Below the pieces are notes generated by a model. The model had not been told where the DNA came from. It was given only the letters and a program-made list of their open reading frames with translations, and ran no database searches. The translations under genes and the position numbers were made by a program. Shown piece after piece: positions 1 through 64,000 of a stretch of 64,000 nucleotides of DNA. Source of the stretch: Phoronis australis (taxonomy: Eukaryota; Animalia; Phoronida); NCBI GenBank assembly GCA_002633005.1, contig NMRA01000017.1:330260-394259 (forward strand), in the 5' to 3' direction. Numbering within the stretch: the stretch's first letter is position 1; each line of letters begins with the position of its first letter.

Positions 1-1714
1 GCTGTTCCAGAATACCGTCCTTGGCCATGGATGTGATCTGAAAGGAAGTCCCGACTTTATAGAATTGCATTAACGTTCATGGATGTTTTGAATGAAAGTA
101 AAAAAACATTATTTTCAATTTTTGTAACTCAGTAAACTGAATCCAGTGTGGCTGAGGCCTCCACCTGAGAACCACCTGGTAGTGGCCAATGAAGTTATTG
201 TCTACTTAGGCAAACTATTACACTTACCATATTGGTACTCAGCCATCAGTGATCATGACAGAAACCTGTTCAGGTAAAAAGGATAAGATTGCAAAGATGA
301 CAGTGTGCAATGTTTGAAATGTTTCCGTTGAGTCATCATTTTACTGAATGAGACTCTTTGATGATACCCACCTTTGAAGAACCACACAGTGCTGATTAGG
401 TTGAGTTGAAATCACAAACTTCATGCTAGAATCAATCAAGATAGCAGCAGTGAATCAGTGAACTCTATTCTGTACATGGTGTTAGTGCGGGAGCAGTAAA
501 GTCTCACCAACTTCAGACAAAAATATTTGTAATTTTTCAGAGGTTACTAACTTTCTAATGAATACCCACTAATTCTGATGACATCATCTATATGGTGGCG
601 ATGATATAGAACTTTGAAATCTTAAAGCATATATTGATTATTACCGATGCTTCGTGAAAAAATTAAGAATTCTGCCTTCTGCCGATTTGTGGCGAGATTT
701 TATTATAATTAGGCACCGTAATGTGCCGTATGAAACACAAAATGATGAACCAATATAATGGTTCTCAAAACTGCTCTTGCATCATGGGCATTTGACTGGT
801 CGTGCAGTAGTACAGTAGTCATTGAAAAAGTTGCCGTACAAATTCCTGTCTTTGTCTAAGTTATATTTAAAGCCCATAACTAAATGAGACGTAAAATAAT
901 GTTAAGTAGTAGAAAAACGGCTGAAAATTGCTTTTCTTGAAATCTCGGTACTGATTAGAAGAGGTGCAAGTTGCCCTAGAAGAAGTTACCCTACCTCTAT
1001 ATGATGGAATACGGTAAGTTGTCACAAGTGAGGCAAGTTGCACTAATTTAAATAGTGTCTACACAGCCTTCAAACCTAGCGACAACCCCTTCCAGGAGTA
1101 ACTTGTTCTAGGGTAAGTCTGTGTGTGGACTGGTACTTAAGCTGGATAGTAAGGCAAGCAGGGCATTAACCTAGGCGAACACAATACTGTACATAGTAGT
1201 CATGCAGTCTCAGACCAGCTAACAAATACACTGTTTTACAGGTTTCATGACCTGTCAAAGTTGATTGACATTTGGTCATGATTATTATGCAATCAACCCC
1301 TGGAGACTCATGCACATTTTAATTTCCATTCCCTTGTAAATTTATTAATAAGATTTCAGACAATATAAGCTGTTAGAATTTGGTTTTTGTCCAGAAAATA
1401 CATGTTACACAGAGTTGGTCATAAATTAGCAAAAGTAGACTACAATTTTCTCTCATTTATAATGAACTTCTTGATGGCCTCCTCAGCTTGAATTTGTGAC
1501 ACCTGTGGTACTTTATTGGGGTTTGATTTGACCAGTGTGTTGCTTTGGAACAAAGATCACATTCTCAACTTAAGAAAGTTAAACTTATGAAATGGCTGAT
1601 CTTCATAAAAACTGACAATTTTGTCTTGAAAGAAGAAAATTCTTAAAATGACAGTTCACTGTTGATTGGCTATCAATGTCGAACTCGTAACCGAAGCACT
1701 TTGGGGTTTACAAA

Positions 1715-1775
1715 ATGTTACCACGCTCATCCAATCTTGAATTGTTGTTGAATGAACCGGCATGTCAAGTCACAG
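1715..1775 (+). CDS. Candidate alternative first coding exon (MLPRSSNLELLLNEPACQVT, phase 1)
   Basis: CAAA-ATG start context; 20 codons + 1 nt; donor CAG|GTAATG; reverse CCAAT (ATTGG) at 1665-1669. Confidence 0.5.
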
Positions 1776-3364
1776 GTAATGTGTACATGCACGATTTTCG
1801 AAATCATAATTTTAGAATTCTCCAACTCTAGCAGACTTTGTAGTGTTTTATTGAGTCATTGAAGGTTTCAATCACGGTGTTTTTGCTGGTTGCGGCAATC
1901 AAATTTTATCGAGGAAATGTAATATTGCCAGATAATTTCATACGTTTATATATATCGTTTGTTATTTATCATTGACAAAATGCAAATTTAACTCATACTT
2001 GTTTATAATTTATGATCAATATATTTAATTCATTCATAGGTTTCTCTACAATGGTGATATGAGCTCGCTTTGTTCAGGTTGTAAGTTACAACTGATTTGC
2101 TGATAAGGTCTTAAGCACTATGTGGAAGACATTCTGAATATAAATATATTTACTACACACGGTGAATTCCATAAAAGTTAATTGAAATATCCGCTATCCC
2201 TTCAAAAATGTATCATATTCATTATGCCACATTTTAAATGTCAATTGTCATATAGTGTTTGATTTTACTTTATTTCTGTTTCTGTTGACAAAGGACGTTA
2301 TTATATCCGAAAATTTCAGTTGATCCATTCTTGTTGTTTTATTTACCTAATTATACTCAATATATATAAAATGCCACTGTGTTATTTTTTCGATGACTTA
2401 GACGGCATGGCAGACCTGAGTCCAGAATTTTGGCGGGTATTTTTTCATCATTCATTTTGCATTAATTTTGACATCCGTTGTTGCTATTGGGGATAAATTT
2501 AATGCCTCTGTAAATTTAGTAAGTGACCGGTCCCACTGACATTAAGCCGCTCAGTGGAGGAGTAAAAGTTCAGTGGGAAAGCAATTTGAGAATTATTCAT
2601 GACGCAATGAATACCTGAGTGATTAGTCTGAGCTACATGCGATTTTGTTCATGTGATAATCACAGAGAGGTTAGTTAACCCCCTTTTTTAATCAGATTTT
2701 GCTCTTATGAGCATCTGTGGTTACGTTCTTTTAGGCAAAATTTTGCATTTTGCATTTTGGGTGTCAAATCCAATGCTATGATCACTTCATGGATTTTAAA
2801 ATTAATTTGAAATAAAAATAACAAAATTGCTTGTATTACTTAAAATGTATTTTGATGTGTCAAAAAAAAAGAGCCGGACCGGAGCTCTTATGTCTTACTG
2901 CAGCTGTGTCCCATTTACCATGTGGAGGAATAAATTCATGTCGTGAAGTTTGTAAAAATGAATTGTGGGATAGACACCTTTACATTAACTTTATTTCAAA
3001 TGTTGTTTGTATTCTCAGAAAGGTGTGGCTTTGAAAGGTATGGGCTTGACTAAATCATTGTTTCTTCGCCTGCTTTATTGGATATGCCATATCACTTGTC
3101 GTTTACTTTTTTAATAGCGTTTTGGTGTAAAGCTATTTAGGACAGGCCATGTGATCAACAGATGGCATGGTGAAATAAAACATTTAGCAATCATTGGAAT
3201 GCTTGCCACAGGACATGTTCATGTGTATTATTGAACATTTAAATTAAAAATGAAGAAATTATGGGAGCGTTTCAGATTGTTTGTCTGTAGGCAAATACAG
3301 TTGGAAAGTTAAAGCACTGGGTGGGTATAATTACATTTGGTTTAAAATCACTTTGAAGACCAAG

Positions 3365-3389
3365 ATGGAAGATGAATATTTTTATTATG
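3365..3389 (+). CDS. Weak candidate alternative first exon (MEDEYFYY, phase 1)
   Basis: CAAG-ATG-G; 8 codons + 1 nt; donor ATG|GTATGA; short enough to be chance. Confidence 0.25.
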
Positions 3390-5992
3390 GTATGAGTTTT
3401 AGGGTATATTTGATCATAGACTGTTTTAAATTTCTTTAAGTATCGGGGATAATAGCCTTTTTATAATGTCACTATTTTGTATGCACACCTCCATTGCCAT
3501 GCTTTGTATGTAAAGTTGACCCAGATGCAACAAAGTGAAATTTTGTGCCATCATTTTATGGTTGGATGTTCAAATGACTCCATTGAATAAGACCAATGTC
3601 ACTAAATGTTTGTGCTTGAAGGAAATTGTATTTTTTTATTGTTGCTTGTCTTAACATAAAAAAGTGAAATTGGGTCAAATAGGAACCACTTTTGTTCTCT
3701 CATGGCTCTAAAGAGTTGCAAGTCACATGTTTCGCGTGCAATTTGTTTCGCGTTAAATTAAAAAAGCAACTTCGAGAATCATACAACAGTGATGAGTGAT
3801 TGGTGAACAACTGTTGAAATTTCCTTATTCTGTGATTCTAACTTCTAAGTCTCTGTGGAGAAGAGAACAAAAAGTGTTCAAAGGTGCAACAGACCTCACC
3901 ATCTGTCATTGAACAACTTTTTGTTTAGTCCATTTGGCTTTAGAAAATTGGCCTCCTTCCTTACAATGCAAAAGATTTCTAGTCTTCAGAAGAAAGACAG
4001 ATTGGTTGCTTGCCACAATTCGGTCAGTTTCACCCAAGCAGCCAGTATGAGGATGACTAGAGTTCCAAACAATTGTTGATTTGATATTCAGTGACATTAG
4101 TAAGTGACTAATGCGCGTGTAAAAATGTTTTCAACTCTCGAATGTGGTTCACGGTCACTTTCAGATATAGTTTTGAAGAATACTTTTATACAGTCATGCA
4201 ATGAGTAAGTGACGACTGTGTTCCATTGATTTTTTGACTTTCAGACTGTGTTGGGAATACTTTGTGGAACAAGATGGATTTATGCATTTTTTGATTCAGT
4301 TTTTTGTGAGCCTCCATTGTATTCAAACTCATGGAAACCTGCTAGCTGATTGTCATATGGTATCCTAGCGACAGATATCTTTGTATTTGTTTGATGCCCT
4401 CATCTATTGAAAATTGTTGCTGTTAGTTGTAGATAATCCTACTACAACTATTACTAATGCTGCTACTATTGCTACTGTTAGTACTAATTAGTAAAATTAA
4501 CCTTGTTAGTAGTCTACTAATAGGTAAGATCTTGTAATTAATGTACTGTGTGGTAATTTTTGACTGGATAGACATCTGATATCCCATAATGCAACACTCA
4601 TTTGGAATATCATGGCACCAATACAAAAAGGTTACTGGTACGCATTTTTCACTTTTCACACCTTCATGGCTAATCCATTACGGGCTGTATCACATTTTCC
4701 GTCCTACTATGAATGTTTCATCCTAGTTGGGATTGCAGTAGTCATTTTCCACAGCCCCTGGACTTTATGAATGGCTTTTTCTGGTGATGAGGTTTGGTGA
4801 CTGTGATAACCACTGCCTGTTGGAGGCAACATTCTTTCGCCACCCATTTTAGGCACTGCAGACTATGAAAACTCTTACTCTGTGTCAACTATACTAAACA
4901 GGAAACTGGGGCAAGGTGGAAGGGATCATGTCTATTGCGGGTCATCATTTTTACGCAATTTCTACGATTCCAGTTCCGTGTCTTTAACTTTTTTCCTGAC
5001 AGCCATTTATTATATCTTCGCCAACTCAGCTGAAATGTCGTCTGAAGCAATAATGGCAGAAATACTCTCTTATTTCAATGAAACATTTCGTAAGTTTTTG
5101 TTACTTTCAGTTGACAGATCTACTAATAAAGCGTAACATAATTACCTTACTGGAATTGCTGAAAGGTATTATTCCTTTTGGTCAAAACTGCGAATTTATT
5201 GTCCTTAAGATGAAAAGTCAATGAAATGTCAGGTGATACTCGTATGCATGAATTTGTGGCGGCCGTCCAAATGGACACTCTGAATCGAACATTTAGACAT
5301 TCTAGCTAGGACGCCCTGTTCAATTAGTAACTATAAAAGCTTTCTGGTGTCTGTTTAACTCGCTCACAGCAGCTTCTAGAGCTCCTTGGTCTATCCAAAA
5401 TATAAGGTATGATACATGTTATGCCCATGTCTGCATAGTAACACACCTCTCTATAACACCAATTTGTCATCGCATCATATAAGGCAGCCACATACCATTT
5501 GTCGTGGACAAACTGAGGAATTGGGAAGCCCATTTTGTACGCCCAATTTTTTAAATCAAAATTCTCGATGATCCCCTGATTTCCTACACTATTTTTTCCA
5601 TTTTGTCTTTCTAAGGATGAACCATTCTCTGACTTATGGCAGCCATTGTGTCTAGCATTAATCAATGGTTGACTTCAGTACTATCTTATTTCAAATTAAG
5701 CACCAATTGGAGCTAACTAAGTTCAAATTAAATATCCATAACTCATTTTGGTGTCTGTTGAAGTTGTGAAGGCCTTCTTCTGTACAAACTGTCCATCAGT
5801 GTGTTGTGCTAGGGTCTTGTGCCAGTCTCTTCTGCCAGGTCTTGTGCCAGTGTCTTGTGTGTTGCCTTTGCCACCACTATGTTGGTGGTTATGATCAGCT
5901 AGTGCCCCTGCTGTTTGGATAACTGTTGATGCCTTTGGTGCAATATCAGAGTGAGAAGCGCCTAATCACATCCAGTTGGGTATCATAACAAG

Positions 5993-6020
5993 ATGCAGGC
6001 TATTAACAGTCGAAGGGCAG
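5993..6020 (+). CDS. Candidate alternative first coding exon (MQAINSRRA, phase 1)
   Basis: CAAG-ATG; 9 codons + 1 nt; strong donor CAG|GTAAGC. Confidence 0.55.
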
Positions 6021-7429
6021 GTAAGCAAGAATCCTACAAAAACTTCAAGTTTTGATAAATTAACTGTTGGCAAATGGTGGCTGCAATGATTTAAAGATTG
6101 AATTGAGATTTTCATTTCTGATGACAATTGAGACCGAAAAACTTTTTGCCAGGAACTTAGCGATATTCTGAATAGTTGTCATCGTGACCAAGGAAGAGGG
6201 TCATCAAGCTATAAGACCGAGGGGGGTGGGGGTGGGGGTGTGGGTGGTTGGGGGTTTCCTCCCGCTTAACACAATGTTAGCATTTTCCAGTTGTGTTTGA
6301 GAACTGCTGGAGTGAGAAAAGTTTCAGAAGTGGACCTGTTCTTGATAAACTGGTGTTATCTGTGCTGATATCTTGTAACCACTTCCAAACAAGGTGATGC
6401 AGACCTTTGAGAAACATGGGCTGTCCAAACCATGTGTTTAGGGTTCTAGATGCTGGTCTTTGCAACTCAAAGCTTTCACAAGCCACTTGACTGTCATCAT
6501 CGCCACTAGCATCATTGTCACCTCCACCACTATCATCATCGCTGTCACCGTCGTTGTTGTGAAGAACATATCATCTTCCTGAGTTAACGCCTGTGTTCGG
6601 ATTAATGCCCACCCTCTGAAAGTTCCAAATTTTCATTTCTTGTGCCCATGCTCGGCTTAGAGCCCAGCCCAGATTTACGTGGTTGAGTAAAGTGCCTTCA
6701 GGCTTTGTGAAAATGATTGTCACTCAATTGTTCGCTCCCACAATATATAGAATTCGTCTGTTGTCTAGTAATCAGGCGGGGAAAGTACTTACACTTGCCT
6801 ATGGTGTCATTCATCTAGGTGAATAATTAGATGCGAAAAATTGTGAATCACAACTTTATAACTCACTGAAAGTTTTGTGCACAAAGTGGAGGTGGCTCTC
6901 TAGTGCTTTCCTACTATTTCGTTTAATGCACGAGTTTCATGGACACGTAGCTCTCAGGTCACTACCTGAATCGACCAATTAGGTTAATACCCACCCTCAG
7001 ACCCCTGTAAGATGTTGTTTCGCACTCCTATGCTCCTACCTTTAATTTTTTAGTTCTGCAGTTGTATGCACATTAGTCATTAGGCTGGATGAGTAGGGTA
7101 ATTTATAAATATTAACTTATGGAGTTCACTTTGTTATATGCTAATTGCTGGATCCAATCACCATGTAGGGTTCAGGTTTCTGGAAAGCTTTTTGAGAGTT
7201 GGAACATATCAATGTCCATGTGTAAATGAATTCTAATGCGTAGTAATACCGTGCCACTTCACTTGATATCTTTGATTTTTCCCTTATCTTTAAACATTAT
7301 CCACGGGTTATTTGTTGTTGAAGCCATGAATACATCTCGACTCTTTATAAGCCCACAACAAACTTAACATTTCAAACAAAATAATTATCTGTTGCTGACA
7401 TGCCATAGTTCACTATGGAAAACCTAGTC

Positions 7430-8360
7430 ACCTGTGGGACTGGTCATCGTTTGTATTGTGGATGGTTGCGGGCTTGTAAATCTCTATTGACGTCAATGAA
7501 AACTTGGAGACTAGTATAAAACTGTTGCAAGTTGTTGCCAGGAGCAAAAATAAGATCACGTCCGTCTTTTCATCGTTCATGGAGAGTATCGTACAAGCCA
7601 TCCATTCACGATTATTAGCTATGAAAACTAGCATCTTGTTTATGACATTTAGTTGTTCACATGCTTTAAAAGTTTTCAAAATGCAGTGGCCATTGGCATA
7701 ACCTAACACTTATGGCGAGTGGTCTCTTAAGTATCAACCACAGTAGATTAGTAAGCTGTAAAGAGCACCGGGCCAATACAAGAAAACTGAGTCACTGTTT
7801 GACTTGTGAAAGTTAGTCAATGATTAAGAACCCATTATGACCTGGATTACATGAAAGAACCAAACCAAGCTAGATGGGATGCTGAGATCCCAAACCTATT
7901 TTCAAGAATACCCAAAATGATGTTGTGATGGACTGTATCAAAGACGGCCAAGAGATCAATAGGTGCAATTATGTTTAACTTTTGAAAATTGATCTCTGCA
8001 AGTATGTCGTCTATTTAACAGTGTCCTTTCAATACCATAACCAGGACGATAGCAGGCCAACTGATAGTCTGGAAACAAACGATGTTCATTAATATGCGAT
8101 GTAAATTGTGACAGAGCAATTCTTTCACACAATATGATAATGAATGTGAATGGAATGTTTGATACTGGTCGATATTTTTTTTGGCAGCAGGATCTAGACC
8201 ATCATTACTCATCAGTGATATTAACATAACTCTTTAGGTAGCAACGCAAATGCTAAATTTTCGTTGTCAACAAATAATAGACTAGTCTGGTAATAGCTTC
8301 ACCAAAACATTGAAGGGTAATAATCATCGACAGGGGTCATCTTTTGTTGCATTTGCGCAA
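7430..8360 (-). mobile_element. Decayed non-LTR retrotransposon reverse transcriptase (L2/CR1-like LINE)
   Basis: Minus-strand peptides in the correct RT order: GLDPAAKKN (LDP..NYRP-like), IDLLAVFDTV (LDLSAAFDTV), LENRFGIS..LAWF, SCIGPVLFTAY (QGSxLGPxLF), GYANGH (YADD degenerate), WMAC.LSMN.EKTDVILF; stops and frameshifts throughout. Confidence 0.8.
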
Positions 8361-10334
8361 CAGTGTACATACAGGTGATCACATTCTTTTGGATGTTCAC
8401 CTGTTAATCCGAACATATGCAGACTGTTTTCATGTGACTGATTTCCATTTTGATTCATTTGGTGATAATGAAGTAGTTTTACTAGCGCAGCATCCCCTTG
8501 TGGAAGTTATTTTGTTTTGGTTTGATCATACCAAAATACTGCAGCTTACCAGAAGGACATTTTGATACTTAATAGCTAAAGAGGTGTTTTGAAACTGCAA
8601 TGTTGTTTACCCTGTACTGTTGCATCCCCTAATGGTATTTTTATGTGGGTCCCTTCGAAATATTCTCATGTTGTATAGTATCAAATCGAAACAGAAATAT
8701 CTTGCTAGTGGACAACTCGATAACGTAGGTGTACCTTGGAGTCTTGCTTAATTGATACAGACCTCATTAGAAAGACTGATCCGCCAGCCTTGCACTAATT
8801 GCAGAAGAACATGTTCTCTTACAGTGGATATTTATAGTGTTGTGTATTACATAATACTTAACACAGGGATGGCTAATTTGGCATGTGCCAGTTGTATCTT
8901 GGCAGTAATTACTGAAGCCTGTCATATAAGTAGCCATCCAGCATGTATATTGTTTCTGTCTGTGTAAATTAGGCATTTGGGGATTTGCACATTCTACAGC
9001 ATGATCAACACATGGCGAGAATTCTAGTCTGCCTGTTGGTTGAGCAAATAAGTCTGTTCCAGGGTGTTGGATGCTGTGTTCCCGCCTGTAGGATGCTGTG
9101 TCCAGGTTTGGAGCCTTAGTTATGTAAAGGATGGATGTGCTGTCTGAGGCTATTATAGAGATCAGAGTTAGCCGATTTGGGGATTATTTTATTTTGCTGG
9201 AGTTGGATGGCTCATAGTTATGTAAATTTGTTGGCGAGTTCGTTAGATGTGCTTGGTCGATTTGATTACATCGTTGATTTGTAAGGATTATGTCCATAAC
9301 TTGCGTGGTTGATGCCAATTTCTGCTATCGAGTTGTCGATATCAAACAAAGGTTGTTCGACCAATCAGACGATTCAGTTTACGCATACTATTCACGAGCA
9401 AGAGATTGATGAACTTTTTGTCTATTTGTGTTTCATGGTAGCCTTACCACACCTTGTCACCATCAAGTATACTACAATAAGACTGAATCTATATATTTAC
9501 CAGCTCATAATTGATACTGTAGTCTAATGGATATTCCTCTTGTGTTGAGTAATTGAAGCCTAAGTGTGGAGATATTTAATTCCAGGAAGTATTTCTGTGC
9601 TCTAATTACTGCACTCTTTGGGATGGTCTATTGTTTGTAACTTGTGGCTTCCTACATCACCGTGGTTGCTCGGATCAATACACTGCAGGGACCAATAGTT
9701 CATAACTCTGTGCCTAGCTACTATTTAGTATTGGTTTGGGTTTGGGACAGCTGACAAAGAGGGAGTTTGAATCACTTAGTTGCCTGGATATTTTGTGTAA
9801 GGCATTATGCACCTTAGCATACACATGGTAAGGCTACTTAGAGCCAATTACAGGCGTATGTAATAATGTGGTCGACATTGAGTTGATGTACTGAAGGCAA
9901 AGTGTTTTCGTATTCTCTTGAGGATTAGACCAGAGGCTGGCATTACCACTTTTTCATAGCCTGAGACAGTTCCTGGCTGATTTTGTGTTTTGTGGATTCA
10001 CGTGGATTTGTGAGTGGGCTGCCTTTTAAACGTGTACAGCGAGAGATTGGACAGTGACGCCATAGAAGGACGCAGGTGGTCAATTTTCCCCCTGTGCATG
10101 AACAGAAGTAGTGTCAAATATTCAACACAGTACTCAGGTGTGAATCATGTGAAGTTGGAATGAGGCATAATGCCTGGCTGAGGTCTTGCAGAGGAGGGAT
10201 CTCTTAGTTAATGTTCTATGATGACTTGTTTGTGCCACAAGAGGACAGTAATATTCTAAAGACTTGGAACCCACTCAAGTGACTGCTGGATGATAGTTAT
10301 GCTGTGTTAAAGACTGTTTCTGACCAATTCAAGT

Positions 10335-10476
10335 ATGTTTTCGGGAGCAGGAAATGTTAGCAGTGCCAGTGGCGGTGGTAGCGGTTCGAAAAAATCGGAG
10401 AAATCAAACCGGGCCAAGGCCAACTTGAGCGTGGGTCAAAAATTGGCGGCGTTATTCAAGAAAGGTGGAGAAACAA
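10335..10476 (+). CDS. Candidate alternative first coding exon (MFSGAGNVSSASGGGSGSKKSEKSNRAKANLSVGQKLAALFKKGGET, phase 1)
   Basis: 47 open codons + 1 nt; GC/purine-rich coding-like island in AT-rich DNA; donor CAA|GTAGGT; resembles the exon at 26453. Confidence 0.75.
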
Positions 10477-13400
10477 GTAGGTCTTGGTTTTTATTCTGAT
10501 AATGTATCAAAACATTAACTAGAGTCGGCAACAACATTATCGTCTTTTTCCTCATGGAATAATGTTTACAGCTAGCTGGCTGTTTTGTACTCATCACAAT
10601 ATTTTCTGTAAATTTCAATCACATATTCTTGACAGACAAAAGTAAATTGTTGTAGGACTTGATTTAATTTAAACGGGTAAAACATTTTAAAGATAACCTA
10701 GGTGATGCATATCCTAGATGATGCATTGAAATACTAATCTATATTTTATCGTTGAACCTAAATTTTGGTTAAATGAATATGTTGGACAGGTTGTGACATG
10801 ATATCTCATTGTTGTCCTGTTGTGCTTGTATGATGACTCAAAACATGTTGGTAAAACTTATCAACTAAAATTATTGTCATATTATTTTAGAATGACACCG
10901 GCACGATTTTCAGTTCCACTCACAATAATACCTAAATAAGATTGAAAGCAGCAATAACTCCATCTATGCAAGTTAACAACTTTACAGACCATTTATACAT
11001 GCATTGCAAAACAAATTATTATCTCTTTCAAACATTCCTGTTTTCTTTTAAGAATTTATGTAAGATCTTTATGCCCAATCATCTTGGGTTTTGAATGAGA
11101 TGTTTATTTAAAGGAATATTTTCCGACTTTTATCATCAGTCTAGTTCATAATGCTTTCCCGCAGCCAAGCTTCCCGTTAAATTTGTGGGTTATGGTGAGA
11201 TTTGCTCGAAGTGTGACTCCATTAGACACTTTTTTCCTCACTCGGTACAAAATAGTTGCTGATGTTTCACAGAAATGCAATCAGTAAAGTTGTATCTAGC
11301 CTTGATTAATGTATACACGAATTGAATGAAGACTTCACTTGTGAGTTATAATTTTGTTCTTTGCATCAAGTACTAAAATCGGCTTGCGCGTATTCTAAAG
11401 GGGGCTTAATTGTTCCTTTCAGTATTTAATGTGATCGATGAATTATAGATAATTTGCTTTGCCTTCTGCAGACATTTAATCCACACGTGTTCGATTTAGG
11501 TGTTAAAATTTGTATGTAACGCATCACGGTTTGGATTTTAACATTGCGGCATTTTAAGGTTCAGTTGTTTGTAGCTACTGTCCATTTTCTGATGCAGTTA
11601 GGCATATTGAAATGACCTATCTTCAGCGCCACCCGCAGTGGTGTATATATAGATTTGAAGCAGTGGCATTTTATGGCAATTATGGAATTTTTTAATGAAC
11701 ATGTCTTGCAAAATTACTTCTGCTGTGTTGTGGGGTGTTCAGATGACTTGTGCTAGAAAGCCAACGTCTCTTGTCGTCCATTTCATATGTTGCATCTCAA
11801 CCCCTCATATTCTCGTTCTCTCAAACATTGTATGGTTAATTAGGGATAGAGAATTTTCTTCAATACACACTGGTCAGGACTTAAGAATTTTATTGGTTAC
11901 TGGTCCTCCTGGACAAACCACTAGACAAAAAAATCACTTTATGGATATATGTCGCTTACGTGCTTGTCTGGTGCTTAGCTCCCTCTAGTGGTTGTGAATG
12001 ATACTGATAGTGGCAAACATAGACTTTGAGTTACTACTCAGTTAATTATTCTATGTTCTATTCAGTAATGAACTAACGATGAAATATACTGGCCTTTCAA
12101 ACTCATTTCAATATTTTAGAGTAAAGGAGTTTTGCATCATAAAGGTCGACCTCATTTTCGTCTTACTGTCGACTGTCAATGTCGATGGATGGTATATCAA
12201 CGGTATATCATTTGTTCTTGAAGAGGATACCAATCTTGAATAATGTGCCTGATCACTCACGTGTGGAGCAAGTGGTAAAACTTTCCAGCCTGGATGAGTA
12301 TTTACGCCACCGCTGTCACGGGTGTGGTTGAAGTCATTTCCAACATTGGCCTCAAAATGGTTGAATGTCGACAAACACGAAGCTGACTCAAAATACGACC
12401 AGAAGTTTCCATAACTGGTGCTGTATAAAACGTGGTCCAGTAGTACCGAATCATGATGTCCTTTTCTCGATCTCTTGACAGCTTTTCTCGCGAAATCTCG
12501 ATTACAATTTTGGTATACAATTCGGAGTGTGTCATACTATCGTGTAGCTAACCATGTGGTACAGATTTAGCGAATGATACTCGTTGTTATTAATATGGTA
12601 CAGATAGTGTCATTAATAGGAATTAAGAGGAATTCCTTGAATGTTACGTTTCTATTGGTCGAATTAATGGGGTTTCCCAACCTAACGGTTGTCTGCGTCA
12701 CGCAATCAGTAACATACCGTGAATAATACGCTTACACGAAAGTCACGCATTTCTAAAGATATGCGTGACTTTTCACCGCTTGTCCTTCTGAGTGGCTTTT
12801 ACCAGGATATCATAGAGAGCGCGGCGCCAGAGTCGGACTCAGTTGCGATGCAAGACCCAATTAAGTGTAATTGCCCAAACATAAACTGAAGTAAACACCT
12901 CTGCCTGTACATACTGGCGAATTTTCAAAATGCATTAACCAACAGTTTTCGTTAAAAACAAATACCACAGCTATATTTAGATGGAAAAAACAACCTAATT
13001 TGGTTTTCGATTTTTAAATATCGATAAACTACAAACACTGGGTACGATTGAAGATAAATGACTGTGCATATTGATATACTCGGTGATTTACAAACGCTGA
13101 TCAGAGTTAACAATATCACATGGATTATTCTTTTAATATACAACTAAGCTACATTGAAACATGTATGAACAACACACAGTGACTAAATTAGATGTCAATA
13201 ATTTTTAAAACATCGCTTATGGCCCAGTGCATGCCGAACTACTTTACTCTAGGAGTAGTATACTAACAGGAAAACTGCTATTCGCGGAAATGTGCCAATT
13301 TTGATTGTTAGCTTGTAGTTGTAACGGAACACCTGTGAAGACAACTAAGATGGCTAGCTCTGTGTAGTCAATGAGAGAGTGCAAGCAGTGGATGAGGTTG

Positions 13401-13800
13401 GTCGGTGGGCAAAAGCTGCGATTTCATTTTGTATGACTGAGGAAAAGCTAGAAAAGTTAGTTGCTGCAGCCAAAATTGTCCAGAGGTTCCAAATCTTCTG
13501 TTTAGGTATCACCATATTTGCACATTTGTTTATTCTTTATTATTTGAGTTCTAATAAAGATTGAACTTGAACTGATGGCACGTGGAGTTTCGTTTGCTGG
13601 GACATGTTTGGTGTAGCTGTAATCTGGAAAATTCAGGGATGGGTTCTCAATGAACTTCTAAGATGTTTTGATTCTTTGGTTAAACACAAAATAAAAAGAT
13701 AGCAACCCTAAGGTAAGAAAAAAGCAAGTGGACAGGAAGTAAAGTATTGAAAACAGATATGAAACATATTTAAAACCAATGTTCCTTTGAGAAGTGGCCC

Positions 13801-14567
13801 GGCAAAGCAATATGTATTCTATTCCAGCCTCCATCAGCCAAGCCTTCAGAAGATCAATGATATTAACTTGTATTGACAACTGGAATTCCTTGCCATTCAA
13901 AATAAAAGCACTTCAATCCTCACTCTCAAAAATAACTTTAAAATGTATACCACTACTCCAGACTTGCCAGTCCCATTGACATCATTTCAACTTCCCCGCA
14001 GCCATGAAATAACCCTATACAGATCAAGATGTGGTCTATTCCTAAACAATGAGAAATTTAGACATAATTTTAATAATATTTCGCCTCTGTGTTCCTGTGG
14101 ACATACTCAGACATATCCTCATGTTTTCTTTGCTTGTGAGGTATGCAAGGAGGAGAGGGTACAGCTCTTCCAGGCATTCGAACAATACCCCAATGTTTAT
14201 AAAAAATATTCTGAAATTCCGCAATTGTACAACAAAATTAATTTCTTTCTGTATGGATGTCAAGAACTTAACTCAAACGAAAATAAGGTTTTATTTGAAA
14301 TAGTATCAGAATTTCGTTATAACATTAAATCTCTTTGTGTGAGTGGATAGAATTTTATACATCTGTATGAAAATGAATTATTTTCATTCGTTGTCATATA
14401 TCATTGTATTCTTAACATCAGTTTTTATTTATGTATTCGCATATAATCATTGTATATAGACTTCTTTGTATTTTTTTACCCAGATCTAATGCCTCTTGGC
14501 GCTTTCTGGGTTATGTATATTCATTGTATTCTGAAGATTTCGTAATAAACATTAAAAAAGAAAAAAA
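13801..14567 (+). mobile_element. 5'-truncated LINE (CR1/L2-like 3' end) with poly(A) tail and 11-bp TSD
   Basis: WNSLP motif then C-terminal Cys/His motif PLCSCGHTQTYPHVFFAC; AATAAA and A-rich tail; TSD AGAAGTGGCCC at 13790-13800 and 14568-14578. Confidence 0.88.
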
Positions 14568-14899
14568 AGAAGTGGCCCTTTGTCAAGATCAATGCAAATT
14601 AACTTTTTAGTCTTTTTGTAATATTTACAATGTACCAACTTAAAACTCAGCTCTCCATATTGCAGACTTTAGCTCTGTGCAAATGCCAGAGAAAAACAAT
14701 TTGAGTGTAATAACGACCTCCATTGTTTAGAAAGTAGTGCTAGTGATTACCTTTCCACTTCATTAGCTCAGATCTACATCAATACAAAGGGCGTGATGAA
14801 TAGATGTGGTAAAAGTTGTCTGGGGCTTAGGGACTCGGAGCAGTAACCAGTGTAAGCCAGAAATTCTCCACATGAATAAAGTTAATGAACTGCACATAA

Positions 14900-15375
14900 C
14901 AGGGCTTGGAATTTTCCGCGGAAACACGGATTTCCGCTTTTTTCAAATGTTCTGTCCACGTAGTTCATTATATTTCCGCGTAAAAAAATGGGATTTGATT
15001 TAAAATTTCCGCGGCAAATTTCTTTCTTGCCGCGACGTTGCTGACGACTTTCACTTCGAAAAGCGGAAGTTGCTCTTTATGTTTCGGAGGAACGTAAATT
15101 GTTATCATTGCCTGGGATAGCGTGGTTTTCTTCAATAGCGTCTCGTGAGATTGTAAATCGTGGTGAGAAATACTACGACTCTGCAGCCAAAAATGTGTGG
15201 AGGTGGGAGTGGACGGACGAGCTAAAATGACACAGACGCATGCTTCTGGAGGTGGTACCTTTTTTTAAGGTCCGCATCAACAAAAATTCAAGGCCCCCAT
15301 TTTCAAGGCTGGGTGCGTGCATGTTTTGGGCTGTAAAAATTTCCGATTTTTTGTCATGGAACATTCCAAGCCCTG
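14900..15375. mobile_element. Non-autonomous TIR element (MITE, hAT-like termini)
   Basis: TIR CAGGGCTTGGAAT / ATTCCAAGCCCTG; flanking direct repeat ACATAA; related copy at 63773. Confidence 0.85.
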
Positions 15376-16292
15376 ACATAAGCAGGAAATCTGTAAGCAT
15401 TTCGTTCCTAATATGACATGTATTTTTGCGATAAAAATTAAATGTTGGTCTTCCAAGGATGACATTGTCACTATCCCTAGATTTCTAGCAGGTAGATATG
15501 GTCTAATTAGCTGAATTTTTGTACTAGACACAAACAAAAATCTAATTGTCTGTGACCTCAAACCAGTGGATTTCTCTGCCCCTGTTAATGTTCATTGTTC
15601 CACAAAGAATGGCTCTTTCATTCTCTCAGAGGTCTTTATGGTCCATGATCACTATTCATCAAATACTGGATCTACATGACTCATATCCAAGTATATACAT
15701 AATGGCACTAAATTACTTTGTGAAGAATTATTGTGGTAAATCTCAAGTTCTTTCTATCAAAAGTTGTCAATGGAGATGACTTCTCTACATTTTTTGCTTT
15801 TGAAAAGTCATTTCTTGCTGTTAATTTTTTAGAATATTCGTCTTGTTAAGACACACTGCAGAATGCTTTTAACTAAAGAATATCTCGTCGTTATTTTAAA
15901 AACCATTGTTCTGTTCTTGAACTTGAATTTCGGGAGTGATGAGTGGGCGAATTGCGCCATTCCAACATTTGATGTTACCCAGGATCACAAAATGCTTGGT
16001 TTTGCTGTTTTGTATGGCATGTAACCATGTCTATCAAGGTTAGATTAGCCCTGTTCATAGTTCTACTAAGATATTAGTAGGATTTAAGATACACCCTTGC
16101 CATTGTGTTGCAGTCGACTGACTTTATAAAGTTAAGTTACTTTGTCTAATATAATGAAAAGAAAAATATTATTGGAAACTAAAATTTGCTTTGAGATTTT
16201 TACCTAGACACTTGTCTTTTTTAAGGAAGTGTCAGTAATGTTGAGGTCTGTTGTGCGTTTGTTTTGACCAGTTATACATTTATATATTTATA

Positions 16293-18699
16293 CCGTAATC
16301 GTTCGGGTTAACGCCCTGGGCGGTTAAATTGGCAAATCCAAAAAATGGGGGGAGGGCGGTTAACCGAGCAGTGGGCGGTTAAATCAAAAATCCACCTAAA
16401 GTAGGGGATGGGCGGTTAACCGAACATGGGCGCTTATTATGACAGACAACAGCCCTGGGCGGTTAATCTTACCTGGCGATCTAAATTCCGACACGACAAT
16501 CATACTCGGAACGCGTAGCCCTTTTCAAAGAGCTTTATCGTCACGTCGCCAAATGACTGTGAAAACGTCATAACAGCGGATGATCCCAACAAAAGTTCTC
16601 TTGTCCTCAGATTAGTCATTCACTATTAAATTAACAAAATTGCTGAGTAATAGCCCCGTGCCGTCCTGCGGTGCGCAGACTCCACTAGAATTAAAACTGT
16701 TTCAAGATGTGACCCTGCTTAAGTGCGCGCGTACAAGCTTCACGTGTTGCAGAGGTAAGACATCAAATTTATGGTTACAGTCTCGTACTATATAGCTGTC
16801 AAGTTCTGAGTCAGAGAGCAGTTTTAAAATTGGTTGTAATAAAAGTTTGAAAAACTTAACTCTGCTGTTTTTTGTGTTTGGGATGTTATAGTCGACACTC
16901 CGTGACTCAATGACATTTTCAGCGTATGGTTCTGCAGCTAGCTGTCTTATCTCGACAGCCCGGCATTGCTCTCTTGCCGTTGCGCCAAACATGCTATGCA
17001 AAGAAGTAAGACAAGGATCGGGGGTGGTCGAGCCAGTCGTCGATCAAGAATAAAATTTCAAGCAACTGCATAAATATGTTACAAAATGTCAGAAAACAGC
17101 AATGTTTCAATTCATTTTTCTAAACGATCACCTTACCAAACTTCGTGGTGGAAAAACATTTATTTTTCATGCAAGATGTCCAGATTATCCTATTTATATC
17201 ACTTGTAATATCGCACTGCGGCACTGTTCGGTCGCGCTGTTATCGCGCAATGTCTCAGTCGGCTGACAATTGTGTCTTGAAAATGCCGTCAAGTAATATA
17301 ACGGCCTCTTTCAATATGCATCTCGGTTTTTTTATGGCCAAAGATAGTGGCGGTATTCAGCACGCACGTAGGGCCTACGTGTGAGTCACCTGTCAATCAC
17401 ATGTTGGTGTCAAGGTAACATGCACTCCAAAGTGTGGGAACTCGCGCACGTGCACCACTACAAATCAGTCACACATAGCGACAGTCCGACGAAGTAACAA
17501 AAACGGGCGTGACTATGTACTTTTAAGCTGTTGTTACGAAAGACCCAGTTCTTTACGATATTCCTCTGTTGCCAATGTTCCCCAAAACTGCGATGTCAAG
17601 TCTATTCCCATATTTCCCGGCTCGATGCTCCCTAAGCCCATCCCTGTAAATAGCTGCGTGAATCTCCTACCCACTATCGTCAAGCAGTCTACGTCGTAGA
17701 TATTTCAGACTCGAATGGTAAGAATTTTTGTTTAGGCTGAAAATGGCCAATGTATAAACAAAATTATTCTGGATGGCTAAAAAGGGGATGTGGAAACGAT
17801 AATTCACACAGTCACGCGTACGTGGGGGCTGACGCAAGAAATAGTAAACAACAGCCAGCGACATTAATTAAATCTGCTAACCAGTTTGACAGAGATGCAA
17901 TAAGCAAAAAACAAAATTTGACTAGCCGTTTTTTATTACTTCAAGATCATACACAAACATACATTATTGCCAATGTTTGAATTCAGAAATCGACAGGCAG
18001 CAACGAAATCAGTAACCCAGTAAGGCACTTGTACTGTCCCTTCGGTCGCCCCACATCCTTTATAACCCGGCAGTTATATTCATCAAAATATTGAGAATTT
18101 GACATGTTTCCGTGAGTTGTGAGATTTGTTCAAAATACGAGAGCTTCCCACCTTAATAGAATTTGGAAGGTTGGCAAAACCATTGTCACATTTCTCTGGC
18201 CTGATTTTTTGGAATATATGTTTTATCTAGTGCACTGCAGACGGAAACTCAGCGCGGCAGACAAAGTCGCTGAAAACGGAGGTTTTGACGCCGGCGGCGT
18301 TCTTAAACTTTGCAAACAAGGGAAGAAAATAAAGTGACAAAAAGGTTCAAGTATTATATTTTGAATTGAGTTCATGACCCAAGACAGTAACTCGTTACCT
18401 GTATTGTAATTCAGATTGCTAAACCACCGTCTTGGGGTCCCGGCGTCGTTGCACTCATTGTGATCATCGATCTTTTTCTAAAAGTCGGGGAATCGCGCGT
18501 TTCCTTAGCACAAGGCGCTAAATCTTCATTCTTTAAAAGTCGGGGATGGGCGCTTAACCGAGAGGAGGGCGCTTAACTGGAAATCTTCAAAAATCGCAGG
18601 GAGGCGCTTAACCGAGCAATGGGCGGTTAAATCGAAAATCCACTTAAAGTCGGGGATGGGCGGTTAACTGAACACGGGCGTTAACCCGAACGATTACGG
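16293..18699. mobile_element. 2.4-kb non-autonomous DNA transposon (Tc1/mariner superfamily, Tc2/pogo-like ends)
   Basis: 24-bp perfect TIR CCGTAATCGTTCGGGTTAACGCCC; TA on both sides; subterminal GGGCGGTTAA/GGGCGCTTAA repeats; CpG-rich; no recognisable transposase. Confidence 0.88.
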
Positions 18700-19737
18700 T
18701 ATAATGCTGTCTCTAATTCTGACTATTTCTAACTCAGAGTGGCAATGCGTTCATAAAAAGAACTGCGGTCTGTGAAAAAATGTTTATCAGTAAAACATAA
18801 TTACAATGCATGAGAAAAGAATCTTGGCTCATGAGAAAAGCTTGTGTGATAAAAAGGATGAGAGGAAAGGATACTAGCTACCTCTGGTGCTATTTGTTCA
18901 TTTCGATGCAAGCAATGTGTTACTGCAACTGCAGCTCTCTCTGAGGTTTCTTTCAAGCATGCAACAAATAAGGCCAAGCAAAATGTAGTCTTGTTGCATA
19001 AACACACAGCTACCCAATTAGACCAAGAAAACACATAATGCTTACATGATCCTTCTTTGTACTCGCAATATTGTATTTGATGTCTGCTGGTTACTTTAAT
19101 TGTTCCAGGCTCACTGATCAATAGCCTTCCAGTGATTGGCTATTGACCTTTTGTGCCTGGAGTTCCTTTTGTGATCAAGATGTTTTGTTTAATTATCTAG
19201 ATTATGTTCTGCTTTTAATGTTAATCAATGATTTATGTCCAAATTGTTTTGGCATTTTCTGTATTCAACTTGATGTCTTCCAGACGCATTTGCCCTCTGG
19301 TAGATAGAAATGAAACTAGTTGTGCTCAAAATAAGGACTCATGAAGGCTGTTGCTAGAAATTTGAAATAAGGTGTAAGCTCGTTTTTACAAAATGTGGCA
19401 TAGAAGTTTGAATACAAGTATTCAAGTTGCTAACATGTTTGGTTAGTAATTTTTTTCCAAAATGAAGAATTTTGATGGCAATTGGTTAATAATATACATA
19501 ATTATGTACAATTAACATATTAGTTCTAATATGTACAAATAATAATACAATACTTCACATCTGAATTAACGTTTCACATTCTCATGACATGAAATAATAA
19601 TATTTAAGCACATTAACCTATCTGTTCATGAATCAGTCAATATGACACGTTTTAGTGTAAATAATTTCTTTAAAATTTGTTGTACTTGTTACGTGTGTTG
19701 TCTTGTATGCTCAAGATGTTGACTGTAAACATGATGT

Positions 19738-19927
19738 ATGGCCAATATTAATATTAAATTTATAGCAGGTTGCTCTTCTGCTTGTCCATATATTTTTCAT
19801 CTATCATCACAATCTCCTTATCTACCATCACTGCTCCAAAATGAGCCTGTAAACGGGCATTTAGCTTGGAAATGTAACAATTATTCTTGGCTTTCACTTG
19901 GGGGATTGAGGGATTCCAATCTTCCAG
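19738..19927 (+). CDS. Weak candidate exon (phase-1 first exon, or 159-nt symmetric cassette 19769-19927)
   Basis: 63 codons + 1 nt to strong donor CAG|GTAAGA; possible acceptor TAGCAG| at 19768; peptide not recognised. Confidence 0.25.
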
Positions 19928-20520
19928 GTAAGAATGTCTTCCAATGGCACAGTGAATGAGACAAAATTGTAATCATGGGGAGTTTTATACCTCCCGAAAA
20001 AAGGGATGTTATTTGTATGTCTTTTGTTCCACCTAACTCTAATTTCCACTTTTCTCTAGATACTGGACGTATTTTGACTAGCATTGAACCTGTCATAAAA
20101 GTAGAATCTACTGTTTTTTACTTAAGTTCAGAATTTTCGTATTCAGTGGACAATTTAGCAATAATATGTCACCGTTGATCTTAGGCATCCACCTAAATTA
20201 GAATTTAATAGCTCTCTCAATCCCCATGAATGTTGTCATCAGAGGGTGAAATGAAAATTTGTTGCAAAATGACTTCTGATCAATAAAGTTGTCATCAATG
20301 TCTACTTAAGCTATAGACATACCTGGACATACCTGAACATACCTGACACTTGTCATGCCGATTCTTTAGTTCAGGTTTATCAACTTTGATTTATGAAAAG
20401 TCAGGAATATCTGGCATAAAACTAATGTGATGAAAGTGTTTCTCAACCAGTTTTTTTCGTTATCTTAAAAGTTTCCATTGCTATTTCGTTTGTCCTTAAG
20501 TGCATGCTCAAATTTGTTTA

Positions 20521-20870
20521 AACTGTGTGCACCTCTTGGTACCACAACTGTACGCACTTCTTGGTGCCACAACTGTGCGTACCTCTTTGTGCCACAACTG
20601 TGCGTACCTCTTGGTGCCACAATTGTGCGCACCTCTTGGTGCCACAGCTGTGCGCACCTCTTGGTGCCACAACTGTGCCTACCTCTTGGTGCCACAACTG
20701 TGCGCACCTCTTGGTACCACAACTGTGCCCACCTCTTGGTACCAGAACTGTACGCACCTCTTGGTGCCACAACTGTACACACCTCTTGGTGCCACAACTG
20801 TGCCCACCTCTTGGTGCCACAGCTGTGCGCACCTCTTGGTGCCACAACTGTGCGCAACTCTTGGTACCAC
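20521..20870. repeat. Minisatellite, 25-bp unit x14 (AACTGTGCGCACCTCTTGGTGCCAC)
   Basis: Direct tandem copies with no spacers; explains the six overlapping repetitive ORFs here. Confidence 0.97.
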
Positions 20871-21377
20871 AATTCAAAATATTCAAATCTGCAAATGTCT
20901 TATTGTTGAAAAATCTATTTCAATGAAACAATTAGTGGGGGGTGGGGGTTGTGGAACTGATGTATTACCAGAATGAACTGGGGTGAACTGGAGTAAGGTT
21001 TTTTAATTTTACAAAAATATTACAAACACACACAATTGTAAATATCTAATTTTCGATAGTAGCTTTATCTCGATGCAAACAAAAGAACAGTTTCCAAACA
21101 AAAGAGCAGTTGCATTTTGATATTACTTTGATAATTTATGTAAAATAGTGAAAGTTTTTTTGTGTCTTAAACTCGAATATCTGGTTCCTTTACATTTCCA
21201 CTCATTTATATAATTTTTTTATGTTTATTTAACATAATACTGAATTCCATATCAAAACGCAATTTAATACCGATGTGCATTTTGGTTAGTACTTAAGCGA
21301 GTTTTGCATGGACTCAAAAATTGGGTTTGTACAATAATCCAGTTCAAAACTCTATTTTTCGGCTCCTTGTAGATGCC

Positions 21378-21563
21378 AAATATTATGTATTCATATAAAT
21401 ATTATGTATTCATACAGATATGTATTCATACAAATATTATGTAGTTCATACAAATAGTATGTATTCATACAAATATGTATTCCTACAAATATGTATTCAT
21501 ACAAATATTATGTAATTCATACAAATAGTATGTATTCATACAAATATTATGTATTCATACAAA
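21378..21563. repeat. AT-rich tandem repeat, about 16-20-bp unit (AAATATTATGTATTCATAC)
   Basis: About 10 degenerate copies. Confidence 0.92.
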
Positions 21564-21787
21564 ATTATTAGAATTAGTATGTTTATGTCATTTTTTAATT
21601 TTGATAAACTTTTTACCTCGAGTTTCTTTCAAAATGTTTCTAAGTTATGAGTTCGCTTTGTTGTAGTCGTCGTTTTCAAGTCTTGAAGTGGCAGTAAATC
21701 TATAAATGTTGAAATAGACCTTATTCCAGATTAACACCATCAGAGTAACTAATGTACTGTGATGTCATCTCATCGTTTGGTTACTGT

Positions 21788-21845
21788 CCTCGCTGTTTCC
21801 CTGCGTGTCACTAGGTGGCAGAGAACACGCAGGAAACCAGCGAGG
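21788..21845. mobile_element. 58-bp palindromic mini-element with 8-bp TSD
   Basis: Arms CCTCGCTGTTTCCCTGCGTGT / ACACGCAGGAAACCAGCGAGG; GTTACTGT duplicated at 21780-21787 and 21846-21853. Confidence 0.75.
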
Positions 21846-22974
21846 GTTACTGTCTTGATTTCTGTATTCACTATTTTGTTTTGCTCCTATAAATATGTTC
21901 TTGAAATCACTAACACAGCTCCAGCACACAGTTGGCTTTTTGCAATGCTTTTTGGCACTAGTTATGTGTCCAATAGGGGTCAGTACATGCAAGTGAAGTA
22001 ACATTTGACTGTTATAAGCAATATTGCTGTAAAATGGGGAACCCCTGCAAATGACTACTGCCTATTGATCTCTGTCTCAAAGAAGTATGTATGGCTAAAA
22101 TGTGAATTTCAGTATTGAATTGGTGAGAGACGTTAGCTGATTCATTCATTGATAAATTTCATGTAGTTTCACGATCTTCCATAAATTTTTTGTTGTCTTG
22201 TGATTGTTATTTATTATAATCCTGCTGGTTGTAACAATAAAAAATTCAGAAATTTTATTTTAAACTTTAAAGTAATTAAAATGTATGTAATCAAGTTTGT
22301 CAATTTGATTCCCTCTTTTTAATGATTTTTCCCAGTTCTGAAGGGAGGGTTAGGATTACTTCACCCAAAGTTGTGTTATGAATGCCTTGAATTTGGTTTG
22401 AATACACCTCTCGAAATTCCTTGAAAACTCCTCGAGTTTTTTATGATTTTGATGTAAAAATCAAATACAATTTTTTTAGAAAACTAATGTTTTGTTATGC
22501 CTTGAAGTGAACATTTATCAAAGGAAATTCAGCTATGTTAGTGATGGTGCTGTTTTACTTTGAACGTGTCTTTTGTCACACGACACAAGTCTTTTGTCAT
22601 ACGGCACAATTAATGCCAGTGGTACAAAGCTAAAAATCAAACTCTACTTACTTGCTACCGTCACAAATACTTTTACTGGATTAATTAATATAATTTTGTT
22701 TGTACTGACTTCTCAGTAAGGTTCTACGTAACCTTGAAGTGGTTATAAAACTGATTTTTTTCTGGGCTGTCAAAAGACCAACTTTACATTTAAACCACTT
22801 TCCGCTATAAAAATGTTCTTTACTCAGAAAAAGGGTTTTGGGGCTGTGTAAGAACTGGGTGTTTCCTTTGTAAAGTGTGTGACTTACCGCTCTTTGTGTA
22901 AAGTAACACCATGACAAGCTATTTTATAGTGACCCATATCAAGTAATTATAATGAACTGTCACGCCTCCCCAAG

Positions 22975-23318
22975 ACTGTAAGAACCTTGACTAAGGCAAA
23001 CATTCTCCAGTTGGGGACATTCTCTGAAATTTGGGACTCAGAAATTCAAGTCACAATTGAATTTTCTTGATTCTGAAGATTGGGACGTCACTGGACAATT
23101 TTTGCCGTTCATTATATTTCTCAAATATTGAACACTGCATTTTGAATTAACAAATTCTGAAATAAAACTCTCAATGGTAGTTGCCAATACAAAATTCTTT
23201 CTCGTTATTCTTGAATTTGGGTCAGCCTATAAATTCTTATTTCTGAAATTTGGTACAAGCTCCAATTTTGAACAAAATAATCAGTTTTTTATTGCCCTAA
23301 ACTGAAGAATTTTTACCG
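22975..23318. mobile_element. MITE family A, copy 1
   Basis: Shares AAATTTGGGACTC, ACACTGCATTTT and the right end AAACTGAAGAATTTTTACCG-TA with copies near 26692 and 58332. Confidence 0.65.
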
Positions 23319-23426
23319 TAGATGTCAGGCTATAAATGTCTTAAATGGAAAGCGTATTTTTGCTACATTAAAAACTTATGTGTTCTGCATGACATAGGTG
23401 TAGCGCGGTTTGCCTAGTGCCGTGCT

Positions 23427-23454
23427 ATGGCACATAATTTATTGATGAGACATG
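23427..23454 (+). CDS. Candidate alternative first coding exon (MAHNLLMRH, phase 1)
   Basis: GCT-ATG-G; 9 codons + 1 nt; strong donor ATG|GTGAGT. Confidence 0.45.
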
Positions 23455-26452
23455 GTGAGTCTTCCACTTAGATGTCAATTAGCTTTCACTTATGTTTTAC
23501 GCTGCTTCACCTGTAGTTATGGAGATGTGGAGATTTTCAGAGATATCTTGTTTAATTAAAAGCGTTTTTTCCATGTTGGCCATTTGTGTTCGCTGATCAC
23601 TTATGCCCTCAGTGTGAGTGTAGTTCTGGACTTCCACTCACATTTGGTCTAAGGGTTTGGTTTGCACCTTTGTAGCTACCCCAAAAGTGAAAGAAATGGA
23701 GTGGGTCAGGTTTGACAGAAGTTTTGTGAACTAAGTTGGAAGTGATTGTCATGAATAAAATGTACAAAGTAGTTCCTTGAAGTTGTTTTGAGTAAACAGA
23801 GATCAGAAATTTGGGCGCTAGCTCTGCTCCTGTCCCGCTATTTTCGGAACAAAGCCTTATTCAGTGTTGAATTATAGGCGTGAATCCTGATACCTTTCAG
23901 TCAAGTGGAAATTGGCAAAAATCTGGTTGAAATATTTTAACCTAAATTTACGGAATCTAGAGTGCAAGTGCATTAGGATTCTTGTCTCCTCTCTTGTACC
24001 GGTTCAGTTGTAAATTTGTGATTTTAGGTAAAAAGGGCAATATCATTATTTTTTGGTCATTTTTGGCATCTCAATTTTCTGGTGCACTTAGCAAGGCAAA
24101 AAGACATAGTTTTGTTGAATTCCTTCATCTTCCAGAAATGCCATCTACTAAGTGTGCGTTTTGTAAATTATGCCGTTTTTCATGTGTCTTGAGACTGGGT
24201 GTAAACAAGGGTTTTTATTGACCAAGACCAGTAAAAACATCAAAATCAGCCACTGGAACTGTGGTCTTTGCGCTTAAGTTGACGTCACACTGCCCTCTGT
24301 TGGTTTTCCTATGTCAATATTTGTCAAAGCTGTGTGAAAGGTTGCATGTGTGTAACCATTGATTTTGTAGCACGCTATTCATGAATTGTTACGAATCCAA
24401 CATTTATTTTGAAGTTCATGTCATCAATTATGAACAACTGGCATTACATGGCATTGTCTTGGCTTGTTGTTGCATTGACTACAGTAGGTGGTGACATTCC
24501 CTAAGGATAATATTGTTTTCCTTTGGGGGTACTCCTAGAATAACTGTAGGCAGTTGACAAACTACTTTGAGCTTTCATGGCTATGGAAAACAGAACCCAT
24601 GGAGCTTCAGTTTAGGATTAACTTGCATTTATTGTTTTTGGGATGCCAGAGATAAAATAATGAATCAATTGCCAAATCCAAGAAACACAAGGTAATGGTA
24701 AATAAATACTGATTTGACACTAAATGATGCATGTAAAGTCAGCCATTAAGGTCCAATAAACATTCTGTCAGAAAATAATATTCGATTGAAACCACTTAAA
24801 ATTATAAACTTGGTTTCATGTTTTTCTTTGCTCAAGCTATAGATGATTTTCAGTGCTTGGGGAGAATTGACTGCTTGTTTTTATTTAAAGACAGGCTAAA
24901 CAAGTTGGCTTGCCTCGCCAATTCATTTTACATATGATGGCCTCGTGCTACAATGCAGAAAAATCAGATAACCCCAAGCCCAGGAACCATATCTGCCCAG
25001 TAAAGGAGCAGGTTAACACCAATCAGAACACTTAGACTTTGATGGACGGACACAGTGTTAATAGCAGCTTTCATTCATGTCATTAATTATTTTAAAATTG
25101 ATGTTGGAAATGCTCAACAATGCCTTGCTTCTATTTTTTGTTGTTGAGCAATACTACATATGAAAGGGTCTTAAAATGTGTTGATATCTCCAAACTTCAG
25201 ATAGCAGTTCATTCTTTTTTGTACAAGGATAATGTCTTGCCAATTGTACAAGGGTGATGTCTTGCTAATTTTGGACAAAAATTGACAAAACTGACCTTTT
25301 TTCATTTGGTTAAATGCTTCTATAATTTTTTATAGGTGAGGAGTTCCCACATGTGTGAACTCCGCTAAATCATACAACTGTAAAATCGTGCCTTCTGTTG
25401 GCCCAATACATTTTGTATTATTCTAATGGTTTTGTGTTATTCTAATCGCCGCACGTGTAGTAGGGATGCTTATTCTACAGGAGACAATGGATTGTTTCAC
25501 CTACAGTTTTGTAGTCTTAGAACAATCAAAATGTATTTGAAATTTGAATCGTTGGTGATCACACAAAGGATTTTTGCCCAGAGAATAATGTTGGTTGTCA
25601 ATATTTGATCTTGTTGATTGATTGGTGGCTGAGTCCTATTAGATAACTTATTCAAACTTGTTGGCACTCATCAGCCCATACAGTGAGCATCTTACCAGTG
25701 TCTGAGTATATTGTGGAGCACGTCTGGAGGGGACACTGTTGCCTGATCCACTCCCCCCTGTGGCTAATAATGAAGAGTGGTTAATTAGTTAATTGCGAGT
25801 AACACTTTGCCACCTGCTCTATATAGTCATGCTCCACTGGGTAGCCTCTTATTAAGTTTGCATGACCTCCTGCTGTTCACGGTTCATAATTCCTGAGTGC
25901 TGTCACTTCACAGGGGCTCAGGGTGTTCAATATGCAAGCTCTTGCAGAAATCAATGTGTTGACTGATTAAGAAGACCAGCTCTAATTATTACATGCAAAT
26001 CTAGGACAGGACAGAGAACATGGGAGTTGTTGAATTGCTCTCAGTAGGGCTCCACCAAGGGCAAGTGAGGACTTAATTACATCTCAGTGCTGACTTCCGT
26101 GGGAGTAGGGCGGCCACGCACTTCCTTAGTTGGTTACAAAGTGATTCTTTACTGATCAGCTCTGCAGTACAAACATTGTTTGTGAACTTGAATGACTGTT
26201 ATTACATGACTTGCACTGTTAGTCTCCTTCTATCTGATCTGGGAACCGTTCAAGTAACAAAGCTCATCTGACAATAGGAGTGTGAGAACTTATTGGTAGA
26301 GTGCACAACAGAAGTTTACATTGCAGCAGATGTTGGTTGCAGTGCACATGAAACCCTTTAGGAAGCTGGATCATGCCTTCTTGAATGATTGAATCCATTT
26401 AGACACCTTGAATTAGTTTAGCAAGTGTGAGCACACAAGTCAGAGAGTGGAA

Positions 26453-26582
26453 ATGTTTGCCGCCACAAATGCCAATGTTTCCTGTGGCGACAATCACAAA
26501 GGATCCAGTCGTAAGATTTCACGCCTTGGAACAGTAATCACATCCAAGTTTACAGGACTGAAGCAGGGAAAGAAAGTAGCTG
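26453..26582 (+). CDS. Candidate alternative first coding exon (MFAATNANVSCGDNHKGSSRKISRLGTVITSKFTGLKQGKKVA, phase 1)
   Basis: 43 open codons + 1 nt; donor CTG|GTAGGT; MF...NVS start, basic tail and GTAGGT donor as in the 10335 exon. Confidence 0.72.
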
Positions 26583-26691
26583 GTAGGTGTATACTTCTTG
26601 ACATTGTGACTAGCTAGCTGTGACTTGATCTTTAGTCACTGCCAAATAGGGTATGCTTGCTGCTGGCCAGGGCTATCTTAGGTATTAGTTA

Positions 26692-27070
26692 TGGTAAAAA
26701 CTCTTTGGGACAGTGAAAAATTAAGGATTTTTTCCAGGTTGGAGTGCACACCAAATTTTAGAAATAGACAATATTGGCTTTCCCAAACTCAAGAGTGACA
26801 ATCAATGACAATCAAGCATTCTCCTCCATGTTAAAGATATTGCATCGTCGGCAATTTTCTATGATTTTATGAACTTTAAAGCATATTTTGCAACTTTGGT
26901 GACTAAAAAAAAAACGCTATTTCCGATATTTGAGAAACGTGACTCATAGGACATATGGTGATCGCCAACATTGCCCAAGTCTTAATCTTCATAATTAAGG
27001 AAATTCAAATTCGACTTGAATTTTGGCGTTCTGACTTTTAGAGAGTGCCCAAACTGGAGAATTTTTACCG
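26692..27070. mobile_element. MITE family A, copy 2 (diverged)
   Basis: Left end TA-TGGTAAAAACTC; right end GCCCAAACTGGAGAATTTTTACCG-TA. Confidence 0.55.
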
Positions 27071-28138
27071 TAGTGCGTGAGGCAAGTGTGTAGTGTATTA
27101 TTTGATAACACTTTCTTTTATTGAATGTATGCCATTGAGGAGTCCTTGATCTGAAATACACCTGATAATAAAAACATTCATGCTAAGTAAGCTTCCCAAA
27201 GTATGTTTCAGTTTGTTGGATTCAATAATGCGTAACGATGCTGTAATAGGGCCGTCCCGGATTCCGTGGCAAGTCTCGGATTGCACGGCAATAGAAATTT
27301 CCTTTGTCCCTGAGATAAGAAAGCGTGTGACCTTGTTTTGGAAATAGGCACATTTTCATGTATCTTGTTGATGTCGAGAAGGCAAAGAATTTCAGATCAC
27401 GCATCCGCAGGTATTTGTCCAGTTTATGAAACGTTTTCATGTCGGGAGTTGTAGCCAACAGCACAGCAGTAATACTTCGTTGGCATTGGGACTGCGAATA
27501 GAGTAATGCAACCGAGAAAAACAACAACTAATAACATGTTAAACTCCAGTGACACGAAAATGAGGCAGCAAATGTGCTGACGGATGTTTGTGGCATTGCG
27601 GTAAAATATGCTGAGATTCGAGTATCGCTGTGTTCGGGGATGGCCTTATTTTCTGTGGTATCCACATTGTTTCCAAGGTGTTTTCAAGCATTTATTAGTC
27701 TGTCTTTTCTGATGCCCATAACCTGTTCACTACACAATTGTACACACTTCCATGGCTGTTCATGTGTGCCAGTCTACCTTTCACTACCATTTAATCAATG
27801 TATTTCCTTTGTTTCTTGTCTGGCCTTTGTTGACACTTCCTGTTGTCTTCAAGTCAACATTAATTATTTACACAAGAATTCATGCTACATATGTCTATTA
27901 AATTTCATTTTAGCTTTTATACAAAAGTTAAGGTAGGATAACAAAAATTGGAATGCACGTCACAATATACATTGTCGATAGTCAAATTCCATTACACCCA
28001 CATGATAAAATTACATGTTAGGAAATTGGATACTAAAGCAGAGCTAGCTTTTATGTTGTGATAATAAAAACTTAAGTCATCTTTACCTGTCTGCCACCAC
28101 TTACTTCAAAATACTGCAATATTCAAAATCTGCCTTCT

Positions 28139-28152
28139 GTTGCTATAGCAAC
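28139..28152. promoter_or_regulatory. RFX X-box-like palindrome GTTGCTATAGCAAC
   Basis: Perfect palindrome (18 bp with flanks) matching the RFX consensus. Confidence 0.4.
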
Positions 28153-29651
28153 AGCAGAACGCTAATGACAACTGTTTTGAAAAGGTACAAAAACTCATTA
28201 GTAGTTAATACTTCAAGGCAAAATTTGTTGGTGATGTGCATTTTGAAGTAGATTTTCTTACTCCCATTGAAAGATCTGATAGTAGCAGACATTTCTGCTC
28301 CCAGTCTCAAGTGTCTGTCTGTGATCTTGTAGAGCTTAGGGCACTATCACTAGTGTTTGTATTGCCATCATCAACTACACATTTTGATTAATGTTCTCAT
28401 ATTTATATATACTGAGCTCCAAGCTAGTGTTTGCAATCAGACGTCCATCGATTATCATTGATAGTTGTTGTTAACATATGGTAACTGCCTAGCTTTGTTA
28501 CCTATAATCCAGTTATAAATACTAATTTTCAAACCAAATACTTAAAATGTTCTTGATGAATTTGTTCTCAAAATCATGCCTGATGATTTGACTAATGATC
28601 ACGTTCTGCTACTAACTCGTAAACGTTCACAACTTAAACCGTACAAGAAATTCAAGTTGTAGCCAAGTGGCTACTTACCTTCCGTGATTATTTTCGTGCA
28701 CAGCTTCTGTTTCTGGGATTATTGAGGTTTTAAAAAATGTACGATTTGAGGAGTTGAAAATGTCTCCATTGATACTGGCACCAGCCAGAAATGCACTAGA
28801 TAGCATTTTACTATTTTTTAACGACTTGCAATTTTTTTTTTGTTCTCAAGGCCCTGTGGCTGGTTTTTATGCAGAATATCCTTTATTGCCATTTTAATTC
28901 CTGTTACTATAGATTATAGAATTTAAGAAGTTATTATCTTTCAACCGATTAAACAGGTTTATGTGTTACGACTTAAATATTGTAGGCTGCAATTTACATC
29001 TAAATCCCTGAATTAGTGGCTGAGAGAGAGAATTGGGATTTTTGGACCTTTAAACAAATGAAAGGAATCAAAGTGATTTATTAGATAACTGAAAATCCTG
29101 TTTGGACTGTAAATATTCGGAATAATGCCCAAGCTAACGTATGCACCAGCCCCTGAATTTTAAGAATTTTTGCTTTAGCACCCACTGCTCGGGTACGCAG
29201 CCGCTCATCTACCTTTGGGAATTGTCAATTAATTGCCCACTGCTTGGTCTAGTGCCCACCCCTAATTTCATTCTCTGGATTGTTAGGCACTCTTTCAAGT
29301 GTAGAACCAGTCAGATTAGTTTCCAGTTATAGTTTAGTTGTTGTTTCTATTGGTGTCTTCTGAAATACATTAAAAGTTACCAAGATGTTGAAATTGACTC
29401 TTAACTGAAACCATAGTCAGTCATAGATTTCCATTTTTTGCTGCAACAAATTTATTTTTCTAAAGAATTAGTTTTGCCACAATTTAAAAAAAGTTCAACC
29501 TAGTTGTTCACCTTCAAAGGTGGCTCAGTCATAGTGGCTCACACACTATATAGGTAACATCTTCTTTGTTTGAAATTATGCATAAACTCAAATTGTATAT
29601 TTTGAAAAACCTTGATAATCACAGAGAAGTCATGTTCACAATAATAATACT

Positions 29652-29865
29652 TAGCCATAGGCAGTCACATGGCCATGCACTCACACAGCCATGCACTCAC
29701 GTGGCCATGCATTCACATAGCCATGCAATCACATGGCCATGCACTCACATAGCCATGCAATCACATAGTCATGCAAACACATAGCCATGCACTCACATAG
29801 CCATGCACTCACATAGCAATGCAATCACATGGCCATGCACTCACATAGCCATGCAGTCACGTGGC
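29652..29865. repeat. Minisatellite, 16-bp unit (CCATGCACTCACATAG)
   Basis: About 13 tandem copies. Confidence 0.95.
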
Positions 29866-31565
29866 TGTGTTTTTCCCCTATAAATCATGTTTTACTGAGG
29901 TTGTTGCAATTTGCACAAACATGAAATTTTCCGCACAGAACTTAAAAATTCTGCAGCTTCTTTATAGCATGTACAGCAGGGGAACTCAGCTTTCAAAAAT
30001 GAAGACTTGGCTTTCCTTGAACAGATCGAGTATTGATTTTTGATGGTTCTCGGTCTAAAAGGCCTTACTGTGTGAGTGCGTGAATTAGACCCATGAGGCT
30101 GTATCTGGAACAAGGCTTTATCAAACATATTCTTTTGTCAGGTGTTTCACATACAGGCACATGGGAATTAATTGCATATCTATGGTAAGATACGCGCGAG
30201 AACTCAGCTATCAAAAAAGAGTGATCTTTTCAAGTCATGTCAAAAATTATGAACAAAACCATTAAAAACGCTTAAAATTTTCTTGTAACATTTAGTATTA
30301 AAATTGTATAGACGTCAACACCTACCATTTTGTAATTGATAAATTTCGTGTAGGATTTCAGAAATTTGCTTGGAGGTTTTACTTAAGTATTTGATAAGTA
30401 TGCGGTAAGTGTAGTCACTTACACTTAATTGCAGATATCGACTGCAACTTACTTTACAGGAGTACACGCACTCCCAGACATGCCCTTGAAGAAGAGAGCA
30501 GAATTCTTGTAAGAATGTTTTGTATGAACAATTCCATGTCTGTGGAAGTTGTTTCCTTGAAAAAAGGCAATCAGATGATTATAAATATCTTGGTTGTTAT
30601 GATTGTAAACAATAAGTTTCTGACATCCTCCAGTATTTTATAAGTAGTCTTGTTAGTTTGTGTGACTTCATGCCTGTTGATGTCACATTTATTTTGTACA
30701 AACAATTCATCATAAGGCATTGAGAGTGGTTTTCTTCTCACATTTCACAAACACTCGACATTCTGCTTCTAAATTCACCTGCTGACCCGTATCTAGTCAA
30801 GTGACCATGGGAGATTCCACGTTATTCAAATGGACCCCCTATCTCAAATGTAGACCCCCTAGCTATTACGTTCTATTCAGTATGTGGACGTCCAAGTTAA
30901 GTAAGCAAGTAACTATCTGTGTCTCGTAATTTTCTAACAGCATCTTTTGCAAGTCTTTAGCATGTTCAGAATAAATAGAGTTAAGATGTGGTGTAAGATA
31001 CAAGGGAAAATCAAAAATTGGTCGGTCTTCAAAACCGCTTGCCTGGACTTCAAAACCAGTCGTCTAGATTGCAAAACTAAATGGCCGGCGACCAAATACA
31101 TTGTCCAGACTTTTGATGGTTTAGGCACCCTACAAAAGGGTCGTCTATTTTAAAACAGAGCTCTAGAGAAGATTTTGTATCCTATTGAGGTAGTGTATTT
31201 ATGGTAGTGTATCTATGAAAGGGTGGCTTTTAATAATGGTGATATGTAACTGTCAAAAAGGGTCGTTATTGTGTTGTTTCTGTGTAGTGGCAAGGACAAG
31301 GCCCTGAGGTTGAAAACAATTTAGTCTTAAGTATTGCACTGCTACTATCAGTCACAAAAACAAAACCATGAAGTCTTTTTTCTGTGATTCATAGACAAGT
31401 GAGTTGTGTGTGCGTGCATGTACGTATGTGATTGCGATACGTGTGTGCAGGGACGTTTTTCTTGTTAATCTTTGCCCATTTTACTAATTTGTTTAACTAT
31501 AGTTTAGTTTCCTGTTGTTACCAATTTTTCAAATACAGTTCCTAACTTGTGTTTAATTGCCTATT

Positions 31566-31579
31566 GTTTCCATGGTAAC
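31566..31579. promoter_or_regulatory. RFX X-box GTTTCCATGGTAAC
   Basis: Near-perfect match to GTTNCCATGGNAAC, next to a candidate small exon. Confidence 0.5.
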
Positions 31580-31609
31580 CTTTTATTTTCATTTTTATGT
31601 CTCCAAAAG

Positions 31610-31615
31610 ATGAAG
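31610..31615 (+). CDS. Candidate 6-nt microexon ATGAAG (or end of a phase-1 first exon MSPKDE from 31597)
   Basis: Pyrimidine tract then AAAG|ATGAAG|GTATGT; both readings are compatible with phase 1. Confidence 0.45.
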
Positions 31616-32114
31616 GTATGTAAACTGCACCTTGTAATCATAACCTTTGCATTTCGTAGCATGATCTTTCGCCTCTGACCTTTAACCTCAGGTCACAGAG
31701 AATATGGCCTATGTTTTGTGCCTTAAATAGAGTGAAAACGTGGATGCAAAACAAGATGAAACTTATTTTGCTTTTCTTTTAAAACTGCTTATGCTTATTT
31801 TGTTAATTTCAGTCTTCTTAATAAGTTTCATAAAATTCCCATTACTGTCTTTATTGTAACTGGCTTGTAAAAATAATTTGCTTAAAAAACTTGGCCTCAA
31901 CATGTTTTGTTTTTTTTTCACATAAAAACATGTCTTGCACTTTTCATTTGTATTTTACTTTGCTATTCATGTTTTTGCTGTTTTGCCATCATTGTATTGC
32001 ATCTAAACACCAAGCATTTAGCTGGACAATAATCTAATCTGAAATGTTTAGATTTGTAAAGTTGTGTCTCAAGTAGATCTTCAGTGATGCTTGCTCACCT
32101 AATCTGTGTGATAA

Positions 32115-32250
32115 GACAGCAGTGTGGCTTAGTGTGATAGGTGCCACTTTCTTTAGGCCATGGGTTCGAGTCCCACTGGGCCAGATTGCTAGACCCTTGA
32201 TTCAGGTTTCCAGTTCGTTTGCTCAGTTTTAACTATACATTAATAAAGCA
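32115..32250 (+). mobile_element. tRNA-derived SINE-like element
   Basis: A-box TGGCTTAGTG, B-box GGTTCGAGTCCC with T-stem TGGG/CCCA, AATAAA tail; no full cloverleaf. Confidence 0.6.
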
Positions 32251-32479
32251 CAAAAATAGTTCCAGGTGATCAGTGCAATGGGCCCACATGCGCAGCCTGC
32301 ACACGTCTGCTGCAACCTGTACCAGACCACCTGCAATTGTTTTTTTTTAATCTGTGTGATTATTTCATTTGATATTTTGAGAGTAGTTCTCTATACTTTG
32401 TGTGAAGTTTGTATACTCCTTTACCTCCCTTGTGACTTGATACTAAATTCATCGAGGTTGAATAATTGTTACTGAAAAG

Positions 32480-32492
32480 ATGAAGCCAAAAG
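32480..32492 (+). CDS. Weak candidate first exon (MKPK, phase 1)
   Basis: AAAAG-ATG; 4 codons + 1 nt; donor AAG|GTACGC; shares AAAAGATGAAG with 31605-31615. Confidence 0.3.
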
Positions 32493-32512
32493 GTACGCTG
32501 CTTTATTTAAGC

Positions 32513-32980
32513 TAAGACTACATTACCCAAGCTTGGACTGTATTATTCAACCTTGGACGACTATGTTATTGAATCTAGGGCTATATTATTCAAGCTTGGA
32601 CTATATTATCCAAACTTACACTATATATTCATGATGAACTTTATCATTCAAGCTTGGACTGTATTATTCCACCTTGGACTGTATCATTCAACCTTGGACT
32701 ATATGATTCAAACTTAGTCTATATGTTCAGGCTTAGACTGTATTATTCAGGCTTGGACTGTATTGTTCAAACTTGAACTATATATTCATGCTTGGACTAT
32801 ATTATTCAAGGTTGTACTATTTATTCAACCTTGTACTATATTATTCAACCTTGGACTTTTATTCAATCTTGGACTATATATTCATCTTTGGACTTTATAT
32901 TCAACTTGGACTAAATTATTCAAATTTAGATGACGTGTTCAAGCTTGGACTGTATTATTCAAGCTTGAAATATATTATTG
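32513..32980. repeat. Degenerate minisatellite, about 20-bp unit (TATTATTCAAGCTTGGACTG)
   Basis: More than 20 diverged copies. Confidence 0.92.
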
Positions 32981-33556
32981 AACTTTTTGGGATTAATTTA
33001 TTCAAGGTTCTAGCTAAGTTAGAAGTGTGGCAGACATTTTTATTTTGGTGCACTTGAGGGTACAGACAGGGGTTATATGTTTATTTTGGTCACCACTCTG
33101 CTAACAAGTTTTGGTTGGTTGTGGAATTCTCAATATGTGGTGTCTATCGATACCCAATGATCATTTTATAAAAACGTGCCTGTGGGTGAATTGACACACA
33201 TGGCTTCAAGTCTATGGATCAATTTGGAGGACTTATGGGCCACGTTGTTTTTTTGTCTTTATTCACTTATTTTAATGCATCCCTCGCATTGAGTTAACCA
33301 ACCAAAGCACATCAACGGAATTATTTTTGTGCCAATGATACAAAGCACACTCCTAAAATTCTCCCAGTATACCTGATACAGTAAGCTTGACCAGCTATCT
33401 TATTCAAATTTGCAGAGTAATCAGGTTAGGAAGAGAAAAGCTTTTCCAAGCTTGAGAGTCGATGTAGAAAAAGGTGACTGGTCCAACAAGCTTTCTTAAA
33501 GATTTTTTACCAACCAATCTCATTTACTTTACTCATCATTTGTCTTTTACAAACTA

Positions 33557-33655
33557 GGTTAGTAAATTAGCAATGGTTAGTAAGTTAGCAATAGTTAGTA
33601 AGTTAGCAATGGTTAGTAAGTTAGCAATGGTTAGTAAGTTAGCAAGGGTTAGTAA
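33557..33655. repeat. Minisatellite, 18-bp unit (GGTTAGTAAGTTAGCAAT)
   Basis: About 5.5 copies. Confidence 0.95.
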
Positions 33656-35046
33656 TTTAACAAAGCTTGTATTGTCCGGTGAGGTCAGTTTCAGTGTTTC
33701 CTTCAAGAAGAAGACTGAGGCATTGTTTTTACAATCAAAATAAGATTAATTACTGAAAAATTCCCAATGGCTTTCTCAAAAGAGACCACTGCTTTTAACT
33801 TTGTCATCAGCAAATGGGTGTGATTCACAAAATGCGCAATCGATGCACTTGGATAATTGAGCAGGAAATCTTTGTCATATTGCACCGAGTCTTTTGTATG
33901 TATGCTTGTTAATGAACTCAAACTGTTAAACCTTGTTTTGGAAAGTCACAATCTTGTTGTTCATGTAAATAATTGTACATTATATGTGAATTTCTATTTT
34001 TATTTCCTTTAAGGTGACTTCCAATTTTGTACAAAAATCTGTTTTCATGCGCCTCCTTATAAATATATTCATGCATTATGTTGTCATTCCCGCGCCTCCA
34101 GCCATTCTCCCTCCTATCTGTCCATCTGGCTTCCGCTGCTATCTCCAAAACACTCCACTGGATTTTCATGAAAATTTGCTGACATGTTCCTATCATGCAC
34201 AGGACTGGGTGATCAATTTTTCAGACAGATCCGACTACTGGAGAATCCTTTAATGGGAATTTTAGCTTTTTCATTTGTCTGTGTATCTTCAGAGTTCCCT
34301 GACAGATTTTCATGGAGTTTAGCTAACAGGTATCTGTGGTGGCTGACGCCTTCTCTTTTTTGGATGGATTTGGCAGATGTGTTCCTAGGAAGCTGGTGAC
34401 AGAGGATGATGGGTGTTGGACTGATACGACTACCACTCTGCCCCCTGGTGACAATATTAATTTTTGTGTTTGATATGTTGCATATAAGTTTCTGTTGAAG
34501 AGATGAACATGCCTTACCAATTTTGTGCCTTTTAATGGCAATTTTATGAAACATCTCTAGAAGCACAATGTTTGCGGTGTTATCGTGGGTGCATTTCAAC
34601 ATTCAGCATTGTTTTTGTATTATTTTCAAGTCTAGTTTTAGGCATCTATCTCTCTATCTGGCAAACCACTCTATTAGTATGAAAATTGGCATACCGGTAT
34701 GTGTTCCTACTGGGAAGAGTATGGCTGATGCGTTTCAGAAGAGTTTGACTGCTGTGACAGCCCCTAGTGGCAGTTTTGTTTTTTTGTTTGTGTCAATTTT
34801 ACTTTTTCTACCTGTGGTTCAGTACAAGTCCATGAATGGATCTTCAGGAAATTTTAGGCGTGTTTCTATGTAGGAGAATATAACCGATGTGGATTTTTTG
34901 TCCAGAGTCTTCTATTGGCAATTTATGTGTTCCTTCAGTTTGCGTTTACTTTTATATCTGCTAGGTTCCTTGTTAGAAGTTCATGACATTTGGCAAATAA
35001 GTTACCTAGACAATGCATGCACACTGTTTCAGATGAATTTTGCCTT

Positions 35047-35458
35047 CCAGAATTTTCCGTAGATAAGCCCATGAGCGTGTATTTGGAAAATGAAAATTTT
35101 CAGGCATTTCTGAGTAACACCAAATAAATGCCTAGGTGTTTATTCAGAAAGGGGGCATGTAAACAGAAAGTCATAGCCTCGGCTGATATGAAAACATTAG
35201 CGATTTTTTGCATAAAACTGCTTTTAATTTTAAGTTAATAAATACAAAGTTCACCAGCTCTTTGTTCGTTTTTTGTAAATAACAAATGCTCCACAAAATT
35301 GACTTTGTGGCTAAAAGTTGATGCTGAGTGGACACTTGACACCAGAAGTAATGTAACACTAAATAAATGCCCATGAGTGTTTATTCCGCATAATTTTTCG
35401 AGTTAACTCCCATGCATGTAGCATTTCATCATGTGGGTTTATCTATGGAAAATCCTGG
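35047..35458. mobile_element. Degenerate MITE
   Basis: Imperfect TIR CCAGAATTTTCCGTAGATAAGCCCA / TGGGTTTATCTATGGAAAATCCTGG; internal repeat TAAATGCC..G.GTGTTTATTC. Confidence 0.65.
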
Positions 35459-35464
35459 CGTGTT

Positions 35465-35478
35465 GCGCCCTCTAGTGG
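35465..35478 (-). promoter_or_regulatory. CTCF-like motif CCACTAGAGGGCGC
   Basis: Exact match to the bilaterian CTCF core consensus CCASYAGRKGGCRS. Confidence 0.5.
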
Positions 35479-36945
35479 CCTTTCTATTGTTTTTGTGTCC
35501 TTTTTGTCATCTACCTCCCTATCATCCAAAATCATGATAAAAGGTGGCAGGTGTGTTCATATTATGAGAGCATTTCTGACTTAATTTCCATCCCCTAGTA
35601 GCTAGAGATTATTATTAATTTTTTAGCATTGCTGCCTTTATTGGGAAAGTTTTTCATAATGACGATCTCTAGTATCAACAGTATATGTGATAATCGTGGT
35701 AGGTATATATATCAATGCTCTTGTTGGTTTTGAAAAAGCTTTCATTTCAATTTCAAAAATTTGGTCTCAGATCAATATTGTTTGAACCGTTCTTGCTATT
35801 AAGCTGGGAAAATAAATTTTTTAACTTTGAAGCTTGGACCATGTCGGCGGTAAGAATTTCCAAAATGTGTTTCATTCATCGAAATAAATCAGAGATCACT
35901 TATTGTATAAACTTCCAAACACTGGTTATTATCCTGTACTTGTAACATGCCTTGAGAGTCCATAAATGTCAACACATGTGGGGCCACCTATTGGACAATT
36001 GAAAAACAATTCTTGTAATGTTAGGATTGCTTCCATTCATTGAGTCGTGTGTCATATATTTGAACTGATGTTGCTTATTGGGTTGTCAGCTTGTCTTTGA
36101 TACCATCAATAAAAATAACTAGTTACAGTTTCTAAAAGAGCATTTTTTATTTTATGCAACTTCAAGTATTTGTCATAAAAGCCCTGTTTTTATAGTCCAT
36201 CATGCAAAAAGTGCCAAAGTTTATAAACATTTCCTTGGAGTTTTTATTAGAAAGGTATATGAAAGTTTCATATGGATCTGATTAGCCATCTCTGAGATAT
36301 GATGTTACCAGCCAAGGTTGGCTAATTTATGTGGTCCTGCAGCACCTTATGTTGTTAAGAGCCTATTGGTTGGCATTATCTTGCTCATGTTCACAGACAG
36401 CAGCTGGTTGTAAAATGGTGACTTGTGTGCAGTACATTATAGAGCTGTTTATTTCACAAAACTGTATGGGCAACGCAATGGAATTATGTAGTCCACGGTA
36501 ACATTATGGATTTCGCCATAACTCTGTGGATTCCACAATAACTCTGTGGACAGTATATTAACAGACTGCTGACAGTCCATTGATCTCTTCTACACTCTGA
36601 TTCTCGTCTCCAAACTTGATTTGTTCTTGTTTGAAGTTGACATTTTCAAGTTAACTTAATCATTATAGCATATAGGGCCTGTGTTCTCGGTGCTGAGTCA
36701 ACATTAACTTTGTTGGCTAATTTGCATATATGCATTAGTGCCTAAAGCAAGATGCGTAAGGTTAAAGTTCTCTGTCCTGTCATATACTAGCCAATAATGG
36801 AATGGCATTAAGAGAGCGGCTGGGGCTCTTATCTGCAAACTCAAAATTGATTTCAAAATTATTTTTTATATTTTTCATCCTGCTTCAACACAAACTCAAG
36901 ATAACGGTCTATTAATCAGTGCTCGAGTACGGTATGCTACTCAAA

Positions 36946-38348
36946 CCATATTCGCCCTAATAACCACCCAGGGGGACGCGTATTGTAACCCAAGGTGGTT
37001 GAAACCCGGTGTCCGAAATGGGTGAAATCGGAAGCAAAGATTCATCATATTTACGCTCTGTGACGTATCTGTAACCCATGACAGACTTTCTACAAAATTG
37101 TTGTGCATTGCTGTCAAACTTTATTGTTAAATTACGATCATTTTACAGAAAATTGTGCTGAAATCATAGGGCGAAAACTCGCCGACTGATACATCAGTGC
37201 CTCGCAATCGTCGATATGGCAACTTGAATCCTTGAATAAAAATTCAGTTTCGACTCAAGCAAATAACCTGAAATCCTTAAGTTTTCCAAATAGCGTCCCT
37301 AAGATTTTTAAGTTCCCGTGGAGTCGGGATTAAGGGCAGGTTAAGTCCAAATCTGTGCTATATCATGCTATCTATGATCGTAGGCCGACCCGGCAACACA
37401 AGAAAATCTCTGGACGATCACACGTTGTTGTCACGTGACGTTTGTTTAGAAGTTTGTCTGCGTGTGTGAGTAAGCGAGCGCGTGCGCGTCACCAGAGTTC
37501 ATTTGCCAGAGTAAACGCAATCTAACGAGCTAGATGTGCATTGTGTCTGCAGAAATTAACTCAAGCAGTAAAGAAGAATGTGTTTTATTCAGCACTTACC
37601 AGTCTCATCTGCTAAAAAGGTTCGACAATTGTCTCGGTAAGGCCCATATGAGTCGCCCTGTGGCTGGATGCGTACGTGACTGTCTGACAGTTATTTTTCG
37701 TGTGAGAGGGTGCGTTAGCATTCAGCTGTCAGTGGTCATTTTATCGGATATTTGGCTTTAAAAACACCAATGATGGTTTATTAAATAATGCCTCTTAAAA
37801 ATAATGCAAACGCTTTTTATGGTTTTAGAAACTGTCGGAAATTAGTCCCAATATTTATTTCTTGCCAATGCTATGCTACCCGTTGTGAATAGATAGGTCC
37901 TGAACATTCCTGGCCATGTGCTTTTAACACAAAGAAATTTGGAATCCTATTGAGGGAGAAGGTATAGAATCTATACGGGATAGGTTCAATCTTGTTGACA
38001 AGTATGCCGTGTCTGTTATGAAAGGCCAGACCACAGTGGGACAGTTCATAGCAAGATCAGCGAAACTTGTGTTCTTTTGAGAACTCGGCGAAAGTTTGAA
38101 GTGTAATAGTCACGGCTAAATACCGACATAATGGCGAGGCTGATGGTCTAGATATTCTGCGCAGTGATTTTTTCATGACTGCCAAATCTCGTTGATAAAT
38201 TGAAGACGTTACTGAGGAATTTTAGCGCTGTAGGTAAGGCATTTTTCGCATGTACATGTTCGTGGGCTGGGCACTTATTTCAGCAAAGTCTGGAAACCTG
38301 TGTGGGGGGTGCTTATTGGGGCATGTGCTGTTATTAAGGCGAATATGG
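36946..38348. mobile_element. 1.4-kb non-autonomous TIR element (Tc2/pogo-like ends)
   Basis: TIR CCATATTCGCCCTAATAAC / GTTATTAAGGCGAATATGG-TA; CpG-rich interior. Confidence 0.75.
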
Positions 38349-38778
38349 TAGGTGAGTTTTTAGTCCAAGTTTCAACTTGATGGCCCTAAGATCAAACCCA
38401 TAAACTTGAGTAAAAACTCGATTCCAAGGAAAAACTTGAAATTTGAAGTATTGATCCAAGTTAAAGCTTTAAAGCTGGGGACATGAGGTGCTAACCAGTT
38501 TGTGACAGTGCTGTATTGGATGTGTCTTAGAGACATACCTCTTGGTATTGACCTGCCTGCATTGCCCCTATGCTGAGTAAATGGTTTACTGAATAATTGA
38601 TATTATGTAACTCTTTACAGATGTAGTAAATAATATACTGTAGTAAATGATATACTGTGTATGATATGGAAAGCTAAAATAGAAAAAGAATTGCAAAATA
38701 TTTATTTTGCCGTGCAGAAATTGAAATAATGCCCAAAACCAAGATAAAAATAACTCCCCGTTTCACTTCATTTTCAAA

Positions 38779-38888
38779 ATAACAAATAACATCATAAGAC
38801 ATTGTGGTGCATAACAAATAACATCATAAGACATTGTGGTGCATAACAAATAACATCATAAGACATTGTGGTGCATAAAAAATAACAT
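38779..38888. repeat. Tandem repeat, 32-bp unit x3.4
   Basis: ATAACAAATAACATCATAAGACATTGTGGTGC, three perfect copies. Confidence 0.96.
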
Positions 38889-39155
38889 TTCACAAGTTAT
38901 GAACATAGTAAAAAATGTGACCACAGCAGAACAAAAAGCACTGGAGAAATAAGTTTCATGTGACCACTTGGAGTATGTGATCATGAAAATGGCGACATCA
39001 TTCACTTGAAGCAAGATAGCAGAGCCAGATGGTGAACCTTTGAGAGGCGATCTGAGAGATGTGGTGCTGTCTACACTGAGTTCATATCAACATTGTTGGT
39101 GAGACCGGCACTCAAGACTTAGCCCATGTGTAACTAGTATCGATGTCATCACGTC

Positions 39156-39381
39156 GAAGGGTCTCATGTCCCTGAAGAGTCACGTGCCCCTGAAGAGTCA
39201 GGTGCCCCTGAAGGTTACGTGCTCCTGAAGGGTCACACTGCTCCTGAAGGGTCATGCTGTTCCTGAACGGTCACGCTGTTCCGGAAGCGTGACGGTTCTC
39301 CTGAATGGTCACATGCTCTTGAACAGTCATGAATCATTATGTGCTGCTGAACTGTCACGTGCTCTTGAATAGTCACGTTCT
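39156..39381. repeat. Degenerate 18-bp minisatellite (CACGTGCTCCTGAAGGGT)
   Basis: About 12 diverged copies. Confidence 0.88.
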
Positions 39382-41199
39382 TCTGGCATTGTTTTGTTGG
39401 TATGTGATTTGGTTCTGTCATGGTATGGAATATTTATGATTTGTTTTTGAATGTGTGTATGAGTACAAAATGTCCTGGGCAGAGTTCATTAGCTCTCTCG
39501 TGGCTAGAAAATCTAGCCAAAATCACGTGCTCTCCTTAAAAATCATAATACATTGAATATCTCGTGTTATTTTTTGAGGTATTGGTTTTCTAGCGGGGTC
39601 CTAGTGTAACTAACTCTATCTCAATTAACGTTGAAATGGAGGTATGCTTGTTGTAATGGAGGTATGCTTGTTGTAATGGAGGTACTCTTATTCTAATGTA
39701 GAGACCCTTATTGATTATGACATTTGACAAAGTTAAGCTTAGCTAATGCCTTGCACCCAGGTATACTGGTATAAATACTATTTACCCCTGTGAGTAAACC
39801 AGCTGGGTTATGCAATAATATTGAGCAACCTTGAATAACAATTAGCTTCAGCTTTGCCAAGGTTGGCTACTGTTTTAGATTTTGTCAGGAAGGAATAATG
39901 AAGCATAGCGAATTTATTAGACCATGAGCATGTTCAACACTGAGTGACTTGGGAGGGGGGGGGCCTGAAATATTTTGCAGTGTGACAGATGTTTTGTGTA
40001 GGAGATTCAAATGTCCACTTCCACTACATTGGTATCATTCCAAAGACCCCCCCCCAATTCACCAATGGACTTCATGTATTTTTGTTATTTCTTTCTGTGC
40101 ATGTTGTCATGGTGTGATGGTCCATTTACAACAGGCACCAGAATAGTGGTATGCTGTTTTGGTGATCACCAGAATAGTGGTATGCTGTCTTGGTGATCAC
40201 CAATGAGGTCTTGCGTTAACTGGTGTGCTAATTTAGAACGAGCTGTGATTTAGTTGCATCTCGTGACATTGGTTTAATGTGGGAATTTCACTGCATGTAA
40301 ATTAGTTCATGCCATGAAGTTTTTTATCCAGTGTCAACTCAGACTGTATTTTTTGACAGAATGACAAATCCTGTTATGGATTGCTATGTCTGTGCTTTCT
40401 TATGCCTTTCTGAACATCCCGTTTAAGTTCACAATTGATCAGTTTTTTAGCTCTGTTCTATGTTAACGATTATTTATTGAGTTCATAATTGAAATGCCTA
40501 ACTACAGTAACCTGCATTGAAATTCATAATTAAATTGGATGTGTAATTATAATTCCCGCTGTCAATTACAATAAAGGTTGACTGGGAAATCAATAGGTCT
40601 GTTTATATATCAGGAACGTTTTGTTTAAAATAGCTATTTTAGTGTGACACTTGACAGCCACCTGGCAGTGACAAAAGAAAGCTCAAACTTACCAGGAACC
40701 CTGTTCCCATATGCACTTAAGCTGTGACAAATCTTGCATTAGCAGAGTTGGTAACTAATAAGTGGAAGTTGGACCAGTGTTTGTGTATCTGTTTTAAAGT
40801 GAAAAATCTACGGTGATTGGGAATCATGTCTTTTCTCTGACGTCCTTCGTATGTCAGAAGGCGATAAGTTGGACACTTGGTATCAGTGACTGAATGCCAG
40901 TTGTCAATGTTAATGCAAGCTTTGTCTGCATTCATAGTCTGGATAATTTGCATGCAGGCAATCATCTTGTAAGAGTGTGATAGGACTAGAGTCAGGAACA
41001 AATTGCTGTTTGTGTCAGTGTGGGAACGTGCATTTGATCATCTCACTTTGACTTGCAATGATGAATTTGTATTTTATTGCGGCCAGAGTCTGTTCATATA
41101 CAGAGTAGCAACTGAAAGACTTCCATCGTTGTTTGTAAACTGTTGTTCAGTGCTGTGTTGTCTCAGCACTTCAAACGTGAAAGTGTCGTCACGTGAACC

Positions 41200-41299
41200 A
41201 TGACTTTACCTTTCTCCCTCGTGTCCAGTATGTTGACTCGACGCTTGCGCAAAAACAGTCAAAGGGGGCGCCAGCAGCAGAATCATGTTCATCTGTCGT
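41200..41299 (+). CDS. Candidate alternative first coding exon (MTLPFSLVSSMLTRRLRKNSQRGRQQQNHVHLS, phase 1)
   Basis: ACC-ATG plus in-frame ATG at 41230; 33 codons + 1 nt; donor CGT|GTGAGT; GC-rich island. Confidence 0.65.
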
Positions 41300-42261
41300 G
41301 TGAGTAATTATTACTTACTGTTTTTTACTCGTCTTTTTACCGACATGTTTGACTGAGGGCTTCATCTGCAGATTGTCCATGGTTTTTGCTACAGTGTGCC
41401 CAGTTGACAGACATGGACACTGTAGCACTGGACCAGCATTCATTGACCTGCATGTTGAAATCGACTATCATAAATATAGGGGAATATTGGACGATAAACT
41501 TCAGTTTCGTATCATTTTTACTACCAAATATTTAGATACGTAATGAGATTGCTTTTCTTTTCTCAATCCCATCCTCCCATGTTTAGCTAACTTAGTTGTT
41601 ATTAGCTTGACTAAGCTTATTCAGGTTAGTCATCAGTTCATGAAACTCTAAGCAGGAATTAACTTGCAGTGCTTTGCAAACTTAAGTAATATTGGCCAAA
41701 TGAATAAAGAATTAAATCACGTACTGGAACTTAGTGACGTTGTTGCACCCGCATTTGAGGGACTTCAGTTTGGCCATTGTTGTTTTGACCGCTAGAGCTT
41801 TGGTCAAGTGAAATGATGACCAGCGATGGTGACCTGTCCCAAATGAGAGTCGAGACTTGAAATCTTAAGCTCTGCAATTTCAGAAATTGGTTCTCTATAC
41901 ATTAGTGTAATGCTTTTTTTACACCTTTTGAAAGCTAGCTCTCTAGTTTTCAAACAATCTAAGATAACAACCTCCCTGATTTCAAAATCTTGTCTTCTAC
42001 TACAAAGATGACTAAAAGAGCAGAGTGGCCCCATAACTGAAGCGATGTTGTTGAGACATATGCATCTTAATGAACTGTTTCATCAAACAGATATAGCTGT
42101 CTGAACTTGTCATTGATGTTTACAGGCTGAGGAAGAACATTTTGTGACTTTGGAGCTTCTTTGGTGTAGTTCAATCAGTAATTTCCAAAGGTTTGCAAAT
42201 AATGGTGTTCACTGTGCCATTAATTCAATGTCCTTATCACAGTTCAGCATGTGAACCAAAG

Positions 42262-42476
42262 TGTGGTGTATATCACACGTGGCACCTGGACCATGGTGTG
42301 GTGTACATCACGCCTGGTACATGGAACATGGTGTGGTGTACATCACACTCACCTGGCACGTGGTCCATGGTGTAGTGTACATCACGCCTGGTACGTGGAC
42401 GGTGTGGTGTACATCACGCCTGGCACATTGACCATGGTGTGGTGTACATCACACCTTGCACATGGACCATGGTGTG
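42262..42476. repeat. Minisatellite, about 35-bp unit (GGACCATGGTGTGGTGTACATCACGCCTGGCACGT)
   Basis: About 6 copies. Confidence 0.93.
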
Positions 42477-45169
42477 ATTACAGTTTAATTACTAGTGGTG
42501 GAAGCTGTTTACATAGTCCTCCTGGATGGAAACACTATAATATAGAAAAAGAAGCTTGAATCTCCATAACTCTGTCAATACATTCAACATGGTCTATGTT
42601 GTATTCATGTCTACCATCCTTGTTCTTCATTTCCATATGTAAGTCGAGTGATGCATAAGTCTGCAGGGATCCGAGTTCACCAACCAACAGGGCCTCAAAT
42701 ATATGGGTCAGTTTAGAGGAGCTATGGATCAAGTTGGGTTTTTTTATAATATTTTCTTTATAATTCTTTGGGTGACATTGTTCACGTGATTTTGTCTGCT
42801 GTTCCATTAGGTTATGTGTAATTTCATCATCTGGTTTGGGCTGCCCTGTCAGAATCTGGATGTATACTGTGTGCATTATCTATGCGACCAGACAGAAGTC
42901 ATGATTGTAGATACGTTTAGGGTACCCTGGCACTTCCACACAGTTAAAAGTGCTACGTTTCATTGAATTGTGAATATGCAAATGAAGTACTGATTACAAA
43001 CAACCTCGGGTCTTCTGGTGTACCGGAAGCCATCCAAGAACCATTTACCATTACAATCTCGCGAAAGTCTTGTTTTGCGAGACTATTTTAAATGAGTATG
43101 GTAGTATGTCATGGTTACCCTAATAAAACAAGGCACAGTTTTTATTATTTGTTCATTTCAATATCAAATAACGATTGTATAATATTTGGAATTACTATGG
43201 TTTTGTATATTTTCGCACTTGTTTTTAAGTGTATCAGTTGTGGTGTTTTCTTTAAAACTGCAATTTATTTACAAATTGTTTCGTTTCCTGGTTATTCTTG
43301 CATGCACAGTTCTTCTGGAACTCACAAGGTGGCGCTTGCTACAAATTTAAATATTCACGGTTCTAGTGAGACACAACGTCTTTAAGGGAGTTCCACGCAG
43401 TTAGCTAAAAAGCTATAAAGTAATTGTAGTCTATTGTTGTTTGATCACATTGGCTGATTTATTAAATGTCATTTTCCATTTCAATTAACGGATAATATTT
43501 GATTTGAAAAGTGTTGATTTTGCATGAGTCACCTGAGTAATTGTGTTCTCAAAATTGATATGGTTGTATGAAGGTTAAATTGCACATTCTTATGTGATGC
43601 TGTTTGAGCTCAAGTCGATGACCTAATTTTTTATTTCACTGAAAACACATTGGACATCAAAATAATACGCAAAGAAAAAATTTGATGGCGTAACTCTTAG
43701 TGTAGATGCCAAAAAAATTTGAAGTACTTAAAACCCACAAAAGTGTTAACTTTCTGTGACGTAAGAAAATCAGTAAACTGGGAAATTTAATTAAAGCTGC
43801 TAGAACATCAAATGGATAGCGTGTGTGTAAATTGATCGGCTTGGCAAAAGGGCAATTTAATCGAGGGTGGCTTATTGGTAACCTATATATGTAAATTTCT
43901 CATTTTTGCCCGAGGTGCCTCTGTTTAGGCGGCTGTAACACAAAAATTAATTTGATGATGCCACATTTTGTAGTTTGTAGCAGGCAAAGATCAAAATATA
44001 AAATATGAAAGTTTTAGGAAATCCAGCAATAAATCATAACTGTACTGAACCCCCTTGAGCTATCTCAGTGTATCTATTTATTTATTAATTTATTTATTTA
44101 TTTATCAATGAAAAGTTAAGAAGCAATGGCGCACTACTAACTACTAAATTCTGTGCACTTAAATGAATCTCAGGAGAATCAATTTTGCCAAGTTTACTAT
44201 AACAGTAAAATAATTTGCCAATAGATGGAGATAGATGTATTACACATACTTTGGCTTTGTTCTGAATGGTATGAGAAGTCGGGCAATAGGTGGCGCTTGG
44301 TAATCCAGTGCTTACCTGGACTAGTTTATTCCTAACGTAGACTAGTTGACTCCGTTCTATTTTGGCTCATAATTGGTCATAAAAATAATGTGGAGTAACT
44401 TAACAGCAAACTCTGGACCATCCAACAAGGGCACAGATGGGTTCCTTCTGTATTATAACTCTATTTTACTGTCAATTTCACAGTGATGTACGCCTGATAA
44501 CAACATTTATAAGAGAAAATCTCTTTGTACAGTACCCTGGTGTTAATTCACATGAATTGTACAATGAAAACTTTGATCTTGATATGATATTCTGGCCTTT
44601 ATATTATGCTGGTTATAGGATATTTGGAATTATGTATTATGTACAGAATAACAATAAACAAACAACAGTGTTTTAGATATTCCCCACATGCTTTTTAAAT
44701 ACAAAAGTAATGACAGCTATCAGGCTAGTCAATTGACGTGACTTTCCGAATGAAGAAGTCAATTGAGCCAGGAACTTGACAACATTTTCGGCTTGCACAA
44801 AGCCGACTGCACATCAGCCGACTGAGGCTTAAACTGCTTACCATATGTTTGTTTTTTCTAGTTCTGAAAATTCATTGCAAGTTTCATCTCCTACTCATGC
44901 GTAACTCCCCGACTTTGTCTCCAGTAGAAGCTTCTTATTTAGGAAGTACAAGTTTCAACTCATACCCCTGTAGACAATAATCCTTGACTTCGGTTGTCTC
45001 AAATAAACGGAAGGTTGTGCGGTTAAGTGACCAGAGAAGCTAGTTGAAGAAACAATAAGTGACCAGTATGCTCATCACGTAGTCGTCAATTAATTATGAA
45101 TGTTTGCTTCTGTGTGGTATCGGAACACCTCTTGAATCCTTCTGTGAAGTGTTTGGAGTTTTTAAAGAA

Positions 45170-45212
45170 ATGCCGTTTTACTTAATACGGTTTTACAACC
45201 TTTTTAACAAAG
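45170..45212 (+). CDS. Candidate alternative first coding exon (MPFYLIRFYNLFNK, phase 1)
   Basis: GAA-ATG; 14 codons + 1 nt; donor AAG|GTAACA. Confidence 0.4.
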
Positions 45213-47466
45213 GTAACATTTTTATGTGGAAAAGTTAAAAAATCGTAACTGACTAATTAAGGCCCACTTCAGTCTTAATGGTACTACTAACGGACTTAAC
45301 GACATTACTAATTACCGTCAATTCTACATTAGACCAAGAATTAACCATTGCAATCAATAAAGTGAATGAAATTAAATGAAGCAATGGAGTTGGAATAAAT
45401 TCTTTGTCATGTGCAGCCATTGTTATTAGTCCCAGATAAATGCGTTTTGTTCTTGCTGTATTCTAGTTGATTGCTGCACAAGCCTGTATGCAGTAGGCTG
45501 GAACTAGTCATTTATTCATCACCATACTCTTTGTGAATTATGAAACACTATTTTGTGCTCTACTCTGCATATTGATTTTCCTGTATGCCCGCATACTGGC
45601 GGAGAACCTGCTCAATTAGACACTATCACTGCTTGACGATTCTAACGGAACTTCATTTAATTACCAATAGCAGTAATTTGTGCGAAATCTAATTGTGTTG
45701 CTCTCCTTGCTTTTAAAACTGATTTCTTTTTTCTTGTCTGAGTGAACTGTCGTGACATTCTTTTCCTAACCCTGACACAGACTATTAGTCATTCATTCTG
45801 ATTAGTTGCTGATACAAAATGGTGATGTGGTTAATCTGAGGAGAGATAAATAAAGTATGAGTACAGTTTGTGTACCTTGTCTTGACACAACACCTAACCA
45901 TTGCAGCTAACCAGCTGTTGTGTTTATGCACAATGCTGTCTGCTTTGGTTGTTCAGGAACACCAGCGACATCTGCCTGCGTTAAGTGAACCTAGCATTGC
46001 ATAGAAACTACTGTTCATGGGCAAATCTCCTGACATTGGCGCTGAAATTAACAGGAAGACAATGAACTGGATTCAGGTGCCTGCATCCCCTGTAGTGCTT
46101 GCCCGGTATCACCCCGTCTGACCCCCTCCCCCAGTAATAATCAGTGCGTTTGAACAGTGTCTGACCCCCTCTTCGAGTAACAATCAGTTTGTTTGAACAG
46201 TGTCTGACCCCCATCCCCCAGTAATAATCAGTGCGTTTCTACTGTTGCTGGCTTATTGATCTACTCTCTAATCCCCACCATCTCTTTTAGCCTCTGACTG
46301 TTTATCTACAAAGTCAATCGACTTAAGTAAGGGAATGTGTCTCTTGCTAAATTGATGGTAATTCAGTCACTACTGAGAGAAGGTCGCATGGATTTAAGTG
46401 CAGAGTTTCAAGTCATCTACTCTATTTAGGTTTCTACTGAAATTAAACAGTTGTACGTAACTGTAACTAGCCTGCTTAAATTGGGNTAGTCATGGGTGGG
46501 TAGCATGAATATTAGGCAGTGTGCTGCTGAAACCCGGTTCATTTCTCAAAGGTGAATTTTGTACACTTTGGGAACTAAAATTCACATGAGAGAGGTATTC
46601 ATCAATCACGGTTGCTCTCAGATTTCGATGGCGTCAATTGGGGTTGAGCATTAAACCTACTTTCTGTCAGAAAACCAAACTTCTGATTGAAGTCATTTAC
46701 CATTATGAGATATGTCTATAATTGTTCCTTTAAGTCAAAATAGATGTGATTTCTCGGCTTGCAAAGAACTGACAGATTGTTTATTTTATTTGGCAGCATG
46801 ATTTCAAACAGTAATGAACTGTCTTTGCAAATCACTGAGCACGATGAGAATTGATTTTTGGTCCAATTGCAATGAACTAACAGTTGGTTATTTCTTGAGA
46901 CCATGTTTCGGTAAATAAAATGACGCTCGTGAGAAGTCACCTTTAGAGATACTAGTCTAGAACAAGTGCAATCACACGTACTTTGATTGAGGAACAATAT
47001 GAGACTACTTTGATAGGGGTACGTGATCAAAATCAAGACATGTTTTGTGACTGAAAGTGTCTATAGTTCTTTAAAGTGTCTTTAATAGTTCCAGTGAGAC
47101 AAGCTTTATGAAGGTACCTGTAGATGTACTTAATGCAACTGCCATGCATTATTCAACAGTCATATGACAGAATACTCCAATCTTACTAATAATAGTTGTT
47201 CCAGTATTTTCTTTGTCCTATGCATATATTTTCCAGCCACTGCTACATTTCCTCTGTGTTGAGTTAAATCTCAATCCCCATGTTGGTTGCTTAGGCAATT
47301 GTTGCATAATTAATTTCCATCAGGGACAGAAAAACAAGTTACAAGCATTCAATAAATTTCTGTGAATCACTTTGTATTAAAGCTTAACCAAGGTCACTGT
47401 CATTCGAGGCCATGATGATTTTGTGGGGAAAACTTTTTCCCTCATAAATACATTCATTCGTTAGGA

Positions 47467-47503
47467 ATGAAACCGCCCGCATACAAGGCGAACAGCAACT
47501 CGT
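47467..47503 (+). CDS. Candidate alternative first coding exon (MKPPAYKANSNS, phase 1)
   Basis: 12 codons + 1 nt; junction TCGT|GTGAGT identical to the 41200 exon; local CpG enrichment; X-box-like GTTGCTTAGGCAAT at 47286-47299. Confidence 0.6.
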
Positions 47504-48894
47504 GTGAGTGACAGGTGGTGGGGCGGGGCCATGTTTTTTTGCTTGGAAAGTTGAGTTCTGTTTAGCTTAATATTTGTTTTGTGTGCTGAACAAATCTGAC
47601 GTACGTGTTGCACAAATAGCAGCCGTACTGAAAGCGGTCGTGTAGTTTTTATAAATTTGAAATTTTTATAAACAAAATGCTTTATTATGAGGAAGTCTCA
47701 TTAGGAACCACTGTCACGGTTCAGTAACTGCAGAAACATGCAGATTCAGATTTCATATTAGATGTACACAGAGTCCCTGATTTTCTGCTTTCAAAAAACA
47801 GAGAAATCATTTTTAGCAAATCATAAAATTCTGTCTGGTGAATTAACAAATTCGGTTTTGCTATTCCAAACTAAGAGATCAATTATGTATATGCCTAATT
47901 ATTTCCATGGCATGTTTGCTACAGTTATGTTTTACTGATGTATTTTAAAAAAAGTTATGCATGCTCTGTTAATTGTTCGTAAAACCTGAAAAAGAGCAAC
48001 GCCAAAATGAAACAAAAACTACTAAAGTGTTTACTGCAAAATAATCATTGATCCAGAATTTGCCATCAGGTCAGAATACAAATTTATTATGCGAGAGTCT
48101 TGGGTAACAAATTTAGTGGTTTATATTCTTAATTTTGATTACTATATAAATTGAAAATAACAGAATCCTGATATCTGCTGCTGAAATATCTGAATTGTGT
48201 TTGTTCAGGACAGGAATCATTTTAGAAGAACAGGGGTAAGGGTGAATTAAGCCATACAGCTTCAAGTTTATAGGCCAGTTTGGAGGACCTAAGGGTCATT
48301 ACAATTTTACTTCCAATTTTAATGGAACTGTCGGATGGAAAGAGGAAGTAATTGTTGTGCCCAAGACACGGGTCATGTTCCTAAAGTGATGCCTGTCAGG
48401 GTCTCTAAACATGGCTGTTTCACTGATGATCACAGGGTGGATCCTCCCAATGCTGTATAATCACTGACAGCTCTCGGGAGCCCTGTAAACTCAGTATGCT
48501 AACACGTAAACTCAGCTAACCGGCTAACCGATTGACAAACATGGTGCCTTGACTGAAAAACATGGTGCCGAACTCTCAAAACACAACTTAGGCACACAAA
48601 ATCTCCCGACTCACAAACACAGCTCACTGATTATTTAACATGGTACCCAGGCCTGGAGTCTGTAAAACATCTTTGTGGGTGATTGTAATGTGTTTTTGGG
48701 CCCGTAAGCTGTGTTTTGTGAGTTGGGCGCTGCAGTTGTTAACAATGTGTCAGAGCCATATTTTCAAATTCATTTACATTAAAACTTTTCATAAATTTAC
48801 ACTTTAGAAAAAGCTTTAGTCACATTAAGTTATGCTTTTTAGTCTCCAAAGTAACAGGACATGAGACTGCATTTAAACATTTTTTCCAGAAATT

Positions 48895-49564
48895 GACTAG
48901 GTGTCTGTATAATAGTGACTGACTCCCAAGTGGTACATTAGGGTAAAAATGACTAGGGCTCTATGTCTTTGTGATTGATTCCCAAGTGGTACATTAGGAT
49001 AAAAATGACTAGGTATCTATATCTTAGTGACTGGCTCTCAAGCGGTACATTAGGGTAAAAATCTAAGTATCTATATATTAGTGACTGACTCCTAAGAGGT
49101 ACACTAGGGTAAAAATATCTAGGTATCTATATCTTAGTGACTGACTCTCAAGTGGTACATTAGGATAAAATGACTAGGTATCTATATCTTAGTGACTGGT
49201 TCTGAAGTGGTACATTAGGGTAAAATGACTAGGTATCTATATCTTAGTGAACGATTCCCAAGTGGTACATTGGGATAAAAATGACTAGGTATCTATATCT
49301 TAGTGACTGACTCCCAAGTGGTACATTAAGGTAAAAATGATTAGATATCTATATATCTTATTGACTGATTCCCAAGTGGTACATTAGGGTAAAAATGGCT
49401 AGGTATCTCTTCTGTAGTGACTGACTCCCAAGTGGTACATTGGGGTAAAAATGACTTGGTATCTATATCTTAGTGACTGACTCCCAAGTGTTACGTTATG
49501 GTAAAAATGACTTGGTATCTATTCCGTAGTGACTGACTCCCAAGTGTTACATTAGGGTAAAAAT
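48895..49564. repeat. Minisatellite, about 56-bp unit x12
   Basis: GACTGACTCCCAAGTGGTACATTAGGGTAAAAATGACTAGGTATCTATATCTTAGT repeated head to tail. Confidence 0.97.
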
Positions 49565-50673
49565 GTCATCAACTTAGGGCAGACACTACTGACAGACTTG
49601 TGAACATTCATTGTTATTAGCGATAAGTAATACCAAATTAATGCTTCACCAACTACTAGTCGTTTGTTAAAGAACATGGACTCAGTTTCAGCAATGTTTG
49701 AACCACTTGAAAATGTGAAAAAATACATTCCTGGTAATTTCTTTGGAATTGGTTTGATTTACTGTGTTACTTCCTTCCAAAGAGTTACTTGTAGATTTTC
49801 CCTATCTTGCAAACACAGAAGTCAGTTAAAGGCTGGGTTCTAAAGCAGCTTATTGCTAATGAAGTCTACCTTCAAATCCCCATATTGAGGAATTAAGCTC
49901 AAAATGATCAACCTGTATTTATCCATAGTTCTGAGTGGCAGTGCCATGCATGAGTGGTTAAACTGATGGAGTGGCTGAGTAGCCTGCAATTGTTGATTTG
50001 ACTCCATGTAGGCTTTAAGTGCAGCTGTAATCAAATAGAAGTGTTTGTCAATCATCAGTATTCAGGTGAGATGTATTGATGCTCTCTTTCACTTGTGGCT
50101 GTGACCCTCTCTGGACTGGCTGTTAATTCATTGCTGGCATAGCAGCAGGGGTGTATTGGAATCTGTGAGTGGACCCTCTAATTACTGAAAGGAAGTAATA
50201 GGCTCAACGTTAAGGATTATTCTGTGTTGTTGTTGTTAACGGTTTTTTAGGAGCCGACAGACAATACAACTTACGCTCGCTTGCATTGTAATAATAAGGA
50301 TACGGCTTAGTACTGTTTGCCTGTTGGTATTCGCAGAGAAAACTGGCTTCGAATTAGCATACAGAGGCATTGTGGATGTGTGGGTCTGGATATTTGCTCG
50401 AATATTTTGTTTGGATATTGTTAATACAGCTGAGTGCCTGCAGACACGTTACCTGCCAGTCCTCCAGTCTGGCTGCAATACAGTGGTGAAAAGATATTAA
50501 CAGTGGATCTCTCATTGGTACAGCTGCATCTTGGTGATATGTCATTAACTACATCAATGTTGATTTGAAGCTGATGCAGCTATAGCAGACTGTAATTAGA
50601 TGACATTAGTCCTGTCAAGTGATTGATTCAAACAATTGATTCGGCCTCATTTGGAGTAATTTGACTTACCGCG

Positions 50674-50755
50674 ATGGCCGATGGATCATTTGCTCAAAAC
50701 ATTTTGCAAGCTTTTGGCATTGAGAAGCTTCCCACATTTGGAAAACAAGATAAAC
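50674..50755 (+). CDS. Alternative first coding exon (MADGSFAQNILQAFGIEKLPTFGKQDK, phase 1)
   Basis: GCG-ATG-G; 27 codons + 1 nt; donor AAC|GTAAGC; paralogue at 54056 differs mostly at synonymous sites. Confidence 0.9.
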
Positions 50756-51634
50756 GTAAGCATATGATGATGTGTTTGAGAATATTTTTGTGCATAGTTC
50801 GTATTGTTAGATTTTCCATGTTTTATATTTATTCGTCTCTGTTATTCACCTTTTATGCGTATATTTTGTCTCGTGCATATTTACTGGAACTATTGGTTTC
50901 CACAACTTATTTTTGCTTAGAATTGTTCATCAAGGAGATGCCTAGCTAGTTACGTTAGATATGGTAGGGGTGTCTTCGTCCATTGGGGGTTTGAGAGAAT
51001 ACCCCTAGAATTTTTTTGGACGTTAATAGGTATTTTCCTGCATTTGGAGAAAGTCTTGTCATTTCACCCAATACACAGTGGGATTATTAAGGCTGATAAC
51101 AGGCTGGCCACATGGGTTAAAAAGTGGACGCAAAGTTGGCTGTGGAAATCAAAAGAAAAGCCAGTGCTTCGTTGAATCGGCCAGTAACGATGCTGACACA
51201 TACAGTCAGATATGCTTGATGCCATTGGATGCTTCTATGCATCATTTTAAACTGGATCTCAAAAGCTCAACCATCACTCAAGTGTTAATGCATTTAATCT
51301 TTTAACTCGATTTTACTCCCTGTTTTGCATATCTCGATTTTACTCCCTGTTTTGCATATCACGCTGAAATTGAGATATACATTAGTCACAGCTTCGCACA
51401 TAAAGCCATGAGCCTTCTGCCCATAAATATGGTAACGTTGATTGGCTATTATTTGCTCGATTATTTCTAAATATTATTCTATTTTTCTTTAAATTTGTTT
51501 TATCCTATGAAGGACCTTAGATGAATAAAAAGCACATTAACTTGATGTGCGATATTAACGGCCACAGAAGTTTTTATCTTTTGCTGACCGACAATACTTT
51601 CCTTGTTTTTAACATGGTTGGACATACAATCTAA

Positions 51635-51798
51635 AATCCCTGTCTACACGCCGCACTGGGATTTCTTGTGTGCTGCTTGGTATACGACTTTTTACCTGGA
51701 AAAGTCCAGTTGGAGCACCTCTCTACACACTTCGAGTCATGTATGACACATGTACTGAATACGATGAACAAAAAGTGGGAACTCGTGTACACAGGACT
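51635..51798. mobile_element. Small TIR element (PIF/Harbinger-like ends)
   Basis: AATCCCTGTCTACACG / CGTGTACACAGGACTT, flanked by TAA. Confidence 0.5.
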
Positions 51799-53894
51799 TA
51801 AAACGCATAAGAAATTTTGATGTGATAATACATAGAAATATTTCTAAATGTTCTTGATTGGTGCTGTAATCGTTGTTCAATTTTGCATAAAAATGATTCC
51901 CAAAAGTGTGACTTTTTTCATTTATTTTATTTAAGTTCTCAGAATTTCACCAAACTTTTTTAGGTGTTCACTGCAAACCTGGCTAATGATGAAGCCATTA
52001 GTTTTCATTAATCATTTTAAGTTCTATTCTCTCCCATATTTTGTGCTCAACTAAAAAGATAATTCACACCAGGTATGCTGAGTAAAATTTACCTTTTCCG
52101 TCTGTTTGATATTAAAATGCATAGCTTCGTTACCTTAAATATGTTAATCTTTTGGCGCTCTCAATAATTAAGTGGTGTGTGTGTGTGTGTGTGTTGGTAG
52201 TACTCTGTTTCGTGCATGTATTATTCATATGTAGGAGATTGCTTTTATCACATATAGTTAAATCTTCTTTTAAGTCTCTGTGGTGGTAAATAAGAACTTC
52301 TCAACTCACAAATTGGTTGTGAACTCCATTTCCTTATCAAGAACACATTATCTAATTCACTCGATCACATTAAGATTGCCAGGGACAGTTTGTATCAGCT
52401 ACTTCATTTTTGCAATCACAACTAAAATTCATTTTGCAAGGTACAAATTTGGCATTGTTACCAAATTATGATGTTAGGAAAACGTGTAAAGTGTGGCTGT
52501 AGTAAATGTCAAGTGCTTTACTGATGGCTTTATTTGATGTTGTAGTAGAAGCATTCTGACTGAGTGGCCAGTCTCCTATGGCCACACTTCACCATGTGGT
52601 TGTAGTCAGGCCAGGTGCTTCTAAGAGCTCAGTTAAAAGGTGTTCACTTAACAGCTCTAATTAGAACCGATCATTTGATCTTGAGATGTAAGACTGTCCT
52701 GACCTTTTTGCCTTTCTAGATCTTTCTCATCCTGAAGGTTTAAAAGGTTTTTGGTTTTGTAAAGGCTCTGTAATGCGCGGGTCTCGAGGTGTGGATTTAG
52801 TAACATGAAACTTATGAAGACATCTTTTATGGCAAATTGAGAGAATGTTGAAACTTTTATAAGCACATTACAAAATAATGAAAGAAAACGGTATTATGAA
52901 GTGTTGTGTGGTCTCAATGTCACGCTCACAAAGGATTTCTTTTTGTAGTTTATACTTTATATTTATTAATAAAATACAATTATTCTGAACACTTGCCTTG
53001 CATTAAAAGAGGTCGATTTCTATGCTACAAGCAGTAGTAGTGGTATTTATTTGCTGGGATGCATTCTATTCATGAATCAATTTCCAAAGTCTAACTGTTT
53101 ATAAGTCCATAAGACCCGATTTTCCTTATAAAATAAACCCTTTCAAAATGCACCTCAATTTCTGACTAATTTCCTTTTTGCAAAAACCCAAATCCTATTA
53201 CATAATTTCTTTTAGTTTCATCTTAAGAGTTGTCAAGACTTACTAATGGGTTTTCCACCCACTGTGGATAATTGACAAAAGAATGGAAATTGCAATGCAA
53301 CATGTTAATTAAACCTTAAGCACTGGTGCTGTTAATGATTTTGTGTAGTTCTGATAACTGCTAAATAAATGTAGATGTTTGTCAAATGTTTTCTGGTGAT
53401 TGACATGCCTATGTAATTAAAAGTTTTGATTATTTCTTTGACCGTTATGCACACAATGGACTGACAGGTGGAAATTTAGGTCATCTCAGCAAATGTGAAC
53501 TGAGAAACTTTATTCCGTTTTAGCATGGCGTGTGTAGTGCTGCCATTAGCAAACAATACTTGGTAATCACCATTTCCTGCAATTTTGGCAATTACATCTG
53601 AGGGAATTGTAGTTTTTTTTAAAACATTGTTTGATAAAATTAATAAGGTTTCTTTACATATTATTCTAATTATTGATCGTGATTCACTATATTATTTTGA
53701 ACTGTGGCAAAGCTTGACCTAATTAAACACTCAGTCCCAGTCCCTGTTATGAAGGTGCTAATGCACAACTCCAATCAGTCTTCCCAAGGGGACCCTTGTT
53801 ATGGCGGTAATTTGCAAATGCCAACAGCTATCGTTACTTAAGTTTTAATTAACTAGAACAAGGCATGTCGGTTCCTGCTAGCATTTATAGGCGT

Positions 53895-54016
53895 ACTGAC
53901 CATAGAAGGCTTGATTACTTGTACCAGCGCAACAATACAGTTGGGGTGTTCTTTATCACTTCTGCTAGCCGCACTGACCATAGAAGCCTTGATTACTTGT
54001 ACCAGCACAACAATAC
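53895..54016. repeat. Local tandem duplication (78-bp period) just upstream of the 54056 ATG
   Basis: ACTGACCATAGAAG.CTTGATTACTTGTACCAGC.CAACAATAC at 53895 and 53973. Confidence 0.9.
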
Positions 54017-54055
54017 CATAGAAGTGTTGTGCACCTTTGCTGCTTCACTGTAGCC

Positions 54056-54131
54056 ATGGCTGATGGTGCTTTTGCACAAAACGTTTTACAGGCCTTTGGA
54101 ATTGATAAACTACCAACCAAAGAAGATCGCA
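54056..54131 (+). CDS. Alternative first coding exon (MADGAFAQNVLQAFGIDKLPTKEDR, phase 1)
   Basis: GCC-ATG-G; 25 codons + 1 nt; donor GCA|GTAAGC; 18/21 residues identical to the 50674 exon. Confidence 0.9.
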
Positions 54132-54364
54132 GTAAGCTCTTTGTACTTTTTGCTTTTTATTTGAGATAGCCCTTCAGTTCTTCTTGGTTTACAGCTGTGG
54201 GGAATTGTCGGTGGAGTTTTGTAGTCTGATAGGTGGTGGTTTAGTCTGTGAGACACTGATCTAACTGGGATTGCCACTTGCAGTTCTCACTTTTCATACT
54301 AGAGGAGCCAGATGGGATTTGTAGATCTAGGTCTACTGATGACAAAGAAGCAATGGAAATAATT

Positions 54365-54730
54365 TGGAGAGAGTCAGGGGTGGGAGACAAGTAGAGAGGG
54401 AAGGTGTTAGAAGGTTGGTGAGAGAAAGAGAGAGAGGGGGAGGGAGAGAGGGAGAGGGAGAGCGAAATTGAGGAGGAGGGAGAGAGAAAGGAGAGATAAG
54501 GAATNGGAAATGGGGGAGACAGAATGTGAAGGAAGGCTGAATATGGGGTGTGGCAGAAGGTGACGGAAGGAGTCGGAGATAAAGGATGTCTGAGGGGAAT
54601 TGGGAAGAACATATAGGAAGGTGTTGGAAGCCAATTGGATTAAACTGGAAGGACAGCAGGGGAGAGGGAAGGGAGCGGTGTGGTGTACAAAAGGTGGATT
54701 AGGAGAGTGCAAGGCAGAAAGAATGAAGGA
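54365..54730. repeat. Purine-rich (GA) low-complexity tract
   Basis: Strong G/A strand bias with GAG/GGA runs; contains an N. Confidence 0.85.
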
Positions 54731-55577
54731 TTTAAGTTCAGTGTTCTGCTAAGTGAATTTGCATTGGCCAACATCACCTCATAATGGAAATCATACTTTA
54801 TGTTAAACTTGAAGCCAATCAGAAGACAAAAAATTGGTAGTATTAGACGTCCAGTGATACTTCTGTCTTCTGATTGGCTGAAACGCAGTATGACAGCTTG
54901 CGTTAACCAACCGAGAGCGAAATGTCACTTTTCATTCACGCCCTCTCCAATATCAGGTGTTACTGTTCACAATCTGACCAATCAGACACTGTAGAATTCA
55001 TAAACTCTAATCATGAAGCGAGCAGACATCAACGCATCAAAGTAGATTAGAGCAAGCTGATCATCTAACATGAGACAAAAAATCAGAGGAAAGAAGCATC
55101 AGTGGTCATGTGATCAAACAATTGACCGATCTTTTGGATGTCTCAGACTCTCAGGTCATGTGGGCCTTGCCGGAGAGCAATATTGTTGAGTGCAATATTG
55201 GTCTCCTTTGGTGCATATGACCTGATATTACACTCGGGATCAGTCCATATTTGGATATAGGATTGCTCAGATAAAATGTTATATTTCACGCTACAATGGG
55301 CTGAAGTTAATATTGTATTGATCTTCCTGTTTAGCTGAGGTAAGATAGTATATTTCTCCTCCTTTAAGCTGGAGTAATATTTGTGTCGTTCCCATGTGAA
55401 AGTTCTCTAAAAAATCCCAGTATATATTCAGCAGGAGAGATGTTTGCATATTTATGTTTGCAAACAAAGGTCACCTCTGAGGCATAAATCTCTACACTAA
55501 TCCTACAAATGCAAAAATTGTCCCAGTAAATATTTTCATCTTAGTTGAACAGCAAAATTAGCAATAAAAGGAAAGAT

Positions 55578-55734
55578 AAATAACACATTATAAATAACGC
55601 ACACTGTAAATAACGCACACTGTAAATAACGCACATTGTAAACAACGCACATTGTAAATAACGTGCATTATAAATAACACACATTGTAAATAAAAGACAT
55701 TTTAAATAACAAAATTTTAAATAACACACATTGT
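55578..55734. repeat. Minisatellite, 16-bp unit (AATAACGCACATTGTA)
   Basis: About 10 copies. Confidence 0.93.
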
Positions 55735-56562
55735 ACCTGCTATTTCCTGTAGGATGTGTCCCAACTTATAATATGTCTAGCCTTAAAGCAACGCAATAGG
55801 GGACTTACTTGACTTGTGTTCGCCATAGTACAGTCAAAGCCCCAAGTCAGTGCTCTGATACACCTGGTGTAATGTGGAATTTGAATATTTCAATGGGGGG
55901 AGGGCATTCAAGACATCCTGTACTTTGTGACTTTTTTATTTGTTTAATTTGGTATGTAACTGGTGTTATCAGCCTTACGTATGTCAATAGGAGATACAAA
56001 GCTTGCATTCTCATTACATGGGGACAACGTATTATTAGAAATAATTCCTGTAAAAATATTGCTGTGAAGTTTCTGAGATTCTGAAATACACGGGAACACT
56101 TTAAATATATTCCCCCTTGTATCTTGAGTGACAATGTATTTCATATGTGCAGCTGGAGTAACATCATATTTCACGATGTAGTTAGAATATTTTATTTCTG
56201 CCCTCCAGCTGCCAGTGACATTACGTTTCACTACAACGAAAGTTATTCTACATTATTGATCATCAGTGTTTCTTGTTCAAACACAACATTCAAGGGAATG
56301 AGTGCTTCCTATTTTTTAAACAAAAACAAATTCAAATTCTATGTATGATGTCTATTATTCATTCATGTTAGACAATATTACAACTCCACTTGCGTCAATG
56401 TAGCCTTATCAGCTTATATACTCTCTTCACAAGTTTTTAATTTTCAATAGACTCTGTGTTTGTCCACTAATCAATATTAAGGTATTTACCGGTACTGTAG
56501 AAACTATTTTCTCATTCAGATTTAAAGAAAGCACTGCATTAGTCCATTGATTTAATATCGTA

Positions 56563-57254
56563 CCGTACTTGTCCAAATTAACGTCCATGCTCATCTCACA
56601 CAAGTTCCAATGCTTGGCTTATCACCCCCCCCCCCAAATTTATACGGTCTAGACTTCTAAGTGCCTTCGTCTTAGTGAACGCACATCACAGCAGAATTTT
56701 GGCTCCAAAAGAGCCTACCTTTGGGTCACAGTCAGTTAGTCTCGGCAGAACCTTGCCTTTAAGTTGGTTGGAGAAAATGCTTATTACGTCCTGCTCTTTT
56801 CTAAAGGAGATATGAAATGGTTGTTTCGGCTTGCGAGCATTCTAATATACTTAATGAACTATGACATAAACCTCATTTATCGTACTTGGTGTGTCAAAAA
56901 CAGTGAAAGAAGCGCATGGTCAGCTTAATCAGTACGCACAATGCTCATTTTCGGAAAGTTAAGAATACACTGCGTAAAAGCCAGGGTACTACTAAAGTAC
57001 CATGCGGGACCACTCCATTATTCTAAAGGGCAGGCCCCTTTGTTTACAATCTCCTGGTGTTTTATTTGGTGCTCGAGCAGAAAGTATGATGTCAATGGTG
57101 CTTCCGATTGATCGTTTGGACAAGCGACCTCCCCCCCCCCCTCGACTTCTCAGAAATGTCTATTTTGACAGATTCATGCCTGACTTCTTGTCCATCTTCA
57201 GATTTTTGAGTGCCACGATTGAAGTGTCCTGGGTAATAATCCAGATGAGTACGG
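56563..57254. mobile_element. Non-autonomous TIR element (Tc2/pogo-like ends)
   Basis: TA-CCGTACTTGTCCAAATTAA ... TAATCCAGATGAGTACGG-TA. Confidence 0.7.
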
Positions 57255-57815
57255 TAAAAAGCTCCTTGAATTTACTGTTTGAAACTTGCCATCTAAGAGA
57301 TTTAATTGTATGAATATTGTATGATTGAGTGCTTTGGACTGCTAGGTCACTGACACGGATGCGTGGTTGATGTGTGTGAAGACATGATAATCCCCCGTTT
57401 GTCGTACTAAAAATTTATAACCTCATAAATAGTGGCTTGATTAATTTTCCATAAATGAATGATTGTAGTATACGTTCTCTGGTATCAGCAGGTGATCTGT
57501 TCTATAACTACTCTCTTCGCATTGGTACGAGCGGGTCTATCAGTCGCTTATAAGTGGCTTAATACCATGCATCAATAGTGTGACATTTGGCTTATGAGCT
57601 TTTGTCTTGAATTATGCGTTGCTCCTATGAAACCTTGTCAGAGAAAGTCTAACAAAGTGAGACACAGGCACAATAAAATTTTGAGCTGGATTTTTATGTT
57701 TTTGTCTACCTACATAGTGGTATAGTACTCAAACGGCAAGCAACACTAACTTCAGGAATCACGTTTAATGAAATCCCGAGTTATAGCATGTTTGTAATGT
57801 ACAAGAAGAGTTTTA

Positions 57816-58244
57816 AGCTGTATTTACTTGAGAGACAGGCGACCGACCCGGCACAGCTAACACGGAACAGCTGCTCCAGTGCAAGTGTGTGTGTAAACAC
57901 AACTGACACGGAGCGAGTGACTCAGCGGCGACCAGTTTTTAACACCGGTTTCATAGGTTGAGCGAGTTACACACGATCAGTTGCTCCAGCGTCAACTGCA
58001 TGTCTAAACACAACTGGGACAGGCTGGAAAGGGATCATCTTTCAATGCACTTGCGCAGTAGCTTGTGTTCGGGTGAACAACTGGCATTCCACGTGGTATG
58101 GACATTCGCTATTGTTTATACGAGCGTGCACAGACAATATTTTGTAAGTGATTCCTGCTGATCCATTGTAAATGCAACTAAAGTGGAGCAAGTCGTCCCG
58201 TGGCCACTGACACGGTGACAACTGCCTCTCGTGTAAAAGCGGCT
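57816..58244. mobile_element. PIF/Harbinger-like MITE
   Basis: Imperfect TIR AGCTGTATTTACTTGAGAGACAG / CTGCCTCTCGTGTAAAAGCGGCT with TTA flanks; internal GTAAACACAACTG and GACACGG repeats. Confidence 0.65.
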
Positions 58245-58331
58245 TTAGTATGCTGGTTATGCCAAGGAATAGTTATGGAACGACTGTGATGTTTGAGAAT
58301 GGTTTTAGAATTGTTATGATGTTAAACGATA

Positions 58332-58631
58332 CAGTAAAAACTCTTCAGTTTGGCACAGTCTCAAAAATTTGGGACTCCAGACTTGAAGCCAAAATTGAAT
58401 CTACAGATCTATAGATTGTTGTTTGGGAGATTTGTGCGTTCATCATATTTCTCAGGTATTGGACACTGCATTTTACACCACAAAAAGCAAAAATAGACAT
58501 CGCAAAATTGCTGTTTGTTTGTGATAGTAATTCTTGAGTTTGATATGGTCATTATGACCTGTTTCTAAAGTTCCATTACCTTGAGCAAAATAATTGATTT
58601 TTCACTGGCCCAATCTGAATATTATTTACCC
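58332..58631. mobile_element. MITE family A, copy 3
   Basis: TA-CAGTAAAAACTCTTCAGTTTGG left end; colinear with 22975-23318. Confidence 0.7.
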
Positions 58632-60301
58632 TAGCTTTAGAATATCTCTGGGTATTGAAGAATAGTTTTAGCTTTACTTTAGGGTTGAAGTAAGAAAACC
58701 GACACCAAATCATTGCGCGGCTGTGAATGATGCATGTATTCATTATGTCTATTTGACACCTGCTGTGAAAGCAAAATATGTGACCAGTCTAGAAGTACTG
58801 TTTTCTGTTTGGTTGTGGATAGTGGTGACACCTAGTAACTATGTCTGTGACTAAACTTTGATTTACCTATTTGTCTATAGATGTCTCTGTACTCCTTAGA
58901 AGACTAGATTACATGAGTATGCTTGAATAACTATCGAGATAATTGCTTTTGCCTGTGTAAGCAGGATCAGAAAAAAAAATGAAAGCTCTCAGTTTGGGTG
59001 AAGTGTATCGTTAAGATGCGCTGCTTTAATCAGAAATACCTTTTTGTGACTTTTTGAAATGATTGCCATATTGAGTGGTTTGTGCTTTCACGTGTTGTGA
59101 CTGATCAAATTGAAATGAGACAGTAATGTGCTTGCTGTCTTGCTACTTCTACCAATACTTGCTTTGTTGAACTTTTTCAGCATCATTGACTAATAAGATG
59201 ACTGACTACTGGAGCCTGTGTCTATTGATGCAGCACGTGTATTGATCGGAGGTCATAAATGTTGATTTAAGAAAAGCCTACTCACACATATCTAGTTATT
59301 TAGGTTTGTATGTTATGTTGACTAATGAGTTTTGTTAACAGTTGTAAACGCACCAATCAATGAGCTATCCCAGTTTCAACAGATCAATATAATCATATGG
59401 CCTTAAACCTGTGCTTTCTGACAAAAAAAATCTTTGATGCAGGGTCATTTGTTATCAGTCATAAATTTGGTCTTCTCTGGTTCCTTACTCAGTTTAAAAG
59501 TGATCTCTGTACTCGGGAGGTGTAGAGAGCTCTGACAGTCTGTTATTTCTTCAAACCAAGCTCATAAAATTTCATGTAATGTCATGACCTGAAATTTTGT
59601 GAGTTTCAAGTTGCCCTCAAGCAATAACAAACTCAGTATATGGGGGGGGGGAGCTATGTTGACTTTGGACCTCTCTTGCAAGAGTCAAACAATCAAATAA
59701 GACATCAGCAGATTTTAGACAATGTAGCGAGGGGCATGGCGTCTAGAATGGACTGATCACGCACAGTTGTTAGGTATTATGATATTGCTTTTCTTGATGT
59801 GTGTCTTTAAATTTCAATTTTGCGATAACATGACACACATAATAAGCTGGCCGTGCACTGCTCAGTGAAATGCATTCTCCATTTTCTGAGTATGATTATA
59901 TTAGAATGCGGAGGAGCCACAGGGACCATGTCTCCTTCATTACAAAGCCCTAGAGTACGTGTACAATATATATTCCCACCTGTTAAGGCAAAGTTGCACA
60001 GAAACTGATTGATGGTTAGGCCTACTCAGAGTTATGGTCTAGGAAGTGTGTTTTTGTGTTTTATATTTATTTTTTTCAATCAAAAAGAGTTTCACATAGG
60101 TTTATGTATTACCATTTTAATAGTGCTTTGAACACGAATCAGAAATTTCCAACTTTCACAATATTAGAAAATGAAGATGAAGATTCGCGACATAAAGGTA
60201 TACTTTCCTTGATATGTTCACCAACTTCACCGGTCTTATTTTATGCTTAATTTAAAAAAAAAAATTAAAAGTGAGAGGGTTTTCTGTAGCACCCTCATTA
60301 C

Positions 60302-60317
60302 ATGTGGCACCAGTTGA
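60302..60317 (+). CDS. Weak candidate first exon (MWHQL, phase 1)
   Basis: 5 codons + 1 nt; donor TGA|GTGAGT; very short. Confidence 0.25.
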
Positions 60318-63300
60318 GTGAGTATCGTAATGCATGAGTCAGCTGCCACTCAATACGGTGGCTATGTTTGGTGGTGCTGCACCACCAAAAATAAAAATTA
60401 AACTAAAAAATGTCAATTTCAGTTGTTATGTTTGAAAATATTTGGAGTTGTATTGAATGAGCATTATATGGGCTTAGGCTTTGACTGAACTTGCATTAAA
60501 TTTCATTTTATAAAGTTCTTAAATTAAGTAAGAAGAGTATCTTTAATGTTTTCTAAGCTAAGGAATATGGACTTGTCACTTTTTTGGAGTAAAACTGTAA
60601 ATGAATTAATCATGTTTGCTGGATTTAGAAGAAAATCTACTAGACCGTAGTATGTGTTGATTTATCAAGTTGTCATAGAGTATTGAAACTGAGTAGCTTA
60701 TGAGGAAATGTCAGTGAATTATATTATCGATAGGCATATCGATGTCGTCGTGTTGCGATTTCGCATACTCAGGTCTAGCCTGTTGACTGCCTCACCCATG
60801 GACTGCCTTACACGTGGACTGCCTTGTTGGTCACTCATAAGGCAGGGATTTTTTGACATTCCGTTTATGAGCTTCTAGAGAAGATAAATGTAAACTATTA
60901 TGTTCTGCATGCATTATTAAACAGGTCAAAACACAACATTGGGACAGTGAAGTGATTATGTAACTTATTTATCTGGGATACTGCTGTTTACCTATCTTCT
61001 AAGCCCACCATCGGCATTGAAAAGTGAAAATTAGGAAATTTCTGAGGGGGGGGGGTAAACTGAGCACAGGCATTAAAATCTGACTACTAAGTTGACAGGT
61101 TTATGTAGAGGTAGTTGCTTTTGCCTTTTGTGGATTTTGCTGAGGCATCACAGAGACTTGTCCTTATGTTTATTGTTGGCACTCAGCAAAGTGTAATCTG
61201 TGTGCATTGGATTTCTCCTTCGTCAATCCTTTAAGTAACATTAATATTTTATCACACATTGCAGTTTGCAGATTATTGCATACTGAAAAGTTCACAGTGA
61301 ATCTTTGATAGAAATCCAGGCATCCAACTTGGTGTTGCTATCTGCTGTTTATAGTTCTTATAATATTACGGAATGCTTTGAAGAAGAAACTACATAGTAG
61401 GAGGATTCCAACTGACACAGCCTATGAGAATGGTTCTTGTATCATGATGAACTTATTCGTCCTTGAGAATTAAACTGCTCGTGCAGTTTCACAAGGATTT
61501 CAGACTACACTGAGCCAAATTTGCGATTTGATTTTCTTGTAATGTTTAGCTTAGACTGCTGATTTAGGTTGGCCTGTTGGGGGTGGTTGTCCAAAAACGT
61601 AATCAAATATGATAAGCCACATTCTACAAATGGGCGCCACTGCTGTTCACCCCCAGTGCATAGAAATTCTGTTAGGCGTATGAAGTTAATGTCCTGAACA
61701 ATGCTATTTAAATTCTCCTTGTATTAACGTTGCCATGGTGATTGCTAATGGACAACGGAAGGGTCGACTGATTCTGAACAAAAAAGTGTTGTAGTTTTGA
61801 TTGTATCCTCGGCTTTAATGTGTAGGCTTGTGATATGGCAATTCTCGCTGAGGATTGTGTTTGGCTGGGTTATTGATGTTGAATTTTGTGTTCGATTTGT
61901 TTATTTATGATCTACACATCTTTAAGATATCAGTGTAAAATTGATTGACATCTGAGAGGAATGCCCTGAGGCTGAGGACTACCTTCATCTGTTTACCTGT
62001 GTTTATTGAAGCATATTTGATAATCACATATCCTGCATCAAATGCTGGCACATTAGGACTGTGCACACATGTTTTTGATGTTTTGTTGTGAAAGATACAG
62101 TACAGTCTCCAAGAGGATGTCTATCGTATAATGGTGTGAAATAATATGGATGTATTGGGCCATCATCTGGTGTCTCAGGACGTGTACATTTGATGAGTTC
62201 ATGTATATGGATAACTGTAACGAATTGTCAGAGTAGCGTGACATCATGGTGAAAACTGTGAATACCACTTGATATTGTTGATTGTTCCGTGAGACCATCT
62301 AATCCATTACCTTGCCACTATGGGGAGTAACTTGGATAAACTTTCTCGTGAAATCATGTGTAAGTATTGTTTGCTCGATATTTCTTGTCATGGCCTCACA
62401 AACTTAGACAGATGGTGAATTTTGTAATGTTAAATATCCCGTCAATTTTTCTGTCGGAAAATATCCATCATGCTGTTTTGTTACGAAGAAGTTGAGATAC
62501 AGACGATTAGTACTTGTCAACACGTTCAGGGACGATTGAATGGTGATCTCACAAACCAAGACATAGACATTACACTGAGTATGACTGTTTAAGAACAATA
62601 TTGTTGACTAGTTGAACGACTGTAATGCATTGATAATGGCCACTAACTGGGATCGACATTTTGAGAACCAGTTTTTACGATGAATAATAGGCATCAAACT
62701 GGTTCTATAAGTCTGGGACCCCTGTAAATGCTTGCTGAGGTGTTTACCCGAATGGTGGATTCAGGTAACCAACCCCCTAAAATAGCTTCATATACCTCAG
62801 ACTTACATGCAAGAGTCAACCAGAACATACAAGGCCAGTATGAGTGTTGTATCTCCTGGATACTGAAGGATGTCAATAGAATTTGCTTCCTCAAAATTGG
62901 ATAACTTTTTACATCTTAGGAGCTAAGACTCACAATAGACGAGCTTTCAGCAAGACATGATGGTCCTTTCAAGGAAGTCTTGATGATATATTTTGTGGTA
63001 GGTTTTAGTCGTGGCCGTTGAAAGATGACCGTTAAGCTGAACATTAGTGTACGCATATCTTTTGGTGGAATCAGTAATATTATTGAATTCATGTTGATAC
63101 ATTGCAGCAATGGTAAAATAACAAATCATTATGTATAAACATAAAATAATTTGCATAACTTTAAAGTTTATCTATTGAGGTATTTTGAGTGACGTCAATT
63201 GGATGTCTGCAGTCTAATTAATATTACGTCATCCTTTTGTGTACAGCTTGCAATGTGCTCTAGTCTACATGTACTTCATGTGTTTCATGGTTACTGTGCA

Positions 63301-63772
63301 GGTTTTCATCACTTATTCATTGTGGTTGATGCTAACCTCCACTTAGATTGCTTGACAGCTATTAGTCCCTGGCATGATAATAGCTTCAGCCAGTAGCCTG
63401 CACTCATTCTGTGAACTCTACATCTGACATCATTTTTTTCTTTTCTAGGATATCAGTTTCAATATTGATTTGTTTCTTGAATCTTTATGCTGTATGCACA
63501 TGTTGCCATTTGGTTGTTAGTTTGTGTTTTTGTCAACAGAGGGGATGTACCTGCATATGTGTTAAAATATCCAGGATCGGGGCCAACTGTGTGGCTATCA
63601 ACCTTCCCCAGGGATTTTTTCTGCTGTGCTTTATTCATGCGGTGGCTGTCGTGGAAACTGATTTAAGATTGATTTTTTTTTCATTAAATCTGCTGTTGTC
63701 ATGATGAATTTTTCAATTAAAGCACAAAAAATGAATAATATGGCCGTGGCTAACTTACAATCATCCCAGATA

Positions 63773-64000
63773 CAAGGCTTCGAATTTTCCGCGGAAACGT
63801 GGATTTCCGCTTTTTTCTGTTATTCCCTCCGCGTATTTTCGTTTTACTTCCGCGGAAAAAAATCGGATTTGCTATAAAGTTATCGCGGCAAATTGGTTTC
63901 TCACCGCGGCGTTGCTGACGGCTCTAAAAGCGGGAAGAGCTCTTTATGTTTCGGAGGAACAAAAATTGTAATTGCGGATCACAGGCGCTCGAATTTCCCG
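63773..64000. mobile_element. Second copy of the 14900 MITE, cut by the window edge
   Basis: CAAGGCTTCGAATTTTCCGCGGAAAC..GGATTTCCGCTTTTTT and GCTCTTTATGTTTCGGAGGAAC colinear with 14900-15100. Confidence 0.9.

Follow-up and report, generated by a model that had tools for sequence, protein, structure and literature searches.

The 64,000-nt stretch of Phoronis australis DNA analysed here (hereinafter the window) has an animal-like base composition of 37.6% GC, with minisatellites and transposon remnants scattered through it, and carries on its + strand a series of short open segments that run from an ATG to a GT splice donor. A sequence-only reading had listed ten of these segments as alternative first exons of one gene, together with seven weaker ones starting at 255, 3365, 19738, 27371, 31597, 32480 and 60302. 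Every listed segment is indeed open from ATG to GT on the + strand and 3n+1 nt long (10/10), and all seven weaker ones are likewise open and of 3n+1 length. The list was nevertheless incomplete, as it left out an RNA-supported exon at 62320-62359, which is included with the ten in Table 1.

In 17/17 ATGs checked, the frame is closed by a stop 3-90 nt before the ATG, and no polypyrimidine-AG occurs within 150 nt upstream of the 21 ATGs checked for one (62320 is outside both sets). Because of these upstream stops and the lack of an upstream polypyrimidine-AG, the candidates are unlike internal coding exons. CpG density does not mark the candidate exons, and an amphipathic helix reaches p<0.05 in only one of 12 candidate tail peptides. 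The last four bases are identical in exons 41200 and 47467.

Table 1 Candidate first exons in the window.
Feature	Position	Strand	Properties
Possible first exon	1715..1775	+	20 aa; passes phase-blind filter; donor weak in intronic part
Possible first exon	5993..6020	+	9 aa; top donor score of the set; passes phase-blind filter
Likely first exon	10335..10476	+	47 aa, Gly/Ser/Lys-rich; passes phase-blind filter; T step 0.22
Uncertain candidate	23427..23454	+	9 aa; good donor, purine at -3; T step only 0.04
Likely first exon	26453..26582	+	43 aa, basic; passes phase-blind filter; T step 0.16
Likely first exon	41200..41299	+	33 aa; donor GTGAGT; passes phase-blind filter; 0 reads in 4/4 runs
Doubtful candidate	45170..45212	+	14 aa; weak donor; T step -0.08
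Possible first exon	47467..47503	+	12 aa; donor GTGAGT; passes phase-blind filter
Coding first exon, firm member	50674..50755	+	27 aa + 1 nt; donor GTAAGC; paralogue of 54056
Coding first exon, firm as coding	54056..54131	+	25 aa + 1 nt; donor GTAAGC; duplicate of 50674
Exon absent from earlier list	62320..62359	+	MGSNLDKLSREIM + 1 nt; phase 1; donor GTAAGT

The peptides of 50674 and 54056 are ~77% identical, and their 25 aligned codons comprise nine identical, 11 synonymous and five replaced codons, with an in-frame 6-nt indel. Third codon positions hold 14 of the 19 base differences, with pS at 0.80 and pN at 0.115 (Fisher p=5e-7). The similarity spans the ATG to the GTAAGC donor of the same phase, and the 600-nt flanks align no better than shuffled sequence. 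The codon comparison points firmly to two coding first exons under purifying selection that have been kept long after their duplication. The window thus holds at least two coding exons that carry their own ATG and share a donor phase, namely the selected pair; 62320 is also phase 1. Where the sequence-only reading had spoken of paralogous pairs in the plural, only 50674/54056 stands as real. The 10335/26453 comparison is not significant (E 1.2), and no other pair among the 136 peptide pairs compared is credible, the other best scores reflecting matches of only 5-6 residues.

RNA came from three raw-read runs (X5, X6 and X7) and one contig run with the same species label, and was mapped onto 49600-64000 and 30951-50950, with 18-19% of each raw run read. 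The mapped range covers five of the listed exons (41200, 45170, 47467, 50674 and 54056), the other five lying outside it in 1-30950, and sense-strand RNA is seen at one of the five covered (50674). Over 50081-50950, X7 contributes ~3,140 bases, with coverage from ~50100 to 50755, in one mate orientation only, which corresponds to + strand RNA under usual chemistry, the library strand convention being assumed. X7 is the only one of the three raw-read runs with one-strand RNA in this region; X6 has no reads there, and X5 shows only low depth in both orientations up to bin 50081-50561. Judged by depth, the 5' edge in X7 lies at ~50100-50200, giving 50674 a 5' UTR of ~500 nt with five upstream ATGs. 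Within 50562-50950, X7 holds ~476 bases, with three reads at 50578, four at 50721 and six at 50736. Reads at 50578 and at 50736 cannot coincide, so aligned lengths at 50736 are short; the six reads there average at most 71 aligned bases out of ~145-151 and are therefore clipped. From depth, we infer that this clipping and the rise toward the donor fit splicing at 50755.

The second transcribed region is bin 62106-62586, with depths of 2.17, 0.96 and 1.44 in X5, X6 and X7 on one mate orientation and 0, 0 and 0 on the other. The orientation is the same as in the 50674 region, all three raw-read runs contribute and reads span 62272. Exon 62320 has a purine at -3, a G at +4 and an upstream in-frame stop at -30, and its sequence is unique in the window; its Met-Gly start makes myristoylation a possible, predicted modification. 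With the strand convention again assumed, RNA at 50674 in one of three runs and in the 62320 bin in three of three indicates that use differs between samples.

Much of the RNA mapped to the window is from repeats, and one could take 50674 and 54056 for what is left of a short gene or repeat that was duplicated, with RNA that is non-coding or repeat-derived. Each transcribed region, however, has a sequence found once in the window and reads on one strand only, which sets both apart from the repeat bins, and the 14/19 concentration of differences at third codon positions also speaks against a relic, an explanation that we regard as highly improbable.

No reads fall in the bins of 31597 and 54056 in 4/4 runs, as at 41200. 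The 47467 bin holds only ~100 bases of opposite-orientation reads (X6), and the 45170 bin opposite-orientation reads only (X5). At 32480 and 60302 RNA is inseparable from the reads of neighbouring repeats, so that clear RNA is seen at none of the three weak members in range. A blank in the RNA does not remove an exon, because 54056, real by selection, is blank too. Around 45170, X6 also has ~500 bases of reads in sense orientation (43624-44957, upstream of the exon), and X5 has ~600 bases in the opposite orientation (44958-45624).

The sequence-only reading had cautioned that its members were selected by phase. For each phase we counted the unique ATGs whose frame stays open up to a donor, with 13 repeat arrays masked and 400 order-4 Markov simulations as reference. 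At moderate donor strength, chance yields ~15 phase-1 candidates per strand, and the caution was correct. The + strand shows a modest phase-1 excess (p<0.05 in 5/14 threshold settings, range 0.012-0.41), and the - strand reaches p<0.05 in 0/14. Two other features set the listed exons apart independently of phase, although the earlier selection may itself have drawn on such features. A purine occupies -3 in 10/10 listed ATGs against a background of 51%, and the T step across the donor averages +0.125 compared with -0.006 in 77 other + strand donors (p=5e-5). T content downstream of the donor is 0.40 against 0.33 in the same 77 donors (p=0.001).

A phase-blind filter, devised after the list was seen, combines a purine at -3, the donor score and a T step of at least 0.10. 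It keeps 1, 8 and 3 ATGs of phase 0, 1 and 2 on the + strand and 2, 2 and 4 (8 ATGs) on the - strand. Counted by donor (collapsed by hand to the longest frame), 8/10 on the + strand are phase 1 (p=0.003); over eight settings p ranges from 0.019 to 0.32. The filter keeps 1715, 5993, 10335, 26453, 41200, 47467, 50674 and 54056, and rejects 23427, 45170, all seven weak members and also the RNA-supported exon 62320. It serves as a guide only, because it was built post hoc, weakens at other settings and drops 62320. There are probably ~5-8 real exons among the candidates, and the weak members look like chance segments. The array of first exons is firm for part of its members, and the candidates had been partly overcounted.

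Between the candidate exons, internal-exon and Pfam scans find no coding body. A scan for strong acceptors paired with strong donors gives one candidate on the + strand and three on the - strand, in agreement with the earlier statement that the window holds no convincing shared internal coding exon. Of the 46 open reading frames of at least 90 aa, 33 were scanned against Pfam along with nine candidate-exon peptides (42 sequences), and none gave a match above cut-off; the other 13 comprise ten that fall within low-complexity or tandem repeats, the 50665 read-through and a pair of short - strand frames (6280 and 7431). Rfam and tRNA scans of the window gave 0 matches. Composition is skewed by strand, with G exceeding C in 27/32 and T exceeding A in 29/32 of the 2-kb bins, uniformly across the window. 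Such a skew is the expectation for long introns transcribed on the + strand, and the window has the look of intronic DNA belonging to a + strand unit.

An ordinary gene with three or four promoters near the right end (50674, 54056, 62320 and perhaps one more) would account for part of these data, the candidates left of 48 kb then being mostly chance segments in intronic or intergenic DNA. The chance expectation for donors of moderate strength, ~15 phase-1 candidates on each strand, is in keeping with this, as are the lack of + strand RNA at 41200, 45170 and 47467 and the lack of homologues found for the 10335 and 26453 peptides. Against it, six further listed exons pass the phase-blind filter, compared with two phase-1 passes on the - strand, the strand skew extends evenly from one end of the window to the other, and the real exon 54056 is blank in the RNA runs as well. 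We consider this smaller set of promoters unlikely, if still the most serious competitor to an extended array.

No listed joint runs from 50755 or 62359 to a site inside 30951-64000 (joint tables of five and four rows), and no highly covered one-strand exon precedes 64000 in the mapped range, so the acceptor probably lies beyond 64000, and with it, likely, the constant part. Among the loose ends listed, no read or contig joins any donor to an acceptor. By inference, a transcript started at 50674 would pass over both 54056 and 62320, as happens with alternative first exons of one gene. T-rich, acceptor-like AG sites occur at 50251 and ~62096, upstream of both transcribed exons, and non-coding leader exons may sometimes splice in there.

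These two sites, the common acceptor not seen in range and the fact that the peptides are unrelated apart from one pair would also suit exons that start at least two different genes, with bodies beyond the window or interleaved and some exons possibly serving as non-coding leaders to downstream first exons. Yet no coding body lies between the exons, no joint is listed from 50755 into the 62320 exon and none reaches 50251 from within 30951-50950. Interleaved same-strand genes are, moreover, uncommon. We hold a mixture of several genes to be improbable.

We therefore favour, with a probability of about 0.7, a reading in which the window makes up the variable 5' part of a single + strand gene, whose short alternative first exons splice to a shared exon 2. 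That part of the sequence-only reading is borne out by the selected pair, the two RNA-bearing exons and the lack of an acceptor in range, while its likeness to protocadherin and UGT1 was overstated. In the proposed mechanism, every exon would have a separate promoter, and a transcript begun at one short coding first exon would be joined by a phase-1 splice to a common exon 2 located past base 64000. The isoforms would thereby differ in their N-terminal tails, of 9-47 residues, and have one protein core in common, with first exons used according to tissue or condition. By analogy, the tails would most likely set location or binding, one of them having a Met-Gly start and several being basic.

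The first exons end in all four bases, and if those ending in T are used, exon 2 cannot begin with AA, AG or GA. An exon 2 starting with T would make all ten split codons V, I, M, L or F, including those at the C and A ends of the duplicated pair; a start with AT or AC (D, N, Y or H) is also possible. The last exon base is not G in six of the 11 exons (donors 10476, 41299, 47503, 50755, 54131 and 62359), where a generic donor model predicts ~20% (p=0.012), and the residue at the split codon may be the cause.

Clustered loci such as protocadherin alpha/gamma, UGT1 and GCNT2 line up their first exons in tandem ahead of a constant region (PMC1885805), a layout that the proposed array would share, together with one exon duplication of which both copies are retained. 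In contrast to the variable exons of those loci, which the same passages describe as large, similar in length, paralogous and encoding whole domains (PMC1885805), the exons here span 28-142 nt and only two are paralogous (one credible pair of 136). UGT1 exons are further described as having a common upstream motif. None was found here: the best 7-10-mers in the 600-800 nt upstream of the 11 ATGs do no better than 100 random sets.

PRKACA, PRKACB and C. elegans kin-1 offer a closer likeness. These genes have short, mostly unrelated alternative 5' coding exons that join a constant exon 2 in phase 1 (PMC5526564, PMC3625193, PMC9692727), and their N-termini, some long, some very short and some starting with Met-Gly, are tissue-restricted in use. 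The proposed array would share this arrangement. The cited part of one study places PKA-C intron 1 in phase 1 with the hydrophobic Val15 at the split, and notes that invertebrate PKA-C 5' exons are highly diverse, a diversity 'not investigated further' there (PMC5526564). Because of the hydrophobic residue at such a split and the diverse invertebrate 5' exons, a PKA catalytic subunit is our leading, still tentative, guess for the gene; the hydrophobic split codons in the window would match Val15, as given in that part of the source, if exon 2 begins with T. Differences are also evident. The window has no kinase exon, and the Met-Gly exon 62320 lacks the Asn2 and Lys7-Lys8 of PKA exon 1-1. No Met-Gly start in the window resembles exon 1-1 (Gly1, Asn2, Lys7-Lys8), a homologue of which could be located outside the window. 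The portion of PMC9692727 cited gives kin-1 six 5' exons, compared with up to 11 candidates here.

A calcium sensor of the NCS/KChIP type is a less probable guess, and another signalling gene a further one. The peptides of 50674 and 62320 may resemble KChIP/NCS N-termini. In KChIP and DPP6/DPP10 genes, several promoters place variable N-termini on one core with cell-type-restricted expression, and myristoylated forms are reported to be frequent in invertebrate KChIPs (PMC3973911, in the parts cited). Unlike KChIP genes, the window has no EF-hand exon, and unlike DPP6/DPP10 its firm members include no transmembrane-type first exon. By analogy, the locus likely works like PRKACB, kin-1 or KChIP and not like protocadherin or UGT1.

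Protein searches with the 10335, 50674 and 26453 peptides gave no relative, a weak negative as they reach longer proteins only and isoform tails can hide in 90% clusters. The ESM Atlas gave no usable match for two peptides, exact look-up of three sequences found none, and PDB sequence searches returned chance-level matches only. In viral contigs, 120 pattern matches gave 0 confirmed. The one metagenome pattern match was set aside as likely chance, lying in GC-rich, bacterial-looking DNA and stopping after nine residues. A literature search for the shared motif returned nothing. A literature search did not surface this locus, which is a weak negative.

Swapping short N-terminal tails through alternative promoters is well known, and no new mechanism is proposed here. 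The fullest version of the favoured reading would have all or nearly all of the 11 exons used by one PKA-C or calcium-sensor gene, with ~2x the kin-1 repertoire, a myristoylated form that has no relation to exon 1-1, and a duplication near synonymous saturation with both copies kept. We judge this combination doubtful, at about one chance in four; if true, a single locus would have acquired its N-terminal targeting tails through birth and duplication. The value of the locus lies in its annotation and in a test case for how targeting tails arise and persist, with up to 11 tails, a selected pair and sample-specific use.

Several repeat-like elements occur in the window. Minisatellites with periods of 25, 16, 20, 35 and 56 nt occupy 20521-20872, 29661-29860, 32502-32983, 42261-42476 and 48890-49576, respectively; in the 25-nt array, several frames happen to lack stops. 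A 2.4-kb CpG-rich element at 16288-18704, with perfect 29-nt inverted repeats at its ends, subterminal direct repeats and TA-like flanks, is likely a non-autonomous DNA transposon. The + strand frame at 13877-14347 encodes 157 aa with a Cys/His motif that may resemble the one at the end of ORF2 in non-LTR retrotransposons; it has no Pfam match. The CpG-rich region 36900-38360 attracts both-strand RNA reads and loose ends and looks like a decayed transposon rather than a promoter; a CpG-rich candidate at 37534, which lies in it, was set aside on account of these both-strand repeat reads. A 200-nt repeat is present twice, at 14899-15105 and 63772-63972, the copies being 79% alike. In the second copy, each run places hundreds of RNA reads on 63776-63817, directly preceded by a common AG, as if other copies of the repeat were often carried in transcripts.

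Follow-up and report, generated by a model that had tools for sequence, protein, structure and literature searches.

A pair of old tandem duplicate start exons in Phoronis australis, probably of a KChIP gene

Why should a stretch of animal DNA carry, some 3.4 kb apart, two start exons that encode almost the same short N-terminal peptide, and to which gene do they belong? An earlier note, made from the letters of this DNA, had answered the first half of the question with an old exon duplication, held by purifying selection and translated in both copies from two promoters. In the present analysis of the window (the whole stretch of 64,000 nucleotides), we confirmed the positions of the two look-alike exons, hereafter A and B, the starts of which (50674 and 54056) have 3382 nt between them, and both were found to run in phase 1 up to the same donor, GTAAGC, after 50755 and after 54131, respectively.

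50674..50755, + strand: coding part of exon A, 27 codons plus 1 nt, MADGSFAQNILQAFGIEKLPTFGKQDK, phase-1 donor GTAAGC; six reads exit after 50755
54056..54131, + strand: coding part of exon B, 25 codons plus 1 nt, MADGAFAQNVLQAFGIDKLPTKEDR, phase-1 donor GTAAGC; no reads in any of four runs

Of the 21 leading codons, 7 match outright, 11 show silent differences, and 3 change the amino acid (S/A, I/V, and E/D, all conservative), which reproduces exactly the counts given in the earlier note. The codon alignment and substitution ratio proposed there as a check yielded a strong synonymous excess, with pS at 12/14 = 0.86, beyond correction, and pN at 3/49 = 0.06 (Fisher p = 2.6e-8, start codon excluded, a test somewhat inflated by the choice of the pair on protein likeness). 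Third codon positions account for 13 of the 15 mismatches (p = 3e-5). The likeness, which begins in B at the Met, reaches up to the donor once a two-codon gap is allowed, and the exons align better than 200 of 200 shuffles; in the 400-nt flanks, described earlier as dissimilar, we likewise found no likeness beyond shuffles (p 0.82 upstream and 0.11 downstream). A and B are thus homologous, in tandem, and in the same phase, with a conserved peptide, as tandem duplicated exons are defined, and they constitute a genuine tandem duplicated N-terminal exon pair, a type of event already known. Since the synonymous sites are saturated while merely three conservative changes have accumulated, and since replacements would be far more numerous in a copy that had long evolved neutrally, both exons appear to have been under purifying selection for most of their history, which supports the earlier proposal.

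That the likeness might instead reflect a dispersed repeat or chance is scarcely credible and by now largely refuted: the third-position bias and the exact splicing at A (see below) speak against it, as does the lack on A and B of any pile of divergent reads such as the true repeats at 53267-53300 and 63776-63817 attract, although the copy count that would bear on a repeat covers the window only. Within these 64,000 nt, no third copy of A/B was found. A phase-1 exon-like segment with A/B-like hydrophobic spacing at 5035-5089 (+ strand) was considered for that place and rejected, ranking 12th of 969 with a score of 4 against about 81, which is not significant.

As for transcription, four RNA runs of the same species label (X1-X4) were consulted, the three raw ones among them being read to about 18-19% each. 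In the stranded run X3, in which 27 of the 51 placed reads were at least 95% alike to the genome, sense-strand depth spans 50105-50755, that is, exon A together with a leader in front of it, the bounds of which are read-depth bins, the transcript start not being mapped.

50105..50673, + strand: leader transcribed in front of exon A; X3 bins at depth 1.4-7.9, every first mate on the minus strand (sense)

For this leader, X3 lists neither a joint nor a loose end on the upstream side, and no good acceptor lies near the ATG of A. Five short upstream reading frames, from five upstream ATGs, occupy 50376-50626 of the leader, each closed before the main ATG. At the other end of the exon, six X3 reads part from the genome precisely where the donor is predicted, after 50755, so that the splicing at GTAAGC expected by the earlier note holds for A on the + strand; these six reads, from one run, are the whole support for the junction, no A-donor junction appearing in X1, X2, or X4. 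Both of the two read-versus-genome differences in the coding part of A are synonymous (chance about 0.04). Past the donor, the 30 loose letters carry the phase-1 frame on without a stop, giving NDLDDLEMQ once the split codon is passed. Because no joint from this donor is listed within 44100-64000 and the motif is absent from all six frames of the window, the splice must skip B, as all six junction reads do, and at least 13,245 nt altogether. Exon A is therefore spliced to an exon beyond the window, past B and past a further candidate, C.

Alternative first exons are a familiar route to alternative protein front ends, and the A/B pair appears to be part of a larger set of this kind, including candidate C at 62320, which the earlier note had missed.

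62320..62359, + strand: candidate exon C, 13 codons plus 1 nt, MGSNLDKLSREIM, with Gly2 and a start codon in strong context, phase-1 donor GTAAGT
30807..30900, + strand: a less strong candidate for a phase-1 first exon, with 31 codons, Gly2, and GTAAGC; from sequence only
48640-48703, + strand: further strong-start phase-1 exon-like segment, no reads
23427-23454, + strand: further strong-start phase-1 exon-like segment, known from the letters only

The sequence of C is unrelated to those of A and B. Reads lie just upstream of it, at 62155-62272, in X1, X2, and X3, in the sense direction wherever strand is displayed, part of this depth being due to a repeat near 62656-62711; among the loose ends listed, none is a splice junction of C. 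We scanned the window for ATGs in strong context that stay open up to a phase-1 donor, comparing the other phases and strand as well as a fifth-order null, and obtained 7 phase-1 loci on the + strand versus 1, 1, 0, 1, and 1 in the other five strand and phase classes, and versus a null mean of 0.47 (maximum 2 in 60). This excess is to be read with the phase-1 filter having been set only after A, B, and C were known, and with one of the 7 loci being tandem repeat and 48640 being without reads. The locus at 33573 was rejected, as it lies in a tandem repeat. Additionally, the base skew (T over A and G over C) is positive in all eight blocks of the window, which fits one long gene on the + strand.

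The window also holds a dispersed repeat (63772-63972 and 14899-15105, 79% alike) to which RNA reads from the three raw runs match in part by the hundreds, and minisatellites at 48890-49565, 20521-20872, and 32502-32983, with periods of 56, 25, and about 20, respectively. On the + strand, an open stretch of 157 codons (13877-14347) has Cys/His spacing reminiscent of the terminal part of a non-LTR retroelement ORF.

Which gene, then, do these exons serve? The residues NDLDDLEMQ appear similar to the opening of the common core exon in KChIP1 and KChIP4, in the same register from the phase-1 junction, and the start of candidate C presumably resembles the myristoylated starts of neuronal calcium sensors. 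On the strength of these nine residues, the gene is quite probably a KChIP (Kv4 channel-interacting protein), and the shared exon downstream of A would open the KChIP four-EF-hand core. According to the accessible part of PMC3973911, KChIP genes have a common 3' exon set preceded by multiple starts or alternative 5' exons, and myristoylation is frequent among invertebrate KChIPs; in mouse Kcnip4, as the accessible part of PMC13175019 has it, start codons lie in five exons across 1.1 Mb. The locus would fit such an anatomy, with A spliced to an exon farther on, B and C in the same phase, and a surplus of phase-1 candidates.

None of the searches connected the three sequences with any protein, KChIP included. 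Protein searches gave no candidates for the 40-aa read-through of A, and 0 of 8 and 0 of 3 candidates scored for the A plus B alignment and for the read-through of C, respectively; a library of 1.84 billion sequences returned six matches, all from repeated matching, of which the one inspected was a simple repeat. The PDB gave nine chance-level matches for A/B (E at least 0.17) and none for C, Pfam 0 of 2, the Atlas no match for A or C, and metagenome contigs and Rfam no matches; a bacterial EF-hand protein tried as a bridge to KChIP led to calmodulins in all of the best 60 of 411 matches. These blanks weigh little, because the queries were short and partly intronic. Nevertheless, they leave the databases without a confirmation, and nine acidic residues carry little information, which is what might be said for the same anatomy belonging to some other gene whose alternative first exons are in phase 1 and include a myristoylated one. 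We regard this as improbable, since the residue pattern, the junction distance, and the phase fit KChIP as it is known and as PMC3973911 describes it, and so does a sister exon with Gly2.

Exon B, for its part, showed zero read depth in all four runs. The blank is weak, because A itself showed up in just one of the four runs, thinly covered, and because 18-19% is all that was used of each raw run. B possesses, unlike A and C, which have no comparable site, an acceptor-like AG directly in front of its ATG.

54052..54053, + strand: acceptor-like AG followed, after two bases, by the ATG of B, in frame with a phase-1 upstream exon; in the top 3.6% of the AGs of the window

The ranking comes from a crude acceptor score devised for this analysis, and use of the site is unobserved in the reads. 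Directly upstream, at 53888-54044, lies a two-copy tandem repeat of 78 nt, each unit ending near an acceptor-like AG. As judged from its sequence, the AG at 54052-54053 would permit in-frame splicing of B behind another phase-1 exon, and B may therefore be an internal exon of the same gene, placed behind a non-coding leader or an upstream phase-1 coding exon; a transcript running A-B-core would then contain two copies of the module. We consider this unlikely: the AG is pyrimidine-rich in its approach and in frame, and vertebrate KChIP transcripts take 1 to 2 alternative 5' exons each (PMC3973911, accessible part), but all six A junction reads pass over B, the homology with A begins precisely at a Met that B has kept together with a strong start context, and the acceptor score is crude. 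Far less probable still is that B, functional for long, was recently silenced; the lack of reads in four of four runs would agree with it, whereas the ATG, the frame, and the donor are all intact, and A is itself so thinly covered. B is likely used elsewhere. The proposal of two promoters with both copies translated thus stands in part: A is transcribed and spliced, while for B, blank in every run and bearing an in-frame acceptor-like AG, transcription and a promoter of its own are putative.

With somewhat better than even confidence, we conclude that A and B are old tandem duplicate start exons, likely of a KChIP gene, and that each is likely spliced alone to the shared core exon. What would the conserved peptide do? 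In A as in B, residue 2 is Ala and Cys is absent, which leaves neither a Gly2 myristoyl nor an N-terminal Cys palmitoyl anchor, and we rejected a transmembrane stretch on hydropathy, the best 19-residue Kyte-Doolittle values being 0.36 (A) and 0.46 (B). Lacking all three, the two would fall into the "cytoplasmic" class as it is given in the accessible part of PMC3973911. The strong conservation of 21 residues despite the lack of an anchor suggests a binding role. AlphaFold, run on the two-row A/B alignment, placed a helix at residues 5-13 (mean pLDDT 72, pTM 0.30); amphipathicity was rejected as support for it, the hydrophobic moment lying within shuffles (p 0.20 and 0.26).

These observations suggest a scenario in which the use of A, B, or C would be decided by separate promoters, the choice of promoter fixing the N-terminus of the protein. 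C would yield a myristoylated, membrane-anchored form and A or B a non-lipidated one, in which the 21 conserved residues would hold the short helix. By analogy with the N-terminal helix of KChIP4a, the most likely role of this helix would be to tune Kv4 gating or trafficking; possibly it folds back into the hydrophobic groove of KChIP, as the KChIP4a N-terminus can fill KChIP's own groove in vitro (PMC3973911; PMC6104694; accessible parts of both). B may have been retained because other cells or stages obtain this module from it. A bolder thought, decidedly doubtful in our eyes, is that A/B represents an undescribed class of KChIP N-terminus in invertebrates, a regulatory helix that is soluble, carries no lipid, and is akin to the inner half of the inactivation-suppressor domain of vertebrates. 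If so, the module would be older than the vertebrates and older than its transmembrane part, and the in-frame acceptor of B would even permit a doubled module.

The present study adds an unannotated exon (B) and probably puts a name to the gene. If it is indeed a KChIP, the diversification of Kv4 auxiliary N-termini via many first exons, mostly studied in mammals, extends to an invertebrate and includes exon duplication. The 21-residue peptide, near-fixed against saturated synonymous sites, is a ready target for tests of A-current gating, and as a conserved non-lipidated N-terminal helix it is of modest interest; the surprise is limited, as the class of event is well known.

How do A and B compare with known systems? 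Around the Phe-Gly of A/B there may be a faint likeness to the KISD/KID N-termini. Like those of KChIP4a, KChIP2x, and KChIP3x, as described in the accessible part of PMC3973911, the A/B N-terminus is encoded by a single first exon and has a conserved, predicted helix and possible Kv4 action or groove fold-back; unlike KISD, it has no transmembrane stretch and no aliphatic ER-retention run, so that by its residues A/B is outside the transmembrane KISD class. Our literature search, which left most subscription papers outside, found no report of the peptide or of invertebrate KChIP first-exon duplicates, and neither is mentioned in the accessible parts of PMC12823592, PMC4713065, and PMC10377897. 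Among the human tandem duplicated exon substitutions (PMC9741552, Martinez-Gomez et al. 2022, accessible part), 40 of 236 events lie at the N-terminus, and KCNIP4 has an event too, its position not being given there; the homologous tandem exons and conservative changes are shared with A/B, whereas the locus here is an invertebrate one and use of the second copy is unobserved. From the vertebrate KChIP1-4 genes (KCNIP1-4), finally, A and B differ in being near-twin paralogous exons 3.4 kb apart, without a lipid anchor and with the core outside the window. They would resemble them, as far as the accessible parts of PMC3973911 and PMC13175019 describe these genes, in having several short coding exons at the 5' end, each with its own start, a common core, and a spread over a long region, and, according to the former, in one myristoylation-type start, to be compared with candidate C.
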